Source of the DNA: a virus
Reading direction: 5' to 3' (one strand)
Virus record (IMG/VR): IMGVR_UViG_3300010373_000039
Span: 1-64,000 of that record
Length of the DNA: 64,000 nt
Shown here: positions 1 through 64,000 of the stretch, piece after piece
How positions within the stretch are numbered: position 1 is the first letter of the stretch
Layout of the letters: each line of letters begins with the position of its first letter
Notes under the pieces: generated by a model
Databases searched by the model: none
The model's input: only the letters and a program-made list of their open reading frames with translations
Told to the model about the DNA's origin: nothing
Translations under genes and position numbers: made by a program

Positions 1-66
1 CCCCCCCCCCACCCCCATCTCAAGATACCCCCTCCCCACCTTTGAAAAATACCCACAGGGGGCGGT
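1..66. other. C-rich tracts (G-rich on - strand); possible genome end or packaging-site region
   Basis: Runs of C (C10, C5, C5, C4, C4) around TTTGAAAAATA at the window start; non-coding. Confidence 0.3.
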
Positions 67-92
67 AATTCCTTAACACAACCTATCTTGTC

Positions 93-98
93 TATAAT
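93..98 (+). promoter_or_regulatory. -10 box TATAAT for a probably leaderless transcript
   Basis: TATAAT ends 6 nt before ATG 105; no Shine-Dalgarno. Confidence 0.5.
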
Positions 99-104
99 TC
101 CTAT

Positions 105-437
105 ATGCAACACAGCGGCTATGACAAACCGACCAATGAATTGCATGAATTCATGTACCGGCAATTTCCACCCAAACCCACCACATTCAATTTCCAATCG
201 GAGATGTCCCGTTTCATGTCGGTGGGTCATGGGATCAACGATGACAAATCCGAGTATGTGTTAATCACCGACGCGTTCCGAATACCGATGCCCGGTGCGG
301 CCCAACAATTGTTCCAAATTGCGTGTTGCCGGGAATTGATAAGACGGGTTCAATTCAAATGGTTCCCGATGCCGATCCATTTGACGGTGGATTGTGGTCC
401 GGGCGGTGAAGATGACGGTTTGGCTAGCGGTGTATGA
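105..437 (+). CDS. hypothetical protein
   Basis: ORF directly after a TATAAT box; overlaps the next ORF. Confidence 0.55.
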   Translation: MQHSGYDKPTNELHEFMYRQFPPKPTTFNFQSEMSRFMSVGHGINDDKSEYVLITDAFRIPMPGAAQQLFQIACCRELIRRVQFKWFPMPIHLTVDCGPGGEDDGLASGV

Positions 438-678
438 TCGCGATACCGGCGAACCCATGTTGCTCCGGTCCGAATGCATGGCAAGGGAATTATTCATGCC
501 CGGATCGTTCGCGATCGCAATACAATTCCTTCGGGACTACGTCCGCGATTTGTTGTTGCACGAATTGGACGAATGCATTTTGGTCGAGGGTGTGCGGTTG
601 TACGATCCCCACAAACCTAAACCGCCGGCCAAGTATGCCGGCATGGTTATGCTGCCCCCTAACGTGGTAACACCATGA
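412..678 (+). CDS. hypothetical protein (HELDE...YDPH motif)
   Basis: ORF coupled to the next gene by ATGA; possibly the frameshifted continuation of 105..437. Confidence 0.55.
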   Translation: MTVWLAVYDRDTGEPMLLRSECMARELFMPGSFAIAIQFLRDYVRDLLLHELDECILVEGVRLYDPHKPKPPAKYAGMVMLPPNVVTP

Positions 679-884
679 ATATTTACATGATCGTTTTAAC
701 CATCGGATTGATCGGGTTCGCCGCCGTTTGTGTGGTTTGGATGTTTGTGTTATCGATAGAGGTGTGGCGGTATAGTCATTGGAGATCAATTTTGATGTTT
801 GTGGGAAGTGTACTGATGACCAATGCGTTGGTGTCGGCGGTCCTGTTTTTCTTCAAGTGGGCGGTTTTCCAAAGGATAAAGTGA
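675..884 (+). CDS. small membrane protein (2 TM)
   Basis: Two hydrophobic segments; ATGA overlap. Confidence 0.65.
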   Translation: MNIYMIVLTIGLIGFAAVCVVWMFVLSIEVWRYSHWRSILMFVGSVLMTNALVSAVLFFFKWAVFQRIK

Positions 885-915
885 CCCTTTTCCATTTCTA
901 TTTGAAGGTAATTTT

Positions 916-2094
916 ATGAGCGAACGTGTCATCGTATTTACGCCGCGCGAGGCCAATCGCTACCGGGAACGCTATCATCGGGTGTGTGACACCGAGCATG
1001 TCGTGGCGGGGGATGGGTTAATCATCCCGGTTGCGGACATCGACGCCGTTTTGGACCAACGCGCCCAAACTATCACCGCCGAAAACGAGCAATTGAAGGG
1101 GGATTTGCGGGTGGCGGTGTCGTTTCTTAACGATTTGACCGATTTGTTGGACCAATTCGTGCCGGTCCGTGAATTCATCGCCAAAATCCGGTTCCCCAAA
1201 CCCAAGAAAAATATCATGGAAACACCGACGCCCACCGATCCTACCGCCGTGTCCGAAATCACCCGTGGGTTGGCCATGTTCCTTCGGCACCGCAACATCT
1301 ACCGCGTGCCGGAGACCATCGACGTGACCGGTAAATCGACCCCGGATCACATTAAAAAGGGGGTGTACGGTGAAACCCGGTTTGATTGTGACAACGCCAA
1401 AAACCTGAACGTGTATTTGGACGGCATCAAACAGGATGCGGTGGAGGTGGACGTGAAGGGTGGGTGGGCGCGTTGCCAGGATCGTTGCATGGGGGCCCTG
1501 TACATCATCAACAACCAAATAAAGGAATCTATTCGGTTTGGCGAGGTGACGTTGGAATTTATGGACCCCGTTGCGGAAAAGGTCACAACCATCGCCGATC
1601 CGGCCGCAACCGTTGAAAAGGTGGTGGGCACCGAATCGACCACGGTTGCGGCGACCGCCAAACCGGAAACGATCGCTAAAAATACCGACGCCAAAATCAT
1701 GGTGACCGATTGCCTGGCCCGCATTTGCCAATTTGAATCGTGGATGCGCAGCTACAATTTCCTGCGTTCGCCTCTTGGGGAACAACAGGAATCCACCTCG
1801 TTGGACGGCATCCGGATTTTGGTCCATGGATTGGATGTGGCGGTGCAATTGGAAAAGGGTGGCCGGATTATCACCGCCACCGAATTACCCAATAGCGAAC
1901 ACACCGACAACATCGAGTTGTATCAAACCATCGTCAAAGCGCTGCCGATCCTGGGAAATCTATTGGTCAGCAACCATCATGCGATTATGAAGGATCAAGC
2001 TAATGCCCTCGATGTTTACGATGGGTGGTTTAAGGAGAATCGGCTACTTGAGAACGTGCCGAAAATAAAGGAGAGCCAATGGCCTACCACATAA
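916..2094 (+). CDS. hypothetical multidomain protein
   Basis: 392-aa ORF, GAAGG RBS. Confidence 0.75.
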   Translation: MSERVIVFTPREANRYRERYHRVCDTEHVVAGDGLIIPVADIDAVLDQRAQTITAENEQLKGDLRVAVSFLNDLTDLLDQFVPVREFIAKIRFPKPKKNIMETPTPTDPTAVSEITRGLAMFLRHRNIYRVPETIDVTGKSTPDHIKKGVYGETRFDCDNAKNLNVYLDGIKQDAVEVDVKGGWARCQDRCMGALYIINNQIKESIRFGEVTLEFMDPVAEKVTTIADPAATVEKVVGTESTTVAATAKPETIAKNTDAKIMVTDCLARICQFESWMRSYNFLRSPLGEQQESTSLDGIRILVHGLDVAVQLEKGGRIITATELPNSEHTDNIELYQTIVKALPILGNLLVSNHHAIMKDQANALDVYDGWFKENRLLENVPKIKESQWPTT

Positions 2095-2492
2095 CCTGCG
2101 AACGATGCGAAAAGAGGTGCCCGCAAAGGGCGAATTTTTGCCCCGCATGTGGGTATCAATTGGTTTCCTGTAGAACGGTTACCCGGTCCTTGCGGCAACA
2201 ACGTAAAATGCTGGACAAACAAAAACAATTGTTCGGACAGCCCCATTTGGTTGCGTTTGGCGAGGAATTGGAACGATTGGCTGCGGCGGGGGCGGTTTCA
2301 AAACAACATGAACCCAATGCGCGTGAATTGTTGGTGGGGTTTCACCAACGACGTATTGACAGGCTTGAAAAAGAACTGGCCGAGGAAAAACAGGAATTGG
2401 AAAAGGCCAAACAATCCGATCCGAACGCCCCCGTGATCCGTTGCCCGGTTTGCCGTGGCTACGAAAAACCCTATTGGTCATGCGATTGTTAG
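2079..2492 (+). CDS. zinc-ribbon/coiled-coil protein
   Basis: CERC, CPAC, CPVC and CDC Cys pairs; AAGGAG RBS. Confidence 0.7.
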   Translation: MAYHITCERCEKRCPQRANFCPACGYQLVSCRTVTRSLRQQRKMLDKQKQLFGQPHLVAFGEELERLAAAGAVSKQHEPNARELLVGFHQRRIDRLEKELAEEKQELEKAKQSDPNAPVIRCPVCRGYEKPYWSCDC

Positions 2493-2503
2493 AAAGGACA
2501 CCC

Positions 2504-2686
2504 ATGCGCGCAATGATGGTCAACCGTGGATTGCGGTTTTTCCAAGTGGCAAAGGCCTGCAATTTTTCCTTGAAGTCCCCGGCCCGGAAACGGGCCATTA
2601 GGAAAATCATCGCCCGTCGTGCCGGAACGGAACCGGCCTATGCGATTTTGGCGGCATCGATCCCCCGGCATCTTGTTTATATTTAG
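2504..2686 (+). CDS. small basic hypothetical protein
   Basis: AAAGGA RBS before ATG 2504; fills the gap between neighbours. Confidence 0.55.
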   Translation: MRAMMVNRGLRFFQVAKACNFSLKSPARKRAIRKIIARRAGTEPAYAILAASIPRHLVYI

Positions 2687-2689
2687 GTC

Positions 2690-2983
2690 ATGGACGAACA
2701 ACAACTAAATCAATTGACCCACGTGGCCCGCGACGGCGCGTTGACCAAGGAACAGGGGTTGGCGTTGATCCGGGAAATCCGGGAACACCAACATCATGAC
2801 AACCAAATGATGGAATTGCTTCTTTGCATGGTCCGCTACGCCGGTCATCCGGTGCCCAACACGGAAAACACCTACCGCGTGTCCATCCCGGTCAACCATG
2901 ACGTGCGCGACCACGATCAATTGGAAACCGGCCGGGACCTGGACAATAAAACCTTTACCTACATCCGTCGCAAAGGAGCATAA
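2690..2983 (+). CDS. hypothetical protein
   Basis: Tightly packed ORF. Confidence 0.7.
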   Translation: MDEQQLNQLTHVARDGALTKEQGLALIREIREHQHHDNQMMELLLCMVRYAGHPVPNTENTYRVSIPVNHDVRDHDQLETGRDLDNKTFTYIRRKGA

Positions 2984-2986
2984 ATC

Positions 2987-3367
2987 ATGTGCGCAAAAGA
3001 GGAAACAGCATCGGACCCCAAACCGGCACCACAGCCGATTCCCAATGACGCGAAGAAATTCGTCTCCGACGTGATCGAACGGTTCTACAAATCGTGCCGC
3101 GAAAAATCGACCGCGTTATCCGTCAACGAGATCCAATTCGATTTGATCCTGTTTCATTTTACGAAAACGGAAATGGAATTGGGCAAAATCGCCCAATTGA
3201 TAGGAATCGACCGCGCGCACCTCGATGAGTTGGTCGGTTTCATGTTTCAATCCCGTGGGTCCGTCCTTCGGTGTTACCAAACGGTTAAGGAAAACCACCA
3301 CGTCACCGATGCCCAATTGGAATCGGTTATTTCCGAGGTTATGGAGAAGGTTATCAAGGATACGTGA
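2987..3367 (+). CDS. hypothetical protein
   Basis: AAGGAG RBS, tight packing. Confidence 0.7.
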   Translation: MCAKEETASDPKPAPQPIPNDAKKFVSDVIERFYKSCREKSTALSVNEIQFDLILFHFTKTEMELGKIAQLIGIDRAHLDELVGFMFQSRGSVLRCYQTVKENHHVTDAQLESVISEVMEKVIKDT

Positions 3368-3371
3368 ACCC

Positions 3372-3986
3372 ATGACGTTTGAAAAAACCGCCGCGATCGT
3401 CGCCCAAAAACTCATGGAAGGGTTAAAGGATTTTCCGTGGGTGACCGAAACCCCGGAAACGTATTTGACGTTCACCGATTTATTCACGATCAACATCTAC
3501 CCCAAACGGGTGATCGGGGACCGCCAATGGATGGAATCGCTGGATCGGGCAACGGCTAAAATCGTCGCGGCGGTTCAAGAATATGCCTCGGTCCATAAAA
3601 ATATCCTCATGGTGGCACCGCCGAGAACTCCATTAGGTCTTGGCGTTAAAATGACGCAAATCGGTGGACCGTATGGGACCGTCGAGTATCGATTTGATTA
3701 TGTTGCACACGAACGGCTTCCACGATGTTGGGTTGGTTTTGTACTGGGCCATATCATACCGCCCGCACGGCCCACACCGGAGATGATCGACAAAATTCTC
3801 AAAAACCTGTTGCGGGACCATCGGGCGATCATCCAACACCGTTGCCGGGAATTTGAAAACAACCCCCATCCCGGCAAGGATAAAACCATGTGTCCGGTGT
3901 TGTCCGGCGATGGTCCGTGCGATAAATGTGAGGAGCGATCGTTGTATGTCCGGCTAAACCATCTTTTGGATTTGATCGAGGGATAA
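3372..3986 (+). CDS. hypothetical protein with C-terminal Cys/His cluster
   Basis: Start chosen at ATG 3372, just after the upstream stop. Confidence 0.65.
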   Translation: MTFEKTAAIVAQKLMEGLKDFPWVTETPETYLTFTDLFTINIYPKRVIGDRQWMESLDRATAKIVAAVQEYASVHKNILMVAPPRTPLGLGVKMTQIGGPYGTVEYRFDYVAHERLPRCWVGFVLGHIIPPARPTPEMIDKILKNLLRDHRAIIQHRCREFENNPHPGKDKTMCPVLSGDGPCDKCEERSLYVRLNHLLDLIEG

Positions 3987-3988
3987 TC

Positions 3989-4192
3989 ATGGGACGCCGG
4001 ATGCCACCCGATTTTCAAAAGCGGATCAGCGAGGGGATGAAACGGTATTGGCAGCGCCGCAAGGAAAATGAAAAATACTGCCACGCGCAACACAACGATG
4101 GGGAATGTGATTGGGCGAAATGTCCCAATCCGTCGAGGGATATTTTGGTGGGGCGATGCCCGTTGCCGCGACGGGAACGTTACGAATGTTGA
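3989..4192 (+). CDS. small Cys-rich protein with NUMOD3-like basic N-terminus
   Basis: KRISEGMKRYW segment; CHAQHNDGECDWAKCP...CPL. Confidence 0.6.
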   Translation: MGRRMPPDFQKRISEGMKRYWQRRKENEKYCHAQHNDGECDWAKCPNPSRDILVGRCPLPRRERYEC

Positions 4193-4203
4193 AGGAATTT
4201 CGG

Positions 4204-4581
4204 ATGTCATTTACGTTCCATTTTGAGAAAGGCGTTCCCACTTGGACAAGGAATTTTGTCCAATCGGTTTGCCGTAAAATGGAATCGATAACCGATATCC
4301 GTCACGATGTTTTGGTTTACGTGGTTCCATCCACCGCCGTTACCTTCAACAACACCGGATGTGGGTTTGGTTGTTTCACCCATCGGGTTAAGGGAAAACC
4401 CGCAATTATCCTGGCCGGACGCCGGTTACCGGAAATACCCGTTGCGGAGTGGGTGGACCATCTAACCGACACGATCATTCATGAGATTGTTCACTACGAG
4501 CAATTCCGTGATGAAAAACCAATCACCGAACGCGGCGTGGCCGTTCGCATCAAAAATCTTATTAGGATTGCAAACCAATGA
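4204..4581 (+). CDS. zincin-like metallopeptidase domain protein
   Basis: HExxH motif (IIHEIVHYEQ); AAGGA RBS. Confidence 0.6.
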   Translation: MSFTFHFEKGVPTWTRNFVQSVCRKMESITDIRHDVLVYVVPSTAVTFNNTGCGFGCFTHRVKGKPAIILAGRRLPEIPVAEWVDHLTDTIIHEIVHYEQFRDEKPITERGVAVRIKNLIRIANQ

Positions 4582-5162
4582 ACCGTTTGACCGATGAACA
4601 AATCACATGGTTGGAAACCCAATCGTTCCCGGACGCGGTCCCCCAACCCGGTCCCGAGGGGTTGCCACAATTCCTGACCCATTGGGGCAATAAAGACCAC
4701 CCGACCCCCATATCGGCACTAGCAAACGCTCTTCGTGCCGCAAACGCGACCCTGGATCGTCTGCGCATGGATTCCACGGCGATTCAATTCGCCCATTGGT
4801 TCCCCAAATACGCCGGGTCCGCTACGTCATTTTGTCATAGCGATATGATGGCCGCATTTTTGGCCGGGGTCCGCGCCGCGTCGCGCGTCGATCCGTTACC
4901 GCTAGTCGCTACCGAAGCCCCGCCGTCATTGACCGGGGAAACGGCGTGGGAAATCCATCGGATGCCCCCGCGCAAATCGGACTACTACCACGGCGAACAA
5001 CCCTTTACTGAGGAGATGCGCAAATTCCTTAAATTGGGAAGATTGTATCGGGCCAAACTTGGCAAGGGTCGATACTACTATTCGACCACCGCCATGGGTG
5101 CGGTGAATGCGGCGCTGGTGGCAAAGGAACGTTTGATGTTGCCGACTAAGGCAAAGGAATAA
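4578..5162 (+). CDS. hypothetical protein
   Basis: ATGA-coupled ORF. Confidence 0.7.
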   Translation: MNRLTDEQITWLETQSFPDAVPQPGPEGLPQFLTHWGNKDHPTPISALANALRAANATLDRLRMDSTAIQFAHWFPKYAGSATSFCHSDMMAAFLAGVRAASRVDPLPLVATEAPPSLTGETAWEIHRMPPRKSDYYHGEQPFTEEMRKFLKLGRLYRAKLGKGRYYYSTTAMGAVNAALVAKERLMLPTKAKE

Positions 5163-5166
5163 TCCA

Positions 5167-5448
5167 ATGGTTGTGGACACATACGAATTTGCACAATCCT
5201 TGCGCGACAAAATTTACCGGATGGAATTGCCGGCCGGTTCAAAACCGTTGACAGCGAATTACATTAAGTTTTGTGGTGCCTTTGTTCTTTATTTTGAGCG
5301 CACGCAGGAATTGGCCAATCCGGTGGATGTTTATGATATTGGATTCTTCCACCCCCGACATGAAATTCCCGAAGGGATGATTTATCTTAATACGATCGTC
5401 CATGAGGGAAGCATTTTCGTGTACTACAAGAAGTTTTCGAAGGAGTAG
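5167..5448 (+). CDS. hypothetical protein
   Basis: AAGGA RBS, tight packing. Confidence 0.65.
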   Translation: MVVDTYEFAQSLRDKIYRMELPAGSKPLTANYIKFCGAFVLYFERTQELANPVDVYDIGFFHPRHEIPEGMIYLNTIVHEGSIFVYYKKFSKE

Positions 5449-5450
5449 TT

Positions 5451-5810
5451 ATGGCAATCGACACCGACGGCGAGGGTGGGTTTATTATCCCACAAAACAT
5501 AACCAATGCGTTACCGCGAACGATTAGCGTAGAGATCGAACCCAACAAAAAGATTTTTCTTCGGACGCGGATCAACGACGAAAAGCTCGAGCATGAGGTT
5601 GAAATATCACGCAAGGCAATTGATTCGTTGATCCGGGAATTGCGGAAACACTCAACGATGACGGCGCACCAATGGGTTATGGAGGAGCTTGCGCGGATGG
5701 GGGTTGGGATGGTTCCCGGCAAGACGATTGTATTGGAATGCGTGGCGACGGTTCATGCACGAACGATAGAAAACGAAATCCAGCGCGCCGGCACCGTAAA
5801 ACATGATTGA
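5451..5810 (+). CDS. hypothetical protein
   Basis: AAGGAG RBS. Confidence 0.65.
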   Translation: MAIDTDGEGGFIIPQNITNALPRTISVEIEPNKKIFLRTRINDEKLEHEVEISRKAIDSLIRELRKHSTMTAHQWVMEELARMGVGMVPGKTIVLECVATVHARTIENEIQRAGTVKHD

Positions 5811-6387
5811 CGACCTTTCATTTTTTACCATCGTCCACAACGAGGAATCGTTGTTGCCGGGGTTGTTGTCGATCATGCGACCGGTAGCGGCGGAAATCGT
5901 TGTGGTGGTGCAGGAAAGCACCGACAAAACCCTTTACCATGCATGGCAATACGCGGATCGGGTGATTGGGGACAATCACTATGGGTTCATGGAACCATCG
6001 CTGAATCTTGCTCACGCCCAATGCACCAAACCATGGTTGCTTCAATTAGATGCCGATGAGATGCCTACGCCGCATTTATTAGAGGATCTTCATTGGATGG
6101 TTAAGTCGGGCAACAATGGTTTTCATTTGCACCGGATAAACTATGTGGATGACCGGCATTGTATCGATCCTGAAAACCCCCACGATATGCAGATGCGGTT
6201 ATGGCGGCGGAACCGTGTAAAAGCATTCCCCGGACGCCGAATCCACCGCACCGTAGAAATCCACCCGCCTATATCCAGCATTCTGTATGAATGCATCATC
6301 CACCGCAAAACCCGCGAACGATACGACGCCAACCAACTTCGATACAATCAATTGATAGCGTCCGGCGCTGCCGTTCAATGGCGTTAG
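5803..6387 (+). CDS. glycosyltransferase family 2
   Basis: GT-A signature: IVHNEE, EIVVV..ESTDKT, WLLQLDADE (DxD). Confidence 0.85.
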   Translation: MIDDLSFFTIVHNEESLLPGLLSIMRPVAAEIVVVVQESTDKTLYHAWQYADRVIGDNHYGFMEPSLNLAHAQCTKPWLLQLDADEMPTPHLLEDLHWMVKSGNNGFHLHRINYVDDRHCIDPENPHDMQMRLWRRNRVKAFPGRRIHRTVEIHPPISSILYECIIHRKTRERYDANQLRYNQLIASGAAVQWR

Positions 6388-6413
6388 GCCGGATTTAACA
6401 ACAGGAGCGACCG

Positions 6414-8222
6414 ATGAAATGGAAATTGGATGTTTTTGACAATCGGGTTTTGATTAGAACCAAGGACGGTCAATTGGTAGGTGACCTTGCGAAGGATGGC
6501 AAAATTGCGTCCGATCTGCGTTGGTTGATTGCGGCCCACAACCGCAAATCGGAACGATCGGCGCACCAACAACGGGTGGATGAATTCATGCGGTTGGCCG
6601 GCCGCACCCTTCCCCAAACCCCAACGATCCCGGACGTGGACACGCGGCGATTGTGCGGCGCATTGATCTTGGAGGAATCGTTGGAAACGATCGAGGCGTT
6701 GGGATTCCTTGCCTCGGTTGAAATCAATCGAAATCCGGATGGCGTAACCCAGGAAATGGTTTCGTACCTTTACGAACATGGCAAACCGGATTTGGAAAAG
6801 TCGGTGGACGGCTGTATCGACACCCGCTACGTCTGCACATACACCCTTTCATCATTAGGGGTTTCCGACCGCCGACCCCAGGAATTGATTGACGCCGCCA
6901 ATCTCGCCAAATTCGATCCGCCCCATTGCCCGGATTGTGGCAAGGTTTTAACGTGGTCCGGCGTTATTGAGAATGGTGGAGGATGGGTTTGCACCTACCA
7001 CGAATGTAAACGAACCGGTTTTCCCAAGGAAATTGGCCCCTACACCCGCGAGGATGGTAAACACATCAAACCGCCCTATTGGAAACCGCCGGCGCTGGAC
7101 ATGGAATTGGTCCGGCAATCGGAGGGGTGCCCGACGTGTGCGCAATGCGGCGCGATCATGGTCAAACACGACCCCAACGAAACAACCACCTATGCCGGTT
7201 GGTGGGTGTGTTTCGAGCATGGATCGGAACATCGGATCGTGAGTACGAGTGCCCTTAATAGGGGAATCGTAAACCAACGCATCGCCGATACGATGGTGGT
7301 AAAAGAACCGGTCCAGGAATTTGCGTCCCGTCAATGGCTTGAGTTGTTGGTAAAGGAAGGGAAACGACTCCGCGCCACGGCCATTGTTGATGATGATTTT
7401 CCAAACATCCGATCCATATTCGACAGCACCTTGGCAAGTGCTGATAAGTATCTCCAGGATGGTGTATTTTGCGCCGATAAAGAAACGGTGTCCAAATTTG
7501 AGAAATCCATGGCGTTCGCCGAATGGTGGAAATCCCATCCGGAATTGCACCATAATTCCCAATCCGAGGAATTGGCGCACGCGGCATTCGACGCCGGACG
7601 CAACGCCCCGGTGGTAGGTGAGGTGCCATGGACGATCCGGGGTGGTGTCCGTCCCGACCCGACAACCGTTCATGGTAATCCGGGTGAACCGACACCCTTC
7701 GAATTTGCCTACATGAACCATCGTGGGGAATTTTCCAATCGTCGGGTCATTCCCCGTGCCGTGGCTTATGGCATCACCGACTACCACCCGCAACCGGGAT
7801 GGTTTTTGATCGCGCACGATTTAGACAAAAATGAGATCAGGACGTTTAGTCTAAACGGCATCAATGACACACGCCGTCCTGCTCAAATCATCCCTTCCGA
7901 ATCGATCAAACCCTATGTGCAGGAAATATCGACCTGCTCCGAGGAGTACATATTGATCCATCATCCGGGATGGTACGCGATCATCACACAACCCTGGTGC
8001 AAGCTCGGTCAACCGATCCATTTCGTTAATAACGGTAGGTTTATCGCCTCCGGCACTATTACCGCGATCGACCGGCCCGAAAACCACGACATTAAGGAAT
8101 TTCCGGGTTGGTGGATCATTCGCTACAAACCGGACCAGGTAGTTGAATCCTCGCCGGCCCGCACTACCGAATCACAAGATATGTCGATGTCCCCGTTCCC
8201 GGATCAAGGAAGTGGTGGGTAA
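6414..8222 (+). CDS. MazG-like (DR2231/PRA-PH type) NTP pyrophosphohydrolase fused to Zn ribbons and a WYL domain
   Basis: RVDEFM, LILEESLE, DGCIDTRYV, ANLAK, REDGKHIKPPYWKPP; WYL-like YMNHRGEFSNRRVIP...WFLIAHDLDKNEIRTFSL. Confidence 0.75.
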   Translation: MKWKLDVFDNRVLIRTKDGQLVGDLAKDGKIASDLRWLIAAHNRKSERSAHQQRVDEFMRLAGRTLPQTPTIPDVDTRRLCGALILEESLETIEALGFLASVEINRNPDGVTQEMVSYLYEHGKPDLEKSVDGCIDTRYVCTYTLSSLGVSDRRPQELIDAANLAKFDPPHCPDCGKVLTWSGVIENGGGWVCTYHECKRTGFPKEIGPYTREDGKHIKPPYWKPPALDMELVRQSEGCPTCAQCGAIMVKHDPNETTTYAGWWVCFEHGSEHRIVSTSALNRGIVNQRIADTMVVKEPVQEFASRQWLELLVKEGKRLRATAIVDDDFPNIRSIFDSTLASADKYLQDGVFCADKETVSKFEKSMAFAEWWKSHPELHHNSQSEELAHAAFDAGRNAPVVGEVPWTIRGGVRPDPTTVHGNPGEPTPFEFAYMNHRGEFSNRRVIPRAVAYGITDYHPQPGWFLIAHDLDKNEIRTFSLNGINDTRRPAQIIPSESIKPYVQEISTCSEEYILIHHPGWYAIITQPWCKLGQPIHFVNNGRFIASGTITAIDRPENHDIKEFPGWWIIRYKPDQVVESSPARTTESQDMSMSPFPDQGSGG

Positions 8223-8482
8223 TGAAACCAACGACCCCCGTTTTACCGTCCCATCCGGAATTTCCGGAGATGACGTTGGCCAAGGACCAACCGGAGTACG
8301 AACCATTGCCGGTATGCGTGATCCGCTACGGCAACGGGGATATTTCTACGATCTCGCGTTGGCGATTCACGTGGCGGGAACGTTTACGGGTATTGTTCAC
8401 CGGAACCATGTGGTTGGAGCAACTTACCTTTGGTAGTCGTTTGCAACCTCAATTGCCCCACACGCGGGAACCATTGACATAA
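8222..8482 (+). CDS. phage hypothetical protein
   Basis: TAATG coupling; KDQPEYEPLP...W.FTWRER...LQP pattern. Confidence 0.7.
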   Translation: MKPTTPVLPSHPEFPEMTLAKDQPEYEPLPVCVIRYGNGDISTISRWRFTWRERLRVLFTGTMWLEQLTFGSRLQPQLPHTREPLT

Positions 8483-8491
8483 GGATTATTT

Positions 8492-9343
8492 GTGCTGCCT
8501 ATCGCCGTTGGCATCCCGACGTACACGAACCTTGCCGGATTGTCGCAGTTGGTCCCCTCGCTATTCAAACAGGGGGATGTGGCGGTTGATTTGATGATCG
8601 TTTGTAACCACCCCGACACATGGGGGTTCGTGGACGATTGGCGCAACGAATGGGGGGCGCATGTGTGGGCACCGACCGACAACCGGGGCGTAGCCGCGTC
8701 ATGGAATATCCTGGCCAAACATGCGTTCGCGACCGGTCACAACCAAATTATACTCCTTAATGACGACGTGGTTTTAAAATCGGATAAGGTTTTGTCCGAT
8801 TTGCTGTGGGCCAATCGACTATGGGATGGTCGTGCATTGTTCACCGCCGGCGTGAACGGTTGGCACACATTTAGCTTGTCCAAGAAGTTGTATGACGCCG
8901 TGGGGAATTTTGACGAGGGGTTTTGGCCCGCCTACTACGAGGATAACGATTATTCCCGCCGCATTGCGGTTTGGAGGAGTATGGAACAGATCATTTGTGA
9001 TTTTACCGGCTTGCCCTATAGACCGGTTGCCGGCGCGCGATTGATAGAGGAGGTGGGAATCATGTTGGGGGGTAAATATGAAAAACCGGTAACCCCTCTA
9101 AAGGAACGGTTTGAGGAATTAGCGATCAACGTTCCGGTCGAACACAACCTTCGTGGATCGCAAACAAACCATCCCGACGTAAAAACGTGGTTGGAAAAAA
9201 CCCATGACATCGTTCATGCCCGCTACATCGCCAAATGGGGCGGTCCGGCTAAACAAGAACGATTCACCCAACCATGGGACGGCAAACCGGGCTTGGACAC
9301 ATCCCGCTATATCTTAGAGCAAATGGGCTTGGGCAAACCCTAA
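8492..9343 (+). CDS. glycosyltransferase family 2
   Basis: VGIPTY, NRGVAASWN, ILLNDD, VGNFDEGFWPAYYEDNDY. Confidence 0.85.
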   Translation: MLPIAVGIPTYTNLAGLSQLVPSLFKQGDVAVDLMIVCNHPDTWGFVDDWRNEWGAHVWAPTDNRGVAASWNILAKHAFATGHNQIILLNDDVVLKSDKVLSDLLWANRLWDGRALFTAGVNGWHTFSLSKKLYDAVGNFDEGFWPAYYEDNDYSRRIAVWRSMEQIICDFTGLPYRPVAGARLIEEVGIMLGGKYEKPVTPLKERFEELAINVPVEHNLRGSQTNHPDVKTWLEKTHDIVHARYIAKWGGPAKQERFTQPWDGKPGLDTSRYILEQMGLGKP

Positions 9344-9377
9344 TACGTTGCCTATCCCCTTAAAATTCGTGTACCAT
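9344..9377 (+). promoter_or_regulatory. TACGTTG-class promoter (terminase operon)
   Basis: TACG-TTGCCT, 18-nt spacer, TACCAT; intergenic. Confidence 0.65.
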
Positions 9378-9387
9378 CCCCGCCGCT

Positions 9388-9828
9388 ATGGCCAAGAAAC
9401 CAAAACGGGAACGGGTGAAATTAAAGCGCAACAAACCGGTGGCGGACCGGTCCGCGCCAGTGCGGCATTTGTCTAAAGAGGTAAGCAAAGAGTTTTGTCG
9501 GTTGGCCCGTAAGGGAATTCCGGCATCCACCATCGTCGATTATCTAGGCATCCCCGCCAGTGCATTTCACGAATGGTTGGCCAAGGCCAAATCGTTCGAT
9601 GCCACCAACGATCCCAATTTGGCGGTTTACGGCCAATTCGTGCGCAATTTCAAACGGGCGTGCGCCCGGTATTTGATCGACCGGCAGGCATTGATGGAAA
9701 CCGGCGACCCCAAGGAATACTACCGCGAGGTGGTGATTTTGGAACGACGCGATCGCAAGAATTGGGGCAAGATAGAGCAGGCCGGTGGTGAAACCGAGGC
9801 CTACGATCCCGACGAGAAGTTTATTTAG
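9388..9828 (+). CDS. terS: terminase small subunit (putative)
   Basis: HTH-like segment (YLGIPASAFHEWL) and LERRDRKNWGK; directly upstream of TerL. Confidence 0.75.
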   Translation: MAKKPKRERVKLKRNKPVADRSAPVRHLSKEVSKEFCRLARKGIPASTIVDYLGIPASAFHEWLAKAKSFDATNDPNLAVYGQFVRNFKRACARYLIDRQALMETGDPKEYYREVVILERRDRKNWGKIEQAGGETEAYDPDEKFI

Positions 9829-9843
9829 TCCACGGGATGCACC

Positions 9844-12687
9844 ATGCCACGCACCTCACGTCCGGCCCTTAGTTGTTGGGATCGGGACATTAACAACGTG
9901 GAGAAACCGTCGCCGTCCGCGTCGGATCGTTCCCCGTTTTGGTCCAAGGAGCAACCGGAATTCGAGTGTGGTGGTCGAATCTACTCGGCGTCCGAGTACG
10001 CCAAATTACCCGAGGAAATTCAAAAACATGGCCGGGTGGTGCGGGGCGGCATGTTTCCCCATCAACGCAAATGGTGGGAATTAAACACCTTTATCAAAGC
10101 GCTGATTGGAGGATTTGGTGCCGGCAAGACGTTGATCGGCGCTAAACGGGTCATCGCGTCGGCATTGGACAATTCCGGGTGTATGGTCGCGGCCGTGTCC
10201 CCGACGTTCCCATTGGCCCGCAAAACCATCATCCCGACTATCAGCAACCTTCTAGCCGGCAAACAAGCGAGATACGGTCGTGGGTTTTGGTGGAAATACA
10301 ACCGCACCTCCCATGAATTTTTCATCCGACATAAGGGACGTGACGGATGGATTCAAATCATGTCGGCCGAAGATCCGGATTCGTTGCGCGGACCCAATAT
10401 CGCATCGGCATGGTTGGATGAACCGTTCCTGATGGAGGAAACGGCATTCCGGCACATGGCGGCACGTATCCGCGCCGGCAATTCCCGTGAATTGCTTCTT
10501 ACGGGATGCGTCACGCGGGACACCCTGGTTTTGCCGAGATCTGGCATGACGCCGATCGGTGATTTGGACCCTGGAACCCTTCCAAAACAATATCGCCGGA
10601 TCGCGACCGATTTGTATGGTTCGCATCGATCGTTCCACCATGCCACGTCGTTTTTCAACAACGGGGTTTCCGAGACCAGGCGCATTACCGTTACCAACAA
10701 CTATCAAATCGAGGCCACACCGGACCATCCGGTTTTGGTCATGGGTGATGATGGTAAACCGCAATGGCGTCCGGTGGGCCAATTGCAAATCGGGGATCGT
10801 GTGGCGATTGGTCGTGGCATGGAGGTTTGGGGTAACGTCGATCCGTGCGAAGGATTTGTACCTCAACAACGGCGAAAAGTTAAAAAACCGTTGCCACAAA
10901 AAATCCAAATGACCAAGGATTTGGCCTATTTCCTTGGTTTGTGGTTGGCCGAGGGGAGCGTAGAACCGGGTCGGTTGACGATTACATGCGGCGATCCCTG
11001 TGTTATCAAGTATTTGTTGACTAAGGGTGTTTTGGGACTTCGGTTCCGTAAACAAAGCCGTGATAAACTTCACGTTCGACTTAGCTCGGTGGAGCTAATC
11101 GATTTGATGAGGCACCTTGGGATGCCATTGGTTACGGCTATAAATAAATACATTCCACAATGGGTTTGGAACGGTCGCCGCGAATGGGCGCTGTCGTTTT
11201 TGGCCGGAATGTGGGACGGTGACGGTTGCGCAATGCGTGATGGAGGGGGAATCAGCTACCGGACCAATTCTCCTCGATTGGCTCGCGACGTTCAATGTCT
11301 TTTATTGAATCTTGGAATAGTGTCGATCCGGCAGCGCACGGTTGAAAAAGAAATACAACCGGATGCGTTGGTGCAAACCCCAACGGTTGGTTATTACGTT
11401 GAATGTCGTGCCATGAACGCGGCCAAATTGGCCAAAATCCTTTCGTTCCGTATTCGGCGTAAAAAACAAAACGCGTCAATGCACATTCGGTCGATGCGTT
11501 GTTCGGATGTGTTGGCCGGATCGTCGGCGCTGATTTTGTCGGCGTGGCGTAAACGGTCTAAATTGACGTGGAGGAATTGGGACGGTAATCTTCAACCCAA
11601 CGTCATTCGGGAAACCGCCGCCGGACGCCCCGGCGTAGCCTATGGTACCGTCCGGGATTTCGTCCGTTATTGGGAAATGAACGAAGGAACGGCTTGCCCG
11701 GAAATTGAAATACTTAAGCAAAATCTTGGCGATAACTACTATTGGGCCAAGGTCCGCAAAATCGAACGGGGATTGGCCGAAACCGTTGATTTTGTCGTGC
11801 CCGAAACCCACTCATTTTGGTCCAATGGGTTTATCAGCCACAATACGCCCGAACAAATCAATTGGGGTCACGATTTATTGATGGGGGAAACGCGGGAAGA
11901 ATTTGAATCGCGTGAGGTTACGATTGGGATGGTTCAAGCATCGTCCCGGCAAAACCCCGCGACCGGCAAACAATACATCCGGCTACTAGAGGGCGCATTC
12001 ACCCATAAAATGGCCGAGGCGTTCATCGACGGTGGATTCGTCAATTTGTCTAAGGGACAGGTATACTATGGGTTCCAATCCATCGGCGATGAATCGAACG
12101 TCCGGGCGATAGACATACCGGACGGTGCGGAATTGGGCGTGGGGATGGATTTCAACGTGAATCCTATGTCGGCCGCCGTGTTTTGGCGGTTGGGCGAACG
12201 GATGCATTTCTTTGATGAGATCGAGTTGCCCAACGCCGATACCGACATGATGTGCGCCGAGTTGTACGACCGCTATGTAAATAAAGAAACCAAGGTCGTG
12301 CCCCCGCAAATCGCGCCGTTGGACGACATTTTTCCGGATGCATCGGGACAATCCCGGCATACCTCCAGCGCACGGGGTAAAACCGATTTCCACATTATCC
12401 GCGAGTATGGGTTTAGCGTCCGCGCCCCCCACGCGAACCCGAAGGTACGTGACCGGCAAAACGCGGTGAATGGCAAGCTTCGTCCGGTTAATGGTGAGAT
12501 TACCCTGACCATCTCGCCCAAATGCAAAAAATTGCAACGTTATCTGTTGACCTACACCCACGAATTGTCCAACCGGCCGGAACAAAAGGCCATGTCCCAT
12601 TTGTTGGACGCGTTTAGCTACCCGATCCATTACCTGTTCCCGTTGGCCCGCGCCCACACCGGGGAGTACCGGTTGACGGGCCTTTAG
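9844..12687 (+). CDS. terL: terminase large subunit containing an intein
   Basis: Walker A GGFGAGKT, Walker B WLDE, TG/TP coupling motif split by the intein, RNase H-like GMDFN, PDASG, HLLDAFSY. Confidence 0.95.
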   Translation: MPRTSRPALSCWDRDINNVEKPSPSASDRSPFWSKEQPEFECGGRIYSASEYAKLPEEIQKHGRVVRGGMFPHQRKWWELNTFIKALIGGFGAGKTLIGAKRVIASALDNSGCMVAAVSPTFPLARKTIIPTISNLLAGKQARYGRGFWWKYNRTSHEFFIRHKGRDGWIQIMSAEDPDSLRGPNIASAWLDEPFLMEETAFRHMAARIRAGNSRELLLTGCVTRDTLVLPRSGMTPIGDLDPGTLPKQYRRIATDLYGSHRSFHHATSFFNNGVSETRRITVTNNYQIEATPDHPVLVMGDDGKPQWRPVGQLQIGDRVAIGRGMEVWGNVDPCEGFVPQQRRKVKKPLPQKIQMTKDLAYFLGLWLAEGSVEPGRLTITCGDPCVIKYLLTKGVLGLRFRKQSRDKLHVRLSSVELIDLMRHLGMPLVTAINKYIPQWVWNGRREWALSFLAGMWDGDGCAMRDGGGISYRTNSPRLARDVQCLLLNLGIVSIRQRTVEKEIQPDALVQTPTVGYYVECRAMNAAKLAKILSFRIRRKKQNASMHIRSMRCSDVLAGSSALILSAWRKRSKLTWRNWDGNLQPNVIRETAAGRPGVAYGTVRDFVRYWEMNEGTACPEIEILKQNLGDNYYWAKVRKIERGLAETVDFVVPETHSFWSNGFISHNTPEQINWGHDLLMGETREEFESREVTIGMVQASSRQNPATGKQYIRLLEGAFTHKMAEAFIDGGFVNLSKGQVYYGFQSIGDESNVRAIDIPDGAELGVGMDFNVNPMSAAVFWRLGERMHFFDEIELPNADTDMMCAELYDRYVNKETKVVPPQIAPLDDIFPDASGQSRHTSSARGKTDFHIIREYGFSVRAPHANPKVRDRQNAVNGKLRPVNGEITLTISPKCKKLQRYLLTYTHELSNRPEQKAMSHLLDAFSYPIHYLFPLARAHTGEYRLTGL
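10507..11844 (+). mobile_element. intein with LAGLIDADG homing endonuclease (446 aa)
   Basis: Starts CVTRDTLV; block B ATPDHP; LAGLIDADG helices FLGLWLAEG and FLAGMWDGDG; ends FWSNGFISHN followed by Thr +1. Confidence 0.93.
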
Positions 12688-12691
12688 ACGG

Positions 12692-12725
12692 TACGTTGCC
12701 GGTTGGACGAACGCTCGGTTATTTT
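12692..12725 (+). promoter_or_regulatory. TACGTTG-class promoter (portal operon)
   Basis: TACG-TTGCCG, 18 nt, TATTTT; intergenic. Confidence 0.6.
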
Positions 12726-12736
12726 CAAGCAAAGCT

Positions 12737-13354
12737 ATGGGTGATGTAATCTGTTTCATGTTGAATCCCACTAACCGAATCCGACGCGAATTGCGCCGGT
12801 ATGGCGGTAGCGTGGGTGATTGGACGCAAAAGGTTTGCCCCAAGTGGGGTTACTACCATAACGCATCTACATTTTTGGATGTAGTTGAAGATACCGACAA
12901 AACCAACGATTGGCCCCGCAATGATCCACGTTGGCCTACGACGTGTGATTGTGGCGAATACAACTTTACCGAAAAGGACAATTGGCAACTTTTCACCGAG
13001 CATTTGTATCGTCGCGATACCGGTGAGGAGTACACACTTCGTAAAGCGCCGCCCGGTGCAATGTGGTACGCCGATTGGCTAACCGAGGGTCGTCCGGCCT
13101 CTGGTAATTTGTATCGTGGTCCGGATGGTCGATGCTTGGTTGTGGTGTGTCCGGACGGTCATCAATGGATGGTGGACAGCCGTTGTTCCAATTGCACATT
13201 ACCCGACGACAACATTCATAAATGCTGGGTGCGACACGGGACGCCGCCCAACATCACCGTGGACAAAAATGGCGTTACGTGTGCCGCTGGCGCTGGGTCG
13301 ATCCAAACGCCAACGTGGCATGGATTTCTTAGGAATGGGGTTTTAACCCAATGA
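12737..13354 (+). CDS. Cys/His-rich metal-binding protein (DUF6527-like C-terminus)
   Basis: CW..HG.PP.ITV...SI...WHGFLRNG C-terminal pattern; several Cys pairs. Confidence 0.6.
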   Translation: MGDVICFMLNPTNRIRRELRRYGGSVGDWTQKVCPKWGYYHNASTFLDVVEDTDKTNDWPRNDPRWPTTCDCGEYNFTEKDNWQLFTEHLYRRDTGEEYTLRKAPPGAMWYADWLTEGRPASGNLYRGPDGRCLVVVCPDGHQWMVDSRCSNCTLPDDNIHKCWVRHGTPPNITVDKNGVTCAAGAGSIQTPTWHGFLRNGVLTQ

Positions 13355-13371
13355 AACGGAGAGTATTCTCT

Positions 13372-13533
13372 ATGGCACGGAAACCGAAGCTTGGAACCGG
13401 TAAGCGATTTTCAAACCTCAAGAAAAGCCTGGCGAGGAAGGGTGCCCGCAAGAGCGCCGGGATTGGTCGTAAGAAATTCGGCAAAAAGAAGTTTGCCAAG
13501 TTGGGTGCCAAGGGCCGACGCCGGCGTAAGTAG
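13372..13533 (+). CDS. very basic protamine/histone-like small protein
   Basis: 53 aa, K/R-rich with no acidic residues; GGAG RBS. Confidence 0.7.
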   Translation: MARKPKLGTGKRFSNLKKSLARKGARKSAGIGRKKFGKKKFAKLGAKGRRRRK

Positions 13534-13569
13534 AATCTAACCGCCAACCACGTAAACGAGGCGCGCAAA

Positions 13570-13914
13570 ATGTCATTCGAGGTTTTTCACCCTACCCGTG
13601 TAAACGTGATGATGGGCCAGGCGTCGTTGGACGCCGCCGGAAACGTCACGTTCAACGCCGTTGATTTGCAAGGTGTTGGCGTTCGTGACGCGGTGACGAT
13701 TATGGTGGACCGGGAATTGAAACGGATCGCGGTTCGACAGCCTACGAGCCGCGATCCGTCCAAACGATTGACGTTCAACAAATCCAAAAACGCGGCGAAA
13801 ATAAACCTCAAAAGCGCGTTGAAAAACATCGGCATCCAAAATAAAGAGGTTGTCGGAACGCGACACGCCGTGATTAAGGACAATTTGATTATCCTTAATT
13901 TCGGCGGAAAGTAA
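13570..13914 (+). CDS. hypothetical protein (possible AbrB-like swapped-hairpin fold)
   Basis: GAGG RBS; beta-rich pattern. Confidence 0.65.
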   Translation: MSFEVFHPTRVNVMMGQASLDAAGNVTFNAVDLQGVGVRDAVTIMVDRELKRIAVRQPTSRDPSKRLTFNKSKNAAKINLKSALKNIGIQNKEVVGTRHAVIKDNLIILNFGGK

Positions 13915-13918
13915 CAAC

Positions 13919-15457
13919 ATGCCGATCGATTCAAAAAACCCCGAGTACGACAAATTCGCGTTCCAATGGCAGAAATGCCGTGACGCGGTCGCCGGCGAGG
14001 ATGCGGTGAAGGCCGGCAATCAAATCTATTTGCCCCAATTGGAGGGGCAAACGGACTATGATTATCAGGCCTACAAAAACCGCGCGCTGTATTTCAGCGC
14101 GTCGGGCCGTACCGTCAAGGGTTTGGCGGGCGCAATCCTTCGCAAGCATCCGGTGATCCAATTCCCCAACGAGGATTTGTTGTTGACCATCGGCCCGGCC
14201 GGCGAGTCGTTGGAACACATGATTAAAACCATCGTGGAGGAGGTCATCACCACGGGTCGTGTGGGGGTTTTGGTGGACAGCGCCGCCGGTCCGGACAATC
14301 AAAACGTCGAACCGTACCTGGCGATCTACTATCCAGAAAACATCATCAATTGGGATGAGCGGACGGTCGCCGGCCGCCGGCAATTGGTCATGGTGGTGTT
14401 ACAGGAATCCGGACCCCGCCGCGACGATGATGGAAACGACCCGTTCGCATGGAATTCCCGGGTGGACACCTATCGGGTTATGGAATTGATCGGTTGGGAC
14501 ACGCCCAACCCGTTCCTTCGTGTTTCACTTTACGAACGTGTGCAATCGTCGGACGAAAACCCGACCGATCAAACCAAGGAAAATGAGGACGAGGACGGTT
14601 ACAAGGGTTTTGAGTTGATCGATCAGGTTGAGCCCAAATTACCGGGCGGCATCCCAATCGATTACATTCCGTTTGTCATCATCAACCCATCCGTTGCCGG
14701 GTCGGAATGCGAACCGCCGCCGATCATCGATTTGGTGAACGTCAATCTTTCCCACTATCGAAATAGCGCCGATTTGGAGCACGGGTTGCATTTTACCGCG
14801 TTGCCCCAGCCATGGGTGGCGGGCGTGGAATCACCCAACATCCGGTTGCGGATCGGATCGCAAACGGCGTGGGTCATCGCGGACCCGCAGGCCCGTGCCG
14901 GGTATTTGGAATTCTCCGGCAATGGTCTTCGCGCGATCCAAGCGGCGATGGACGAAAAGAAAAAGATGATGGCGATTTTGGGGTCGCGGTTGTTGGAGGA
15001 TCAAAAGGCCGATGCCGAAGCCGCCGCAACCGTTAAGCTTCGTCATAGCGGCGATGAATCGGTTTTGGCCAACATCGTTCACGCAATCGATGAGGGATTG
15101 GCGTTGTCGCTGATGTGGTTCGCCCAATGGGCCATGTTGGACGGGGAAATCACCGTCGAATTGAACGACGACTTCAACCCACTAGGCATCGACTACCCGA
15201 CGTTAATTGGTTTGATGTCGGCGGTCCAGGCCGGTCAATTGTCGTGGGATACGTGGTTCTACAACGTCAAGCGCGGCGAATTGGTGCCGGACGGCCGCAC
15301 GGCCGAGCAGGAAAAGGCATTGATCGAGGCCGGTTACCCGGTCCTTCCGACCCCCGATATTTCCGAGGATACCGCCGTGGGCGGTGGCAAGGTGAAATCG
15401 GGTGGTGCGGCCCGCATGTCGGGTGCCAACGATACCGGGGATGTCGGACCCTCGTAA
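13919..15457 (+). CDS. portal protein (DUF4055 type)
   Basis: YLP...Y..Y..RA, GRVGVLVD, ENIINW, IPFV, NLSHYRNSAD..HG.HF...PQ; position after TerL. Confidence 0.92.
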   Translation: MPIDSKNPEYDKFAFQWQKCRDAVAGEDAVKAGNQIYLPQLEGQTDYDYQAYKNRALYFSASGRTVKGLAGAILRKHPVIQFPNEDLLLTIGPAGESLEHMIKTIVEEVITTGRVGVLVDSAAGPDNQNVEPYLAIYYPENIINWDERTVAGRRQLVMVVLQESGPRRDDDGNDPFAWNSRVDTYRVMELIGWDTPNPFLRVSLYERVQSSDENPTDQTKENEDEDGYKGFELIDQVEPKLPGGIPIDYIPFVIINPSVAGSECEPPPIIDLVNVNLSHYRNSADLEHGLHFTALPQPWVAGVESPNIRLRIGSQTAWVIADPQARAGYLEFSGNGLRAIQAAMDEKKKMMAILGSRLLEDQKADAEAAATVKLRHSGDESVLANIVHAIDEGLALSLMWFAQWAMLDGEITVELNDDFNPLGIDYPTLIGLMSAVQAGQLSWDTWFYNVKRGELVPDGRTAEQEKALIEAGYPVLPTPDISEDTAVGGGKVKSGGAARMSGANDTGDVGPS

Positions 15458-15472
15458 TCAAAGGAGTTTCAC

Positions 15473-15802
15473 ATGGCGGGCGGTCAACCGGGGGCCGACG
15501 ACGGCAAACCCGTTTTGGATTTTGTCACGACGCCGGAATTGATGGGGGAATTACAGAAACGGTTCCGCGGCAGTATTTTGGTGTTGGAAAGTGATGGGGG
15601 TAATTTTTTCGTTACCACCCATGGCGGCAAATCCATGGCATTGGGTTTGAATCTTCGCCTACAAAACTATTTCAAGGATTGGATGGAAACCGACACCCAA
15701 TTTGACGCCGACCAAGAAACCTGTGATAATTCCGTCCCTAAAAACAACGCAGTAGATGAGGATTTTGACGACGAGGACGACAATGCCGAACAACCACACT
15801 AG
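15473..15802 (+). CDS. hypothetical protein with acidic C-terminus
   Basis: AAGGAG RBS. Confidence 0.7.
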   Translation: MAGGQPGADDGKPVLDFVTTPELMGELQKRFRGSILVLESDGGNFFVTTHGGKSMALGLNLRLQNYFKDWMETDTQFDADQETCDNSVPKNNAVDEDFDDEDDNAEQPH

Positions 15803-15956
15803 CCGTGAGTATCGACGGGTCCAGGCCACGCGCCCGGTCGGTTTCGATAAAAAAGAAAACCCGGTGGCACGTCCTAAACATCCGTCCACCGTTCCGGTCG
15901 TCGGTCCCCGCGCGGTCGTGGACGCCAACGCCGGCAATTTTCCTCAACGCAAGTGA
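15783..15956 (+). CDS. small basic disordered protein
   Basis: GAGGA RBS before ATG 15783; fills the gap before MuF. Confidence 0.5.
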   Translation: MPNNHTSREYRRVQATRPVGFDKKENPVARPKHPSTVPVVGPRAVVDANAGNFPQRK

Positions 15957-15959
15957 CAC

Positions 15960-17834
15960 ATGGCCGGCAACCTTTCGGATCAATTTCACTCCGAAATGAT
16001 CGGCCGGCGTGTCGATATCAACCGGGCGGCGGAAAACATCCGTCAGCAGGTTTTTTCATTTTTGCAGGATTTGCAAACCGAATTCCAGTCCCAAATCGGG
16101 TCCGCCGATTTGGCCGGTTTGACCCCGCCGCGACGGCCCAAGGGGGCCGAGCAATTGATTAAAAATGTTTCCGGCCCGATCAACAATGCCTATGATGGCA
16201 TGGAAACCGTCCTCGCCGATTCGTTGGTGGGCGTCGGCAAATCGGAATCCATAGCCATTCCGCAAATCATGGGGGACGCGATCCGGGGCGACATCAACAG
16301 TGTCCGGTTGTCCAACATCGAATTGCAAACCCTGGCGTCCGATTCATGGATCAATGGTTCGCCGGCGGCGCAATGGTGGGCGTCCCAATCCAATACCCTT
16401 AAACAACGATTCTCCCAGCAAATACGGTTGGGCGTGGCGATGGGGGAAACCAACGATCAATTGGTTGCCCGGATCATCGGCGGCCGGACCGGTGCCAAAA
16501 TTCCCATCACCGATCCCAAAACCGGTAAAACGGTGATGGTCGATCAATACGCCAAGGGGATTATGGATCTGAGTCGTCGTGATGCCATGAATTTGGTGCG
16601 CACGGCGGTACAAAGTATTTCCAACGAGGTGGCGTACCAAACCTATTTGGCCAATGCCGACATTTTGAAGGGATTGCAGGCGGTGGCGACGTTGGACAAC
16701 CGCACCACCCCCTACTGCCGCAAAATAGACAAGGGGGCATGGGATTTGAAGGGCGAACCCCTCCCACAATCGCCGGTGCAAACCAAATTCCCCGGCAAAC
16801 CCCCGTACCATTTTTGTTGTCGGACGTTTCTTATCCCGGTGACAAAATCGTGGGATCAATTGATCCATGACCAGCACGGTTCTAAGAAAACCGGGGTATC
16901 GTCCGATGAGGCCATGTCGCGGATGGATCAAACCAAGGGAACCGACGCGCGGAACAACAACGCGGCATCACCGTTGCCGGTAATCGGTGTTGATCTTGGA
17001 CCCGGCGGTAAAGCAATCGTGTCGCGCGCCGCCCGTGCGACCATCGCCGTGGACGTGACCCCGACCGAATTGTATTTGACCACCCCCACGCTGGACTATG
17101 GGGACGTGGCTACCGCAATCGACAACGGCAATCGGGCCGGGATTATCGCGGTGCGCAAAAATGGCCGACTCATCGTGGTATCCAACCCCGAACGTGCCGC
17201 TGCCGCCGTTTATGCCAACGAGGCAACGGTGCCGATCCGGGTAGCGGATTTCCCGCAATCAGGGCGGCTAATAGGCGACGAGATCGGCGCACCGGTAGTC
17301 CCGGCCCCTTCACATGGCCTTATTGGTCCCAAATCGCCCGCCATGCCGGTATCCACCCGTGCCTCGATGGATGGTCAGGTGGCGTCCGATCTATCCTATT
17401 CGGATTGGTTAGCCGGCAAATCATCGGGGTTCCAAGACGAGGTATTGGGTCCGGCCCGTGGCAAATTGTTTCGCGCCGGCGCAATCGGGTTATCGGATTT
17501 GGTGGACACGACCGGTCGGGCGTTGACGTTGGAGGAGATAGACTCAAAGGTAAATCCGATCCGGGATGAAAGCGCCGAACCCACGTGGAACGATTACACC
17601 GCTAATGAGCTGGTCCGGTTTGCCGGCAAAATGGGTTTGACCCCGGCGCAAACCCGGCTAATGCTTTCATCGTTGGGCGTGGATATCCCGGCCAACACAA
17701 CCCTTTATGATAATTTGGACGCCGGTGCGGCGGGTCAAAACGTGCCGGTGTTGTCGCCGGGGGATTTGCAAACGATTCAATCGTTGGTCGAACGGATCAA
17801 AAACGGCAAGATCATTAAAGGAAAAACCAAATGA
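15960..17834 (+). CDS. minor head morphogenesis protein (MuF/SPP1 gp7 family) with inserted domain
   Basis: LVRTAV, ATLDNRTTPYCR..D, PPYHFCCRT, TRASMDGQV, Y.DWL...QDEVLG. Confidence 0.9.
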   Translation: MAGNLSDQFHSEMIGRRVDINRAAENIRQQVFSFLQDLQTEFQSQIGSADLAGLTPPRRPKGAEQLIKNVSGPINNAYDGMETVLADSLVGVGKSESIAIPQIMGDAIRGDINSVRLSNIELQTLASDSWINGSPAAQWWASQSNTLKQRFSQQIRLGVAMGETNDQLVARIIGGRTGAKIPITDPKTGKTVMVDQYAKGIMDLSRRDAMNLVRTAVQSISNEVAYQTYLANADILKGLQAVATLDNRTTPYCRKIDKGAWDLKGEPLPQSPVQTKFPGKPPYHFCCRTFLIPVTKSWDQLIHDQHGSKKTGVSSDEAMSRMDQTKGTDARNNNAASPLPVIGVDLGPGGKAIVSRAARATIAVDVTPTELYLTTPTLDYGDVATAIDNGNRAGIIAVRKNGRLIVVSNPERAAAAVYANEATVPIRVADFPQSGRLIGDEIGAPVVPAPSHGLIGPKSPAMPVSTRASMDGQVASDLSYSDWLAGKSSGFQDEVLGPARGKLFRAGAIGLSDLVDTTGRALTLEEIDSKVNPIRDESAEPTWNDYTANELVRFAGKMGLTPAQTRLMLSSLGVDIPANTTLYDNLDAGAAGQNVPVLSPGDLQTIQSLVERIKNGKIIKGKTK

Positions 17835-18046
17835 GCAACGACAATCCATACGCACAGGGTCATTCGGTCCACCCCACGGCGCTGTCCAAATCCGGGGCCA
17901 AACATTCACATGTTAGCGGTCCCCACCCGGCGATGCGTCCGGCTCAACAAAACGTGGTGAACATCGCCGAAACCGGGATGCACGACGGATCGGAGGGGAT
18001 GTCACAATCCGGAAATGCGATCGGCGACAAAGGAATCAACGCTTAA
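17831..18046 (+). CDS. small protein, paralog of 46336..46608
   Basis: Shares ALSKSGAKH..VS...QNVV; ATGA coupling. Confidence 0.7.
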   Translation: MSNDNPYAQGHSVHPTALSKSGAKHSHVSGPHPAMRPAQQNVVNIAETGMHDGSEGMSQSGNAIGDKGINA

Positions 18047-18413
18047 GTCCTTTGGCAAATTCATCGTATTCGGCGATGGCACGGTTGATTTCATCGACCT
18101 TATCCAATTGGGACTTTTCAGTTGCCTCAAGCATTTTCGGGAACAACCGAACCGCCGCAATTTTTATTTTAAGAGGAGCATCCTTCAGCGGCGTGTAGAC
18201 GATATGATCAGCTAGGTTGTCGCTGGTGGATTGGCTGTATGAAATAATCCACGACGAACCGTCCCGATGCCATTTCAAAACTAGCAATCCATGGTCCGGG
18301 TGGGGACCGGTACAAATCGCATCGACCCGACCCGGAATTGTGTTGAGGTGGTTTTGAAATCCCACGATCCGAATCATTAGTTGGTTCGCCGCGTCTTGTA
18401 CGGTCATGTTCAT
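18036..18413 (-). CDS. hypothetical protein
   Basis: Minus-strand ORF; start chosen 2 nt after the upstream stop. Confidence 0.6.
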   Translation of the reverse strand: MNMTVQDAANQLMIRIVGFQNHLNTIPGRVDAICTGPHPDHGLLVLKWHRDGSSWIISYSQSTSDNLADHIVYTPLKDAPLKIKIAAVRLFPKMLEATEKSQLDKVDEINRAIAEYDEFAKGLKR

Positions 18414-18415
18414 AT

Positions 18416-18691
18416 TTAATTTACCTGTTGAGGAAGGTCCAACCACAATGATACGACCCGCCGCTGCCACTCCGGCAATTCCGACATATCCTTTTTGTAG
18501 GGAATTCGTGCGTTGATGACGGTTTGCACGTCGCCCCAATGTTTCCGGTCAATTTGTTCCGGGGCGATGTACGCAATCCTTTCCCCTATTTGTTTTAATT
18601 GATTGGCCAGCAACTCACCATCCTTGCCGCCCTCCTCGGCAAGGCGAATCAATTGACCAACCAACGGGACTAAATATCGTGGTTCTTTCAT
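18416..18691 (-). CDS. hypothetical protein (probably leaderless)
   Basis: Minus-strand TATAAT at 18704-18699 ends 7 nt before ATG 18691. Confidence 0.6.
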   Translation of the reverse strand: MKEPRYLVPLVGQLIRLAEEGGKDGELLANQLKQIGERIAYIAPEQIDRKHWGDVQTVINARIPYKKDMSELPEWQRRVVSLWLDLPQQVN

Positions 18692-18712
18692 ACCCATAAT
18701 TATACCGCAGGG

Positions 18713-18745
18713 TACGTTGGCCGTGTTTAGCAGGGTCGTTATAAT
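18713..18745 (+). promoter_or_regulatory. TACGTTG-class promoter (scaffold gene)
   Basis: TACG-TTGGCC, 17 nt, TATAAT; intergenic. Confidence 0.75.
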
Positions 18746-18802
18746 CCCCGCCCGGTTGAGGAATTTTCCTCGAAAACACGTTCATTTACAGGAGACCGAT
18801 CG

Positions 18803-19606
18803 ATGAAGTTCAATATCAGTGCCGATGAGTACGCCGCGCTTCCCGATGCCCTCAAGTCGGCATACAAGCCGCAGGGCGATGGGTATCAACTGCAGGTAGA
18901 GGGGTTGGACACCGACCCCAAGAAGGTCAAGGAATTCCGCGACAACAATTTGAAGTTGGAGCGGGAGAAGCGGGAATTGGCCGCGCAAATGGAAAAGTAC
19001 AAAGGGATTGACCCCGAGGAATACGCCCGGCTGCAGGAGGCGGCGAACAAACTTCGCGAATTAGAGGAGAAAAACCAAATCTCCGCCGGCAACCTCGAGG
19101 AGGTCGTGGCCAAGCGCACCGAAACGATGCGCCAGGATTACGATAAGCGGTTGGACGCCACCAAGAAATTGTTGGACGCAACCACCGCCGAGCGTGACCG
19201 TTACAAATCCGGTTTCCACAACCAAAAAATGGACGCACACCTGCGATCCGCGCTCAACAAGGCCGGCAACCTCAAGAACGGTGCCGATAACCTTCTGATC
19301 CGCGAGGCGCGGGAATTGTTCACGTTGGACGAGGAGAACGATACCATCGCGTCCAAGGACCTGTACAATGACAAGGGCGAGCCCATGACCGCCGAGGAAT
19401 GGGGTAAGCGCATGGTCATTGAACGCCCCTATTTGTTCGAGCCGGCCCAGGGTTCGGGCGCATCGGGCGGAAGCAAGGGCAATGGCGGGGCCAATCGCGG
19501 CCAATCGAAAATCAAGGTGTTGTCCAATCCCTCGCCGGTGGACTTCGGCAAAAGCTTGGAAGGCATCGCATCCGGCGAGGTTGAGGTACAAACGGCCGAC
19601 GAATAG
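18803..19606 (+). CDS. capsid scaffolding protein
   Basis: Y..L.VEG..KVKEFRDNN, long coiled coil, PYLFEP..GSGA.GG; AGGAG RBS. Confidence 0.85.
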   Translation: MKFNISADEYAALPDALKSAYKPQGDGYQLQVEGLDTDPKKVKEFRDNNLKLEREKRELAAQMEKYKGIDPEEYARLQEAANKLRELEEKNQISAGNLEEVVAKRTETMRQDYDKRLDATKKLLDATTAERDRYKSGFHNQKMDAHLRSALNKAGNLKNGADNLLIREARELFTLDEENDTIASKDLYNDKGEPMTAEEWGKRMVIERPYLFEPAQGSGASGGSKGNGGANRGQSKIKVLSNPSPVDFGKSLEGIASGEVEVQTADE

Positions 19607-19625
19607 GCAGAGGATTCATCGGTCG

Positions 19626-19668
19626 CCGGTGGGGGCGGTTCGGGTTGAATATCCGGCCGCCCCACCGG
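19626..19668 (+). terminator. long GC-rich hairpin after scaffold gene (terminator or processing stem)
   Basis: CCGGTGGGGGCGG...CCGCCCCACCGG inverted repeat; no clean U-tract. Confidence 0.45.
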
Positions 19669-19677
19669 ATATAAATT

Positions 19678-19771
19678 GGGGTGGTGTCCGGGTGCATGGT
19701 GTACAGGGAGAGCCTGTTTCCGGGTCGATGCCATAGGATGGCCCTCATGAAACACACCCGGACATCATTTT
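19678..19771 (+). ncRNA. putative structured small RNA (~90 nt), family unknown
   Basis: Terminal stem GGTGGTGTCCGGGTG/CACCCGGACATCATT enclosing two hairpins; TATAAAT just upstream, TTTT at the 3' end. Confidence 0.5.
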
Positions 19772-19782
19772 AAGGATTTTGG

Positions 19783-20115
19783 ATGACCCCAACCGATCAC
19801 ATTTGCCTGGATGCCACGATCCTTGGTGGAAACCAAAAAACCGAGGTACAAATCTTTGATCGTGGGGAAAAACGATGGTTTCGGGCCATGATTTGGCGTA
19901 ATGGCCGCAAGTGTCGCCCGGCCGAATTCCGCGTGGATGCCACGTTGACCATCGAGGAATTATTAGTTGCGGCGTTGTTGGAAATCCAACCCAACACCAA
20001 CGAACCACAAAAACCAGGTTTCACCACCGGATGGGGATTATTTTGTTTAGGCATCGCTACCGGTAGTGTCCTTTCATCCTTTGTTATTTGGTTGCTTTGG
20101 TTACTTCACAATTGA
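19783..20115 (+). CDS. hypothetical protein with C-terminal TM helix
   Basis: AAGGA RBS; hydrophobic C-terminus. Confidence 0.65.
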   Translation: MTPTDHICLDATILGGNQKTEVQIFDRGEKRWFRAMIWRNGRKCRPAEFRVDATLTIEELLVAALLEIQPNTNEPQKPGFTTGWGLFCLGIATGSVLSSFVIWLLWLLHN

Positions 20116-20146
20116 CGGTCTAACCAAGGGGTATAAATGGGGTTGG

Positions 20147-21073
20147 ATGATCGAAACCAAATGCACATGTCTGGTCGATGGTAACTTCATTTTTTGGCGG
20201 GCGTACCACACGCCGGGAATGAACCTTTCTCATCGGTGCGATCGTTGCCGGGTTGCCGGCGCAAACGATCCCAAATGCCCGGTATGTGCCGGAACCGGAC
20301 GCGAACCCACCAAGGCAACCTATGGGTTTATCCGTGAAATTCTTTCAATATTAAAGGAATCGCGGCCGCGACAATTGGCGGTGGTGTTTGACGGTCCCCG
20401 TGGGGAATTGCGCCGGCGCGCCATTTGGCCGGGATACAAGGCCAACCGCGATGATAACGACGATCCGGGGGTGACGTGGCAAATGATCCGTATCAAGGAA
20501 ATCCTCCGGACGATGGGGGTTTGTGTGGTGGAGTGTCGGGGACACGAGGCCGATGATGCGCTGGCGACGTTGGCCGTCCGGTGCGCAACCCAAAACCGGA
20601 CGGTGACGATTATCACCCGCGATAAGGATATACGGCAATTGTGTTCGGACCGTCGTATCAAATGCTTCGATCCGGTTTCCAAAACCACCTACGATTGGAT
20701 CACCGCCGGCAAGAAATGGGGCATTCGCACCCGGCAAATTTTCGATATGCTGGTTTTATCCGGGGATGGCACCGATGGGATTCCCGGAATCATGGGGATT
20801 GGCGAGAAAACCGCCGCCAAACTTCTTCAATTGTATCGGAATGTGGACGGGGTGATTGCGGCGGCGAATGGTGGGTTATTGACGCCCAAAACCGCCGAAT
20901 CGATCAAAAACGCGGTGGCACGGGGGTACATTGACCGCAACAAAACCCTTGTCCAATTGGATCGTAACATTTCATTCCAACCCGGTACGTTGGTGATGCG
21001 GACGAAACGTATTAACTTAAGTGCATCGGTCCCGTTGTTCAAAGCACTCGGGTTCCGGAGTTTGTTGGGCTAG
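20147..21073 (+). CDS. 5'-3' exonuclease/flap endonuclease (PolI N-terminal type) with Zn-finger insertion
   Basis: LVDGN, VVFD, YKANR, EADD, DKDI.QL, GDGTDGIPGI.GIGEKTA; TATAAAT 8 nt before the ATG. Confidence 0.92.
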   Translation: MIETKCTCLVDGNFIFWRAYHTPGMNLSHRCDRCRVAGANDPKCPVCAGTGREPTKATYGFIREILSILKESRPRQLAVVFDGPRGELRRRAIWPGYKANRDDNDDPGVTWQMIRIKEILRTMGVCVVECRGHEADDALATLAVRCATQNRTVTIITRDKDIRQLCSDRRIKCFDPVSKTTYDWITAGKKWGIRTRQIFDMLVLSGDGTDGIPGIMGIGEKTAAKLLQLYRNVDGVIAAANGGLLTPKTAESIKNAVARGYIDRNKTLVQLDRNISFQPGTLVMRTKRINLSASVPLFKALGFRSLLG

Positions 21074-21076
21074 AGA

Positions 21077-21514
21077 ATGGCAAATAAAAATCAAAAATGT
21101 GAAACGGTGGCGCACGCGGTGAATCGATTGTACGCAACGTGCGAATTTCTTGCATCTCAAGGTTTCGTGTTGACCGGCGCGATGTTTGTTGTGAAACCCA
21201 AAGGGGATTTCAAGCAAAACGCGGTCAAACATGTTACCGACGACGGGCGTGTGGGTACGGTGCGGATCATGCCGCCGGATGGAATGAAACCCCCGGCCGA
21301 GGGAAATGGCGGTCCATTGACCCCATTAAAGGCGGCGGTGGTGGTCACCGCCAGCGCAATCGCATCCGGTGCCGTGACGGCGGCGGTCCATGCCCATGGC
21401 GGCGGTAAACCGGTAATGGGCGAGATTTGCAAGAATTGTGGTGGTGCGAACCTTCAACGAATGGGTACGTGTTTGTATTGTCAGGATTGCGGGGAGTCGA
21501 ACGGGTGCAGTTAA
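21077..21514 (+). CDS. protein ending in a class II RNR (NrdJ)-like C-terminal Zn ribbon
   Basis: GEICKNCGG..LQRMGTCLYCQDCGESNGCS terminus; no RNR catalytic domain. Confidence 0.65.
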   Translation: MANKNQKCETVAHAVNRLYATCEFLASQGFVLTGAMFVVKPKGDFKQNAVKHVTDDGRVGTVRIMPPDGMKPPAEGNGGPLTPLKAAVVVTASAIASGAVTAAVHAHGGGKPVMGEICKNCGGANLQRMGTCLYCQDCGESNGCS

Positions 21515-21524
21515 TGGAGTAGCG

Positions 21525-22154
21525 ATGACGACCCTTAACGACATGGCGAACGGACGGCCGTTGTGTGATCCTTTGATTGTCTATCTGATAGGTCCATCGT
21601 GCGCCGGCAAGGGAACGTTTATCGCATCCGAACGCAACCGTGAAAACGTGGCGTTTGTCGAGGTGGGTCGGGAATTCCGCAAACGCTATCCCCCCGAGCA
21701 TTTCCGTGGGTGCGGGTCGCCGGACCATTTGGAGGCCGAGGCACTTCAAATCTTCCAAGAACAATTCACGGCCGCGTTGACCGATTGTCCCGACATCATT
21801 TACGTGGACGGTCAACCCCGCCGAACATCCCAGGTTATTCCCACCGCACCGCCCCAATTCAATCGCCGGATGTATTTGATTATCAGCGCCGCGGACACGG
21901 TTTTGGCCGCACGCGCTTTGCAACGATTCGGCGGTGAGAATAATGAGGGTTATGCCATTTGCCGTAAACGTGCGGTCAACGATCGGGTCGATTTATTCGA
22001 TGTGCTTCACGCACTGATTTTGAAGGGCGAACGGGTTTTCGCTATTGACGGCAGCAAATCTCCGGACGATGTAGCCGAAGATATTCGCGCCACGATCTAC
22101 AATCACGTAATGAAGGATCACCTTTATTGTCGCGCGGATGGGCATCCGCGATAA
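21525..22154 (+). CDS. adenylate kinase-like nucleoside monophosphate kinase
   Basis: P-loop GPSCAGKGT and DGQPR (DGFPR in adenylate kinases); GGAG RBS. Confidence 0.8.
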   Translation: MTTLNDMANGRPLCDPLIVYLIGPSCAGKGTFIASERNRENVAFVEVGREFRKRYPPEHFRGCGSPDHLEAEALQIFQEQFTAALTDCPDIIYVDGQPRRTSQVIPTAPPQFNRRMYLIISAADTVLAARALQRFGGENNEGYAICRKRAVNDRVDLFDVLHALILKGERVFAIDGSKSPDDVAEDIRATIYNHVMKDHLYCRADGHPR

Positions 22155-22635
22155 CGATTGGGACCGCCGGTTTGGGCAAAACCACCGGTGGGTGTTTGCG
22201 GGTTGTGGGTTGGCAACCGGTCGTCCCGGATCGTATGGGACGACCGCCCAATCCTTCGTTGGGAGGTTATTTGTGTTCTTCAGTGCAGCGCAGATTCGCG
22301 AGCGCTCTCGCGAAAATCGGAGGAATTTGGTTCGGTTGGATGAAGCCTTGACGGCATCGCGGGAATCGGAGTTGGCCAAAAGGGCATCCGAAACCGTCGT
22401 GTCCGTGGGACGTGCCCGCGTGGAGTTGGGTTGGTTGGCACGGAACAACCCGGTGGAATTGGAACATTTGATGGATTCGTGCCCGCCCGACCACAAGGAT
22501 TTTTGGGCAATTACCCTGGTGTACGAACGCTATGAAAAGCGCATCCGAAATTCGGTCAGTAAGCACCGGAGCGATCGACGCCGCGACACCCTCGCCGGCC
22601 TCGCCGCCGTTGGACGCGCCGCGGCGGTTTGCTGA
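22138..22635 (+). CDS. hypothetical protein
   Basis: Overlapping in-operon ORF. Confidence 0.55.
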   Translation: MGIRDNDWDRRFGQNHRWVFAGCGLATGRPGSYGTTAQSFVGRLFVFFSAAQIRERSRENRRNLVRLDEALTASRESELAKRASETVVSVGRARVELGWLARNNPVELEHLMDSCPPDHKDFWAITLVYERYEKRIRNSVSKHRSDRRRDTLAGLAAVGRAAAVC

Positions 22636-22846
22636 TGCAATCGCCACGTGGATTCGGGCCGAATGGTATTTCCGCGCCGGTCCCCGTGCGTTCCAAACGC
22701 CGGAGGACACGTGGTTGTTGAACGCCGAGGACAATCTTCGACAGGTGTTGACCGGGTGTCGTGGGTTGCAGGAGGCGTTCGAGACGGTTTGCGATCACGA
22801 GGAAATGTCGTTGTTGTACTATTTGGAATTAGGAGGAAAACCGTGA
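22532..22846 (+). CDS. hypothetical protein
   Basis: ORF overlapping the previous one; GTGA-coupled to the next. Confidence 0.5.
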   Translation: MKSASEIRSVSTGAIDAATPSPASPPLDAPRRFADAIATWIRAEWYFRAGPRAFQTPEDTWLLNAEDNLRQVLTGCRGLQEAFETVCDHEEMSLLYYLELGGKP

Positions 22847-23001
22847 AACGCGGCAACCACCCGTTCGGGTTCGGGGATTTGTTGTTCATGTCCGGATTGG
22901 CGGCATTGGTTGGCGCGTTCGTTTTTCTTAGGTTTCACAATAATCGGGAACCATCATCGGACCGTTGGCAATCCTTCGTACACCTTCTTTCAAATAACTG
23001 A
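22843..23001 (+). CDS. small membrane protein
   Basis: AGGAGG RBS, GTG start, one TM helix. Confidence 0.6.
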   Translation: MKRGNHPFGFGDLLFMSGLAALVGAFVFLRFHNNREPSSDRWQSFVHLLSNN

Positions 23002-23003
23002 TC

Positions 23004-23741
23004 ATGAGCACAAAGTTTGCCCATAGCGGGGATTTGGGAGATATTATCTACGCAATGCCCGCGATCCGGGCATCGGGTGGCGGTTCCCTTCAATTGTGGA
23101 ATAACCAGGGTGTCACCACCCATGCCATGACCCCCCAACGGGTGTCAATCATCTACGATTTTTTGATTTCCCAGGACTACATCACGGCGGTTGAATTCGG
23201 CCCCCGGGCCAACCATCCCCTCAACAATTTCCGTGCGTTCAACAACGGTCGTCGCAATTTGGTGGACATGCATTTGGCCGCAATGGGGTTGCCGGTGGCC
23301 GAGCGGCGTTTCCCGTGGATTAAGATCGACGAGCCCCGTCGCGTGGCCGAGGTCATCATCTGGCGAACCCCACGATGGCACAGTTTTGAATTCCCGTGGG
23401 ATCATATTTGGGAACGGTTCGGCAAATTGTCGATTGGTTTCATTGGCTATCCCGACGAACACAAAGAATTTGTCCGGAGAACCGGACACAGGGTCGATCA
23501 CATCCCAACGGCTAATTTGTACGAGGCGGCGAGGGTCATTGCCGGCAGTACCGTTTGTGTTGGCAATCAAACATGTCTTGCCGCAATCGCCCACGGTTTG
23601 CGACACCCCATGATTTTGGAGATTTGTGGTCACGAACCCGTGGCCGTTTTTCAGTACGATGGTTTGTTCAATGCATATGATGCCGACTTTACACTTCCAA
23701 CCTTAACCAAGGAAAAACATGCGCGCGTTTCTAGTGTATGA
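23004..23741 (+). CDS. GT9/heptosyltransferase-like glycosyltransferase (GT-B)
   Basis: GDLGDII.AMPAIR N-terminus; NLYEAARVIAGS..CVGNQT...AIAHGL. Confidence 0.75.
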   Translation: MSTKFAHSGDLGDIIYAMPAIRASGGGSLQLWNNQGVTTHAMTPQRVSIIYDFLISQDYITAVEFGPRANHPLNNFRAFNNGRRNLVDMHLAAMGLPVAERRFPWIKIDEPRRVAEVIIWRTPRWHSFEFPWDHIWERFGKLSIGFIGYPDEHKEFVRRTGHRVDHIPTANLYEAARVIAGSTVCVGNQTCLAAIAHGLRHPMILEICGHEPVAVFQYDGLFNAYDADFTLPTLTKEKHARVSSV

Positions 23742-24789
23742 TGGTGGCGATTCGGTCTACGTTCCGCCGACGATGGGAACCCCCCGTGCCGATCAAATGC
23801 ACGGAACGCCGGGCGAGCAATTGGTCGAAATCTCCGGGCGCGTGTGCTATGACTCGCTGGGCACCGGCCGCAACACCCCCGAGTACCATAAACACCTTTT
23901 AGGTGTTAAACACTATTCGGTGCATGAGCACGTACATTTCACGGTCGAGGTCCAAGATTGGATGGACCCAACCCCGTGGATTGGTATTCCGGATGTGGTG
24001 TTCCGACCCATGCGTTCCGTCGCCCGTAACCGATTTACCTTCAATCTTCGTCACGCTTTGGAGTGGCCTACCCAACTTCCGCCGAATCTTTACAACGAAC
24101 GTGTTATCAAGGATTGGGGGCGCATTCTACAATGGGCGGCGCATGGGGTGGTGCCCAATTTGGTTCCCACGCCGGAAACGCGAATGCCACCGTCGTTGGA
24201 AATGCGTTTGGTGCGGCCCGAAACCGACCGGGAATGCTTCGTGTCACTGTTCCTTGAGGATTCGTTGGTGTGGTCGCACGAGCAGGTACGACACCGTTTC
24301 AACATGTCCCAACGATCCGGACGGTTCTGCGATCAAACCGACCGCGAATACGCCATACATCCCTTGTTGAAAAAATACCTCAACGAGGCCGGGTACATGG
24401 CATTGAACCCGGAGGACGGCGAGCAATTGTTCATGCAACCGACCGTCAACGATGCCGCCATACACGCCCGGACCCGGTTGGGCAATGACATCGGGTCGTT
24501 AATAACCCAAACCAAAATGGTCTACGAGGCCACGGTGGACGCGCTGCAAAAATACATCGGCGAAACCATGTCGGTGGATGCGACCACGGCCCGCAAACAG
24601 GCACGATCGGCCGGACGCTATTACCTTGGCCAGGGACTTTCCACCGAAATGATTTTCACGGCATCGGTCGCGTCGTGGCGGGGCATCTTTGAAAAACGGG
24701 TCAATCCGGCCGCCGACGCCGCGATTCACGAATTGATGTCGCAGGCTAAGGATTGTGTGTTAAAATCCCGTTACGGCCAATTGTTCTAA
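23719..24789 (+). CDS. thyX: flavin-dependent thymidylate synthase
   Basis: GRVCYDS, HYSVHEH, EQVRHR...SQRSGRF, ARKQAR..GRY.L, R...AAD.AI. Confidence 0.88.
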   Translation: MRAFLVYDGGDSVYVPPTMGTPRADQMHGTPGEQLVEISGRVCYDSLGTGRNTPEYHKHLLGVKHYSVHEHVHFTVEVQDWMDPTPWIGIPDVVFRPMRSVARNRFTFNLRHALEWPTQLPPNLYNERVIKDWGRILQWAAHGVVPNLVPTPETRMPPSLEMRLVRPETDRECFVSLFLEDSLVWSHEQVRHRFNMSQRSGRFCDQTDREYAIHPLLKKYLNEAGYMALNPEDGEQLFMQPTVNDAAIHARTRLGNDIGSLITQTKMVYEATVDALQKYIGETMSVDATTARKQARSAGRYYLGQGLSTEMIFTASVASWRGIFEKRVNPAADAAIHELMSQAKDCVLKSRYGQLF

Positions 24790-24799
24790 GCGAGGGAAC

Positions 24800-25123
24800 G
24801 TGCATTTCAATCAAGCCATGGACGCGGTTGTGGACGAATACACGTCGGACGCCGATTTGGATCGGCTATGGGTATTCTTGGGTTCGTACAAATTGGCGAT
24901 GCGCAAACTGTACTACGAACAACGACCCAAAATGAAATGGCGACCGCTGGTCCCCATCTTTCGCAAGGTGAACAAGAAAATCGATTTGATTTGGGACGAG
25001 ATGCTTAAACGGCAATTTTGCCCGTCCTACTACCGTTACCGTTATCGCGAAGGTTTACAACGTCCGGAGTGGATTCCGGAACGAAACTTCCTTCGCCACG
25101 AGATCCCCTCGGCGTTCGATTAA
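24800..25123 (+). CDS. hypothetical protein
   Basis: GAGGG RBS, GTG start. Confidence 0.6.
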   Translation: MHFNQAMDAVVDEYTSDADLDRLWVFLGSYKLAMRKLYYEQRPKMKWRPLVPIFRKVNKKIDLIWDEMLKRQFCPSYYRYRYREGLQRPEWIPERNFLRHEIPSAFD

Positions 25124-25136
25124 AAATTTCATTTCC

Positions 25137-25169
25137 TACGTTGCACGTATATTTTCTTGTGGTATATAT
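25137..25169 (+). promoter_or_regulatory. TACGTTG-class promoter (capsid operon)
   Basis: TACG-TTGCAC, 16 nt, TATATAT; intergenic. Confidence 0.65.
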
Positions 25170-25181
25170 CCCATCTCGTGA

Positions 25182-25364
25182 AGATGATTTCGGTGGCTAT
25201 GCCGATCATCTAACCACCAGAAACTGAGTCCCGACAGAATCCGTGGGCGGCGCTCATGGATTGCCTATAGACGGCGTTTGTAGGCAGCTCTCCGGCGGAG
25301 GGCCAAGAGGATCACTGGTTGCACCAGCGTTTCATTTGGTCCCTTTCCGAAATGGAGATCTGTC
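25182..25364 (+). ncRNA. structured 5' leader with tandem C-GGC-G triloop hairpins
   Basis: Hairpins 25238-25262, 25263-25285 and 25287-25303 all have GGC loops closed by C-G; GACAGA 25233-25238 can pair with TCTGTC 25359-25364. Confidence 0.65.
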
Positions 25365-25883
25365 ATGGCTGCGGCCAAGTGCTACCTCGAACGAAGGCAA
25401 AAAGGCTGCTTGCCCATCCTTTGCGGTGGTGGCAGGCACTTTTTGATGCCTTTGGGTCGCGGGCACTTTGCCAAGGTTGATGTCGCCGATTTCAAAATCG
25501 TGCGGTACATGCCCTGGCGTTCATCCCCCCAAACCAACGGCGTTTATGTTTTCGGACAAAACGCGCCGCTTCACCGGTTTTTGATGAATCCGGGCAAAGA
25601 TTTTGAGGTGGACCATAAAAACGGCGACCCGCTTGACAACCGCCGTTCAAATCTTCGAGTAGTTTCCCACGCGGTCAATCAGCAGAATCAACGTGTACGT
25701 CGGAATAGCAAAACCGGCGTCCGAGGCGTTTCGTTTGAACGCCAAACGAATAAGTACAAAGCCTCCTTCAAAGTTGGGAATCGTGTAGTCACATTAGGTC
25801 GGTTCGTCAATTTGGCGGATGCCGCCGAGGCCCGTCGCGAAGCCGAGCTAAAGTTTTGGAACAGGACATATGCGGTTCGCTAG
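25365..25883 (+). CDS. HNH homing endonuclease with AP2 DNA-binding domain
   Basis: LHRFLM, VDHKNGDPLDNRRSNLR, SKTGVRGV, LGRF...AAEARREAE. Confidence 0.9.
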   Translation: MAAAKCYLERRQKGCLPILCGGGRHFLMPLGRGHFAKVDVADFKIVRYMPWRSSPQTNGVYVFGQNAPLHRFLMNPGKDFEVDHKNGDPLDNRRSNLRVVSHAVNQQNQRVRRNSKTGVRGVSFERQTNKYKASFKVGNRVVTLGRFVNLADAAEARREAELKFWNRTYAVR

Positions 25884-25925
25884 GTAAAACTGGCTGGACC
25901 GGTTTTGAAAGGTAAGGGTATCTAT

Positions 25926-27074
25926 ATCGCTAACATTTTAACCGCCGTTACCCCCAAACTGCTCGCCCAGGGCCTTCTAGCGCTTCGCCAGGTTGCGATC
26001 ATGCCGCAATTGGTGAACCAGGGCTATTCCCAGCTTGCCGGCGAACGCGGATCGTCGATTGACGTTCCGATTCCCTCCGCAATCACGGCGCAGGCCGTGG
26101 CCCCCGGCAATACGCCGCCCTCGACCGCCGATGTGCAGCCCACGTCGGTGAGTATCGCGCTCAACAACTGGTACGAAGCCCCGTTCTATTTGACCGATCA
26201 GGACATGATGACCGCCATGGAGGGAACCATCCCCATGCAGGCATCGGAAGCGATCAAATCGCTGGCCGTCCAGGTCAACAGCGACATTTTCTCGCTATAC
26301 AAGAACATCTATGGTTTTTCGGGCACCCCCGGCACTACGCCGTTCGCGTCCAACACCACGGATGTCACCACGACCCGTAAGATTTTGAACACCCAGCTCG
26401 CGCCGATTTCCGACCGCCGGTTTATGCTGGACCCCAGCGCTGAGGCCAACGCGCTGTCGCTCGCCGCGTTCCAGGCCTATCTTAACACCGACGACACCGG
26501 TGTTATCAAGGACGGTAACCTGGGCCGCAAACTGGGATTTGATTTCTACATGTCCCAGCTCGTTCCGACCCACACGGCCGGCTCGATCACCACGGGACTG
26601 ACCGCCAAGGCATCGACGGTCCAGGCGGTGGGCACCACGGCTATCGTTTGCACGACCGCCGCCTCTACCGGCGCCTGTGCGCTGGTTATCGGCGACATCA
26701 TCACGTTCGCCGGCGATACCCAAACCTACGTCGTGACGGCGGCGGCAACGCAGGCATCGGCCGCAACCGATGTGACGGTGAACATCTCCCCGGGTAAGAA
26801 GGTTGCCCTGGCCGGTGGTGAGGCCGTTACGCTCAAGGCATCGCACACCGTCAACCTCGCGTTCCATCGTGACGCGTTCGCATTTGCGACCCGTCCGCTG
26901 ACACAGGCGGCTGAGGGATTGGGCAACATCATTCAGAGCGCCGTGGACCCGGTTTCGGGCCTTAGCCTCCGGTTGGAAATCAGCCGCGAACACAAGCGGA
27001 CCCGATTCAGCTACGATATCCTTTACGGTATGCAATGCATCCGTAAGGAATTGGCGGCGCGATTGGCCGGATAA
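25926..27074 (+). CDS. major capsid protein (P22 coat-like); probable ATC start
   Basis: (M)ANILT..LLAQGL.ALR, NLAFHRDAFAFATRPL, DILYG; AAGGG RBS 7 nt before ATC; strong terminator after it. Confidence 0.9.
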   Translation: MANILTAVTPKLLAQGLLALRQVAIMPQLVNQGYSQLAGERGSSIDVPIPSAITAQAVAPGNTPPSTADVQPTSVSIALNNWYEAPFYLTDQDMMTAMEGTIPMQASEAIKSLAVQVNSDIFSLYKNIYGFSGTPGTTPFASNTTDVTTTRKILNTQLAPISDRRFMLDPSAEANALSLAAFQAYLNTDDTGVIKDGNLGRKLGFDFYMSQLVPTHTAGSITTGLTAKASTVQAVGTTAIVCTTAASTGACALVIGDIITFAGDTQTYVVTAAATQASAATDVTVNISPGKKVALAGGEAVTLKASHTVNLAFHRDAFAFATRPLTQAAEGLGNIIQSAVDPVSGLSLRLEISREHKRTRFSYDILYGMQCIRKELAARLAG

Positions 27075-27113
27075 TTCCCCGACCAACCAACAATTTTCTG
27101 CACTCAAGGAGCG

Positions 27114-27154
27114 GCGACCCCAAGGGAATTTTAGGAAACCCTTGGGGTCGTTTT
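27114..27154 (+). terminator. Rho-independent terminator
   Basis: GCGACCCCAAGGG/CCCTTGGGGTCGT stem followed by TTT. Confidence 0.85.
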
Positions 27155-27187
27155 GATAAACACAAACCCTTTTCAAGGAGTCCGTCA

Positions 27188-27934
27188 ATGCCCCCGATTT
27201 TTAGCCAGAAGTCCTCGATCGTCAGTTTGGTGTTGATCGGTGTCGGTATTTATTGCCACATTAAGGGCACGACCCTTTCCAGCGCCAACGAAAACATGAT
27301 TACACAGGCCATTGGATTGATCTTCGACATCTTGGCCGGCAACATTGCGTATTTCGTCAGCCTTCACAATAAAAACAAGAGCGCGATCAACCAACACGCC
27401 GACGTGATTAACCAATCCACGGCGACGGCATCCAACCCCGGTCCGTCCACAACGGCCACCGTTTTGAAGCTTTTGTTTATCGGCGGCATGGCGGCGGCGA
27501 TGACCGGTTGCCTGGGTGGATGCGCCCAATTCAATCAAATGTCCGACCAGGACAAAGTATCACAGGCGGAAACGGTATTCACTACCGCCGTAACGGCCCT
27601 TAGTGCCGCCAAAACGGCCAACCTGATCGATGCTCAGGATTACCACACCATCGTGGGGATCGAAACAACGATAAGCGCCGCGTTTGACACGGTCCACGCG
27701 GACCTGGACGCCGGCGGAAAACTGGACGGCAATACCGCATGGTCGGTGCTTAACACCACTCTGCAGCAATTAGCCGTCTTCCAATGGAGGTTTACCAATG
27801 GACGCGGCAATAATAGCGGCAATCGAGGCCCTGCCAGCCTTCCTTCAAGTAGTCGATCAACTGATTACTCAACTACAAAAGGGTGGGCAGTCATTGACTA
27901 CCGAACAACGCGATACCATCGAACAGCAGCGTAA
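27188..27934 (+). CDS. membrane protein: holin-like 2-TM N-terminus plus internal lipobox-like segment
   Basis: Two TM helices, linker, then hydrophobic helix ending TGCLGGC; AAGGAG RBS. Confidence 0.6.
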   Translation: MPPIFSQKSSIVSLVLIGVGIYCHIKGTTLSSANENMITQAIGLIFDILAGNIAYFVSLHNKNKSAINQHADVINQSTATASNPGPSTTATVLKLLFIGGMAAAMTGCLGGCAQFNQMSDQDKVSQAETVFTTAVTALSAAKTANLIDAQDYHTIVGIETTISAAFDTVHADLDAGGKLDGNTAWSVLNTTLQQLAVFQWRFTNGRGNNSGNRGPASLPSSSRSTDYSTTKGWAVIDYRTTRYHRTAA

Positions 27935-27977
27935 ATTGGCGGTCGCCGCCGCCGTTTCGTTGGATAAGCTCGCCTAG
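27798..27977 (+). CDS. small amphipathic protein (59 aa; not in the ORF track)
   Basis: GGAGG RBS then MDAAIIAAIEALPAFLQVVDQLITQLQKGG...; overlaps the end of the previous ORF in another frame. Confidence 0.6.
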   Translation: MDAAIIAAIEALPAFLQVVDQLITQLQKGGQSLTTEQRDTIEQQRKLAVAAAVSLDKLA

Positions 27978-28005
27978 TCGGGTGCCACCGGGAGGGTTTT
28001 TGGAA

Positions 28006-28368
28006 ATGCTTTCGTTCATTCCATACGAATTGGATAAAAACCCTTCCGGTGGATACCTTGTACTAACCGCCATGGTGTTGATGTTGGGGGGAAACGGCGT
28101 GATTACCCGACTCCTTCGCTATCGTAGTAAAAATCTGCTTTCCACTAACGAAACGATCCAAAAACTGTTGATACGTATGGGGGCGCTGGAAACCAAGGTA
28201 GATTTACTCAAGGATCAATTGGAAGAGGAACGAAAAATCCACATTGAGGAATTGACCCGGTGGCGTCGGATTTGTAGCAAGCTTCGGTCGCAATTGGAAA
28301 CCGCCCAAAAACGCATAGCCGAGTTGCTAGCCGAGAACGAAAGCCTGCGGGGAATGAAAAAGGACTGA
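28006..28368 (+). CDS. single-TM coiled-coil protein (possible lysis accessory)
   Basis: GGAGG RBS; TM helix then heptad coiled coil. Confidence 0.6.
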   Translation: MLSFIPYELDKNPSGGYLVLTAMVLMLGGNGVITRLLRYRSKNLLSTNETIQKLLIRMGALETKVDLLKDQLEEERKIHIEELTRWRRICSKLRSQLETAQKRIAELLAENESLRGMKKD

Positions 28369-28370
28369 CC

Positions 28371-29480
28371 ATGCTGCGATTTATTTGTAACGTATTTTTT
28401 GCGGTCATGTTCGCGTTGACCGCCGACGCCCAAACGACCCAACCGTTTGCCCAGCAACTTGGTTCGCTGGGCAATTCCATTGATGCGATCGTCGCGGCCA
28501 AGAACCAACAAATCACCGCATTGCAATTGCAAAACGCCACGCTGGCCGATCAGGTCGCGGCGTCGTTAAAATTGCAGGCATTGCCGGACGGCACCGATCT
28601 TACGCCGATCCTATCCAATCCGATTTCCGGGCAGTTGGTGGTGTTGAAGGAGGATGGTAGCTATCCGGTCCTTCACCCGACTATCAGCGCCACTAAGGTA
28701 GTTTTGGGGTTCAATTCCACCCTAAGCATGGTGTCGGTCAATCCCGGTGGTACGGGGATCGGTATTCGTGCCCCCAATTGCGTGTTTTCGGGGTTGAATC
28801 TGATCGGTAACGTGACCGCGTTCCATGTGTGGGCGGCGCACGCCCAAATCAATAACTGCCGTTTTGACAAATCGATTGCGGTAGGCATTCAAACCGATGT
28901 TGGTGGTGATAGTACGACCATCGACGGTTGCAATTTTGGGATTACCCAGGCCCAGGGCATTTACGCCACCGCCGACAATCTTACGATCATCAACAGCTTT
29001 TTTGCCGGGTCGGTGGGGGAACACCCCATCCGGGTCGATAAAAACAGTACCACGGGGCATCGACCCAATAACATCTTGATCGCTAATTGCAGCATCACCA
29101 ACCACAATATTTATGGGAAGGAGGCAATTGCTCTTCGAGAATGTGATTTAGTTACATTGCATAATTTGGTGGTTGATGGTTGGGTCCGTCCGGGCAACGT
29201 CATAGGCAACCCTGATTCGACGGTGCATTGCAGCGATTTGATTATCCACGGGTTGACCTTCGCCTCGCTTCGCCCGGGGGGTTCCCTTTTGCAAATTGAG
29301 CACGATGTAAACTCGGTAATCAGCGACATTTCCGGACCAGGAAGCTTAACCGATCCGCTGATTAGTAATCAGGTCCGTTCGGTACTGTCGATCCACAACG
29401 GGTCTTTGATAGGGAATCCTCCACCGGGCAAACAATGGTTTCCGATGATTAGTGGTCCCGGCGCTGCTAACGCGATTTAA
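28371..29480 (+). CDS. signal-peptide parallel beta-helix (pectin lyase-fold) protein
   Basis: Sec-like signal ending ADA-Q, short coiled coil, repeats such as AQINNCRF, TIDGCNF, ILIANCSI. Confidence 0.7.
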   Translation: MLRFICNVFFAVMFALTADAQTTQPFAQQLGSLGNSIDAIVAAKNQQITALQLQNATLADQVAASLKLQALPDGTDLTPILSNPISGQLVVLKEDGSYPVLHPTISATKVVLGFNSTLSMVSVNPGGTGIGIRAPNCVFSGLNLIGNVTAFHVWAAHAQINNCRFDKSIAVGIQTDVGGDSTTIDGCNFGITQAQGIYATADNLTIINSFFAGSVGEHPIRVDKNSTTGHRPNNILIANCSITNHNIYGKEAIALRECDLVTLHNLVVDGWVRPGNVIGNPDSTVHCSDLIIHGLTFASLRPGGSLLQIEHDVNSVISDISGPGSLTDPLISNQVRSVLSIHNGSLIGNPPPGKQWFPMISGPGAANAI

Positions 29481-29492
29481 GGTGGTGACGTA

Positions 29493-29921
29493 ATGCCCCG
29501 TAAAACGACCGCAAAACCGTTGACCGAGGAACAAAGGAAATTGGCGTCCAATGTGGAAAAACTGGTTAATTACTTTGTGAGTAAAAACCCACGGCCCCGT
29601 TATCTGACGCCCGACGATTACCGGGCCGAGTTGTACCTGGCGGTGGTTCGTCGGTCATCGCAGTTTGATCCTAAAAAGGGAACGTTTGACACGTGGGCGT
29701 ACCGGGCGATGGAACAACGATTGAAAGGGTTGCACTATGCGGCGTACCAAAAGGCAACATATCGGGTTGGCAAAGAACGACATTTTAGAGAGGTCCGGGT
29801 GTTTTTCGTCGATGCGAAACTTTTCGATGTGTCTAGGTTCCGTCGTATTGATGGTGTCTATTACGGCAGTATTCGCAACACCGCAAGCCGTGGCCTCCGT
29901 AAGCTACAATGTGATGATTGA
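29493..29921 (+). CDS. sigma-70 family region-2-only protein
   Basis: LTEEQ.KL...KLV, DDY.AE..LAV.R....FDPKKGTFDTWAY..M; no region-4 HTH. Confidence 0.7.
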   Translation: MPRKTTAKPLTEEQRKLASNVEKLVNYFVSKNPRPRYLTPDDYRAELYLAVVRRSSQFDPKKGTFDTWAYRAMEQRLKGLHYAAYQKATYRVGKERHFREVRVFFVDAKLFDVSRFRRIDGVYYGSIRNTASRGLRKLQCDD

Positions 29922-30465
29922 CACCACCAATCTTCCCACCGCCCGGGATTACACGGTTCAATTCTACTTGACCAATTCCGACGCTACGGACAATTGGAGT
30001 CGGATCGTTCAACCCGACAGCTTTTCAATCGATGGTGATTTGTATCGGGACAATACCCACTACTATGCTGATCAACCAACCCTTGATCCGGTGCCAGCGC
30101 CAATCCCAATCAATTTCTACTTAACCCTCAACGGCGCTGCTGGAAGCAATGATGTCTTTTTGATGTCGATCCGGACCCCCGATGGGATTATCGCCGGTCC
30201 GGATGGAAGCGATTGGTTGGCGTGGGCGTCGATGGACACCGATTCGCCGGTTCTTAATTTTGACATGCCGGCCGGGGTGTCAATGACATCGGCCATTGTT
30301 CCCGAAACATCGTCGGCAATTTTGATGTTGGCGGGGATCGGCATCATCCTTTTGCTGCGTTCGCGCCGTCCAAAGGAACATGTCCGATGGATAACCAACC
30401 GTCCTTCAAATTTCATCCGCAAGTACGCGAATAACTATCCGGATTGTCCCCCGCGTCGTCGATAG
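29812..30465 (+). CDS. PEP-CTERM sorting-domain protein
   Basis: Signal peptide, SYNVMIDTTNL, C-terminal VPETSS + hydrophobic helix + RSRR. Confidence 0.75.
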   Translation: MRNFSMCLGSVVLMVSITAVFATPQAVASVSYNVMIDTTNLPTARDYTVQFYLTNSDATDNWSRIVQPDSFSIDGDLYRDNTHYYADQPTLDPVPAPIPINFYLTLNGAAGSNDVFLMSIRTPDGIIAGPDGSDWLAWASMDTDSPVLNFDMPAGVSMTSAIVPETSSAILMLAGIGIILLLRSRRPKEHVRWITNRPSNFIRKYANNYPDCPPRRR

Positions 30466-30479
30466 GCAGGGTTTTACCA

Positions 30480-33400
30480 ATGAAGCACACACGATTTCTT
30501 GTTTCGTTTGTTTTGGCCGTTGCATCCATGGCCGGCGGCGCATTTGGTGCCGTAGGCGATGTCACGCAATGCATTATTGACAAAAGCGCATTTGTCGCGT
30601 TTTTGAAGATTAGTGGTGTTTCTCCGGGTGGAACGTATGTCCCGACAAATGCCACCTTTACCGTCACGTCGATGGGGTTCGACAACACCGGTGCCGCGAC
30701 TACCAAAACGCGCACGTTGACCGGTGGCCACCAAATGCTTTGCCCGACCGGCGATGGCTCAATCGCTATGTCGAAGGTGCAGATTGGTCCGGTAACCGGT
30801 GGTATTTTTGTCGATGGTGACACGGTAACACAGGCCGGTGGCGCTACGGCGGTGGTAGACAGCAATTCCCCGTGCAGCCCTCTATTGCTTCGAAATATCA
30901 CCGGAACACCGAACCTAGGCGCATGGACCGACAGTACCACCGGCGCTACGGCTACGCCCACAACCACACCCACCGTCTATACCGGCTCGCCCGTTCGCGA
31001 GGGTGTGGACGGCTTCGATCTATGGATTGCGATTAGTCTTAGTGACCCGGTTTATCAAAAGGACAACACCGGTGGGGGCAACAGTGGCACCGCCCCGACC
31101 GTCACAACCACCGCCGGTCTTTATAATGACGGCACCCATAACTCCAACGCCGTCACGGCCCTGACATGCACTAACGATTCCACCCTCGCCTATCCAAAGG
31201 CCCTTGCGCATTGGGCGGTGGTTGGTGGTCAGAGGTTTAATGCCCCCATTGATATTGAGGTAATCGGCGTTCAAAAGTTTGCCGGGAATCAAGAGCCCCT
31301 GGCCTGCGTCATTATCTCGGGTGCTGATGCACATTCCCATACGACTACCGCCACGCTTACATCAATGGTCCTTAGTGCGGCGGATAATGTCCCGGTTTAT
31401 AAAACCGTGGCCGATCCGACCAGCTTCACGCAGCTTGATCGCGTTAATTACAACTTCAAAGCATATCCCAATATTGGCGATTCCAGTTGCGTGGTCGATA
31501 CGTCCGGGGGCGCGGCATGGCCACAGTTTAATGCGACGGGGAACCCGGCCTTAGGTCCAATCACCTTTACCGACAATCAGGCCAATGCACAGATTTATCC
31601 GGTAGCGGTGGTCGATTCGACCAGCAACATTACCGGGACGCTTGGTGGAACGGGAACCTTCGCCGATCACGAGCACCTTACCCAACCAAACACTGGCGCT
31701 ACGGCTTGGGTTATTGGTGCGCAAAGTAGTAGTCCGATCAAGGTTTCAAATATTATCGGAAGTCCTGATGGCACCGTTTGGAACGGGACCAGCGCAAGCA
31801 TCACCCCGACCGGACCTCCGACCGCGAACGCCGCCGGTGGGACGGTCTATAAGGACGCAAGCCTTGTTCCTGGAAGTCCCGGAACCTATGCCAGTTTGTC
31901 GGTCGCAGCGGCAAATTTAGCAGCTTACAACAACACAAATAATGGACATAACGATCCGGGTAATGGCACAATCTGGATGACCGAGCAGGCCTACCACACC
32001 GGGGACACTACCTCGGCGTTTGTTTGCTCGGATTGGTTGACGATCACCCGCAAACCCGGCCTTGCGACCGGCAAGGCGGTTATCATCGGTTACCTTAGCT
32101 TAGACCAGCTAGGACCGACACTCGATCGTTACTATGACCTCGATTTTGCACCGGTAGATGACTATTGTGTTTCGGACAATTGGGGCGTCTGGTTCGATCA
32201 CGATCGGTTTGATGGTACAGCGCACGCTAATGCCCAACCGTCATTTCAGGCGGCGCATCTTGTAACTACCAATTGCACCTTCTCTAATGGATTTCGTCTT
32301 TGTGCCTATGTTTTCAGCACCGGCAATTGGCCCTACATCACCCGAAATAATACCTCGGATCGTGGCGCGGTGATGGCCGGTCTTGTTTGCGCCGGCAATA
32401 CGTTGGTGCAGGGATCGGGGGAAACCGGCTCAACCGCTGCTATAGTGCAGGATACCGCGATCTATATCAACAACACATACCGGATTTACGGTGTGTTTGT
32501 CCAAACCGCGCCCACATTGCCCACGGGAATAGCGTTCATCAACAACCTGGTGGAGAAGGTTGGCACCGATACCCAAACCGCCACGGCGATGTGGGCCGAT
32601 GGTGTGACCGTCGATGCCGAACAGGTAATTTGGTGGTACAACACGGTTGTCGGAGAGCGAAGTAATACCGGGTACAATGATAAGACGCCCGCCAGTTTGC
32701 GAACCAATTGGAGCTACATTGGCAATAGTTGTGATTGGATTCCGACCAAGCACGACATATTCAACCAGGGAACGGGTGGTGAGGGCCCTAATCCAACACG
32801 AATCAAGGGGTGGCCGGTAAACTATGGCGTAGGTTTTCATCACAACCACTCGGTTCAGGCGGATGGCGGTACTTTCGCACCGATCTATTTTGGTGTGGAT
32901 GGAACCCGCCAATCGTCGGCCGGATACACCCTAAACGCGAGCGAATCGGGGACAAATGCGGGGGGCGGCAACTACACCCCCGCCGTGGGATCGACCCTGA
33001 TTGGCCGTATTCCATTCGCAGAGCAACCGATTGCGTTTGACCGTGCCGGGAACACCCGTAGCACCTCTTCGACGGCCGTAGGGGCGTTTGCGGCCCAAAG
33101 TGAATTGATTGCCACCGCGTTTGAAATATCCGGTGGCGCAACCGCGACCCCGGGCGTTTCCTATCTAGGCTCGGTCACCCCCAACGGCCCGCTTCCATCC
33201 GGTGAAACGGTTGTCGTAACCGACGATTTGGGTAACACAATTGCCACGCTTACCTTTGCCAATGGATCATCGACCGGTCAAAACTTTAATTGGACCCCCA
33301 CCAACGCACAATCGGGTTCGCGGACCCTGACCGCAACGGCAACCCCGGCATTGGGAAGCCCGCCGACGATGAGCGTTGGGGTTGCCGCCGTTGCACCGAC

Positions 33401-33968
33401 ACTAAGTGCCGGCGGATCGGTGGGAACCATTTCCCTTTCATGGGGCGCAATAACCGGCGCGGCGACCTATAACGTCTACCGTGGAACGACCCCGGGTGGG
33501 GAATCGGGAACGCCGGTGGCCACCGGGATTACCGGGACCACCTACAACGATACCGGGTTGTCGCCTAGCGCTACCTTCTATTACACGGTTAAATCGGTGA
33601 ACACGGGTGGAACCTCATCGTCATCGAATGAGGTAATCGCCACGACCGTGGCAAGGAAATTATCCGCGATTCCCGGCGCGGTGAAAACCAACGGAACAAA
33701 TATTGTCGTTACCTTAGTGGACAATTACGCAACCACGTTCACGACCGGAACGCCCGGATCACCCACGGTCACCGTGACGGGCGCTACCAAGGTAGGTCAA
33801 CAGGTAACGGCAAACAACCAAATCAAGGTTACAATCAATACGGGTGGGGTGGGAACCGTCACGTTCGATCCGGGAACCGGATTTACCGCAACCGTTTTGA
33901 TTAGTAACAGCGGCCTTCGCGATCGAAGGACGGACCCGTTTGGAAACATCAGGCATCGACCATTTTAG
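30480..33968 (+). CDS. large Thr/Gly-rich protein with signal peptide, beta-helix, Ig-like and FN3 domains
   Basis: MKHTRFLVSFVLAVASMAGGAFG signal; FN3 LSW....GAATYNVYR...YNDTGL....FYYTVKSVN. Confidence 0.75.
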   Translation: MKHTRFLVSFVLAVASMAGGAFGAVGDVTQCIIDKSAFVAFLKISGVSPGGTYVPTNATFTVTSMGFDNTGAATTKTRTLTGGHQMLCPTGDGSIAMSKVQIGPVTGGIFVDGDTVTQAGGATAVVDSNSPCSPLLLRNITGTPNLGAWTDSTTGATATPTTTPTVYTGSPVREGVDGFDLWIAISLSDPVYQKDNTGGGNSGTAPTVTTTAGLYNDGTHNSNAVTALTCTNDSTLAYPKALAHWAVVGGQRFNAPIDIEVIGVQKFAGNQEPLACVIISGADAHSHTTTATLTSMVLSAADNVPVYKTVADPTSFTQLDRVNYNFKAYPNIGDSSCVVDTSGGAAWPQFNATGNPALGPITFTDNQANAQIYPVAVVDSTSNITGTLGGTGTFADHEHLTQPNTGATAWVIGAQSSSPIKVSNIIGSPDGTVWNGTSASITPTGPPTANAAGGTVYKDASLVPGSPGTYASLSVAAANLAAYNNTNNGHNDPGNGTIWMTEQAYHTGDTTSAFVCSDWLTITRKPGLATGKAVIIGYLSLDQLGPTLDRYYDLDFAPVDDYCVSDNWGVWFDHDRFDGTAHANAQPSFQAAHLVTTNCTFSNGFRLCAYVFSTGNWPYITRNNTSDRGAVMAGLVCAGNTLVQGSGETGSTAAIVQDTAIYINNTYRIYGVFVQTAPTLPTGIAFINNLVEKVGTDTQTATAMWADGVTVDAEQVIWWYNTVVGERSNTGYNDKTPASLRTNWSYIGNSCDWIPTKHDIFNQGTGGEGPNPTRIKGWPVNYGVGFHHNHSVQADGGTFAPIYFGVDGTRQSSAGYTLNASESGTNAGGGNYTPAVGSTLIGRIPFAEQPIAFDRAGNTRSTSSTAVGAFAAQSELIATAFEISGGATATPGVSYLGSVTPNGPLPSGETVVVTDDLGNTIATLTFANGSSTGQNFNWTPTNAQSGSRTLTATATPALGSPPTMSVGVAAVAPTLSAGGSVGTISLSWGAITGAATYNVYRGTTPGGESGTPVATGITGTTYNDTGLSPSATFYYTVKSVNTGGTSSSSNEVIATTVARKLSAIPGAVKTNGTNIVVTLVDNYATTFTTGTPGSPTVTVTGATKVGQQVTANNQIKVTINTGGVGTVTFDPGTGFTATVLISNSGLRDRRTDPFGNIRHRPF

Positions 33969-33977
33969 GAGGATACT

Positions 33978-34493
33978 GTGGATACGATTGTTCAAACAAC
34001 ATTGGTGGACGGTTTCAAACGTTTGTTTGCGACGGATGTAACCACCACGAACAATTTTCCGGTGGCCACCACGCAGGAACCGAGCGGTGACGGTGTTTTC
34101 GTCATCGGTGAGGGGGATGGGATAACCAGCGGGGCCAACGCGGCGTTGCTGGCATTTTTCGGCACCGGCTCGGCTACGCAAACCGCAACCGCCAAATTGG
34201 TGGGGTGGCGCAAAATCGATCAATTGTGGGTGCCGATCCAATTTCTGAGTTTGAATTTGGCGCTGGGATCGGGCGCGGCGGTCAACCATCCGGACCTGCA
34301 AACCGGTGTGGGTGAAATCCTTGTCGATACGATCACGGCGGTGGCGTCGTTGACGATGGCCGATGAAATCGTCAGCCCGGCGGATGGAACCCTGGCATAC
34401 GTCAAGTGTGACATCATCGGGTGTCACAAATACCAGGTTGTGTTGTCCAAGGGAACGGCGACCTCGATCAATTGTCTGGCCGGCGCGTTCTAA
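33978..34493 (+). CDS. putative virion structural protein
   Basis: AGGAGG RBS; beta-rich; position between capsid and neck genes. Confidence 0.55.
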   Translation: MDTIVQTTLVDGFKRLFATDVTTTNNFPVATTQEPSGDGVFVIGEGDGITSGANAALLAFFGTGSATQTATAKLVGWRKIDQLWVPIQFLSLNLALGSGAAVNHPDLQTGVGEILVDTITAVASLTMADEIVSPADGTLAYVKCDIIGCHKYQVVLSKGTATSINCLAGAF

Positions 34494-34505
34494 AAACGGT
34501 GAAAC

Positions 34506-35201
34506 ATGAAACGCCAACTTAATTCCACCAATCACCCCATCGGATTTTATATGGTCCTATCCGATGGGGTGACGCCGGCCACCGGCAAAACGGTTACCCT
34601 GAACATCATTAAGAATGGGACAGGGGGCGGTGCGTCTGCGACGGGGGCCATAACCGAATTGGATGCCGTCAACAATCCGGGTTGGTACACGTGGACCGGC
34701 AATGGCACCGATCGAAACACGGTTGGTGACATCCTGTGTTCGGCCACGGCCGCCGGATGCAACACAACCACGTTCACGGTGGGGATCGTCAATTACGATC
34801 CGTTCAATCAATCGCAGGTTGCGGTGTTGGTTACCCAATCCCTGTTGACCAATATGGCGACCACGACGGGGGGAACCGTCATTCCCATTTCGGTGTTCCA
34901 AAACACCCAGGTGAATTTGGCGTTTAAGGTGGTGGACGCATCCAATAACCCGGTCAATTTGAACGGGGATTCGGTAGAATTCTTGATCCATAACGTCAAC
35001 GCGTCCACCGCGACCGCCACGATTGCGGCGACCCTTAGCCAATCCGATCCCTCGGGGCATCCGGGGGTGTATGACACGGTGAACGTTTCGATTGCGCCGG
35101 CAAACACGGCGACTAACGGCAATTTCATGTACAAGGTGCGGGATACGACCGCCAACGCGATTTACGCCAGCGGATCGTTCAACGTCATTGTCTCGCCCTG
35201 A
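34506..35201 (+). CDS. putative virion protein (two beta-sandwich domains)
   Basis: SDGVTPATG...ITELD...PGWY; BppU-like C-terminal pattern. Confidence 0.55.
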   Translation: MKRQLNSTNHPIGFYMVLSDGVTPATGKTVTLNIIKNGTGGGASATGAITELDAVNNPGWYTWTGNGTDRNTVGDILCSATAAGCNTTTFTVGIVNYDPFNQSQVAVLVTQSLLTNMATTTGGTVIPISVFQNTQVNLAFKVVDASNNPVNLNGDSVEFLIHNVNASTATATIAATLSQSDPSGHPGVYDTVNVSIAPANTATNGNFMYKVRDTTANAIYASGSFNVIVSP

Positions 35202-35205
35202 TCCC

Positions 35206-35239
35206 TACGTTGGAAGGTGGATTGAGTCGGGTTATAAAT
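35206..35239 (+). promoter_or_regulatory. TACGTTG-class promoter (neck/tail operon)
   Basis: TACG-TTGGAA, 17 nt, TATAAAT; intergenic. Confidence 0.7.
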
Positions 35240-35288
35240 CGGCTTCGTTTTTCAAACAACCGCCCTTTGGGCAAAAGGAGAGTGTCCG

Positions 35289-35471
35289 ATGAGTTTCGAG
35301 GTGCCAACGGTCAAGGTTCGGTTCAAGGAAACCGGCCACGAATGCAAAATCAACAAGGACGAGTTCGACGAAAACCTTCACGAATTGGTCCGACCCAAGC
35401 TTGCCCGCGCCGAGGACAAAAAGGACGACGGCAAGAAGGACGAAAAGAAGGGTGACGCGGACAAGAAGTAG
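35289..35471 (+). CDS. small phage protein
   Basis: AAGGAG RBS; VPTVKV...IN..EFD...HEL. Confidence 0.7.
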   Translation: MSFEVPTVKVRFKETGHECKINKDEFDENLHELVRPKLARAEDKKDDGKKDEKKGDADKK

Positions 35472-35491
35472 TCCCGCGCTGAAAGGCCCAA

Positions 35492-36025
35492 ATGAGCGTG
35501 ACGCTGATTGCCACCGATGGTTCGCCGCAGGCCAACGCATATTGCGACGTGGCCTACGCCGATAATTTCCTGACCACCCAACGCCCGTTTGTGGGTACGG
35601 AGTGGACGGGCCTGACCACGGATCAAAAGGCGACATTGCTCATTTGGGCCACCACCTATTTGGATGACATGGTGGATTGGAACGGGTACAAGGCAACCCG
35701 TGACCAAGCATTGCGATGGCCGCGTTCGGGTGTCTACGATCCGGATGGGTTTTACGTGGACAAATCCACCGTGCCCGATCGCATCCGCCAATGGACGGCG
35801 GAAACCGCGTGGGAGTATTCTAAGGTAAACCGCCAGGCCGAACCGACGGCGCTGGGACAGGGGATTACCGATGTCACGGTGGGACCGATCCGGGTCAAAA
35901 TTGATCCGAACATGCAACTACCCTATTTCCCGCCCTATCTAGCCACCAAGATTTCCCGCTACGGAATCCTCATCGCCGAGGGCGGTCCGGGCGCGTTCAC
36001 CATGGCCCGATTGCTTCGCGTGTAA
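35492..36025 (+). CDS. head-tail adaptor (DnaT-like family)
   Basis: ANAYCDVAYADNF, LI.AT.YLD, QALRWPR. Confidence 0.85.
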   Translation: MSVTLIATDGSPQANAYCDVAYADNFLTTQRPFVGTEWTGLTTDQKATLLIWATTYLDDMVDWNGYKATRDQALRWPRSGVYDPDGFYVDKSTVPDRIRQWTAETAWEYSKVNRQAEPTALGQGITDVTVGPIRVKIDPNMQLPYFPPYLATKISRYGILIAEGGPGAFTMARLLRV

Positions 36026-36028
36026 CCT

Positions 36029-36403
36029 ATGGGTGTCCTCGATAAACCACTTTTGTCGATTGTTCAAAGGGTGTTGAAATCCTTCGGTGGAACGTGCGTA
36101 CTTAAACAGGTCAACAATGGATCGTTTGATCCCCGGACCGACCAGCAAAATTCCCAAACGGTCCAAACATGGACCCTCCCATGCTCGCCGCCCTACCCGT
36201 TCGACGTGAAATTGATTGACAACACGATTGTTAAGGTCGGTGATTTCAAATTGTTGGTGTCGGTATCCGCCGCAACACCCCCCGTGGTGCCGGACATCCA
36301 CATGAACATTATCCGCAATAACCGCGAGTACAGCATCATTCGCGTGTCCCCCATCAATTCCGGGGATCAGGACGTTTGCTATGAATTGCATTGCCGGGGG
36401 TGA
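36029..36403 (+). CDS. head closure protein
   Basis: Gene order; FG...L....G.FDP, IDNTIVKVGD. Confidence 0.7.
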   Translation: MGVLDKPLLSIVQRVLKSFGGTCVLKQVNNGSFDPRTDQQNSQTVQTWTLPCSPPYPFDVKLIDNTIVKVGDFKLLVSVSAATPPVVPDIHMNIIRNNREYSIIRVSPINSGDQDVCYELHCRG

Positions 36404-36406
36404 TGC

Positions 36407-36862
36407 ATGAGCAGCGCCGGCACGTTTAGCGCGGACATTACTAAATGGGTTATGGCGGTCCAAATCGATTTGGACCAGTTGGTTCGCAAGATTGCCCTTG
36501 ATGCCTACGCCGGGTTGATCCTTCGTTCCCCGGTGGACACCGGGAGGTTCCGGGCATCGTGGCGAATCTCGGTCGGTAGTATTGATTCGTCGGTTGAGCC
36601 GGATCGTGGCACCGCACCCTCGCAATACAAGGGCATGGGCGGATCGGTGCCACCGGACTCGGCCGAAATGGCCTATGCGTTGGGCAAAATCGCCAGTGCC
36701 CAATTTGGTGACATGATTATCTATCTCACCAATTCATTGGACTACGCCCAAGAATTAGAGGACGGTTATTCACAGCAAGCGCCGGCGGGAGTGTTGGCCC
36801 TGACGTTTATTGAGATCGTGAATAAATTGAACAACGCCATTCGACAAATGCAAGGATACTAG
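36407..36862 (+). CDS. HK97 gp10-like tail completion protein
   Basis: SPVDTGRFRASW, NSLDYAQELEDGYSQQAPAG. Confidence 0.88.
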   Translation: MSSAGTFSADITKWVMAVQIDLDQLVRKIALDAYAGLILRSPVDTGRFRASWRISVGSIDSSVEPDRGTAPSQYKGMGGSVPPDSAEMAYALGKIASAQFGDMIIYLTNSLDYAQELEDGYSQQAPAGVLALTFIEIVNKLNNAIRQMQGY

Positions 36863-36864
36863 CC

Positions 36865-37383
36865 ATGTTGGATACAACCGGAATTCGCCAGGCATTTCGC
36901 AACGTACTGCTGTCAATCCCCATCCTTCCGGGAACCGGGGATAACCACAACGACCGTGTATGTTGGGAAAACATCGATTTCACGCCCCCACAATGCAAAA
37001 AGGATGATCCGACCGGATCGATGTGGGTCCGCGAGGATTATTTAAAGGGATCGGAACCCCAGGTTGCCTATGGGTACGTTGAGCAAACATCTATTATGCA
37101 GTACACTGTCTATTGTCCTGCAGGTAGTGGGACAAAGGATGCCGATGCGCTGGTTAAGGCTATCGGCGATGCGTTTGGTCCGGCCAAGGGACTAACCTCG
37201 ACCGGAATTCCGGGTGTGACGGCGGCAACGCCCTCGGCACAATCCGGAAACCCGATCCAAATTTCGATCGAACAGGTCGATCCAATGTCGGGTCGGGTAA
37301 CGACGGTCAAGAATATCGAAGGAACCTGGTGGGCTACCGGGGTCCGGATTACGTTTCGGGCGTATGGGACGGTAAAGGTTTAG
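36865..37383 (+). CDS. tail terminator protein
   Basis: V.WENIDFTPP, VYCPAGSGT; position before the tail tube. Confidence 0.75.
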   Translation: MLDTTGIRQAFRNVLLSIPILPGTGDNHNDRVCWENIDFTPPQCKKDDPTGSMWVREDYLKGSEPQVAYGYVEQTSIMQYTVYCPAGSGTKDADALVKAIGDAFGPAKGLTSTGIPGVTAATPSAQSGNPIQISIEQVDPMSGRVTTVKNIEGTWWATGVRITFRAYGTVKV

Positions 37384-37392
37384 GGAGCAATC

Positions 37393-38370
37393 ATGAGCAT
37401 CGCACAAGGACCGCGTATTCGCATTTGCTACGGCGCTGAGGTCACCCGTGGCACGACGCCCCCCAATTTGAATTTACAGCAATTGCGGACGATCACCCGC
37501 GATATCGATTTGACCAAGGGTGGTTTGTCATCCGATGAGCAATACCCGGACGGGCAACGCCGCGATTTCCGCCAGGGTTTTAACCAGGTCGTGGGGTCGT
37601 TCAATTTCGAGTTGTCGTTGGCCCAGCAAAGCACCGGCACGATCACCAACACCGGCCACGATGATTTGTTTGAGGCGCTGTTGGGTGGTACGTGGTCCGC
37701 GACCGGAACGGCCGGCGGTTCCCCCGGCACGTTGAAATGCGGCACCAACCTCAAAACCAAATCGTTCGAGCGTCAATTCTTGGACATCGGACAATACGAG
37801 GCGTTTGCCGGTTGCATCCCCTCCGATTTAACATTGAGTTTCGACCCGGCCAAAATCATCGGCGGTACGTGGAACATCATGGGCATGTCCGCACCCATCA
37901 TGTCGTCTACGTCGATCCAGGGTTCGGGAACCCTGACCACCCCGACTACCGCGCCCCCGTGCGACACGTTCATTGGCGCAATCACCGAGGGTGGTTCGCC
38001 CATCGCCGTGGCCACGCAATGCCAAATGACCATTAAAACCGGCCGTTCCCTTTCGCCGGTCATCGGTTCCAAATTCTCCCCCGATATTTTCATGGGGACG
38101 ATTCTGGTTTCCGGAACGTTAAGCGCGTTCTTCCAGGACAATTCGTTGGCGACCAAATTCTACAACGAGGTCAATTCGACGTTGGTTTTGACCGCCAATG
38201 AGTTGCCCACGTCCGGACAGCGCAAAATGGTTTTCACCCTGCCGAATATCAAGTATTCGGGCAATAAGAAATCACCCCCGCCGCAGGGTGGTGTTGTACA
38301 GCAGCTTCCGTTTGAAGCGTTGTACGATGTTTCTTCCGGCACAACGTTACAGATCGACCGATACCTCTAA
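37393..38370 (+). CDS. major tail tube protein
   Basis: EVTRGTTP, FERQFLDIGQY, VSGTLSAFFQD, FTLPNIKYS, LPFEALYD. Confidence 0.88.
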   Translation: MSIAQGPRIRICYGAEVTRGTTPPNLNLQQLRTITRDIDLTKGGLSSDEQYPDGQRRDFRQGFNQVVGSFNFELSLAQQSTGTITNTGHDDLFEALLGGTWSATGTAGGSPGTLKCGTNLKTKSFERQFLDIGQYEAFAGCIPSDLTLSFDPAKIIGGTWNIMGMSAPIMSSTSIQGSGTLTTPTTAPPCDTFIGAITEGGSPIAVATQCQMTIKTGRSLSPVIGSKFSPDIFMGTILVSGTLSAFFQDNSLATKFYNEVNSTLVLTANELPTSGQRKMVFTLPNIKYSGNKKSPPPQGGVVQQLPFEALYDVSSGTTLQIDRYL

Positions 38371-38376
38371 TTTGGA

Positions 38377-38814
38377 GTGAATCCTACCGTGGCGAAATTT
38401 GATCTATCGAAAATGGATACCCGCGCCGCCGGCGCAAACGCCGTCGCGATGACATTGGAACACCCGACGACCGAGGAGCCGTTGACCGACGACGCCGGCA
38501 ATCCGTGGACCATCACCCTGTACGGTTCCGATTCCGAGGTTTACCGCAAGGCACAACGAAAAATCGTGGACCGGCGGTTGGCCGAGGCCAAGGCCAAGGG
38601 TGGTAAATTCAAAATGAACGCCAACATGGCGGAAGAGGAATTGACCGAATTGTTGGTGGAATGCACCGCCGGTTGGTCCGGGTTGGAGGAGAACGGCGCG
38701 CCGATCGAATTCAACACCGCCAACGTTCGCGGCGTCTACGCCCGTTACCCATGGATTCGCGAACAGGCCATGGCGTTTGTTTCCACACGAAGTAACTACC
38801 TGGGAAACTCGTAG
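38377..38814 (+). CDS. tail assembly chaperone (G)
   Basis: HP.T...L, ITLYGSDS, PWIREQ; ends at a slippery site. Confidence 0.85.
   Translation: MNPTVAKFDLSKMDTRAAGANAVAMTLEHPTTEEPLTDDAGNPWTITLYGSDSEVYRKAQRKIVDRRLAEAKAKGGKFKMNANMAEEELTELLVECTAGWSGLEENGAPIEFNTANVRGVYARYPWIREQAMAFVSTRSNYLGNS
38802..38808 (+). other. programmed -1 ribosomal frameshift site GGGAAAC
   Basis: XXXYYYZ heptamer one codon before the stop; the -1 frame reads GKLVEALVEY into 38820..39224. Confidence 0.85.
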
Positions 38815-38819
38815 AGGCC

Positions 38820-39224
38820 TTGGTCGAGTACGCCGAGGCCGTATTTTTGGATGAAGCCCCCGCGCCGGGGGGAGCGACCAAGGGAGCGCATATACGGCAA
38901 GCGCAGATGTCGGCCGCGGCGCTGGGCATCACATGGTTGGACGACCGTTTTCCCGCCGCCGCCGATCCCATGGACCCCCCGTTTGAATGGGAGGGTTTGT
39001 GGGAAATGTTCCGTGAATTGAGCGCCGCCCGGACATCGGGGTTTTCCCCCAATCCGCTGTCATGGACCGATATCCGGTCCTACTGCGAATTGTTAGACAT
39101 CCGGTTGACGGGTTTTGATTTGATGGTGATTCGGCGTTTGGATTTGACGTGGTTGCGGGTGATGGGAGCGGCATACAATGACCTCAACACAACTGAACCT
39201 GATCATCAACTCCCAGCAGGTTAA
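38820..39224 (+). CDS. tail assembly chaperone (T part of the G-T frameshift product)
   Basis: W..F.ELS..R..GF.PNPLSW.DI..Y; precedes the tape measure gene. Confidence 0.8.
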   Translation: MVEYAEAVFLDEAPAPGGATKGAHIRQAQMSAAALGITWLDDRFPAAADPMDPPFEWEGLWEMFRELSAARTSGFSPNPLSWTDIRSYCELLDIRLTGFDLMVIRRLDLTWLRVMGAAYNDLNTTEPDHQLPAG

Positions 39225-41487
39225 TTCGGCCAATTCGGCGCTGCAGCAATTTAACCAAACCGGGCAACAAACCCAATCCGCCGCCGAAAAGCTTAACATT
39301 TCGTTTAGCACGTTGATCAGCACATTGACCCAATTGGCCGGCGTCTACTCGTTGGTCCAAACCGTCCGCGCGGCATTTGCTACGGCCGCCACCGAGGACC
39401 GGTTGCAAAAGGGTTTTGACAATTTGACGGGTTCGGTCAGCAAATCCAAGGACATGCTGAACGAATTGATTACGGTCAGCAACAATTCCCAATTCTCGTT
39501 GGCGGCGCTGGGTGACGCCACCCGGCAATTCATGGGGTTGGGGTTGGGTGCGGACCAATCCATCAAATTGGTTGAGGACATCGCCAACACACTGGAGAAT
39601 TTGGGTTCCGGTGAGGAACAAATGACCGGCATCGCCAACGCGCTGGGTAGAATCCTTGAAGAAGGACAATCCAATTTGTACGTGTTCCGTGCGCTGGCGG
39701 CACAGGGCATCCCGGCGGTTAAGGACGTTGCGGATACGTTGGGCATTTCGTTCCAACGGGCCATGTTCCTGCTTCGCAATGGTGCCATTTCGGCCAATGA
39801 TGCAATCGCGTTGATCCAATATAGCATGGAGAAATTCAACCATGATGCGATCGACACCGCCCCGACCTACACGCAATTGTGGACCAGTATCGGTAATTCC
39901 TTCAAAACCGGGTTTGGCGACATGGTTAAACAGGTTTTGGACATTGGTTCCAAATCGGCGCTGGAGCGGTTCAATGCCGAAATTCAAAACATGTTCCATA
40001 TCGTCGGGGATGCGATCCGTATTCTTGAGGGCTTGCCCCCGCAATTTGAACGGTCGTCCGAGGCATCAAAAATTCTTGCCGGCATCATCAAATTGTTGTC
40101 CGAGGCGTTTATGGTGTTGGTCGCCATTAAATTGATTACGTGGGCGTCCGACGCGTTCAACGCCCTTTTCAGTTTAATTAAGCAATTTGCCAATTTGGGG
40201 GTGATTTCCCAAGCGTTGATTGTCGGATTGATCGTATTGGTGGGAATCGAATTGGGCCGGTGGGCGTCGGAACAGGTTCCGGAATTGGCCAAACTCGCCG
40301 TCATTCTTCGTGCGGTGGGATCGTTCACCGGAAGTAGTTTGAGAAATGTGGGTGAATTCATTGCCGACAAATATTTGGGTGGTGCGACGGCGGGAACCGA
40401 CGCCCAAAACGACGCCGAGCGTACCGCCCACATGAATCAAGCGGATGACGCCACATGGAAGGCGTTCGATAAGGCCATGACCGACATCAATAACGGAAAC
40501 CTTGGCAAGGGACAGGGAACATCGTTTTTCCAATACATGGGGGAGGATCTTAAGAAGTTGGGGGAAAACGCCAAGGGCGCGCTGGGTCCGATTCAGGATT
40601 TGATGCGTTTCATGGAGGTGGCCAGCATCGGCAAACAGGGAAATTATTTCGACGGCAAACGACCGGAGGTCAGCACGGTCATTCCGGAAAACGAGGAATT
40701 GTCGTTACAGAAAATGATTGATTCCCTGAACCAAAAAACCTCGATCATCGGGTTGGACCCCGAATCCGCGTTCCGGTCCACCGAGGTTGCCAAAATGCAG
40801 GAAATTTTGGACAAATACAACATCGCCCCCGGACAAAACACCGCGGAGGGCGTTCAATTCCTGATGCTATTGAACCAAGCGATTGATCGGTTGCAGGGAA
40901 TGCAAACGTTGGACATCGTGGCCAAATCGGTAGGCCAATCGTTCGCAACCGCGTTCGGTCAATTCATCACCGGGGCCAAAAGCGCATCGGCGGCGGCTAA
41001 ACAATTTGTCACGTCATTGGAACAAATGATTTTGAAGGATTTAGTCCTTAACAAAATCGCGTCGTTGATCGAGGGCGGCATCACCGGGTTGGGAACCGGA
41101 TTGGGCGGTTTGTTCGGCAACAAATCCCCATCCTACACTACCGGTGTCACCGCCGACGATACGGGCGCTTCGCTAAACACCAGCGTTCAATTTGCCATGG
41201 GCGGGGCGTTCATGCGGGGCGTCCGCATGTTCGCCGGCGGCGATGTGGTGAACCGTCCGACGCTATTCGGCATGGCCGGCGGATTGGGCATGATGGGCGA
41301 GGCGGGACCGGAGGCAATTCTGCCATTGGTTCGCGGCCCCAATGGAAAATTGGGTGTGGCGGCGCACGGTGGGGGCGGTCAAACCGTTATCCATCAGCAT
41401 TATTGGAACATCAAAACCCCGGATGCCGACAGTTTCAAACGGTCGCAACGCCAGATCTCGGCGATGATGCAACGAAGTCTTCGGTAG
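39178..41487 (+). CDS. tape measure protein
   Basis: 769 aa helical Ala-rich protein with tape-measure domain; GTA-like C-terminus GEAGPEAILPL.RG..GKLGV, TPDADSF.RS. Confidence 0.93.
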   Translation: MTSTQLNLIINSQQVNSANSALQQFNQTGQQTQSAAEKLNISFSTLISTLTQLAGVYSLVQTVRAAFATAATEDRLQKGFDNLTGSVSKSKDMLNELITVSNNSQFSLAALGDATRQFMGLGLGADQSIKLVEDIANTLENLGSGEEQMTGIANALGRILEEGQSNLYVFRALAAQGIPAVKDVADTLGISFQRAMFLLRNGAISANDAIALIQYSMEKFNHDAIDTAPTYTQLWTSIGNSFKTGFGDMVKQVLDIGSKSALERFNAEIQNMFHIVGDAIRILEGLPPQFERSSEASKILAGIIKLLSEAFMVLVAIKLITWASDAFNALFSLIKQFANLGVISQALIVGLIVLVGIELGRWASEQVPELAKLAVILRAVGSFTGSSLRNVGEFIADKYLGGATAGTDAQNDAERTAHMNQADDATWKAFDKAMTDINNGNLGKGQGTSFFQYMGEDLKKLGENAKGALGPIQDLMRFMEVASIGKQGNYFDGKRPEVSTVIPENEELSLQKMIDSLNQKTSIIGLDPESAFRSTEVAKMQEILDKYNIAPGQNTAEGVQFLMLLNQAIDRLQGMQTLDIVAKSVGQSFATAFGQFITGAKSASAAAKQFVTSLEQMILKDLVLNKIASLIEGGITGLGTGLGGLFGNKSPSYTTGVTADDTGASLNTSVQFAMGGAFMRGVRMFAGGDVVNRPTLFGMAGGLGMMGEAGPEAILPLVRGPNGKLGVAAHGGGGQTVIHQHYWNIKTPDADSFKRSQRQISAMMQRSLR

Positions 41488-41490
41488 GAA

Positions 41491-42477
41491 ATGTCTATGT
41501 CATTTGCAGAAATCCAATTCCCAACCGATGTGTCCTACGGATCGCGTGGCGGTCCCGGGTTCAACACCAACATCGTGGTGACCGATGGGGGTTCGGAGGA
41601 ACGTGTTGCCCGGTGGCAAAGTGCCAAGCGCCAATACGACGTGCGGTACGGCATCAAATCGCCGGACCAAATGTCCAAGGTCAAGGATTTCTTTTTGGCC
41701 CGCACCGGCGCGTTGATCGGATTCCGCTACAAGGATTGGCAGGACTACGATTCCACCGCCAAGGGGCATAGCTACATCAGCGACGGGTCGTCGGTAAGCG
41801 TCACCAACACCGATCAACAATTGGGTTCCGGGGACGGTTCCACCACTCGGTTTCAATTGATTAAACGGTACAACGACGGCCTTCAAACCGTCATCCGCAA
41901 TATCACCAAACCGGTGGCCGGTACGGTGGTCGTGGCACTCAACGGGGTCAACCAAACAACCGGTTGGACGGTGGATACTACAACCGGCCTAATTACCTTT
42001 ACATCCGCCCCGGCGTTGGGGGTCACGGTCACGGCCGGGTTCCAATTTGATACCCCCGTCCGGTTCGGGGCCGACGCCGACAAATCGTTGATGGCATCGC
42101 AGGATGATTTTGGTTACGGGTCGTTGGAACCCATTCCGTTGCAGGAAATTCCCGATGGGTTGGCGGTGAACGACGATGCCGATTGTGGCGGCGCGGTCAT
42201 GGTGTGTTTGACCGCCAACTATCAATTGAGCGCCGGCTATGCCCGTGGGTACGTATTTGAACCGCAGGCCGATGGGATCATAGTTTTCCTTCCGGACCCG
42301 TCCGCCGCCACGTTCCCCACCGGTGGACCGTTTTTCTATTTGATGAATTTGGGATCACACGCCCTGACCATAAAAACCTTTAGCGGTGGATCGTTCATCA
42401 CCCTGGCGGCCGGAACCGGCGTCGATGTGGTTTTGACGGTTGATGGTTCTTCAAACAAAGTATGGCTAGCTCTTTAG
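41491..42477 (+). CDS. distal tail protein (DUF2460/TIGR02217, RcGTA-like) with C-terminal extension
   Basis: F.EIQFP...YGS.GGP.F.T, GFRYKDW.D, FQL.K.Y, ITKPV.GTV, AGF.FD.PVRF. Confidence 0.9.
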   Translation: MSMSFAEIQFPTDVSYGSRGGPGFNTNIVVTDGGSEERVARWQSAKRQYDVRYGIKSPDQMSKVKDFFLARTGALIGFRYKDWQDYDSTAKGHSYISDGSSVSVTNTDQQLGSGDGSTTRFQLIKRYNDGLQTVIRNITKPVAGTVVVALNGVNQTTGWTVDTTTGLITFTSAPALGVTVTAGFQFDTPVRFGADADKSLMASQDDFGYGSLEPIPLQEIPDGLAVNDDADCGGAVMVCLTANYQLSAGYARGYVFEPQADGIIVFLPDPSAATFPTGGPFFYLMNLGSHALTIKTFSGGSFITLAAGTGVDVVLTVDGSSNKVWLAL

Positions 42478-42523
42478 AGTTAAATATGCGTCCATGTTCG
42501 TCGCAAAACTATCGAGGATACAT

Positions 42524-42549
42524 TGGTTTGGCGAATGCCAAACTCTTTT
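42524..42549 (+). terminator. Rho-independent terminator
   Basis: GTTTGGC-GAAT-GCCAAAC hairpin followed by TCTTTT. Confidence 0.55.
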
Positions 42550-42619
42550 GCCAACTTTTTTTGCATTTCGCCGTTTTTGTAGCGGTTGCGTATTTCCAAA
42601 ACCTAGATTGGTTTGCATT

Positions 42620-43714
42620 ATGAGGCGGTTGCAGGAAATATTCGGCGGTGCCATGTTTGTAACCATGTCCGGGGACGTGGTTTTAAGCAATGCCGCGCCT
42701 CGTGTTATCATCGTCAACGCCACCGGCACCGGCCACAAATTCACGTTGCCGGCAACCGCCAACCAAATGTTCACCGACCCCCTTCGGTTTTTGTTTTTCA
42801 ACGTGGGATCGAACGCGTTTGATTTGGTTTACACCAATTCTATCGTTCACACGTACTATAGCATCACCGCCGACGCCGCCACTAATTCCTTCACCGCGGC
42901 CTCCGGTGGATTGGCTATTGCACCGCCGGGTAGCTACATCATCACGACCGGGTTTAGCAATTCGGCCAACAACGGCACATTCCAGGTTTTGCAACGCAAC
43001 GCCGCCGGAACACAGGTATGGGTGTCGGCATCGTTGGTCAATGAAACGGTCAATGTAACACCCCCGGTGCCCCCCGCCACAACGCCGCTTCCGCCCGTCA
43101 GCGTGTCCCGAGGAAAAATTACGACCCTGACCGGGGGAAATGCTCTTCGATTGATGCTGGGGCAAAATACGGTGTTTGCCGGGTTCCGGGAATATTACCC
43201 GTTGATCGTTGCCTACAACGCCGCCCGGTCGTTTAGCAGCGCCACGATGAACGGTTCGGCGATTACATCGATTTGTTCGGCCGTTCGTAATCCACCACCC
43301 CCGCCGCCACCCCCGCCGCCCTATGACGGCGAGACTATCGATCTGTCCTCATGTCCAACCACCAAAACGATCACGATCACCAATGGCATCGGATCGGGTG
43401 CGGTGTGGAACGGGGTTTGGACGGTGACTAAGGTTACGTCCGGGTCGGTGACCTATTACCGCTATGTCATCGACGCCAACCATTACATCGATCTTCGTTA
43501 CTACCCCGGTGGCCAAGGCTATGGCTATCAATGGCAGGTGGTTTGTACCGATTTGACGCGGACCATCAACAAACGTTTTGGAAACAACATCTCCGGATCG
43601 TGCCCACCCAACACCACCTATACGTGTTTTTCGGTGCCGATCGAGGGTGCGAATTGCACGTCCGGACAGGATAACGTGACGCCGACACCGATTGTTTGCA
43701 CGGTTTCGGCATAG
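42620..43714 (+). CDS. putative tail side-fibre/adhesin with poly-Pro linker
   Basis: N-terminal domain resembles the Dit extension; P10 linker; Cys-containing C-terminal domain. Confidence 0.6.
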   Translation: MRRLQEIFGGAMFVTMSGDVVLSNAAPRVIIVNATGTGHKFTLPATANQMFTDPLRFLFFNVGSNAFDLVYTNSIVHTYYSITADAATNSFTAASGGLAIAPPGSYIITTGFSNSANNGTFQVLQRNAAGTQVWVSASLVNETVNVTPPVPPATTPLPPVSVSRGKITTLTGGNALRLMLGQNTVFAGFREYYPLIVAYNAARSFSSATMNGSAITSICSAVRNPPPPPPPPPPYDGETIDLSSCPTTKTITITNGIGSGAVWNGVWTVTKVTSGSVTYYRYVIDANHYIDLRYYPGGQGYGYQWQVVCTDLTRTINKRFGNNISGSCPPNTTYTCFSVPIEGANCTSGQDNVTPTPIVCTVSA

Positions 43715-43725
43715 ACGAGGTTTTT

Positions 43726-43920
43726 ATGCCCCATGATTCGGACATCGTTTCGCTGGGTTTCAAATCGGGAAACGACATTCGGGAAAAGTCGCGGGCCGTG
43801 CATCCGTTGGGCCAGGTCCGCGAAAACGCCAAGAAGTACGTCCAACCCAAGGGCGTGAAACGTCCGGCCGTTCCGTGTTGCCACGGCACCGCCCGCGCCG
43901 AACCCCGAACGAACCGGTGA
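43726..43920 (+). CDS. small basic protein
   Basis: GAGG RBS. Confidence 0.55.
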   Translation: MPHDSDIVSLGFKSGNDIREKSRAVHPLGQVRENAKKYVQPKGVKRPAVPCCHGTARAEPRTNR

Positions 43921-44372
43921 GCCCAATGCCGTTACCTTTGTTTGTTACCCAACCCTTTTGCTTGGAACGCCGGCATTGTGCCCAATGTCGTGGCCCCGAC
44001 CCATTGTATCGGCGGGAGTGGTCCAAACGATATCAAATGCCGCCGGAGTGGCCCAAGTGTCCGTTTGGCGTTCCGGACAACGCCGCCAATCCCCCCGCGC
44101 CGCCGCAACCCCATGAATTGGGGATCTTGGTCGATGCGCCCGGCAGCGCCGAGGCCCGGGAAATTGAACGTCGTTGCCGGGAACGGGCCGATCGGGTCCG
44201 GGGCATTTGCCTGGGTTGCCCGGAATTCATCGACATCAACGAGGACGGGTTGACCATCCATTGCAAACGCGGTTATTCGTGCGGGTGCGGCGGGGATCAA
44301 CCGTCCATGATGCGCGGGTTGGTCCATTTGGGCGTCGGACATTGTTTGTTGAATCGGTGGGGTGGCCTGTGA
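43917..44372 (+). CDS. Cys-rich protein
   Basis: GTGA coupling on both sides; HCAQC, CPFG, CLGC, CGC, HC...W. Confidence 0.65.
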   Translation: MSPMPLPLFVTQPFCLERRHCAQCRGPDPLYRREWSKRYQMPPEWPKCPFGVPDNAANPPAPPQPHELGILVDAPGSAEAREIERRCRERADRVRGICLGCPEFIDINEDGLTIHCKRGYSCGCGGDQPSMMRGLVHLGVGHCLLNRWGGL

Positions 44373-45424
44373 GATTAGAATCTATTACGCCCCAAACGCC
44401 GCCATTTTCCATTTTCCTGGAATTGGATCGAATCCCGGTTCCCGGCGAGAAATGGCCGGAGGGTTTTGCCGGTTGGCCCAACGTACAGGCAGCGCACATG
44501 CACGGGATGCGCAATGCCGCCGCCAACGCCCAACCGTCCCCCGTTTCCAAATCGGGACGCGGATTTGTCATGTGCGGGGGCGGCATCTATCTCCCCACGG
44601 CGTATGTGTCGTGCCAAATCCTTCGAAAAACCGGTTCCAAATTGCCCGGTCAATTGTTCTATTTGGGCGATAACGAGATGGATGATTTCCATCGTCGGTT
44701 GTTCGCCGCCATGAATGTGGAATGCGTGGACGCTACCCAATACGCCGAATGGGGTACGCTGCGGAACACCGACGCCAAGGAACGGGGTTGGTTGCTAAAA
44801 CCTTTTGCGTTGCGGCACACCAAATATAAATCGGTGGCCGCGTTCGATGCCGATTGCTACCCGGTGGTAAAACCTGAGGATTTGTTCAACGTTACCGAGT
44901 ACTTCAAAACCGGCGCATTGTTTTTCGCCGACACCCCCCACCACGATTTGACGGAGGAAAAATGGCGGGCGCTGGGGTTCCCACCCCAAAATTGCTCGTC
45001 GTTCGAGTCCGGGCAAATGTGGATCGACACCAAAATGCATTGGCGCGCGATCGCGCTGACATTGTGGTTGAATTCCCACGCCGATTTTTACTACCAATGG
45101 TTTTGGGGGGACAAGGAAACGTTTTGTGTGGCGTGGCGGCAATGCAAAGAATTGTACGCCATGCCGGACGTGCGGGGATGCATCTACGAGGGTCAAATCA
45201 TCATCCACTATGGGTTTGGACCCAATGCCGCCCCGGTCACGGTCCACCGGTGCCGGTCTAAATTTTCGCCGATTGAGGGCGAGGTTTACCACCGGCTATT
45301 TTGGAACACCGACCAAACCGCCCGGACCCCACGACCCTATTTCCCTAACCTTCCCTATGAACGCGAGGCACACACGGCGTTCGCCAATTACCTCCGAATG
45401 TCCAAGGAGGAATCATGCCGTTAG
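44369..45424 (+). CDS. GT71/Mnn-like alpha-mannosyltransferase
   Basis: GRGFVMCGGG, GW.LKPFAL, FDAD (DxD), TGALFF.D, FESGQ, FYY...GDKETF. Confidence 0.82.
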   Translation: MRLESITPQTPPFSIFLELDRIPVPGEKWPEGFAGWPNVQAAHMHGMRNAAANAQPSPVSKSGRGFVMCGGGIYLPTAYVSCQILRKTGSKLPGQLFYLGDNEMDDFHRRLFAAMNVECVDATQYAEWGTLRNTDAKERGWLLKPFALRHTKYKSVAAFDADCYPVVKPEDLFNVTEYFKTGALFFADTPHHDLTEEKWRALGFPPQNCSSFESGQMWIDTKMHWRAIALTLWLNSHADFYYQWFWGDKETFCVAWRQCKELYAMPDVRGCIYEGQIIIHYGFGPNAAPVTVHRCRSKFSPIEGEVYHRLFWNTDQTARTPRPYFPNLPYEREAHTAFANYLRMSKEESCR

Positions 45425-46323
45425 TGTTGTTTCCATCGTTGGACAGGTTGCGGCAACACGCAACACACCGGTTCGCGTTTTTGTGGCGATTGGAGCGGGT
45501 GGATGGCGTCACGTTGCTGTTCACCGACCACGATTGCCCGATTACCTTCAATTACACCCATGCGTTGGCCGAGGCATTGGCCCCGGGGAACGTAGGAAAC
45601 GCCGCCGGCACCGACGAGATTTATTCCCCAGTCGATTCGTTTGCCGGCACGGCACGGCAAATGCAAACCGGGTTGAAGGATGCGAACGTCGAGATGACGG
45701 GCGTTGTGTTGTCATCCGGATTGATTACCGAGGCCGATTTGTTCGCCGGCCGTTATCGATCGGCCCGGGTCATCGAAATGCTGGTCGATAGTCGATTCCC
45801 CTACGCCGGCTATTTGACCCATGCCCAATACTTCATCGCCCAAACCACCTACACCCGGGAATTTTGGAAAGCGCAAATGTCGGGGGTGACGGCATGGGGG
45901 AACAAGGCGGCGGGCAACGTCTATTCGGTGTCGTGCCGGTTCCAATTGTACGACCCAAATACCTGTGGCGTCGATCCGACCGGCCACACCGCGACCGGGA
46001 CCGTGACTATCGTAACCGATCGACAAACCTTCAACGCCGGGGGTTTGAACCCGACGCCCAATGCCTATCGCTCCGGTCATCTAACGTGGCTGACCGGTTT
46101 CAATCGTGGTATCACATACGAGGTTAAATCCTCGTCCGGATCATTGTTGACCACCCAATTGGGAACGCCGTTCGATATCGGCGTCGGCGACACGTTTACG
46201 ATCACCGAGGGTTGCGACCATTTGCGGGGCACGTGTTCGGGAACGTTTGCCAACCTTAACCGGTTTGGCGGTTACCCGTTCCTGCCCGGCAACGACGTAA
46301 TGCTTCGCGGTCCGGTAACATAA
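45415..46323 (+). CDS. baseplate hub protein (DUF2163/BR0599, RcGTA-like)
   Basis: R.DG..L.FTDHD, ITEADL.AGRY, CR.QL.D..CGV, GCD....C...F.N..RFGG.PF.PG.D. Confidence 0.92.
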   Translation: MPLVLFPSLDRLRQHATHRFAFLWRLERVDGVTLLFTDHDCPITFNYTHALAEALAPGNVGNAAGTDEIYSPVDSFAGTARQMQTGLKDANVEMTGVVLSSGLITEADLFAGRYRSARVIEMLVDSRFPYAGYLTHAQYFIAQTTYTREFWKAQMSGVTAWGNKAAGNVYSVSCRFQLYDPNTCGVDPTGHTATGTVTIVTDRQTFNAGGLNPTPNAYRSGHLTWLTGFNRGITYEVKSSSGSLLTTQLGTPFDIGVGDTFTITEGCDHLRGTCSGTFANLNRFGGYPFLPGNDVMLRGPVT

Positions 46324-46335
46324 TTGGAGGTTACG

Positions 46336-46608
46336 ATGGGCGACACAATGGAAGGTTATATGCGGACGATTTCCTACAACACCCCACAGCAAACGCTTCC
46401 GTCCAACCCGACGAACATGGGCCACAACATTCACCATAGCGCGCTGTCCAAATCCGGGGCCAAGCACACCCCCGTTAGCGCGCCGGCGCGCAACACCGGT
46501 TCACGACAAAATGTCGTACCCAATCACCCCGTTCCGCCCGACAATGCCCCGGTGGACCGGCTGGACTCGCCGGTGCCGGGTGGCAAATCGTATGGAACCC
46601 CCGAATAG
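46336..46608 (+). CDS. small protein, paralog of 17831..18046
   Basis: GGAGG RBS; ALSKSGAKH motif. Confidence 0.7.
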   Translation: MGDTMEGYMRTISYNTPQQTLPSNPTNMGHNIHHSALSKSGAKHTPVSAPARNTGSRQNVVPNHPVPPDNAPVDRLDSPVPGGKSYGTPE

Positions 46609-46625
46609 ACGGCCCAGGATCGATT

Positions 46626-47045
46626 ATGACACGCGAAGATGTCATCCGATATGCCCGTATGTGGCTTGGAACCCCTTACGTCCATCAGGGACGATTGATG
46701 GGGGTCGGGGTGGATTGTATCGGGTTGGTGGCCGGCGTGGGCCAATACTTCGGGTTGCCCTATGAGGATCGTCGGGGATATGCACCGACCGGCCAAGGAG
46801 ATTTTTACCTTACCAATGAATTCGTCAAATGGATGGACCCGGTCTACACCGCCCATGCCCAACCCGGGGACGTGGCGTGTTTTTGGGTCCGCAAACCAAC
46901 GTTCATTTGCCATTGTGGAATTCTTACACCGGTTGGTTTGATTCATGTCCATTCGATCATCGGCCACGTGGCCGAGCATGTGATGGACGCCGGTTGGAAA
47001 AAACGTTTTGCGTGCGCGTTCCGGTTCCGTGGAATGAAGGATTAG
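46626..47045 (+). CDS. NlpC/P60 tail peptidase
   Basis: AR.WLGTPY.HQGR..GVGVDCIGLV, HCGI, IH. Confidence 0.92.
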   Translation: MTREDVIRYARMWLGTPYVHQGRLMGVGVDCIGLVAGVGQYFGLPYEDRRGYAPTGQGDFYLTNEFVKWMDPVYTAHAQPGDVACFWVRKPTFICHCGILTPVGLIHVHSIIGHVAEHVMDAGWKKRFACAFRFRGMKD

Positions 47046-47048
47046 TGT

Positions 47049-49442
47049 ATGGCAACCCTTGTTCTAGTCCCCATCGCCGCCGGCATCGCGGCCAACGCCA
47101 CGGCCGGGTTGGGCGCTACGGCCGCCGCCGTGGCCACCAGCGCTATTATCGGCGTTGCCGGAACCGTGGGTGCGCTGGTCGATCAAATGTATGTCTACCC
47201 GGCCATATTCGGCAACGGGGCATCGCAAATTAAGGGACCGCAACTCAACAACGTGGCGATTACCGGTGCCAGCGCCGGCACACCGATCAATTTTTGTCTA
47301 GGTCGCGAGAATCGGGTTGGCGGCTGCATCATTTGGGTCTCCAACCTTCGTAAAACGGCATCCAACGCCGGTTCAGGTGGCAAGGGCGGTACGAACGTCA
47401 CCACCTATCAATACTTTGTGGACATCGCCATTGCATGGGGCGAGGGAACCATCAATGCAATCCGCAAGATTTGGGCCGATGGAAAATTGATCTATGACCA
47501 GGCGTTGCAAAACAACAATTCGGGCCAATCGAACCTTTACGATTCATTGATTAACTATTTCGGCGACCAAACCACGCCCGATCCAACAATCAGCGCCGCG
47601 GAGGGTTCGTCCAACACCCCGTCATTCGTCAATACCTACTACACGGTCATCAACAATTTTGCCATTCACGATTGGGGCAACCGTATTCCCAATTTCACGG
47701 CGTTGGTCGAGGCCGAGGAACAAACGTTATTGGGTGATGCGATTGTCAAGATTTGGGAACGGACCGGGCGTCCGGGGTCCGATTTGGACGTGTCGTGGGT
47801 ATCGGATGTGGAGGTTCTTGGTTACACGTTGGCGGGACCGCAGAATCCGATCAATTCAATCGAACCGTTGATGATGGCCTATGATTTGATTACCCAGGAG
47901 CAGCATGGCGGGGTGATGCATTTCTACCATCGCAAGGATATGTTGCCGGTTTCGGTGGCGTCCAACGTCCTGGCGGCGGGTGCGGAAAAGGACACGCCGC
48001 TCCGCGCCTTTCAAATTACCGACAACGCCGATTGGGAGGTGGTGGATGAGGTGGATGTCACCTACACCGATCCGGCCACGTTTTGGCAACAGGGAATGCA
48101 GCGCGAGGTTAAATCCGACATCACCAACCGTTCGGTGTCGTCGATGTCGTTGCCGTTCACGTTGGATGCCAATAGCGCCAAACAAATCGCCGCGCGAGTA
48201 TTGTGGTCGGCCCAGGTGGAACGGTGGGCATCACAAATGACGTTGGCCCCGTCGCAATTGCACATCCTTGAAGGTGATGTGTTGCAATTGACCGCCGATA
48301 GTTTGACGTGGCGCAATCGGATCACCACCGTTTCACGGGGACAGAATTTTGTCTATGAATTGCATGGATCGGCCGAGCAATCCGGGGTGTTGGATCAATC
48401 CGGGTTGGTGGCCGATATCCCGATCATCCCGCCACAACCGGAACCGGCCGGCACGTCCACCCACACCGGGATTATGATGGAGATCCCAATCCTTCCATGG
48501 GAGGGGTATGATCGGGGAATCCATTTCGCGGTGTTCGCCGAGCCCGGGGACGATTGGCAGGGCGGTTCGGTCTATCTGTCCAAGACGGACAATGGCGATG
48601 GTTCCTATTGGTTGATGGCCGATTACCAAATCGAGGCCACGGGCGGGGCGGCGCAAAATATATTGCCGGCGTCCGGGCCGATCGGTTATTGGGACAACAC
48701 CACGACGTTGGTTGTCACCATGAACAACGGCCAATTCTTTAGCAATTTGGAATCGTTGGTGTTGACCGGGTACTTCAATCACGTGTACGTAGGAAAACCG
48801 GATGGAACGGGTGAGGTTATTGCGTTTTGCAACGCTACACTGACCGGACCCAATGAGTATACCCTAAGCAAATTACTTCGCGGCCGCATGGGAACCGAGG
48901 ACCGCATGGCCGGCCATTTGGTCGGGGATGCCGTGGTGCTGTTGCAACAGGATGGATCGATCCATTTCCATCCCTACAACACCGATGGGTTGGGTAAGAA
49001 TTTATTTTTCAAAACCGTTCCGTTGCATCGGCATTTGTCGGACGTGGCGGCCGCGAATTATTACCGATCGGCCCGTTCGGTTACCCCGTTCTCGCCGGTT
49101 AAAATCAAGGGTGTCCGGGACGGGTCCAACAACCTTACCATTTCGTGGTTCCGTCGAACCAACGAGTGGGCACCGATTTTCGATTTCCCGGACGCGGCCA
49201 ATTTGCCGGAAAATTTCCCATCCGACGAGTACGACATTTACATTTACAATGCATCGGGGTCCACCCTGTTGCGGACGTATCTAAACTATACGGGCGGCGA
49301 AAGTATTTTGTATTCCGCCGCCGTTCAAACGTCCGATGGGATCACCCCCGGGGATACGGTCCAGGTTATTGTGTATCAGGTCAACAGCGCATTGTCGCTA
49401 AATGGCGGCAAGGGCGTTGCATCGGCCCAAACAACCATTTAA
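47049..49442 (+). CDS. central tail/host-specificity protein (RcGTA megatron-like, lacking the TIM-barrel domain)
   Basis: RVGG.IIW, IWADGKLIYD, GNRIPNF, LS.LLRGR.GTE, ISW.RR. Confidence 0.88.
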   Translation: MATLVLVPIAAGIAANATAGLGATAAAVATSAIIGVAGTVGALVDQMYVYPAIFGNGASQIKGPQLNNVAITGASAGTPINFCLGRENRVGGCIIWVSNLRKTASNAGSGGKGGTNVTTYQYFVDIAIAWGEGTINAIRKIWADGKLIYDQALQNNNSGQSNLYDSLINYFGDQTTPDPTISAAEGSSNTPSFVNTYYTVINNFAIHDWGNRIPNFTALVEAEEQTLLGDAIVKIWERTGRPGSDLDVSWVSDVEVLGYTLAGPQNPINSIEPLMMAYDLITQEQHGGVMHFYHRKDMLPVSVASNVLAAGAEKDTPLRAFQITDNADWEVVDEVDVTYTDPATFWQQGMQREVKSDITNRSVSSMSLPFTLDANSAKQIAARVLWSAQVERWASQMTLAPSQLHILEGDVLQLTADSLTWRNRITTVSRGQNFVYELHGSAEQSGVLDQSGLVADIPIIPPQPEPAGTSTHTGIMMEIPILPWEGYDRGIHFAVFAEPGDDWQGGSVYLSKTDNGDGSYWLMADYQIEATGGAAQNILPASGPIGYWDNTTTLVVTMNNGQFFSNLESLVLTGYFNHVYVGKPDGTGEVIAFCNATLTGPNEYTLSKLLRGRMGTEDRMAGHLVGDAVVLLQQDGSIHFHPYNTDGLGKNLFFKTVPLHRHLSDVAAANYYRSARSVTPFSPVKIKGVRDGSNNLTISWFRRTNEWAPIFDFPDAANLPENFPSDEYDIYIYNASGSTLLRTYLNYTGGESILYSAAVQTSDGITPGDTVQVIVYQVNSALSLNGGKGVASAQTTI

Positions 49443-49454
49443 GGAAACAACAAC

Positions 49455-49805
49455 ATGTCGTCCCCCACCATTCGCTGCACATTGGATACAATTGACCCGT
49501 CGCAATCCGGGGCCGATGTCACCCATAACCTGGCCCTCATCAAATTGGATTTTTTGGTGGGTGGTGCAATCAAGGTAATCAACTCCACGACCGCCGCCGC
49601 GCCCGGATCACCCACCAATGGGGATACCTATTTGGTGGCCACCGGGGGTTCGGGCGCATTTGCCGGCCATGATGGGCAAATCGCGCTATACAACGCCGGT
49701 TGGTATTTCTTTGTCGTGCAGGTAGGTTGGATGATTTACGATGCGGCCGCCGGCACGTTAAAACTTTGGAACGGCACTACCTACAAGACCATCACACTGA
49801 CATGA
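49455..49805 (+). CDS. DUF2793-like tail fibre adaptor
   Basis: Q....VTHN.AL..LD, PGSP..GD.Y.V......AFAGH...IA....W.F. Confidence 0.85.
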   Translation: MSSPTIRCTLDTIDPSQSGADVTHNLALIKLDFLVGGAIKVINSTTAAAPGSPTNGDTYLVATGGSGAFAGHDGQIALYNAGWYFFVVQVGWMIYDAAAGTLKLWNGTTYKTITLT

Positions 49806-50236
49806 ATCAAATCCGTCCAAATCTTTACATCGGCAATGCGCCCGATGCATGTTCGGCCCCACTGTTGGCCGACAACAAAATCACCGCCGTGTTCAATGTG
49901 GGGTTGGATTGCAACGACCCGTGGGATTGTCCGGGCGTTTTGTTTGTAAAAATTGGTTTGATCGACGGTCCCGGAAACCACCAATCCCAAATCCGTTTTG
50001 CATTGGATGTGTTGGACCGGTTATTGATGGACGGTCATCGGGTAATGATCCATTGCGTAGCCGGCCATTCCCGCGCTCCCTACATCACCGCCCGCTACCT
50101 ATCCCGTCGCGAAAACCGAAATTTCAAAATCACGTTGGCCGAGGTTATCCGCCTTCGCCCCGGTGCCGAAAACCCCAATCGGTTGGTTGCGTTGTATGGA
50201 ACCGGCTGGGAGGGGTTGCCCGAACCGGCGCAATAA
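49802..50236 (+). CDS. dual-specificity protein phosphatase
   Basis: NLYIGN, ITAVFNV, active site HCVAGHSR; ATGA coupling. Confidence 0.9.
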   Translation: MNQIRPNLYIGNAPDACSAPLLADNKITAVFNVGLDCNDPWDCPGVLFVKIGLIDGPGNHQSQIRFALDVLDRLLMDGHRVMIHCVAGHSRAPYITARYLSRRENRNFKITLAEVIRLRPGAENPNRLVALYGTGWEGLPEPAQ

Positions 50237-50238
50237 AA

Positions 50239-50267
50239 ATCCCCGGCCGAAGGCGTTCGCCGGGGAT
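50239..50267. terminator. terminator between the convergent arms
   Basis: ATCCCCGG...CCGGGGAT stem; T-run on the - strand. Confidence 0.75.
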
Positions 50268-50305
50268 CAATCGCTGAGGGCTTATGTCAACGATTTTGGG
50301 TTTCG

Positions 50306-50656
50306 TTACGTGGTCTTGTCGGTCCCTCCGGACCCGGTTACGGAATCGGAACCCGATCCTCCGGTAACGGTGTCCGCGCCGGCGCTGTTGACGTTCGCGG
50401 TCGAGGCGCCGCCAGAAGTATTCGCCTGGCCGGTGCCGGTGTTGGTCCCGGTTGCGACGGGTGTAGACGCGCTGGGCATCAATGCGATCAAACCGGTGAC
50501 CTCGGATTGAATAGACGAGATCTGGTCGATGACCGGCTGCTCATCCGGCGCACCCCCGCCATTTTGAAGGACATTTTGGACCTGGGACTTAAGCGTGTCG
50601 AGCGATGCCTTGAGACCTGTCAGGGCCTGAAGGACCTGGGATTGATTTGCTGCCAT
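50306..50656 (-). CDS. coiled-coil protein with Gly/Ser/Thr-rich tail
   Basis: GAGG RBS before ATG 50656; frame stays open upstream to 50794. Confidence 0.6.
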   Translation of the reverse strand: MAANQSQVLQALTGLKASLDTLKSQVQNVLQNGGGAPDEQPVIDQISSIQSEVTGLIALMPSASTPVATGTNTGTGQANTSGGASTANVNSAGADTVTGGSGSDSVTGSGGTDKTT

Positions 50657-50787
50657 TTCGATAAACCTCGATTCAAGGTTTTTAATGAACCGCACAACCC
50701 GGTTGTGATTTTCGATCAATTCAACAAGGGTTTTGTGGTCCTTAGCAACCCGTGTGATTAGTTCATGGGCGTTCACGTTGAACCCCT

Positions 50788-50988
50788 TTAGCAATTGCCG
50801 GCGTGGTGGTGCCCCGCCGTCATGTTCTGCTGTGCCGTATTATAACCACGACCGTTCAACTTGGTGGTCGTCGCCATAATCCGCCCCCGTTTGCCCGATC
50901 CGGACGATTTCATTTCGGCCGCGCCGGTCGCGCCGGTTTTGCGTTTGATCCCTTGTGCGGGACGCTGGCCGATTTTTCCGTTAGCCAT
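50788..50988 (-). CDS. small basic disordered protein
   Basis: GGAGGTG RBS. Confidence 0.65.
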   Translation of the reverse strand: MANGKIGQRPAQGIKRKTGATGAAEMKSSGSGKRGRIMATTTKLNGRGYNTAQQNMTAGHHHAGNC

Positions 50989-52009
50989 GATGGTCACCTC
51001 CTTTCCCAATCGACTCGGCCAGGATATCCAATCCGGCCGCGATCCGTTGGGGGGTCATTCTACGCACCCGGCCGTAATTGCGCAACGTTTCGGTGGGGGA
51101 GACCGTCCGTTGGGTAACCCTAACCCGGTGTTGTCGTCGTTGCTCGTCTACCTCGGTCAACCGCAACCCGCCCAGCGTCACATTGTTTTTTCGACAGAAT
51201 TTTTCGATGTGCCGTTGGATCGGGTGCCATTGTTTGATGTCGGTACGCGGCAGCGCCACCTCGACCTTGACCATATCCCCGGGGATGTAGGCGCAGCGGT
51301 CGAATTCCTCGATACTGCCGATTTTGATTGAATCCTTGCGGATGGTTTTGCGGATCAGGTCGCGGAATTTACCATCCTCCTCCAGGATCACGCGCGGGGT
51401 GTAGGTGTCCCCATAGCGGACCGGGTAGGGTGCGCCGATGTAGGTGATGTTGCCAAGTGTTTGGGGAACATGGATGTCGCCGGCGAAAACCCGTTTGGCG
51501 CGGGCCAACGATTTGCGACGAATCCCATCATCCATTTTCCCGCCCGATTCGGTCATGGCCCCACGGATGGGTTGGTGCAAAAACACCTTGTCATATTTGG
51601 CTAGATCGTATTTGCCGTATTCGGACCGGAATCCCCGCGTGTGTGGTAGGAACAGCCACCGTTCCTGGAACATCCCGATTTCTACGGGCATGTGATAAAA
51701 CAAAAGTTTACCACGCAGCGAATTGTGCAGAAAACGAAAGAAAGGAACGTTGGCATCAACGTAGTCATGGTTTCCCTTCAACAGGAACATCATTTTGCAT
51801 CGCTTGGCCAACATGGACAGGTTATCGACTAACCGGTTGACCAATGCCGCGCTATGGTCATCCTTACGGTCGGTCATGTCCCCCAAAATGATGAGGTATT
51901 GCACGTTGTACCGAACCATGCGCTTTTCCAACCACGGGAACACATCCCAACGGTACTCGTCGTTGGGGCGGTCGGTTAAATGAAGATCGGCGGTGTAAAG
52001 AATGCGCAT
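50981..52009 (-). CDS. SbcD/Mre11-like metallophosphoesterase nuclease
   Basis: ADLH, LGD..D, GNHD, FLHQ, GDIHVPQ, YIGAPY. Confidence 0.88.
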   Translation of the reverse strand: MRILYTADLHLTDRPNDEYRWDVFPWLEKRMVRYNVQYLIILGDMTDRKDDHSAALVNRLVDNLSMLAKRCKMMFLLKGNHDYVDANVPFFRFLHNSLRGKLLFYHMPVEIGMFQERWLFLPHTRGFRSEYGKYDLAKYDKVFLHQPIRGAMTESGGKMDDGIRRKSLARAKRVFAGDIHVPQTLGNITYIGAPYPVRYGDTYTPRVILEEDGKFRDLIRKTIRKDSIKIGSIEEFDRCAYIPGDMVKVEVALPRTDIKQWHPIQRHIEKFCRKNNVTLGGLRLTEVDEQRRQHRVRVTQRTVSPTETLRNYGRVRRMTPQRIAAGLDILAESIGKGGDHHG

Positions 52010-52015
52010 TGTGGT

Positions 52016-52195
52016 TCAGTCTATCTTTGGTCGTCGTGCCATCGCGGCTTCGAAAAATTCGACAAGGTGCCCAACCTTCACCTGCTCCAACACCATGCTT
52101 AAGGGGTCGTTTTTATAGGGCTCCAACAAATCCTTTATCTTCTTATCGTCGTCGGTGTCAATCGCCTCGACCAATTGCTCGATAAACGTGGCCAT
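52016..52195 (-). CDS. hypothetical protein (59 aa; not in the ORF track)
   Basis: AGGAG RBS; MATFIEQLVEAIDTDDDKKIKD...; fills the gap. Confidence 0.6.
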   Translation of the reverse strand: MATFIEQLVEAIDTDDDKKIKDLLEPYKNDPLSMVLEQVKVGHLVEFFEAAMARRPKID

Positions 52196-52203
52196 GTCCG
52201 CTC

Positions 52204-52728
52204 CTATTTGATCTCCGAGAAAATGTTCAATTCCGCGTCACGGGGCAGATACAATGGATGACGGGGCATTCCCCCGGCCGTTTTTTGGCCCAAGCAATAG
52301 ATGCGTCGGTAGTGGCCGTGCAGAATCTCCAACGTTCGTTCGATACGACGGACCTTTTTATCCGACCCGAACGACGCACCCCATGCGGCCACGATCCGGG
52401 CCGCGCCGATGTTTTGAATGTGGTCGTCGTTATCACGGCCTACCGGATCACCCACGGTTGTCAATTGGGAAGGATCGGTGGCAATCCACGCGAACAGGTT
52501 TGCAACTACGATGCCGCCGTACCCCCATGTTTTGCCGAACCCGATGCATCGCCGGATGGTGTTGTCGTTTTCGTCCTCGTCGGCGTTAGAGGGGTTAAGC
52601 ATAATGAACCCAAGCAACGCCTCGTTGGGACGCCAAACCCGGTGAAGCAAATAACGATACCGCCGGCATGGGGAAAACACCGCGCCGTTTTGGGTTGGGG
52701 GCGTGAAAAACTTCCGGGTTTGTATCAT
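52204..52728 (-). CDS. DUF1643 family protein
   Basis: FS.C..YRY.L.R.W, MLNPS.AD...D.TIRRC, NLFA, AAWG, PRHPLY. Confidence 0.9.
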   Translation of the reverse strand: MIQTRKFFTPPTQNGAVFSPCRRYRYLLHRVWRPNEALLGFIMLNPSNADEDENDNTIRRCIGFGKTWGYGGIVVANLFAWIATDPSQLTTVGDPVGRDNDDHIQNIGAARIVAAWGASFGSDKKVRRIERTLEILHGHYRRIYCLGQKTAGGMPRHPLYLPRDAELNIFSEIK

Positions 52729-52743
52729 CGCTAGATTCCTTTC

Positions 52744-53127
52744 CTAACTACAACCGTCCCAATCCTTTACGATTGGCATACCTTTGACCGTCAACCCAAC
52801 CTCTTGTCGAAGGACGCGACACGATGAATTGCCTACCTCATAGTCACGGCAAACGGCGGGGCGCAATTCATAGTGCCTGCATTGACCGCTCGTCAAATCC
52901 AACCAAATGCAGGGATTTACGTTCCCGTCGTTGGCCACCATGAAATTGAAACGTGGTGAATTTTCGTCAAGCCAGTTGGCTAATTCTCGTTTTAATTCCT
53001 TGGATAACCGTTGCCAATCCGGATCGGCATCGCCCCCGAACGGCGGGGTGCGCATATGCATACAACATAACCCGCAGTTGTTGCACCAATTGTCATCCGA
53101 TGCGCCCATTGTCCTACCTATATCCAA
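52744..53127 (-). CDS. YkgJ-family Cys-cluster (Zn/Fe-chelating) protein
   Basis: CNNCGLCC, C..LD....C..YE.RP.VCR.Y. Confidence 0.88.
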   Translation of the reverse strand: MDIGRTMGASDDNWCNNCGLCCMHMRTPPFGGDADPDWQRLSKELKRELANWLDENSPRFNFMVANDGNVNPCIWLDLTSGQCRHYELRPAVCRDYEVGNSSCRVLRQEVGLTVKGMPIVKDWDGCS

Positions 53128-53132
53128 GACAA

Positions 53133-53714
53133 CTATTTGGATCGCCGGATCAATCGGGGACGGTTGCGGATGCGACGGATCGCCAGGCGCTGGGCATAGG
53201 CCGACGCCCGTTTAATCAATTTCCAACGCAAACAAAACAGGGACGACAAACCGAATACGTACATGTTCTCGCGGGGGTGCATGATGATCGCGCGGGGTTT
53301 GGGGTTACCGGCCCACCGCAACCATCGCAAACCCCGTTCGGACGTGAACAACAATTCCCCGATATGGTTCTGCTTCATTATCAACAACGGTTGGCGTCGG
53401 CCGTCGCACTCGTCCAACAATTTTTCCCACCATTGAAGGATTTCCGGCCGGTAGCCGAAGAAAAATTTGTGGGTTTTCAAATCCTTGTAGAATTTGCATT
53501 CCAGCACAAATAAATCGACGAGCGGTTGGCCAAGAGGGTGGGTGCAAACGATGTCGCCGGCGTGGGCGTCGTGTTTCGATCCCTGTTTGCGGGCCACGGT
53601 GTTTCGGCCGCCGGACATGGCCGAACGCCAAAAACAATCCTTGCGGGTCATGTCGGAAACCCACAGGGAAAGTCGTTTGCAGGTGGCTCGTTCGTATTCC
53701 GGCCCTTTGCCCAT
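53133..53714 (-). CDS. Holliday junction resolvase (PD-(D/E)xK)
   Basis: KG..YER, RS..SGG, GDI, LECK. Confidence 0.8.
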   Translation of the reverse strand: MGKGPEYERATCKRLSLWVSDMTRKDCFWRSAMSGGRNTVARKQGSKHDAHAGDIVCTHPLGQPLVDLFVLECKFYKDLKTHKFFFGYRPEILQWWEKLLDECDGRRQPLLIMKQNHIGELLFTSERGLRWLRWAGNPKPRAIIMHPRENMYVFGLSSLFCLRWKLIKRASAYAQRLAIRRIRNRPRLIRRSK

Positions 53715-53718
53715 TCAA

Positions 53719-54807
53719 TCACCCGTATTTCCGTCGTGTCGGCAAAAACTTCTTTTCGATCTCGAACCAGGCCGTGTCCACCGTCGCATGGACCCGTGCC
53801 ATTTCGGTATTGTACTCGTCCCGGTCCATTTTGGAAAGTTTCTTGATATACTTGCCGGCCGTTTTGTCATTCAACCCCAACCGGCCCAGCATCCCCACCT
53901 CGTCTAGCCACATCAACGATGCGTCCAAATCGTCGATGCCGAAGGCAAACCGGATAGGAAAATCACATTCACGGTAGGCCAACCCCACCTTGTTCTTTTT
54001 GCATCGCACACGGGTTTTGACGCCGATCGGCCGTTCCACCTTGTCAATGGTTTTCTTGATTTGGCCCATGTTGGCCAACCAAATGATTTGCGATGCGTAG
54101 TAATCCAGCGCCCGGCCACCGGAACGGGTTTGGGTTTCCCCGAACGTGACGCCGATTTTGTCGCGCAATTGGGAGACGATCAATAGCGTGACGTTCAACC
54201 GTTCCAACCGTTTGACGTTCCGGCGGAACAATTGGCCCATCAATTTGGGTTTCTTACCACCGTAGCTGTTCGCGCCGAATTCCGAATTGTTTTCCGCGTC
54301 GTCGCCAAGGGCATCCAACGAATCCAAAATGTACAATCCGGCCTTAGCGGGTTTTCCCGCCTTGACCAATTTACGTTCACCATCCTTGGTCACCGACGTA
54401 CACCGAACCCCCTCGACCCGATCGCAAAATTCCTCCAAATCGGCGTGCCATTCCTCCACCGTTAGGACCGAAACCTCCTCGTTGAAATCGACCCGATCGA
54501 CCGGCAACCCCACCGTTTCCGCGTAGGGGATATCGAACGCCGCCTCGGCCTCGCGATACCGGATTAACCCCTCCTTGGGGTCCGGGTATTTAATGGCGAA
54601 GTTGGCGCATGTTTCGATCATTACCAACGATTTGCCGGTGGATTTGTCCCCCACGATATTACCGACCCGTCCTTCGGCCCATCCGCCGCCCAGGACGCGA
54701 TCCAGCAACCGACAGCCGGTCGGAATACACCGGACTTGGCTTGGTGCCGTAAAATACAACCCTGCGCCGCCCCGTTTTAGCCGGGGGCGTTCCCGTTTTT
54801 TAGCCAT
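53719..54807 (-). CDS. recA: RecA/UvsX-like recombinase
   Basis: TG...LD..LGGG...GR, GDKSTGKS, LDSL, SQLRDKIG..FG, GGRAL.YYAS, KNKVG. Confidence 0.92.
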   Translation of the reverse strand: MAKKRERPRLKRGGAGLYFTAPSQVRCIPTGCRLLDRVLGGGWAEGRVGNIVGDKSTGKSLVMIETCANFAIKYPDPKEGLIRYREAEAAFDIPYAETVGLPVDRVDFNEEVSVLTVEEWHADLEEFCDRVEGVRCTSVTKDGERKLVKAGKPAKAGLYILDSLDALGDDAENNSEFGANSYGGKKPKLMGQLFRRNVKRLERLNVTLLIVSQLRDKIGVTFGETQTRSGGRALDYYASQIIWLANMGQIKKTIDKVERPIGVKTRVRCKKNKVGLAYRECDFPIRFAFGIDDLDASLMWLDEVGMLGRLGLNDKTAGKYIKKLSKMDRDEYNTEMARVHATVDTAWFEIEKKFLPTRRKYG

Positions 54808-54838
54808 GGCCGATCCTAGTTAGATGTGGAAATAGAAT

Positions 54839-54867
54839 GGGTGGTGGCTTTGACGTGACCACCACCC
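54839..54867 (-). terminator. hairpin terminator after the SSB gene
   Basis: GGGTGGTGG/CCACCACCC inverted repeat. Confidence 0.6.
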
Positions 54868-54897
54868 AACAAAACCCAAAGGATTGCGCGTGTTCGG

Positions 54898-56043
54898 TTA
54901 ATCCAGGTCGTCGTCCTCGTCGTCTAGGCTTTCTTTTTCCCGACGCGAGGATGGTTTGTGGGCAAGCCTTTTGCGTCTTTTGTGACGGCGGGAATCACGG
55001 GTTTCTTCCTCGTCTCCGCCTTGAAGCTCTTCGCCATCGTCATCTCCTTCTTCATCATCGTCATCATCCCGTTTGGACGCCGCGCGGCGCTTTTTACCAC
55101 GGGACCGGCGACCATCATCCCCATCCTCGTCCTCGTCGTCAACGTCCGAGTCATCGTCGAGATCCTCGTCGTCATCGTCCGCTTCGTCATCATCGCGGAA
55201 GGAACGGCGGCGGGACTTTCGGTCATCATCCTCGTCGTCATCATCCTCGTCATGCCGCCGGCGTTCGCGGTCGCGACGGGTGCGAGGACGATCATCATCC
55301 TCGTCGTCATCATCCTTGCGCTTTTTGTTGCCGATGCCCCCGACCAACGCCTTGGTGATGTGCTCGGCGTCGAAAAATTCGATGCAATCGGGGATCGGAT
55401 GTTTGGTGATGAACCGAAGCCATTTTTGCATCCGATCATCGTTGCGGTGCAGCGGGGTTTCGCGCGATGCCGGCTTGATGCCCTTGATTTCCGTGAAATC
55501 CCCCTTCTTGACACACTTGAAAAGAACATCACGGCCCTTGTAGGGATCATCGTAGAACACGGTTTCGTTGGTTTCCTCGTCCTCCGCCTCGGCGGCGATG
55601 TCACGATCCACGATCCATGACGGGGTCCATAGCATCGGACCATCCTCTTCACGGTCGCGGTCGATGATCCACATCACCTTGCGGGTTTTGGCCTTGGCAT
55701 CATCCGCCGCCTTGTTGTTGCGGTGTTTGATCAGCTCGTTGCGCTCCTCGCACACCGGGCATTCCTCGTTCTTCATCTTGGCCAAACACGCATATTGGTT
55801 GTTGTCCGCGCCGACGCCGTAATGGACCTCGACCGGGTACGCGTAGTGTTCCGCGCCGTCCCATGTGGGGGGCATGATCCGGATGCGATATTTTTCCCCG
55901 GCCTGCGGACTAAACGTCGGGAATTGGGCCTTGATAAACCCGTCCCGCGTCCCGCCCTTTTGATTGGCCTGGGTCTTAATCGTCGAGGCATCCCGTTGCT
56001 TGTACTCAAACCGTTTGCGTTCCCCACGATCACGATTCTTCAT
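54898..56043 (-). CDS. T4 gp32-like single-stranded DNA-binding protein with long charged low-complexity tail
   Basis: RIRIMPP, H...C......CPVC zinc site, D/E and R/K block C-terminus. Confidence 0.82.
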   Translation of the reverse strand: MKNRDRGERKRFEYKQRDASTIKTQANQKGGTRDGFIKAQFPTFSPQAGEKYRIRIMPPTWDGAEHYAYPVEVHYGVGADNNQYACLAKMKNEECPVCEERNELIKHRNNKAADDAKAKTRKVMWIIDRDREEDGPMLWTPSWIVDRDIAAEAEDEETNETVFYDDPYKGRDVLFKCVKKGDFTEIKGIKPASRETPLHRNDDRMQKWLRFITKHPIPDCIEFFDAEHITKALVGGIGNKKRKDDDDEDDDRPRTRRDRERRRHDEDDDDEDDDRKSRRRSFRDDDEADDDDEDLDDDSDVDDEDEDGDDGRRSRGKKRRAASKRDDDDDEEGDDDGEELQGGDEEETRDSRRHKRRKRLAHKPSSRREKESLDDEDDDLD

Positions 56044-56282
56044 TTGTTCTCCGTTTTAGAATTTCCTACATGATAAATGGTCATTTCCGCCGCCAGCGCC
56101 AACGCTTCTTGTATTTGCGGATCGTCTATTTTGTTTTTGTTCAACACAATACGGGAAGTAACCCATTGTTGGATCGTGGAAAACGCCGCCAAATCCCTAC
56201 CCAACAACACGAAAATTGGTTCATCGTCCTTCGCCCGATTCAAACAACTGTTCGGATCGGATAATTCCTTTGATTTCAGCAT
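56040..56282 (-). CDS. phage hypothetical protein
   Basis: DDEPIFVLLGRD..A...I..W pattern. Confidence 0.7.
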   Translation of the reverse strand: MLKSKELSDPNSCLNRAKDDEPIFVLLGRDLAAFSTIQQWVTSRIVLNKNKIDDPQIQEALALAAEMTIYHVGNSKTENK

Positions 56283-56846
56283 CTACCACTTCCGTTGTTG
56301 TTTGGATCGTTGTTCGGCCATGGCGGTACGGTTACGTTCGGCCCGCATGTCCCGTTGGGCGAAATCGACGTGACCGGCGGAATTGGTTTGGAAATAGGCG
56401 GCGACGTGCAGGTTAGCCAATTCGCGGATCATAAAACCACGGTCCCGCCACACATCACGCATCCCCTCCCATTCGGCCAATTCCCGTTCCGCGTTCACCA
56501 ATTGCTGGAACCCCTCCCGGCGTTTGGGCGAAATTTGAACGATTGCATCCAAAAGCTTTTCGGTTATTTTCTCTCCCTTGGATTCAAATTCCGCCCGTGC
56601 CTCGAGGTACGCCATGGCCTCGGCCGTTTTCAGCGCGTCCTTACATTGATCGCGAACCGACCGGGCATGGGCCAATCGGTCACACACCTCCCCGAAGGAA
56701 TTGGGTTGTTCCATCAACTCCCGGTCCAAATCATGTTTATTGATTTGCAACCGGGCACGGATCGCACCCCGTTCCACGTCGTTGGTCACCGGTTCCACGG
56801 CGGGTGGGTTATCGCGTCGTCGTTTTAGTTTGGGACGTTTTTTCAT
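56283..56846 (-). CDS. UvsY-like recombination mediator
   Basis: L.I....L..E...Q helical pattern ending RGFMIRELA (RGFAIK in T4 UvsY); lies next to the SSB and RecA genes. Confidence 0.65.
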   Translation of the reverse strand: MKKRPKLKRRRDNPPAVEPVTNDVERGAIRARLQINKHDLDRELMEQPNSFGEVCDRLAHARSVRDQCKDALKTAEAMAYLEARAEFESKGEKITEKLLDAIVQISPKRREGFQQLVNAERELAEWEGMRDVWRDRGFMIRELANLHVAAYFQTNSAGHVDFAQRDMRAERNRTAMAEQRSKQQRKW

Positions 56847-57121
56847 ACGATAATCACCTCACGCATCACCGACCGCACATACCCCGGCTTACTATCCACG
56901 TACCACCACAAATATTTGGTGTCATTCCATCGATCGACCGATGCCCACATTTTCCCGGCATACGCGCCGGTGGGCAACGATGCGTCATACCGTTTAAGCA
57001 GTTTCCAATCATCCGCCGACATTATTGCGTGGTGGTCATCGATCAAAATGTTTTCCGTCGATGGTTGTTCCCAGTACCGTCCCAATGGATCGGTGATCGG
57101 CGGAATGATGTTACCCGACAT
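56843..57121 (-). CDS. phage hypothetical protein
   Basis: DPLGRYW.QP...Y....PTG.Y.GKMW. Confidence 0.7.
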   Translation of the reverse strand: MSGNIIPPITDPLGRYWEQPSTENILIDDHHAIMSADDWKLLKRYDASLPTGAYAGKMWASVDRWNDTKYLWWYVDSKPGYVRSVMREVIIV

Positions 57122-57143
57122 GGCCTAGTTATACCCAAGTCGA

Positions 57144-57503
57144 TCATTCCTTGACGTTGGTGCGGTCGTACAATTCCGGGGACCATTGCGGCAATTGGTT
57201 CGATCCGGTCGCATCCTTGCCACGTGTAGTCAATTTAACCCACGTGGCCGGGGTCATTTTGGCTTTGTCCTTGGGGAAAAATTCCCACACGTGCCCGTGT
57301 TCGTCCAACCCCACAATCAACCGCAATCCTCCGGACCGGGGATCGAATGATGGGTGGATGGATACCATGCGCGGAACCTGGCAATGACCCCGTTCGGCTA
57401 TTTGCTTCTCACCATGACGCCGATACTTCTTCCATCGCTTGGTTTTCTCCTTGGCCGACATCCTGCGGTTGCGTTCAAATTGTTTCCGTTTTTCCTTACT
57501 CAT
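57144..57503 (-). CDS. basic hypothetical protein
   Basis: AAGGA RBS before ATG 57503. Confidence 0.6.
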   Translation of the reverse strand: MSKEKRKQFERNRRMSAKEKTKRWKKYRRHGEKQIAERGHCQVPRMVSIHPSFDPRSGGLRLIVGLDEHGHVWEFFPKDKAKMTPATWVKLTTRGKDATGSNQLPQWSPELYDRTNVKE

Positions 57504-57525
57504 TGGTTTGTCCTTTGTTCCCCGT

Positions 57526-58455
57526 TCATAGCAACAAATTTCCAAGGGAAATGATGACCGGATACATCCCCGACACGTTGGGTGGATAGGGTTCGCGGAA
57601 CGCATCTAACACCGCAACCGTCCGTTGCGCCGCACGATCCGATTTGGCCCCCATCGCCACCTTGCCGAAATAATCAATCACGGTGTAGCGAATCGATTCG
57701 GGCGAGACCACGCCATTTAGTTTTTTCACGATCTTCATGGCCCGGACCCAATCCACCCCCTTGGCCAATGCCCGGCACAATTCAATCACCTCGCCCTCGG
57801 CCAACACCGACCGGATCAATTTCGCCGCCGTTTTGGTGGAGGTACAATCGCCGCATTGGGCCAGGAACGCAATGGCCTGCCGTGGTGATCCCTCGGATTT
57901 TTCGGCAAGGAAGTAGGCCACGTCGTCATTAGTGGTGAATTTCTCGGCGGCGATGATCCGCTTCAATAATTGGAATATTTCCTCGGCGTCCACCGGGGCC
58001 AATTGGTACTGCAAACACCGGGTCCGGATGTTTTTGGGAACCTTCATTGATTCGGTGGTACAAATGAACCAAAAACAATGTTCCGGCGGTTCCTCGGTGT
58101 CCTTCAACAACGATGCCCACGCGGCCGACGATAGTTTGTGCGCCTCGTCCAAAATGTAAGCGCGGTTATCGGAATCACCAATGGTGTTGTACGCCATGGT
58201 TTTGGTGATTTCCCGCATGGCGTCAATACCGGTGTTCACGGCGGCATTGATCTCGATTATGTCCTTCTTTGCGCATCCCAATTTTCGGGCCACGATCCGG
58301 GCCATGGTGGTTTTGCCAACGCCGGGCGGTCCCTCGAACAAAAACGTTTGGGCCGTGCGACGCTTCAACGCCGCCGTTATCGATTTGGCCACTTCGGTTT
58401 GGCCGATCAAATCCTTAAACATCTTCGGCCGGTACTTGTTAATCAATGCGTCCAT
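57526..58455 (-). CDS. dnaX: DnaX (gamma/tau)-like clamp loader ATPase
   Basis: KYRP..F.DLIGQ, GPPGVGKTT, DEAH.L, LLK..EEPP, TRC. Confidence 0.9.
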   Translation of the reverse strand: MDALINKYRPKMFKDLIGQTEVAKSITAALKRRTAQTFLFEGPPGVGKTTMARIVARKLGCAKKDIIEINAAVNTGIDAMREITKTMAYNTIGDSDNRAYILDEAHKLSSAAWASLLKDTEEPPEHCFWFICTTESMKVPKNIRTRCLQYQLAPVDAEEIFQLLKRIIAAEKFTTNDDVAYFLAEKSEGSPRQAIAFLAQCGDCTSTKTAAKLIRSVLAEGEVIELCRALAKGVDWVRAMKIVKKLNGVVSPESIRYTVIDYFGKVAMGAKSDRAAQRTVAVLDAFREPYPPNVSGMYPVIISLGNLLL

Positions 58456-58457
58456 TT

Positions 58458-59129
58458 TTACCTTGGTTTAAGAACAGCGCCAAAATGGTCGGTCGCCTCG
58501 CCCGAATAACGATCAACCGTGGGTTGGCCGGCTTTGTCGAAAAACCACGCCGGTTCCCACTGTTGGTAAATAATACCCCAGGCATCGGTCCAATTTTTCG
58601 GTCGGTTTTCCAGGTCATCAAGCGCCCGACGACCGTAGACGCACAACGTTTTGGTCATTTTCCTTGAATCTTCCAAGAATTTGGCTAGAACATCGGGGTC
58701 CAAATGTTGCAAAACGTAGATGCACACAATGGCGTCGAACGAGCGGTAGTTTACCGATACCTTGGTGTATGAGGGTTCCAACACCCAACGAAATCGGTTT
58801 CGGGGATGGTTTAGTTGTTTCCAAAACAGTTTTTGGCCCCGCGCCAGCATTACCTCACTGTCGTGCGCCATGACCGCCCAATTGGGCGACATGTCCAACA
58901 ACCCTACCGTGTTGCGCAACATCCCGGCCCCGAAATCCAAAATCTGCAATTGTCGGGACGTATCCAAACCGAACGATCGAAGTATATCGGTATCCGGTTT
59001 GAATTGGTCCAATTGGGTGATGTCCGAACAAATGCTTTTGGCCACCTCAAAATCGGTTCGGTGGTACGCGGCATTGCGCCGCCACTCGTCGGATAATCCA
59101 TAGGGACCATCGTGGTTGCGGGCCATCAT
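58458..59129 (-). CDS. class I SAM-dependent methyltransferase
   Basis: ILDFGAGMLR, FDAIVCIYVLQHL. Confidence 0.85.
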   Translation of the reverse strand: MMARNHDGPYGLSDEWRRNAAYHRTDFEVAKSICSDITQLDQFKPDTDILRSFGLDTSRQLQILDFGAGMLRNTVGLLDMSPNWAVMAHDSEVMLARGQKLFWKQLNHPRNRFRWVLEPSYTKVSVNYRSFDAIVCIYVLQHLDPDVLAKFLEDSRKMTKTLCVYGRRALDDLENRPKNWTDAWGIIYQQWEPAWFFDKAGQPTVDRYSGEATDHFGAVLKPR

Positions 59130-60202
59130 TCCACCTCATAGTTTCCGAAAAACCCCTTTTGTATCCGTGATTGCCGACGGTGCTGGATTTTCATGTACTC
59201 CGGATTCAATTCGATGGAGATACACCGCCGCCCTAGTTTGGCGGCGACCATGGCGGTGGTTCCGGACCCCCCAAATGGATCAAGGACAATGTCCCCGGGT
59301 CGTGACGCCATTTTGATACACCGTTCCGGCAGCGACGGTGGGAACACCGCAAAATGGGCATCCGAGCAGCTTATAGTTGGAATGTCCCAAACGGTTCGAA
59401 GGTTTCGTCCGTTGGGATTGGATGGGGTTTCGTGGTTATGGGCCACCGCGTATTGACCATCCTTGCCCTTGGTAATGCGGGTGTATTTATCCCGTTCCAA
59501 TGTCGTGGCGGCGACCGGCACACGCACCGCGTCCATGTCGAAATAGTATTTGGATTTATATTTGGAAAACATGAACACGTGTTCGTGGTCCCGATTGGGA
59601 CGATTGGGCGTGTTTTCCGGCATGGCGTTACGCTTGTACCAAATGCACTCGGAGCGAAGGGTCCAATTGTCCTCGCCGAACATCAAAATGGCGGTCATCC
59701 ATGGAATGCCGACCAATTCCTTTTCATGGTAGCTATCCCCCAAATTCAAGAACAATAGTCCATCGGGTTTCAGCACCCGGTATACTTCGGTCATTACCCT
59801 CCGAATATTGTGCATGTAGATGTACGCCGTAGGTTCACACCCCAATTCCCCCAGCCACGCCGAACACGTGTCCTTGAATTTGCAAAACCGTCCCCGGGAC
59901 ACCCCGCGTTGCCGTTGGGCCAACAGATTGGTGCGTCCCTTGCGTGCGCTGGTTTTTCCGGGCGTTTGTGCCGGGCCGTAGCGGATGATTTCCTCGCCCC
60001 ATTCGTGCCTGCATGTGGGCGAACCGCCCCATATTTGCGGTTCGGTCCCATAGGATCGCAATCCCCAATAGGGCGGCGATGTGACGGCCACTTGCACACA
60101 TGATTCCGGCAACCCGCGCAATACGTCGATGCAGTGTCCGGTGATGTTGCAAATGCCACGCTCATCGAAACGGACCAATCGCCGCCGGTTAGTTGTAGGC
60201 AT
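59126..60202 (-). CDS. DNA amino-methyltransferase (N4-C/N6-A, beta class)
   Basis: VTSPPYW, RVLKPDG, HFAVFP, VLDPFGGSGTT. Confidence 0.92.
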   Translation of the reverse strand: MPTTNRRRLVRFDERGICNITGHCIDVLRGLPESCVQVAVTSPPYWGLRSYGTEPQIWGGSPTCRHEWGEEIIRYGPAQTPGKTSARKGRTNLLAQRQRGVSRGRFCKFKDTCSAWLGELGCEPTAYIYMHNIRRVMTEVYRVLKPDGLLFLNLGDSYHEKELVGIPWMTAILMFGEDNWTLRSECIWYKRNAMPENTPNRPNRDHEHVFMFSKYKSKYYFDMDAVRVPVAATTLERDKYTRITKGKDGQYAVAHNHETPSNPNGRNLRTVWDIPTISCSDAHFAVFPPSLPERCIKMASRPGDIVLDPFGGSGTTAMVAAKLGRRCISIELNPEYMKIQHRRQSRIQKGFFGNYEVE

Positions 60203-62852
60203 AGTGCGCCGCCATATTTTCGTGGTAATCCAATTTGACCCGATCCGAACGGAACGTGCCTAATTTACTTTGTTCGTACCAATTGGGACCGTAGGACGCC
60301 TCGACCGCCAACGGCACGTTGATGAAATCGAATTCCGGATTGGCCATGGTGTTGGTGATAACCTCCACACCCTCGTCCAATTTGTTTTTGGGGATGAAGA
60401 AGGACAGGTCGTCGTGGATGTTCAACACCGGGGCCAACCACGGACGGTCCGTTTCGTAGGACATGTGGCATAGTTTCCGCCACGCCCACACCACCAATTC
60501 CGACGCCGTGCATTGGATTTTGGAATTGATGACCTGGTTTTTGGACATGGGACCGTAACGGCGCAACCCGTTCAACGATTCGCTGTAACCTAACCGGTTG
60601 TACTCCTTCATCTCCCATTTTTGGAATTTCAGCACCCCGGCGAACGTGTCCCAAAATTCATCCCAAATGACCCGCAATACCTTGACCGGCATGTTATCCA
60701 GCGCCCGCGCTGCCAATCCGATCGATGCCCCGTAGAACCACGGAAATATAACATCGGTTTTCAATTCGCCACGGAACGATTTCATCGCCTTGTAGTCTAA
60801 CGATCCGTGACGGCTGCGAACCACGGTGGGGTACACCCGCGCTATTTTCTCGGCCCAAACCATGTGAACGTCGTAATCATTGAACAACGAATCACATACT
60901 ACCTTATCCTTCGACGCCATGCCGATCACGCGGTATTCCAATTGGCCCATGTCGAAACACGCCATGTAATGGCCGGACGGTGCCACGACCTGTTTGCGAA
61001 TCCATTTCGATTTCCGCGACGGCCAATTTTGGTTGTTCGGATCGCTACTGCTAAGGCGTTTCGTGTCGGTGCGGGTATGGTTGAACCGGCAATGAATACG
61101 GCCGTCCGAGAACACCAACGGTTCGTCGGCGTCCATGGACATGCGTTCCACGTATGTTCCGAACAATTTTTTGTGTCCACGAAGCTCTAGCAGCATTTTA
61201 GCCAATGGAACCCGGTTGGCTATCGTAGTTAGTATTTCTTCTTTCGTGGAAAAACTTTTGGGGCCGGTTTTTACCTCCTTTAGTCCCAACATCTCCCAAA
61301 AAATCTTGATGTTGTTCGGGTGGCTGTCCTTGTATTTTCCGTACCGCGATTCAAATTCGCGGATCACCGGCAAATTAGAGATGTCCGATTCCAGCCGTTT
61401 GATTTCCGCCGATTCCCGTTTGGCGATTGCCGAATTCTCGTCGGCGTCAACCGGAATGCCGGTGGTTTGCGCCAGCGCAATGGCCACCACCCGTTCCACA
61501 AATTCACGGTAGGGTTTAATCATCCCCCGTCGTTCAAGAATGGCGATTTGCTTGAAATGGATTCGAAGGGTTTGTTTGGCGTCCAACGAGTTGTAATCCA
61601 ACACATCGTCTACGTTGGTTTCCTCTAAACGTGCCCGGTCGATTTCCCCGATTTCCTCACGACCCAAACCCATCCATCCCTTAATCGTGCGGCCCTTGGA
61701 CATCGATTTTAGTTTCAAACCAAAATGCAGGATGTTCAAGAAGTTTAACGACATCCCTCCCTCACGCTCATCGATCAAATAGGCCTCGGCCTGGGTGTCG
61801 AACCATTTGCCGGCAAACGCCAACCCCCGGCCATAGGAATAAATCAACCATTCCAATTCAAACGGGGCGTTGTGCGCAACCTTGTCGATGTCCGCATAGA
61901 GATATTCAATGAATGCATCCTCGATCCGTTTTAGGTCGGATGGGGACCACACGTGCCCGGGATGTCGCAATGGAAACGCGATGGTTTCCTTGGGGGAACC
62001 GATCGCAACCGATAGAATTTTGGCCCCGGCGCTGTAGGGGCGGGACCGGTTGGTTTCTAGATCGATCGCTGTGGGGTAGCGGTTGCGCCTGATGCGTCGA
62101 AGGGCGTCAATGATATCATCGGCCCGCTTTAGGACCCTTACGCCCGCAAATAGCCGTTTATCGTCGGTCTCGACCGGTGGCTCCGGCAATTTGTCGTACT
62201 CACGGAACGCCCGTTTGATATCCCGGCCGAAGAACCGTTCATGCTCGGTGCCGGGGATTTGGGCGTATTCGTCGGTGTTTAGTTGTCGGAGGATAAATGC
62301 GGGGTGGACGGTGGGATAAACCCAGCACCGGTGGCCGGCGATGTCGGTGGGGAATCGTCTACCACGACAGCATGTGATCGTTCCTGCCTCTTTGCCTAGA
62401 CACCATTGCGTGGCCACGTCCCCCACCGCGATAACGATCCGGGGCGTGGCGGCAACAATATCCTGTTCCACCGATGGTCGGTAGCATTCAATTTCGTGGT
62501 GGTTGGGCCGGTTCGATCCCTTGCGCTTTTTGGGTTGGGTTCCGCAAACGTTGTTGAACCGGATTTTGAAATCGTCGGGCAGGAACCGCCTAAGCAATTT
62601 ACCGGATGGACCGACGAACGGTTTGCCGATTTGATCCTCTTGTTTTCCCGGCGCTTCCCCAAGGACATAAACCTCGCATGGCGTCGGCCCGCTAGGTTTC
62701 ATGTGCCGGGTGCGGGCGGCGGGATTCATACGTTCCACCCCCTTTAGTCCGATTGCGTGTAGTCGGCTATCATCGACAATTGACGTGCGGGACGACCGCT
62801 GCGCGCGGTGTTCTACCTCAACCCGTGTAAAAAATCCGGTGGTGATCGGCAT
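60189..62852 (-). CDS. polA: family A DNA polymerase with N-terminal family-4 uracil-DNA glycosylase and 3'-5' exonuclease domains
   Basis: GEAPG..ED..G.PFVG.SG, HPA; DLET, HNAPFE, YNSLD; RLSSSDPN.QN, D..QLEYR, K....F...YG, IHDD. Confidence 0.93.
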   Translation of the reverse strand: MPITTGFFTRVEVEHRAQRSSRTSIVDDSRLHAIGLKGVERMNPAARTRHMKPSGPTPCEVYVLGEAPGKQEDQIGKPFVGPSGKLLRRFLPDDFKIRFNNVCGTQPKKRKGSNRPNHHEIECYRPSVEQDIVAATPRIVIAVGDVATQWCLGKEAGTITCCRGRRFPTDIAGHRCWVYPTVHPAFILRQLNTDEYAQIPGTEHERFFGRDIKRAFREYDKLPEPPVETDDKRLFAGVRVLKRADDIIDALRRIRRNRYPTAIDLETNRSRPYSAGAKILSVAIGSPKETIAFPLRHPGHVWSPSDLKRIEDAFIEYLYADIDKVAHNAPFELEWLIYSYGRGLAFAGKWFDTQAEAYLIDEREGGMSLNFLNILHFGLKLKSMSKGRTIKGWMGLGREEIGEIDRARLEETNVDDVLDYNSLDAKQTLRIHFKQIAILERRGMIKPYREFVERVVAIALAQTTGIPVDADENSAIAKRESAEIKRLESDISNLPVIREFESRYGKYKDSHPNNIKIFWEMLGLKEVKTGPKSFSTKEEILTTIANRVPLAKMLLELRGHKKLFGTYVERMSMDADEPLVFSDGRIHCRFNHTRTDTKRLSSSDPNNQNWPSRKSKWIRKQVVAPSGHYMACFDMGQLEYRVIGMASKDKVVCDSLFNDYDVHMVWAEKIARVYPTVVRSRHGSLDYKAMKSFRGELKTDVIFPWFYGASIGLAARALDNMPVKVLRVIWDEFWDTFAGVLKFQKWEMKEYNRLGYSESLNGLRRYGPMSKNQVINSKIQCTASELVVWAWRKLCHMSYETDRPWLAPVLNIHDDLSFFIPKNKLDEGVEVITNTMANPEFDFINVPLAVEASYGPNWYEQSKLGTFRSDRVKLDYHENMAAHYAYN

Positions 62853-62856
62853 GGGA

Positions 62857-63519
62857 TTAAATACGTCGCAACAACTCTAAAAGATCTTCTGCAACCTTAC
62901 GAAGATGTTCGGGGGCGTGTTGGACGTAGGCCATGGCGGCAGCGCGACACGCGGCGATGTGTTTTGGATCGTCTCCGTCGTGATCCAAACGCAAAACGAA
63001 ATAGACGGCGTTCGGATCGACCGGCGTTCCATCGGCCTTGGTTACCTTGTAACGTTGGTGCAACCCCTCCGGGTTTTCCTTGGCGGTGGGGATAGGCGAG
63101 GAAGTAGCGGATTCAATATCGTATGTCCGTGCAAAAATATCCGGTTTGCACGGATAGAATTCACCTTTGACACCTTTGATGATCCAATCGCCATGCAGCG
63201 CGGTGTGGTTGCCTTCGAGCGTGGGGATCGTTAGTGCTATGTAATTTGGCCCTTGCTCCCCGCAGGTGTCTGAGGCCTCATCGGCGGGGATGTTTCTCGC
63301 GGGATTGTCCTCGCTAATGATCCCGCCAAGGAATTCGCACATTTCATTCCATGTGGACCATCGCAATTGGATTGCTTCGATAACGACCGGCTTCTTACGA
63401 AACCGCCGATTTGGCAGTGGTGGTTTAGGACAATCGCCGTTGTAGCCGTGGTACTTAAACATCTCCTCGCCGGGCGGCATCGGCTCACCACATATTTGGC
63501 ATTTTGGTTGTTCGGGCAT
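62857..63519 (-). CDS. composite of small conserved phage domains
   Basis: CQICGEPMPPGE, RKKPVVIEA...TLEG...GDWIIKGVKGEFYPCKPDIF, YFVLRLD. Confidence 0.75.
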   Translation of the reverse strand: MPEQPKCQICGEPMPPGEEMFKYHGYNGDCPKPPLPNRRFRKKPVVIEAIQLRWSTWNEMCEFLGGIISEDNPARNIPADEASDTCGEQGPNYIALTIPTLEGNHTALHGDWIIKGVKGEFYPCKPDIFARTYDIESATSSPIPTAKENPEGLHQRYKVTKADGTPVDPNAVYFVLRLDHDGDDPKHIAACRAAAMAYVQHAPEHLRKVAEDLLELLRRI

Positions 63520-64000
63520 TTATTTCTCCTTTTTCTTGGTTTTAACCAACGTCCCGACCAAATAGGTGAACCCGTCACCGGAAAATTTAAGGCAGGCTTT
63601 ATGAACCGACATGGATTGCGCCACGCCTGATACACGCAAAACCTGTTTGGGGTCCACACCCACCGAAATGTCCGGTTGTTCTATGTCCATGGATTCCCGC
63701 ACGTCGGCGATTTCGGACAACGCCGTAACCTTCAATTTGTTGTCGGCGATATCCAAGTGAACCATTTTCTTTTCGTCCACCATGAAATCGAAAACCAAAT
63801 TCGCCTTGACCATCGACCTCTCGAAATTCTTGGGAATCAACACCTCGCCGTCCCGTTTCATGTATTGGGCCAGCATGGTGCGATAGTCGGACGGTTCGGC
63901 CTTGGCGAACGTGCGGGCGAACAAACGCAATCCGGACGCGAATTTAGCCTCCACCCATTTGTCGTTGAACGTGATGGTTTTGGCGGCGTCCGATTTGGAA
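63520..64000 (-). CDS. DNA polymerase III beta sliding clamp-like protein (N-terminus beyond the window)
   Basis: V.L.I....L.VTA.S...V.E...I..GV.P..L..V pattern; frame open to the window edge; near DnaX and PolA. Confidence 0.65.
   Translation of the reverse strand, partial: SKSDAAKTITFNDKWVEAKFASGLRLFARTFAKAEPSDYRTMLAQYMKRDGEVLIPKNFERSMVKANLVFDFMVDEKKMVHLDIADNKLKVTALSEIADVRESMDIEQPDISVGVDPKQVLRVSGVAQSMSVHKACLKFSGDGFTYLVGTLVKTKKKEK

Follow-up and report, generated by a model that had tools for sequence, protein, structure and literature searches.

Scarcity of AG/CT in a phage genome suggests natural selection against the number of CTB/VAG sites

Why should a phage genome contain so few AG and CT dinucleotides? 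A preliminary description of a 64,000-nt stretch of a viral contig (the window; positions 1 to 64,000 of IMG/VR record IMGVR_UViG_3300010373_000039) reported a strong depletion of ACT, GCT, and TCT (AGT, AGC, and AGA) that spared CCT/AGG between positions 1141 and 49442, and it proposed as the cause either C-to-T erosion of a modified C or selection against a short motif. The depletion proved to be real and larger than first described. The symmetrised AG/CT odds ratio (rho*) was 0.41 for the whole 97,455-bp phage genome, with 4,950 occurrences observed and 12,111 expected, and it had the same value for the window (3,280 versus 7,944). The GA/TC odds ratio of the same genome was normal at 0.97. 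The pattern suggests that approximately 60% of the expected AG/CT pairs have been lost through natural selection on the DNA itself.

The limits first given for the depletion are arbitrary, since it was present in every 1.5-kb interval (rho of 0.27–0.63) and across all 97,455 bp. On the basis of rho* and tests at codon boundaries, we annotated the AG/CT purge (motif CTB/VAG), assigned to neither strand, from position 1 to 64000 and beyond, until the contig ends at 97,455. Values for all genes of at least 150 aa ranged from 0.17 to a maximum of 0.69, and the effect was even across the genome, without any favored distance from one site to the next. AG or CT is contained in 37 of the 40 most depleted tetranucleotides, and AA/TT (1.40) and CC/GG (1.17) were both enriched. 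The purge is strand-symmetric: on the coding strand the ratios were 0.42 for AG and 0.41 for CT, and tetranucleotides and their reverse complements were depleted alike (CAGT, 0.17, and ACTG, 0.14; GAGA, 0.25, and TCTC, 0.24). This symmetry on the coding strand favors a DNA-level rather than an RNA-level cause.

The hand counts given initially were exact. Positions 1141–1500 (plus strand) hold 3 DCT/AGH and 9 CCT/AGG in 360 nt, within an open reading frame (916–2094; 392 aa) that yielded no Pfam or PHROG match; positions 48181–48360 (plus strand) hold 7 AG/CT in 180 nt, within a distal tail gene (47049–49442), with a rho of 0.31 for the interval from 48 to 49.5 kb; and positions 26041–26400, in the capsid gene, hold 17 DCT/AGH. 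Two stretches that had been taken for undepleted, 50500–50650 (9 DCT/AGH) and 63180–63500 (16 DCT/AGH), are local fluctuations within depleted genes.

The true target is CTB/VAG, where B is not A and V is not T, with CTA/TAG being exempt. At codon boundaries, all VAG/CTB contexts gave values of 0.11–0.43 and TAG/CTA contexts values of 0.92–1.28. The corresponding ranges were 0.11–0.25 for CAGN, 0.18–0.30 for AAGN, 0.22–0.43 for GAGN, and 0.92–1.28 for TAGN, and depletion was strongest at CAGW. The fraction C/(C+T) at third positions was 0.10–0.22 before TG, TT, or TC and 0.58 before TA. The sparing of CCT/AGG, correct as a count, does not extend to the motif, given that CCTB at codon boundaries (0.21–0.48) behaves like other contexts and that the CCT codon, with a relative synonymous codon usage (RSCU) of 0.20, matches ACT, GCT, and TCT in rarity. 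The apparent sparing is mostly a coding floor, attributable mainly to the unavoidable AG where Lys, Glu, or Gln is followed by a G-starting codon, which is resolved as NAG|G. The exact specificity of this footprint, including the maximum at CAGW and the exemption of CTA, provides a handle for a search for the responsible enzyme.

Codon and amino-acid usage do not account for the bias. When both the protein sequence and the codon usage of each gene were kept constant, AG at boundaries was still reduced to 0.33 times (z of –35) and CT at boundaries to 0.43 times (z of –34) the expected number, the two most extreme values among the 16 dinucleotides. The depletion thereby withstands the refutation set for it in the preliminary description, namely odds ratios near 1 once codon and amino-acid usage are corrected for. 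The described skew of Leu and Gln codons to TTG (RSCU of 3.03) and CAA (1.44) was confirmed. NCT codons, the C of which cannot change synonymously, were underused five- to eightfold (RSCU of 0.12–0.21) and mostly replaced by NCC, and GGT, GTT, and CGT had RSCU values of about 1. Third-position C before T was reduced three- to fivefold, with A, G, and T taking its place proportionally and no specific gain of T.

Sites where one AG or CT is present whichever synonymous codon is chosen served as internal controls. Before a G-starting codon, either option for Gln, Lys, or Glu carries one AG, and the NAA share of these codons, 0.73–0.86 in general, was 0.16 there (84% NAG). The CTN share of Leu codons, 0.25–0.36 in general, was likewise 0.87 after a C-ending codon. 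The odds in these controls shifted about 15- to 21-fold, on both strands. Usage thus reverts to the AG/CT-containing codon where both choices carry one site, the opposite of what erosion predicts, and the controls point to selection acting on site number rather than to C-to-T decay. Where third-position A is lost before G, the gainer is G and not C or T, a gain also compatible with an A-to-G bias in this one class of site. The purge is slightly visible even at the protein-sequence level, with the AG-forcing dipeptides [KEQ][VADEG] at 0.78 of expectation compared with about 0.96 in relatives. The effect of each site is sufficient to reverse codon preferences 15- to 21-fold and to shift dipeptide usage. 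Controls of this type can be applied to any genome, and they distinguish selection from mutation bias with no need for relatives.

The major capsid gene (25905–27074, plus strand), whose product is 52% identical to the capsid protein of Vibrio phage SSP002, is among the least depleted genes, with a rho of 0.63. Its codon boundaries were purged as strongly as those elsewhere (third-position A before G, 0.000 versus 0.136; C before TB, 0.27 versus 0.69), and only in-codon usage was raised (CTN, 0.70; NAG, 0.47). The capsid gene reflects a trade-off with codon choice, that is, with translation, and not a missing pressure. The suggestion that less depleted DNA is highly expressed holds for this gene. 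No segment has the appearance of recent acquisition.

Among 84 related contigs of at least 3 kb, the mean AG/CT rho was 0.93 (SD, 0.09). The value was 0.94 for the closest capsid relative (75% amino-acid identity), 1.10 for SSP002, 1.02 for a further relative, L115, and 0.67–0.92 for all of the bacterial contigs carrying related capsids. These sequence comparisons indicate that the purge is not inherited from the lineage. L004, with a capsid identity of 55%, has a rho of 0.45 and the same count-type signatures with other flanking preferences. L004 was purged independently, and its flanking differences fit a reader of variable specificity better than they fit a fixed chemistry.

The preliminary description had named three genes of the phage as candidate links to the depletion, but no such link was supported. 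MTase1 (59126–60202, minus strand) is a beta-class N6_N4 DNA methyltransferase with an SPPY motif IV (Pfam N6_N4_Mtase, E of 3.9e-49). It is absent from the nondepleted L115, as is the small SAM-dependent methyltransferase that adjoins it (58458–59129, minus strand; Pfam Methyltransf_25/12/11). A family-A DNA polymerase fused to a family-4 UDG domain (60189–62852, minus strand; Pfam DNA_pol_A, UDG, and exo; NCBIfam UDG_fam4) is not supported as the source of the purge, as it has homologues in the nondepleted SSP002 and L115. The third gene (52204–52728, minus strand) encodes a DUF1643 protein (Pfam DUF1643, E of 1.1e-40). Nor is a link supported for MTase1 or the DUF1643 protein, given that the best-homologue phage of MTase1 (MW202482.1) has a rho of 0.98 for AG, those of a second such methyltransferase, MTase2, have AG/CT rho values of 0.95/0.83, and MW202621.1, the single phage sampled from the 148 cultured phage records with DUF1643 homologues, has a value of 0.97, at best-homologue identities of 41–60%, for which specificity may differ. 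As a possible source of modified pyrimidine we considered a ThyX-like thymidylate synthase (23719–24789, plus strand; Pfam Thy1, E of 8e-20), which has an extra NH2-terminal region of 180 aa and scores under the NCBIfam thyX cut-off. Two GT2-type glycosyltransferases are encoded at 5803–6387 (plus strand) and at 8492–9343, the latter weakly matching TET-associated glycosyltransferase (TAGT, E of 0.004, below the cut-off); Pfam Glycos_transf_2 E-values for the two genes were 7.7e-6 and 1.2e-4, and the PHROG assignment was galactosyl transferase. Among the proteins scanned, neither 5-hmdU DNA kinase nor aGPT-Pplase was matched in Pfam, PHROG, or NCBIfam.

Mutational erosion or biased repair, whether a modified C in DCT is deaminated or AG/CT steps are subject to an A-to-G/T-to-C bias, would be in keeping with the enrichment of AA/TT and CC/GG, with the replacement of NCT mostly by NCC, and with the change of A3 to G3 before G. 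However, C-to-T change cannot synonymously deplete NCT codons, and it predicts a surplus of T3 before T and of NAA before G, whereas we observed proportional replacement and 84% NAG. A T-to-C change, for its part, would leave C3 before T and CTN codons undepleted, and yet C3 falls three- to fivefold and CTN returns to 87% after C. Flanking preferences also differ in L004, and we give erosion hardly any credence. Of the two causes originally proposed, the evidence supports selection against a short motif and refutes C-to-T erosion of a modified C, which three internal controls contradict. It is also very unlikely that the host chromosome bears the same signature, as a result of mutation, repair, or codon usage, and that the phage simply follows it. 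At sites where codon choice makes no difference to AG/CT number, CTN (87%) and NAG (84%) are the preferred codons of the phage, and its highly expressed capsid gene retains more of both, suggestive of translation machinery adapted to codons that contain AG/CT. Depletion at boundaries, moreover, cannot result from codon usage, and the bacterial contigs with related capsids are all at 0.67–0.92.

A hazard inflicted by the phage on itself is unlikely. It would arise from a short-motif enzyme of its own, such as a nickase directed against host DNA and paired with a cognate methyltransferase, or from a DNA-modifying pathway, and the retention of few sites would spare newly replicated phage DNA damage or overload. 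In chloroviruses, Nt.CviQII (R^AG) is indeed accompanied by a methylase that acts on AG (PMC3017599), and the present phage has two N6_N4 methyltransferases (one with SPPY), the SAM-dependent methyltransferase, the DUF1643 protein, and a 220-aa protein without assignment, all missing from the syntenic replication module of L115, a comparison that is a single case. However, Pfam, PHROGs, and NCBIfam yielded no candidate nickase, and the best-homologue phages of MTase1, MTase2, and the DUF1643 protein are not depleted at the identities given above. A physical constraint, with the AG/CT step disfavored by a DNA-binding small molecule in the host environment or by a packaging or ejection structure, is consistent with an effect that is count-dependent, strand-symmetric, and even over the genome with no preferred site spacing. 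Protein recognition is nevertheless suggested by how sharply CTA/TAG is exempted and by the differing flanks of L004, and relatives of the same capsid family do not need the purge. We know of no ligand or packaging rule with an AG/CT-step specificity of this kind and regard such a constraint as very improbable.

The reading that we prefer, with a probability of roughly 0.6, is that the genome has been rewritten by selection against the count of 5'-CTB-3'/5'-VAG-3' on both strands of the DNA, imposed by a putative motif-reading agent. Each remaining site would carry a small and roughly equal risk from this agent, which would most likely be a host DNA-targeting defense with a degenerate specificity of 3 bp. 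It might be a frequent-cutting nickase or restriction enzyme in the style of Nt.CviPII (CCD) or Nt.CviQII (RAG), or a base-modifying enzyme, and the phage would escape by dilution of sites and not by modification of its DNA. Against this reading, selection could have purged 7,000 sites only by acting effectively on effects that are very small at each site. To our knowledge, no enzyme, PAM, or toxin has been reported to read CTB/VAG. Known avoidance by phages concerns restriction sites and PAMs, the readers of which are known, whereas here a 3-bp motif that matches no known reader has lost about 7,000 copies. Somewhat short of even odds is the broader proposal that a putative 3-bp AG/CT-centered hazard, most plausibly posed by a widespread class of bacterial defense enzymes, kills phages by site count, and that several unrelated phage lineages, this phage and L004 among them, have thinned the motif and left their DNA unmodified. 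Should the agent be a defense system, it would represent a new class with near-dinucleotide specificity, of relevance to phage engineering and the prediction of host range.

The purge shares with vertebrate CpG depletion and with CpG and UpA avoidance in RNA viruses the genome-wide scarcity of one dinucleotide and a distorted codon usage, but it reflects selection on count and not decay of a mutable base, and the symmetry of AG and CT favors a cause at the DNA level. Decay of the CpG type, by methylation and deamination, was rejected on the basis of the five- to eightfold depletion of NCT, the proportional replacement at C3|T, NAG at 84% before G, and CTN at 87% after C. Avoidance of CRISPR-Cas PAMs similarly concerns a motif of 2–3 bp in duplex DNA that is read by a defense, with a benefit proportional to the sites removed. 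Known PAMs include AAG for type I-E and CC for type I-F; here AAG ranks among the less depleted contexts and CAG as the most depleted, with TAG being exempt and CC/GG enriched (1.17), and PAM avoidance was therefore rejected. We know of no PAM of the form VAG/CTB, nor of any reported PAM depletion that is not much weaker than the purge. DnaG primases start at the template trinucleotides d(CTG) and d(CTA) in proteobacteria and d(CTA)/d(TTA) in Firmicutes (PMC2978363). Avoidance of these start sites does not fit, given that CTA is exempt and that CTT and CTC, which are not reported as used, are purged.

In thymidine-hypermodified phages with UDG-fused family-A polymerases (SPO1/SP15-like), 5-hmdU is made and elaborated by a pathway that comprises dUMP hydroxymethylase, 5-hmdU DNA kinase, aGPT-Pplase, and transferases for linkers or sugars. 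The present phage encodes the UDG-polymerase, the ThyX-like protein below the cut-off, the two GT2 transferases, and a PLP enzyme, with no match to the kinase or the pyrophosphorylase among the proteins scanned. Palindromes that contain T are strongly avoided, which speaks against T being fully protected, and the polymerase type is shared by nondepleted relatives. Nt.CviPII and Nt.CviQII are enzymes from viruses of algae. Specificities of 2–3 bp are exemplified by Nt.CviPII (^CCD), Nt.CviQII (R^AG), and M.CviQII, which methylates AG, and the nicking enzymes resemble the putative reader in recognising two fixed bases plus one "not-X" base, with one of them reading AG (PMC3017599). The R^AG specificity predicts loss of AAG and GAG only, whereas here CAG is most depleted and TAG is exempt; the methyltransferases of this phage resemble generic beta-class enzymes only.

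Many 6-bp palindromes are avoided in this phage, including GGATCC (0 versus 105 expected), GTCGAC (0 versus 59), and GACGTC (0 versus 40). Such avoidance is likewise found in SSP002, which has no purge, and so lends no support to an explanation of the purge. Classical avoidance does describe a distinct group of 14 hexamer palindromes that lack AG/CT. The AG/CT purge itself was rejected as a case of palindrome avoidance, its signal being at the di- and trinucleotide level, with Markov observed/expected ratios of about 0.7–1.3 for most AG/CT 5- and 6-mers. It resembles classical restriction-site avoidance in that target words have been removed from phage DNA by synonymous changes, and it differs in that the target is a nonpalindromic, degenerate motif of 3 bp, with about 12,000 copies expected, that has been thinned to 41% rather than eliminated.

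The symmetrised observed/expected ratio for the dinucleotide AG/CT was 0.41 both in the window, which spans the first 64 kb of one 97,455-bp virus contig, and in the whole genome (4,950 sites versus 12,111 expected), and that for the reverse step, GA/TC, was normal (0.97). AG or CT was present in 37 of the 40 rarest tetranucleotides, and most longer words containing AG or CT occurred at the frequency predicted from lower orders, indicating that the effect operates at the di- to trinucleotide level. A preliminary description, whose hand counts we reproduced exactly, had placed a depletion of DCT/AGH at positions 1141–49442 and had noted undepleted segments. The deficit is confirmed and extended: it is real but not restricted to that span, given that 1.5-kb windows over all 97 kb yielded ratios of 0.27 to 0.63 and genes of at least 150 amino acids ratios of 0.17 to 0.69, with the result that no undepleted segment is present. 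Intergenic DNA, including ribosome-binding sites, was at 0.51. No foreign undepleted DNA was found, the highest value for a gene being 0.69, and there were no AG/CT-free islands, with the longest gap being 197 nt versus about 167 nt expected. The pair correlation of AG/CT at distances of 1 to 40 nt showed codon periodicity only, which rules against a two-part target with fixed spacing. The intein (protein residues approximately 248–667, with a LAGLIDADG homing endonuclease) that interrupts the large terminase gene (9844–12687) is encoded by DNA that is as poor in AG/CT (about 0.37) as are its flanks, and it has therefore not recently arrived from an undepleted genome. An HNH endonuclease gene (25365–25883) located immediately upstream of the capsid gene was among the least depleted (0.64).

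With synonymous codons permuted within each gene, such that protein sequences and per-gene codon usage were fixed, AG at codon boundaries fell to 0.33 of the expected value (z = −35) and CT to 0.43 (z = −34); among the other boundary dinucleotides, TA and GA deviated most, each being at 0.77. Within codons, AG was at 0.50 and CT at 0.45 relative to a null that fixed the proteins and retained third-base composition alone. The ratios thus did not approach 1 after correction, and the deficit exceeds that attributable to codon and amino acid usage. Depletion of AG (0.42) and of CT (0.41) was equal on the coding strand, and each tetranucleotide context behaved like its own reverse complement. This strand symmetry places the cause on DNA, either the duplex or both single strands, and excludes one acting on mRNA. 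An artefact or recoding was also rejected, given that reading frames are intact, that the capsid protein is 52–75% identical to those of relatives, and that the pattern tracks synonymous freedom and neighboring codons.

Codon-boundary VAG/CTB contexts (V, not T; B, not A) were all at 0.11 to 0.43, with the deepest depletion apparent for CAGT/ACTG and CAGA/TCTG, whereas TAG/CTA contexts were at 0.92 to 1.28. At third positions occupied by C or T, the fraction that was C was 0.10 before TG, 0.15 before TT, 0.22 before TC, and 0.58 before TA, and third-position A before G dropped 7- to 9-fold after C or G and only 1.5-fold after T. Given that these checks agree with the boundary contexts, we deduced the target to be CTB/VAG, with CTA/TAG exempt. 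The sparing of CCT/AGG that had been reported is largely a coding floor: AGG is retained through obligate AG, which was resolved as NAG-G (hyphen, codon boundary), and hence as AGG, in about 760 instances across genes of at least 100 amino acids, but CCT is not exempt at boundaries, where CCTB was at 0.21 to 0.48 and DCTB was slightly more depleted.

Two explanations had been put forward initially, C-to-T erosion of a modified C and selection against a short motif. Contexts in which either synonymous option holds exactly one AG or CT served as natural controls. The NAA share of Gln, Lys, and Glu codons was 73–86% generally and 16% before a codon starting with G, where NAA-G and NAG-G contain one AG each; similarly, the CTN share of Leu codons was 25–36% generally and 87% after a codon ending in C, where C-TTR and C-CTN contain one CT each. 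The reversion to NAG and CTN in these contexts indicates that the unperturbed preference is for AG/CT-containing codons, and the penalty per AG/CT site outweighs this preference by about 15- to 21-fold odds, equally on both strands. Furthermore, NCT codons were 5- to 8-fold deficient although the protein protects their C, and third-position C before T was replaced proportionally by A, G, and T rather than by T. Decay of C to T in the CT context predicts the reverse of both controls and also fails on the NCT deficit and the proportional loss of C, and the erosion reading is thereby refuted. Nor can a T-to-C (A-to-G) bias account for CTN usage or for the loss of C before T. Selection against a short motif, in contrast, is supported by codon choice in the controls. 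The same controls revealed no context effects in the Vibrio phage relative SSP002 and eight related contigs. Dipeptides that force AG (Lys, Glu, or Gln followed by Val, Ala, Asp, Glu, or Gly) were at 0.78 of expectation, compared with about 0.96 in relatives, a modest footprint of the purge in the proteins themselves.

The capsid gene, previously described as much less affected, was indeed among the least depleted (0.63), but its codon boundaries were purged as elsewhere (A before G, 0.000 versus 0.136; C before TB, 0.27 versus 0.69), so that the mild depletion of this gene does not reflect escape from the pressure. Its in-codon usage included more of the intrinsically preferred codons (CTN, 0.70; NAG, 0.47), the trade-off expected of a highly expressed gene. 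These data suggest that the host translation system favors codons that contain AG or CT, a point against host mimicry. Compensation of the codon bias by phage tRNAs was ruled out, with no tRNA genes being found across 97 kb.

Contigs of at least 3 kb fetched via the capsid, portal, and replication proteins and candidate-gene homologues (n = 84, excluding contig L004) had a mean AG/CT ratio of 0.93 (sd, 0.09), placing the present genome about 6 sd below this mean. The nearest capsid relative (75% amino acid identity, 1.3-kb contig) was at 0.94, SSP002 at 1.10, and bacterial contigs carrying related capsids (Gemmatimonadaceae, Thalassobaculum, Nisaea, and Planctomycetota) at 0.67 to 0.92. L004 (= L051; IMGVR_UViG_3300028920_000277, Ga0272441_10005116), which is 23 kb long and has a capsid identity of 55%, was at 0.45 and showed boundary and control signatures like those of the present genome. 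Its flanks differ, however: GCTS and CCTC are nearly absent (GCTC, GCTG, CCTC, and CCTA at 0.03 to 0.09), TAG is depleted, AAG and CAGG are undepleted, and the GAA share is 94–97%, before G as well. The nondepleted relatives together with the distinct flanks of L004 indicate that the trait is recent and convergent. Such variable flanks would resemble the action of a protein reader of variable specificity more than that of a fixed chemistry. Manatee Spring podovirus (MW202482.1, 12145–43242), which is unrelated and has a homologue of the SPPY methyltransferase considered below, appeared purged of another dinucleotide, CA/TG (0.48; GA/TC, 1.58; CG, 1.67).

Gene content is typical of a tailed phage, with terminase, portal, capsid, and tail genes and a replication arm. 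The major capsid protein is of the P22 type (52% identity to the Vibrio phage SSP002/MAR10 group), and the replication arm, which occupies the minus strand beyond about 50 kb, encodes a UDG-fused family-A polymerase, a clamp loader, gp32-like and RecA-like proteins, DnaB, an SNF2 helicase, and three methyltransferases. No cultured phage matched this genome at the DNA level, no relative close enough at that level to polarise substitutions was found, and IMG/VR single-protein searches with the polymerase and with a tail protein gave no matches. Runs of C at the contig ends (10 at window positions 1–10; 21 and 13 at genome positions 97416–97436 and 97443–97455, respectively) look like a library or assembly artefact rather than phage sequence. 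A late-region protein (29737–30465) resembles Pseudomonadota PEP-CTERM proteins (atlas score, 0.94; NCBIfam PEP-CTERM below cut-off), a weak hint of a host with an exosortase system.

The gene links initially proposed are unsupported. The polymerase type (60189–62852, minus strand) is shared with SSP002 and the related contig L115, neither of which is depleted, and, for the SPPY methyltransferase (59126–60202, minus strand) and the DUF1643 protein (52204–52728, minus strand), the phages carrying the best-matching homologues were at 0.98 and 0.97, respectively. Fused homologues of a second methyltransferase (genome positions 77492–78475) and its adjoining PLP enzyme occur in Pseudanabaena phage Pam4 (0.95) and Erythrobacter phage R6L (0.83), neither of which is depleted. 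In a single comparison, the syntenic module of L115 lacked both polymerase-adjacent methyltransferases, DUF1643, and a 220–amino acid protein, which leaves room for a phage-encoded cause. The 220–amino acid protein (62857–63519, minus strand) is flanked on one side by the polymerase and on the other by the next conserved gene; the TM scores of its atlas model to phage "sponge" anti-defense families (Sequestin, Acb2/Tad1, and Tad2-like), 0.36 to 0.41, are too weak for naming. At genome positions 75520–78475 (L003:1492–2475, L001:15520–16287), beyond the window, the gene for a ParB-type "CPPY" methyltransferase immediately precedes that for a fold-type-II PLP enzyme. In Pam4 (gene 70, 829 amino acids) and R6L (gp1), this methyltransferase is matched by three segments within a single large protein whose annotation is PLP enzyme or methylase; this arrangement suggests a conserved methyltransferase-PLP module.

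Hexamer palindromes were also avoided, with GGATCC (105 Markov-expected), GTCGAC (59), and GACGTC (40) each at 0 and GTGCAC likewise missing throughout 97 kb. Fourteen AG/CT-free hexamer palindromes were strongly avoided, and CAATTG, GCCGGC, CGGCCG, and ATCGAT were enriched 3- to 5-fold. SSP002 shows this avoidance without an AG/CT purge, and the two are therefore independent. Thymidine hypermodification is known at TS dinucleotides (PMC6449724), and UDG-fused polymerases have been described (PMC13697223); support for such modification is thin, given that, among the proteins scanned, none had a hit in Pfam, PHROG, or NCBIfam indicative of a 5-hmdU kinase or pyrophosphorylase and that T-containing palindromes are strongly avoided.

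The most likely explanation for the purge is that a putative reader of DNA that is specific for CTB/VAG, and is probably a host defense, would impose a count-dependent hazard on phage DNA. We found no literature report of AG/CT purging in phages. The CTB/VAG footprint does not fit Nt.CviQII (R^AG), the PAMs of type I-E or I-F systems, or DarT enzymes; for guanine ADP-ribosylation by DarT1, no consensus motif is reported (PMC11543638). Nor does it fit DnaG start sites, which use CTG and CTA (PMC2978363), CTA being exempt in this genome. The chlorovirus frequent cutter Nt.CviPII reads ^CCD (PMC3017599), and CTB/VAG is similar in style to the targets of such enzymes, with two fixed bases and one "not-X" base.

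Follow-up and report, generated by a model that had tools for sequence, protein, structure and literature searches.

Genes and promoter-like motif around the leader

The window analysed here, 64,000 nucleotides long, belongs to a 97,455-bp IMG/VR phage contig with a GC content of 54%. Within it, the leader lies in a 241-nt gap (25124-25364) between an orphan ORF of 107 aa (24800-25123), for which no relatives were found in IMG/VR or in a set of 5.8 billion proteins, and the ATG at 25365. Among public sequencing runs, matches were listed for four DNA runs, all from soil metagenomes and one of them probably the source, and for no RNA run. Leader fragments of 177-233 nt were present in the three other DNA runs and all of them were identical, so these public matches contain no leader variants.

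The initial annotation had spoken of a capsid-operon leader; the ATG at 25365 was found to open a free-standing HNH endonuclease gene, with the capsid gene coming second. The first cistron (25365-25883, + strand) encodes 172 aa and matches Pfam HNH_3 (2e-09) and PHROG 99 (7.8e-35); its homologues carry AP2 and HNH_3 domains, and the one close relative found (P0003), sharing 72% identity, lies on a contig of 1,521 bp. After 21 nt there follows the ORF of the P22-coat-like major capsid protein (25905-27074, + strand; Pfam P22_CoatProtein, 4.5e-24; PHROG 283, 2e-79). This ORF contains neither an ATG nor a GTG start. Its opening codon, TTG 25905, falls within a hairpin of 9 bp (25885-25907) and lacks a clear ribosome-binding site. 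At 25926, 7 nt past an AAGGG, ATC GCT AAC stands where the family's usual N-terminus, (M)AN.LT (M-A-N-x-L-T), would be encoded, and the HNH gene itself begins with ATG GCT.

In relatives a scaffold-like gene lies directly 5' of the capsid gene, unlike in this phage, where the scaffold homologue (18803-19606) is followed by ~6.3 kb of other genes (19607-25883) before the capsid gene is reached. Among these are a 5'-3' exonuclease (20066-21073), ThyX (23719-24789), the orphan 107-aa ORF and the HNH gene. Immediately 3' of the stop codon of the scaffold homologue there is a long GC-rich hairpin (19626-19673; CCGGTGGGGGCGG ... CCGCCCCACCGG), which may be a terminator that lacks a U tract.

A group I intron with an HNH ORF was considered and rejected. 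Rfam gave no group I match and no catalytic core was found; exon continuity is lacking, in that the preceding ORF of 107 aa terminates at a stop codon of its own and the match to the capsid profile begins at position 2; only the said 21 nt separate the HNH stop from the capsid ORF; and the ATG GCT ... ATC GCT repeat does not comply with the U/G splice-site rule. Most likely, the HNH gene was inserted between an ancestral leader and the capsid gene, and it now uses the buried ribosome-binding site of that leader.

Within the gap we identified a promoter-like element on the + strand (25137-25169), composed of TACGTTG (with TTGCAC as the -35 box), 16 nt and an extended -10 box, TGgTATATAT, from which transcription is predicted to start near 25175-25177. 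The same arrangement, TACGTTG followed after 19 or 20 nt by a TATAAT-like box, was found in five gaps before morphogenesis genes (at 9344, 12692, 18713, 25137 and 35206), and the intragenic TACGTTG copies mostly come without a clear TATAAT-like box. TACGTTG by itself occurs 15 times versus 7.7 expected, a count that 5 of 100 shuffles also reached and hence not a significant excess. The five sites are candidates for a set of late promoters, and we infer that the leader is transcribed from the promoter-like motif upstream of it.

Hairpin array and predicted fold of the full leader

The initial annotation had described three back-to-back hairpins with unrelated stems and a common C-GGC-G loop, and all three were located on the + strand as described. 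H1 (25238-25262) is formed by AATCCGTGGGC-GGC-GCTCATGGATT and comprises 11 bp including two G.U pairs; H2 (25263-25285, extendable to 25261-25287) is formed by GCCTATAGAC-GGC-GTTTGTAGGC and comprises 10-12 bp including two to three G.U pairs; and H3 (25287-25303) is formed by GCTCTCC-GGC-GGAGGGC, with 7 bp including one G.U pair. Each carries a C-GGC-G triloop, such that the tips are identical on mutually unrelated stems, and the array as a whole sits 62-127 nt 5' of the ATG at 25365. No other C-GGC-G hairpins with stems of at least 7 bp exist on the + strand of the window (shuffled sequence contained 1.5 hairpins with stems of at least 6 bp, counting both strands together), and across the whole 97,455-bp genome H1-H3 are the sole intergenic C-GGY-G hairpins on either strand. 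A second copy of the array before a tail gene was not found in this genome. Beyond the window, at 88182-88221 of the genome, a near-perfect stem of 18 bp capped by a CGGC loop ranks as the genome's longest perfect hairpin.

When folded with RNAfold, the + strand leader RNA reached -97.2 kcal/mol (z -4.16), and none of 200 shuffles did as well, while the - strand gave a weaker signal (z -2.30). On the opposite strand the five G.U pairs of H1-H3 turn into A.C mismatches, and the difference between the two strands bears out the earlier suggestion that the G-U pairs favour an RNA structure on the + strand.

H1 and H2 were predicted to be almost fully formed in the context of the full leader, with pair probabilities of 0.99-1.0 and 0.98-1.0, respectively (folded alone, they reached -13.7 and -11.2 kcal/mol). 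The pair probability of H3 was ~0.96 in an RNA ending at 25310 and dropped to 0.00 in the full leader, where forcing it costs +6.5 kcal/mol; according to the folding model, H3 is an alternative or co-transcriptional fold. The predicted equilibrium fold contains H1 and H2 and lacks H3.

A 5'-proximal stem-loop, H0 (25178-25217, + strand; -14.1 kcal/mol alone), appeared in both the minimum-energy and the centroid structure of RNAfold, and its inner part is the 25182-25211 hairpin that had been noted on one side of the array; were transcription to start near 25176, the transcript would begin with H0 as its terminal stem-loop, and the array would lie in a genuine 5' leader. The hairpin noted on the other side, CTGGT-TGC-ACCAG (25315-25327), is part of the minimum-energy structure as well and forms the tip of a long arm (25289-25358, + strand) in which 25289-25307 pairs with 25335-25358. 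This 5-bp hairpin is a weak terminator-like site within shuffle expectation, and a U run is missing after each of H1-H3, which led us to reject intrinsic termination. Also found in the minimum-energy structure was the proposed pairing of GACAGA (25233-25238, + strand), the 5' strand of a helix that we term P1, with TCTGTC at 25359-25364.

The predicted outcome of this fold is a buried ribosome-binding site. The long arm uses up both arms of H3, and in it the anti-Shine-Dalgarno CUCC (25290-25293) is predicted to pair with the Shine-Dalgarno GGAG (25354-25357, + strand; unpaired probability 0.00), while the spacer UCUGUC (25359-25364, + strand; unpaired probability ~0 at 25360-25364 and 0.00 at 25360-25363) makes up the 3' strand of P1. 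P1 would close the whole array into a compact junction, leaving a single base between its end and the start codon. With H3 forced, the ribosome-binding site was predicted to remain mostly paired, through a short stretch nearby. Several homing-endonuclease genes have an occluded start region, for example I-TevI and mobE of T-even phages, and the predicted pairing of both Shine-Dalgarno and spacer would make this a leader of that occluding kind.

Leader hairpins before the capsid genes of relatives

Capsid homologues with 35-62% identity were obtained from IMG/VR and JGI metagenomes. Neither nhmmer nor blastn detected a sequence-level homologue of the leader in the capsid-upstream regions of these relatives, and the likeness to them is at the level of the motif only. 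We compiled 39 non-redundant loci and counted C-GGY-G hairpins with stems of at least 5 bp. The 200 nt before the capsid start contained 26 such hairpins in the sense orientation (7.8 kb in total) and none in the antisense orientation (7.8 kb), as compared to 21 in the remaining 211 kb of the same strand. This amounts to a ~33-fold enrichment before the capsid start (binomial p 1e-25), and C-GGY-G was likewise overrepresented among triloop hairpins (odds ratio 16.7, p 9e-17). At least one C-GGY-G hairpin was present upstream of the capsid gene in 18 of the 39 loci, over a GC range of 0.37-0.70; in about half of the relatives the motif was absent or other loops were found.

GGU was the most frequent loop in the relatives (22), followed by GGC (4), GGA (3) and GGG (3), and some relatives repeat a different loop altogether (GUU three times, CGA twice, GGA twice). 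Hairpins of the same locus tended to share their loop, with 12 same-loop pairs versus 6.3 expected (permutation, p 0.012) and, when the GGU class was excluded, 5 versus 0.65 expected (p 0.0006). The matching is not strict, as GGC and GGU, or AGY and GGY, occur together in several relatives, and tandem duplication could contribute to it. In a second clade, two double compensatory changes preserve the pairing of the hairpin closest to the start codon, the loop of which is GGU, CGU or GUU. Most stems in the relatives are perfect Watson-Crick palindromes, and the asymmetry between G.U and A.C pairs is weak there (10 versus 3, p 0.09).

A lack of loop conservation at homologous loci had been named in the initial annotation among the outcomes that would refute its reading; the loop was retained, as C-GGN-G on varying stems before capsid genes. 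The leader of this phage belongs to the class defined by at least one, and usually two or more, sense-strand C-GGN-G triloop hairpins in the ~200 nt before the start region of a P22-type capsid gene, and differs from the rest of it in that the HNH gene lies between array and capsid gene. Both within the window and between phages, the stems vary with pairing kept and the loop stays constant.

The ribosome-binding site was also considered in the relatives. In 15 of 22 loci, its predicted partner coincides at least in part with a hairpin, and a ranked complementarity test between it and the last hairpin was positive in 6 of 27 loci (p 0.047). This p value being marginal, a general switch between last hairpin and ribosome-binding site was dropped as a mechanism and kept as a local feature; in the present leader, moreover, the site stays paired when H3 is forced.

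Several relatives carry related hairpins elsewhere or with other loops. In L012 (1365-1392), two identical tandem GTCCC-GGT-GGGAC hairpins are positioned 5' of the scaffold-like gene and not of the capsid gene. A further C-GGT-G hairpin occurs ~0.9-1.1 kb 3' of the capsid gene in L003 (3208-3224), L004 (5205-5221) and L007 (6296-6312), where the stems CAGTGGC/GCCGCTG, CGGTGGC/GCCACTG and TAGCGGC/GCCGTTA, respectively, differ from one another in both arms and largely retain pairing. Before the capsid gene of L016 (752-784) there are two hairpins with a GGGAU loop, GCGC-GGGAU-GCGC and GCTC-GGGAU-GAGC, which resemble GGA sites of the CsrA/RsmE type.

Cultured representatives of the class are found in Vibrio phages of the Mardecavirus group. 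In Vibrio phage SSP002, whose capsid protein is 52% identical, the scaffold stop is followed by a canonical terminator, a TTGACG-N17-TATAAT promoter, two C-GGG-G hairpins, an open A-rich spacer, a ribosome-binding site for which no occlusion is predicted, and the capsid gene. The two leader hairpins are the sole intergenic C-GGN-G hairpins in the first 40 kb of this genome, which comprise all structural genes. Promoter and both hairpins are retained in five Mardecavirus phages, with one compensatory stem change (G-C to A-U) in hairpin 1. The SSP002 leader (L076:2458-2496) also contains a possible upstream ORF of 12 codons, which begins right after the second C-GGG-G hairpin and stops 4 nt before the capsid ATG.

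Interpretation of the array

As to the suggestion that the array is an undescribed ncRNA motif, no Rfam match and no published description were found. A search of the 64-kb window with the Rfam 15 covariance models yielded no match at the gathering score, the permissive threshold applied to 24700-26000 gave two noise matches (E above 9), and 20 related loci yielded no match either; ARAGORN reported no tRNA or tmRNA, and full-text literature searches retrieved no description of such a leader motif. As for RNA-binding proteins, a search of the phage genome detected no CsrA (PF02599), cold-shock (CSD) or S1 domain; the Com domain gave no match there, but its model was also silent in control genomes and is hence uninformative.

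Several known systems resemble the array in part. In the lambdoid N-boxB (nut) system, as possibly here, a phage protein reads the loop and not the stem of a short hairpin, each phage has a loop sequence suited to its own protein, and the hairpin sits in a leader just downstream of a promoter. BoxB, however, is a single GNRA-like pentaloop hairpin next to boxA that serves antitermination from early promoters, whereas here one to four C-G-closed triloops stand in tandem before one late gene; a lambda-type nut site (5-bp stem, GNRA-like pentaloop) was rejected given the 3-nt GGC loops and the stems of 7-12 bp. The coat-replicase operator of MS2/Qbeta, the T4 gene 32 leader and P22 scaffold autoregulation likewise involve structured RNA near the start of a highly expressed gene, with free protein tuning synthesis in the known systems, and the context here is that of P22-type head genes; unlike the array, each of those autogenous operators consists of one site, which extends into the start region. 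To our knowledge, the RNA target of the P22 scaffold control is undefined, and this control concerns gene 8 and not the coat gene. The multi-hairpin operators and sponge RNAs of CsrA/RsmE share with the array tandem unrelated stems bearing the same G-rich loop, one of their sites can involve the ribosome-binding site, and a few relatives do carry GGA loops. CsrA, however, needs GGA in a larger loop, while the loops are GGC here and mostly GGU in relatives; with PF02599 also absent from the phage genome, a CsrA/RsmE operator was rejected. A Chi-like reading of CCGGTGG was dropped too, in view of the variable loops, the palindromic flanks and the different hosts.

The best explanation is that the array represents the local copy of a conserved sense-strand 5' leader of the major-capsid transcription unit, found in a clade of tailed phages with a P22-type coat. 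Such a leader would carry one to four short hairpins with free stems and with tips constrained to a C-G-closed GGN triloop, with GGC as the loop in this phage, GGU in most relatives and GGG in the Vibrio Mardecavirus phages. We estimate a probability of about 0.5 that a candidate trans factor which reads the loop docks at these tips, a reading that fits best with the conservation of the tips but not of the stems, the tandem arrangement, the single site in each genome and the partial loop matching within phages. The putative factor, either phage-encoded (possibly a head protein) or from the host, would read the loop and thereby set the translation or the survival of the capsid mRNA; we infer its binding, as well as the direction of any regulation. 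As regards the multivalent protein-binding leader originally proposed, its placement at the RNA level and on the + strand was upheld and a multivalent, loop-specific site fits best; the accompanying idea of feedback by scaffold or capsid protein as the ligand is a guess.

In a more specific form, which we consider somewhat less likely than not, the array may be the operator of a putative loop-reading regulator that sets capsid output across a broad clade of P22-coat-type tailed phages, perhaps free coat or scaffold protein, with the loop triplet (GGU, GGC and GGG, or GUU and CGA in outliers) co-evolving with this regulator. A more remote variant is suggested by analogy: the GGU loop of RNase P RNA pairs with the N73-C74-C75 end of tRNA, and the GGN loops might pair with such tRNA ends. 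With the scaffold and capsid genes separated in this phage, the array remained on the capsid side, behind a promoter-like motif of its own, and this makes it less likely that the hairpins serve the 3' end of the scaffold mRNA.

Rather unlikely, in our assessment, though the main competitor, is an mRNA element that works independently of any factor, by protecting the message from RNase or Rho or by insulating the ribosome-binding site, with the tip kept as a compact, favourable triloop. Such an element would suit hairpins that precede, untranslated, the phage gene with the highest expression, the position of H0 at the predicted 5' end, the lack of any RNA-binding protein found in the phage, and the order in SSP002, where an open A-rich spacer comes after the hairpins and the ribosome-binding site is predicted to be accessible. 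Stability alone, however, leaves it unexplained why the same 5-nt tip sits on unrelated stems, GGN triloops receiving no special bonus in the nearest-neighbour model used, and why the tips of other phages differ from these and yet match internally (GUU three times, CGA twice, GGA twice); nor does it account for the absence of such hairpins from all remaining intergenic stretches of this genome and of the first 40 kb of SSP002. We deem it improbable that the structure belongs to a mobile HNH cassette, in which an occluding leader holds a toxic nuclease low and is unrelated to the capsid gene. The HNH start codon follows immediately on the leader, and the ribosome-binding site and spacer of this gene are predicted to be fully paired, yet like arrays precede the capsid genes of relatives that have no HNH gene there. 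The cassette and the capsid leader are compatible, in that the nuclease may exploit a pre-existing occluding leader.

That the palindromes act as DNA, whether as protein sites, as cruciforms or as recombination hot spots at the scaffold-capsid junction, appears very improbable. This junction is a site of insertions in the present phage, and the mostly perfect palindromic stems of the relatives hold no strand information; the palindrome centres, by contrast, are strictly oriented (26 CGGYG versus 0 antisense in the upstream windows), the three stems of this phage need five G.U pairs, the stems have no common sequence for a DNA-binding protein to read, and stems of 5-7 bp are too short for extrusion. 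Hardly any weight is left for a chance cluster of hairpins or for ordinary transcription terminators. The CTGGT-TGC-ACCAG hairpin, behind which a T-rich run lies, was flagged as terminator-like, but H1-H3 lack a U tract, the separate canonical terminator of SSP002 lies 5' of the promoter, and the clustering, the loop identity and the enrichment across phages go far beyond shuffles; as far as sequence statistics allow, this explanation was refuted.

Returning to the conserved capsid leader, a free-standing HNH homing-endonuclease gene would have landed between this leader and the capsid gene and come to use the ribosome-binding site of the leader, which the closed junction (P1 together with the CUCC/GGAG pairing) would bury. 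If so, translation of the HNH gene, and perhaps that of the capsid gene as well, should be low unless the fold is opened or remodelled. The burial of the ribosome-binding site of a free-standing or intron-borne endonuclease gene in a hairpin, which limits translation, is shared with I-TevI and mobE, but the hairpin there belongs to the endonuclease gene alone, and a late promoter located within the hairpin allows it to be bypassed, whereas here the occluding leader appears to be an older capsid leader taken over by the HNH gene.

No protein is required in larger amounts by a tailed phage than its major capsid protein, and little is known about the post-transcriptional control of this protein. 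The probable takeover of the capsid translation start region by an HNH gene raises the question of how the capsid protein is still efficiently translated. For annotation, the leader motif is useful as a mark of the capsid transcription unit, with one site per genome. A leader motif spread across soil, water and marine Vibrio phages would constitute a new and experimentally reachable control point of virion production and, if a loop-reading operator is truly at work, it could be dissected in the cultured Mardecavirus phages of Vibrio.

Follow-up and report, generated by a model that had tools for sequence, protein, structure and literature searches.

The major capsid gene of an uncultured tailed phage carries ATC at the position where its protein family keeps the initiator codon, and in front of it lie an HNH endonuclease gene and a structured leader. 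This arrangement is real and unusual, and is a variant of a known theme, that of free-standing endonuclease genes entangled with essential phage genes. We lean tentatively, with somewhat less than even confidence, towards AUC at position 25926 as the main capsid start. The window analysed here takes in positions 1 to 64,000 of an IMG/VR virus record of 97,455 bp, whose completeness is estimated at 83%, and all claims about the combination of ATC and HNH gene refer to this single genome, a metagenome-assembled record. The codon actually used, the coupling between HNH and capsid translation, and any link of ATC to cleavage immunity are the parts that we infer. The features of the locus are as follows.

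25170..25364, + strand: structured 5′ leader, a multi-hairpin domain closed by GACAGA (~25233-38) pairing with TCTGTC (25359-64)
25288..25293, + strand: CUCUCC anti-Shine-Dalgarno (anti-SD) segment, pairing with the HNH SD in the MFE structure
25354..25357, + strand: GGAG Shine-Dalgarno (SD) of the HNH gene, 7 nt before ATG GCT at 25365; anti-SD duplex −6.4 kcal/mol
25365..25883, + strand: free-standing HNH_3 endonuclease gene, 172 aa, with its TAG stop at 25881-83; Cys-rich at the N-terminus, with a weak AP2-like domain at the C-terminus
25885..25907, + strand: small hairpin beginning 2 nt after the HNH stop, with TTG in its 3′ strand
25905..25907, + strand: TTG, the sole canonical start in frame ahead of the conserved capsid N-terminus; would add MKGKGIY (7 aa)
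25913..25918, + strand: TAAGGG Shine-Dalgarno-like site, 7-8 nt before ATC; duplex energy −6.8 kcal/mol
25926..25928, + strand: ATC at the conserved initiator position, placed by the sequence, the homologue N-termini and phrog_283; predicted unpaired probability 0.91
25926..27074, + strand: major capsid protein gene (P22 coat/HK97 fold; PF11651, phrog_283), 382 codons from ATC or 389 from TTG

The capsid gene and its start position

The open reading frame at 25905-27074 belongs to the P22 coat family, giving a full-length profile match to PF11651 above the curated cut-off (85.5 bits against 24, E 4.5e-24, profile positions 16-423 of 423). It also matches phrog_283 (major head protein) at E 2e-79, with residues 2-382 aligned to profile positions 2-383 of 385. 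Its closest relative, P0002 from Logan, is 77% identical, and the closest cultured relatives are the major capsid proteins of Vibrio phage MAR10-like siphoviruses, at 52% identity. A search at E<=1e-10 returned 2954 capsid homologues. The N-termini of the best 120 of these read (M/V)-[AS]-N-x-L-[TS], and the modal length of the 120 is 382 aa, equal to that of the window capsid counted from ATC. Residues 2-25 match P0002 at 21 of 24 positions. Since the residues of this N-terminal arm are conserved, the arm is translated, and with the HNH stop codon lying upstream, the capsid start must therefore fall within 25884-25928.

At the conserved (M)-[AS]-N-x-L-T position the window has ATC in place of a canonical initiator. 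AAGGG at 25914-18 is followed after 7 nt by ATC GCT AAC ATT TTA ACC from 25926, exactly as the first-pass annotation had read these letters, and in the phrog_283 match residue 2 of the protein aligns with profile position 2, so that ATC takes the place of the family start. That annotation had also stated that the capsid ORF offers no suitable ATG or GTG. The statement holds upstream of the conserved N-terminus but not downstream, where an in-frame ATG exists at 26001; we rejected this implausible start, which would delete 25 conserved residues of the N-arm.

Start codons and gene neighbourhoods were compared in ~230 capsid loci fetched from viral, metagenome and genome collections. The capsids of these relatives, drawn from viral, metagenome and genome contig scans, are at most 68% identical to that of the window. 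The comparison with HNH-minus relatives that the first-pass annotation had proposed gave ATG at the family start in 167 loci, GTG in 48 and TTG in 2, and ATC, ATT or ATA in none of the ~230. The start codon of the relatives is almost always preceded by a GGAG(G) site. The ATC of the window is a true outlier and not chance variation.

Three capsid lineages, comprising P0033 and P0038 (Logan) and P0037/P0213 (JGI), have neither Met nor Val at the family start. Their N-termini (RFGDN[ST]LADL... and ...ARANSNTLT) are called with extensions of 14-18 aa. To judge from P0033, P0037 and P0038, N-terminal extensions seem to be tolerated in the P22-type capsid family.

In the database entry of the window capsid (P0001), the gene caller picked TTG 25905. 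Energy models nevertheless predict a better ribosome-binding context for ATC than for TTG. The SD energy for ATC (−6.8 kcal/mol) lies in the top 5% of random positions and beats the median gene start of the genome, whereas that for TTG (−3.3 kcal/mol) is equalled by 36% of random positions. TTG has a predicted unpaired probability of 0.11-0.32. The UAAGGG site is itself predicted to be largely paired with the downstream coding sequence, with an unpaired probability of 0.17. The centroid structure of the 25884-25931 fold, which holds the hairpin at 25885-25907, reaches −8.4 kcal/mol, and the hairpin alone is not significant (z −0.9). A hairpin right behind an upstream stop codon is a classical set-up for translational coupling, and coupling to HNH termination could feed either ATC or TTG. 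The most abundant protein of the phage has to be started from a poor signal.

The endonuclease gene and its leader

The upstream ORF is a member of the HNH_3 family (PF13392; 37.4 bits against a cut-off of 24.8, E 2e-9) and matches phrog_99 at E 8e-35. Its DH...N...N motif is intact; across an alignment of 15 sequences D83, H84, N92, N96 and N105 never vary, with D83, H84, N96 and N105 as the catalytic residues. The AP2 profile (PF00847) aligns over positions 1-53 of 54, but its score of 17.4 bits (E 0.0056) stays below the cut-off of 33.3; several homologues carry a precomputed PF00847 annotation. Residues 1-27 (MAAAKCYLERRQKGCLPILCGG..., window 25365-25445) are Cys-rich, with no Pfam match, and may form a small zinc-binding module. 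P0122 retains this segment, and other homologues have loose counterparts of it (CKCNCG, CSKTCG).

P0122, encoded on a 1521-nt Logan contig, is the only close relative of the HNH protein; it is 72% identical, also 172 aa long, and begins MAAAKCY. No partial capsid protein with an odd N-terminus was found among those possibly derived from the P0122 contig. The HNH family as a whole was found in 1335 phage records. In this genome the gene is single-copy, and its GC content of 0.530 matches that of the genome (0.539); it is therefore not a fresh import. In the ~230 fetched loci, no HNH_3 relative lies closer than 3-4 kb to the capsid gene, and the fetched relatives show no DNA similarity to the window's leader, HNH gene or spacer. 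Such sporadic presence is the distribution expected of a free-standing homing-endonuclease gene. In agreement with the first-pass annotation, the HNH gene looks like a sporadic free-standing insertion of the homing-endonuclease type.

The neighbours of the capsid gene within 23719-27934 are a long ThyX gene and ORFs of 107 aa and 248 aa with unknown function. No gene next to it in this interval can be recognised as a scaffold gene, and none of the flanking genes is common to any fetched relative, so that synteny is absent. The window contains 24 matches to the T4-type late promoter TATAAATA, no more than the 24 expected, and a sigma-70 promoter scan gave nothing convincing upstream.

The HNH gene opens with GGAG, seven nucleotides and ATG GCT straight after the leader, at the coordinates that had been reported for it. 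The leader had been described as structured, and the fold predicted for 25170-25380 bears this out, with a ΔG of −90.9 kcal/mol and a z of −4.72; none of 200 shuffled sequences is as stable. In this fold the HNH SD GGAG is fully paired, with a predicted unpaired probability of 0.00, and its pairing with the anti-SD spans internal hairpins. Structured leaders of 200-300 nt are frequent in front of capsid genes of the P22-type family. They also precede the capsid genes of L208 and L153, whose capsids are 68% identical to that of the window, and there an ACCUCC segment 105-130 nt upstream is predicted to pair with the capsid SD. The two leaders lie at L153:700-950 and L208:2840-3060, and the capsid SD is predicted to be hidden in this way in L231 and L101 too. 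Across 155 non-redundant loci, the mean predicted unpaired probability of the capsid SD is 0.31, compared with 0.42 for shuffled leaders, and it falls below 0.2 in 32% of loci versus 4% with shuffled leaders (p 3e-9). These predictions suggest that SD-hiding leaders may be a conserved translational control of capsid synthesis in the P22-type family.

The leader of the window hides the HNH SD as the leaders of its relatives hide the capsid SD, which supports the proposal, made in the first-pass annotation, that the HNH gene took over the capsid leader and its ribosome-binding site. The predicted anti-SD/SD design of the closest relatives' capsid leaders is matched, although no sequence homology between the window leader and the relatives' leaders is detectable. 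Homing-endonuclease genes, too, typically conceal their own ribosome-binding site within a hairpin (PMC2988022). Because of this, and because the leaders are without sequence homology, the support for a takeover is not conclusive.

Routes to capsid initiation

In the mechanism that we propose, a free-standing HNH_3/AP2-type homing-endonuclease gene would have come to lie behind the structured leader of the capsid message, ahead of the capsid coding sequence. Leader, anti-SD, SD and start codon form a unit that drives the capsid gene in the closest relatives and would here drive the HNH gene. The capsid would have lost its family initiator (ATG or GTG to ATC) with the N-arm intact. The main start would then be the near-cognate AUC at 25926, read as fMet and using the UAAGGG SD 7-8 nt upstream, and its product would be a normal M-A-N-I-L-T protein. 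Ribosomes ending HNH translation at UAG 25881-83, 42 nt upstream, could feed this AUC by termination-reinitiation. A fuller version, in which the HNH gene captured the capsid initiation unit, the capsid depends on an AUC fed by HNH-terminating ribosomes, the HNH gene is hard to delete and the change of ATG to ATC gives immunity to cleavage, is improbable as a whole. Deletion would be hard in that version because only one exact 561-nt deletion restores ATG GCT AAC.

The ATC start, the TTG start and a sequence error are inseparable in silico. For ATC speak the outlier codon, seen in one of ~230 loci and one of 120 proteins, the stronger SD (−6.8 versus −3.3 kcal/mol), the more accessible codon (predicted unpaired 0.91 versus 0.11-0.32) and the HNH gene found only here. 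AUC does initiate in E. coli, and the product has an N-terminal Met, but at ~1-2% of AUG initiation (range 0.02-3%), compared with 10-100% for UUG (bioRxiv 10.1101/063800). Such a yield is very low for the most abundant virion protein, a canonical UUG stands in frame 21 nt upstream, the UAAGGG SD is predicted to be mostly paired (0.17), and coupling would yield at least as much endonuclease as capsid protein. It is quite possible, if on the doubtful side, that the capsid starts at TTG 25905 with the MKGKGIY extension and that ATC simply encodes an internal Ile. No other canonical start stands in frame upstream of the conserved N-terminus, the gene caller chose TTG, and UUG initiates far better than AUC in the measurements just cited. 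The proteins P0033, P0037 and P0038 lack Met at the canonical position and carry extensions of 14-18 aa. The hairpin directly behind the HNH stop fits classical coupling; a ribosome terminating at UAG 25881-83 would open the TTG hairpin, so that this start, too, may be coupled to the HNH gene. Against it, the SD of TTG is no better than random sequence and the codon is predicted to be paired, and chance alone would place a TTG, GTG or ATG in frame within 14 codons in about one case out of two. The MKGKGIY extension is seen in no relative and adds two Lys to an otherwise strictly conserved N-arm. ATC would be a non-functional state if base 25928 were wrong in the consensus or assembly, or if the contig represented a variant that is defective or has arisen very recently; this we consider unlikely. 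The record is a single metagenome assembly of estimated 83% completeness, ATC is one base from ATG, and a scan of this kind selects for oddities, but consensus errors are rare and a 97-kb contig implies an abundant population. Moreover, the oddity coincides exactly with the sole HNH insertion in ~230 loci, which suggests a biological link, and the genome-like GC of the HNH gene shows that it did not arrive recently.

The geometry of the insertion is a separate matter from the start codon. Deletion of 25371-25931 (561 nt, 187 codons) would give ATG GCT AAC, as the first-pass annotation had noted and the sequence confirms. Its further claim, that the insertion lies exactly at the start codon, is not supported; it rests on a 3-nt GCT match, and more widely the HNH and capsid initiation regions resemble each other no more than chance would allow (p 0.04-0.12, post hoc). 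A duplicated initiation region was rejected, this resemblance not being significant. P0122 also begins MAAAKCY, so that the "MA" may belong to the HNH protein itself. The HNH gene may instead have inserted intergenically, ahead of the SD that belongs to the capsid (TAAGGG...), with a leader of its own that it either brought along or acquired; ATG GCT would then be a coincidence and ATC an independent point change. We credit this tenable reading, which concerns geometry only and is compatible with either start codon, with somewhat less than an even chance. It draws on the shared beginning of P0122 (72% identical, 172 aa), on the counterparts of the Cys-rich N-terminus in homologues, on the chance-level resemblance of the initiation regions and on the sequestered ribosome-binding sites typical of homing-endonuclease genes (PMC2988022). 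Its weak points are that the leader architecture matches the relatives' capsid leaders, that a leader owned by the HNH gene would leave the capsid without a long leader, unlike L208 and L153, and that P0122 may share a single insertion event with the window HNH gene. A normal start could also be restored after transcription, by a self-splicing intron removing the HNH region, by a ribosomal hop from GCU 25368 to GCU 25929, or by read-through of UAG to yield an HNH-capsid fusion. The 561 nt are a multiple of three, the HNH and capsid ORFs share one reading frame with a single TAG and 14 open codons between them, and group I introns do invade the P22-type capsid family (L197). A shared frame has a one-in-three chance, though, and no Rfam family, RF00028 included, has a hit at E<=10 in 24700-26300, leader included; the intron of L197, by contrast, scores 97.7 bits in that search. 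Junctions compatible with the GCT repeat yield G...G or U...U and never an exon-terminal U together with an intron-terminal G, as group I splicing would need, and only ~126 nt of the 561-nt segment are non-ORF. Splicing is unlikely. Known hops span ~50 nt. The 97-kb genome has zero tRNA genes and hence no suppressor tRNA, and TAG ends many of its long ORFs as a common stop, so that the phage shows neither the TAG avoidance nor the suppressor tRNA of a TAG-recoded one. On the Rfam, tRNA and stop-usage data we rejected group I and group II introns, hopping, an intein-like insertion and TAG read-through or recoding at this locus, and we regard restoration by splicing or decoding as highly improbable.

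Known systems and meaning

In T4-like phages it is established that free-standing endonuclease genes borrow host expression signals and hide their own ribosome-binding sites in hairpins (PMC2988022). The window resembles T4-like seg/mob and Aeh1 mobE in having a sporadic nuclease gene wedged beside a conserved essential gene. As in the T4-like cases, it would be a promoter-less cassette on host signals with its ribosome-binding site in a stable RNA structure, and the entangled signals of the downstream essential gene would make deletion costly (PMC2988022). It differs in that the downstream essential gene has lost the canonical codon at its conserved start position, and in its nuclease family, which is HNH_3/AP2-like as opposed to T4 Seg (GIY-YIG) or Mob, with the nuclease role read from sequence alone.

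Natural near-cognate AUU starts are known in bacteria from infC and pcnB (bioRxiv 10.1101/063800), which share with the window an AUH codon at the conserved initiator position behind a normal SD. Unlike the window gene, infC and pcnB encode low-abundance regulatory proteins, whose initiation is meant to be weak and IF3-sensitive, whereas a major capsid protein needs very high output, and its use of AUC is putative. The Vibrio phage MAR10-like capsids align with the window capsid over the full length at 52% identity, the match beginning at query residue 1, the ATC position, but they have ordinary starts and no upstream endonuclease gene in the loci examined.

A second mobile element in a P22-type capsid gene was observed in L197 (JASJEK010000278.1), a Xenococcaceae cyanobacterium MAG contig. 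An ORF-less group I intron at 3525-3732 (RF00028, 97.7 bits, E 4e-26, full-length model) splits the capsid gene at about residue 177 into same-frame ORFs at 3001-3543 and 3781-4377. Like the window, L197 has a mobile element interrupting the gene, but there it is a ribozyme inside the coding region, whereas the window has a protein-coding HNH gene in front and no ribozyme signal.

If the AUC start is true, the locus would offer one of the rare natural examples in which a near-cognate start serves a very highly expressed protein, and would show a selfish nuclease gene rewiring the expression of an essential host gene and so becoming costly to lose. If TTG is the true start, the conclusion would be more modest: gene callers would have picked the correct codon on the wrong grounds, and the capsid family would tolerate short N-terminal extensions. 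With either start, the pair of ATG-type and ATC-type alleles is suited to testing target-site immunity of an HNH_3/AP2 endonuclease.
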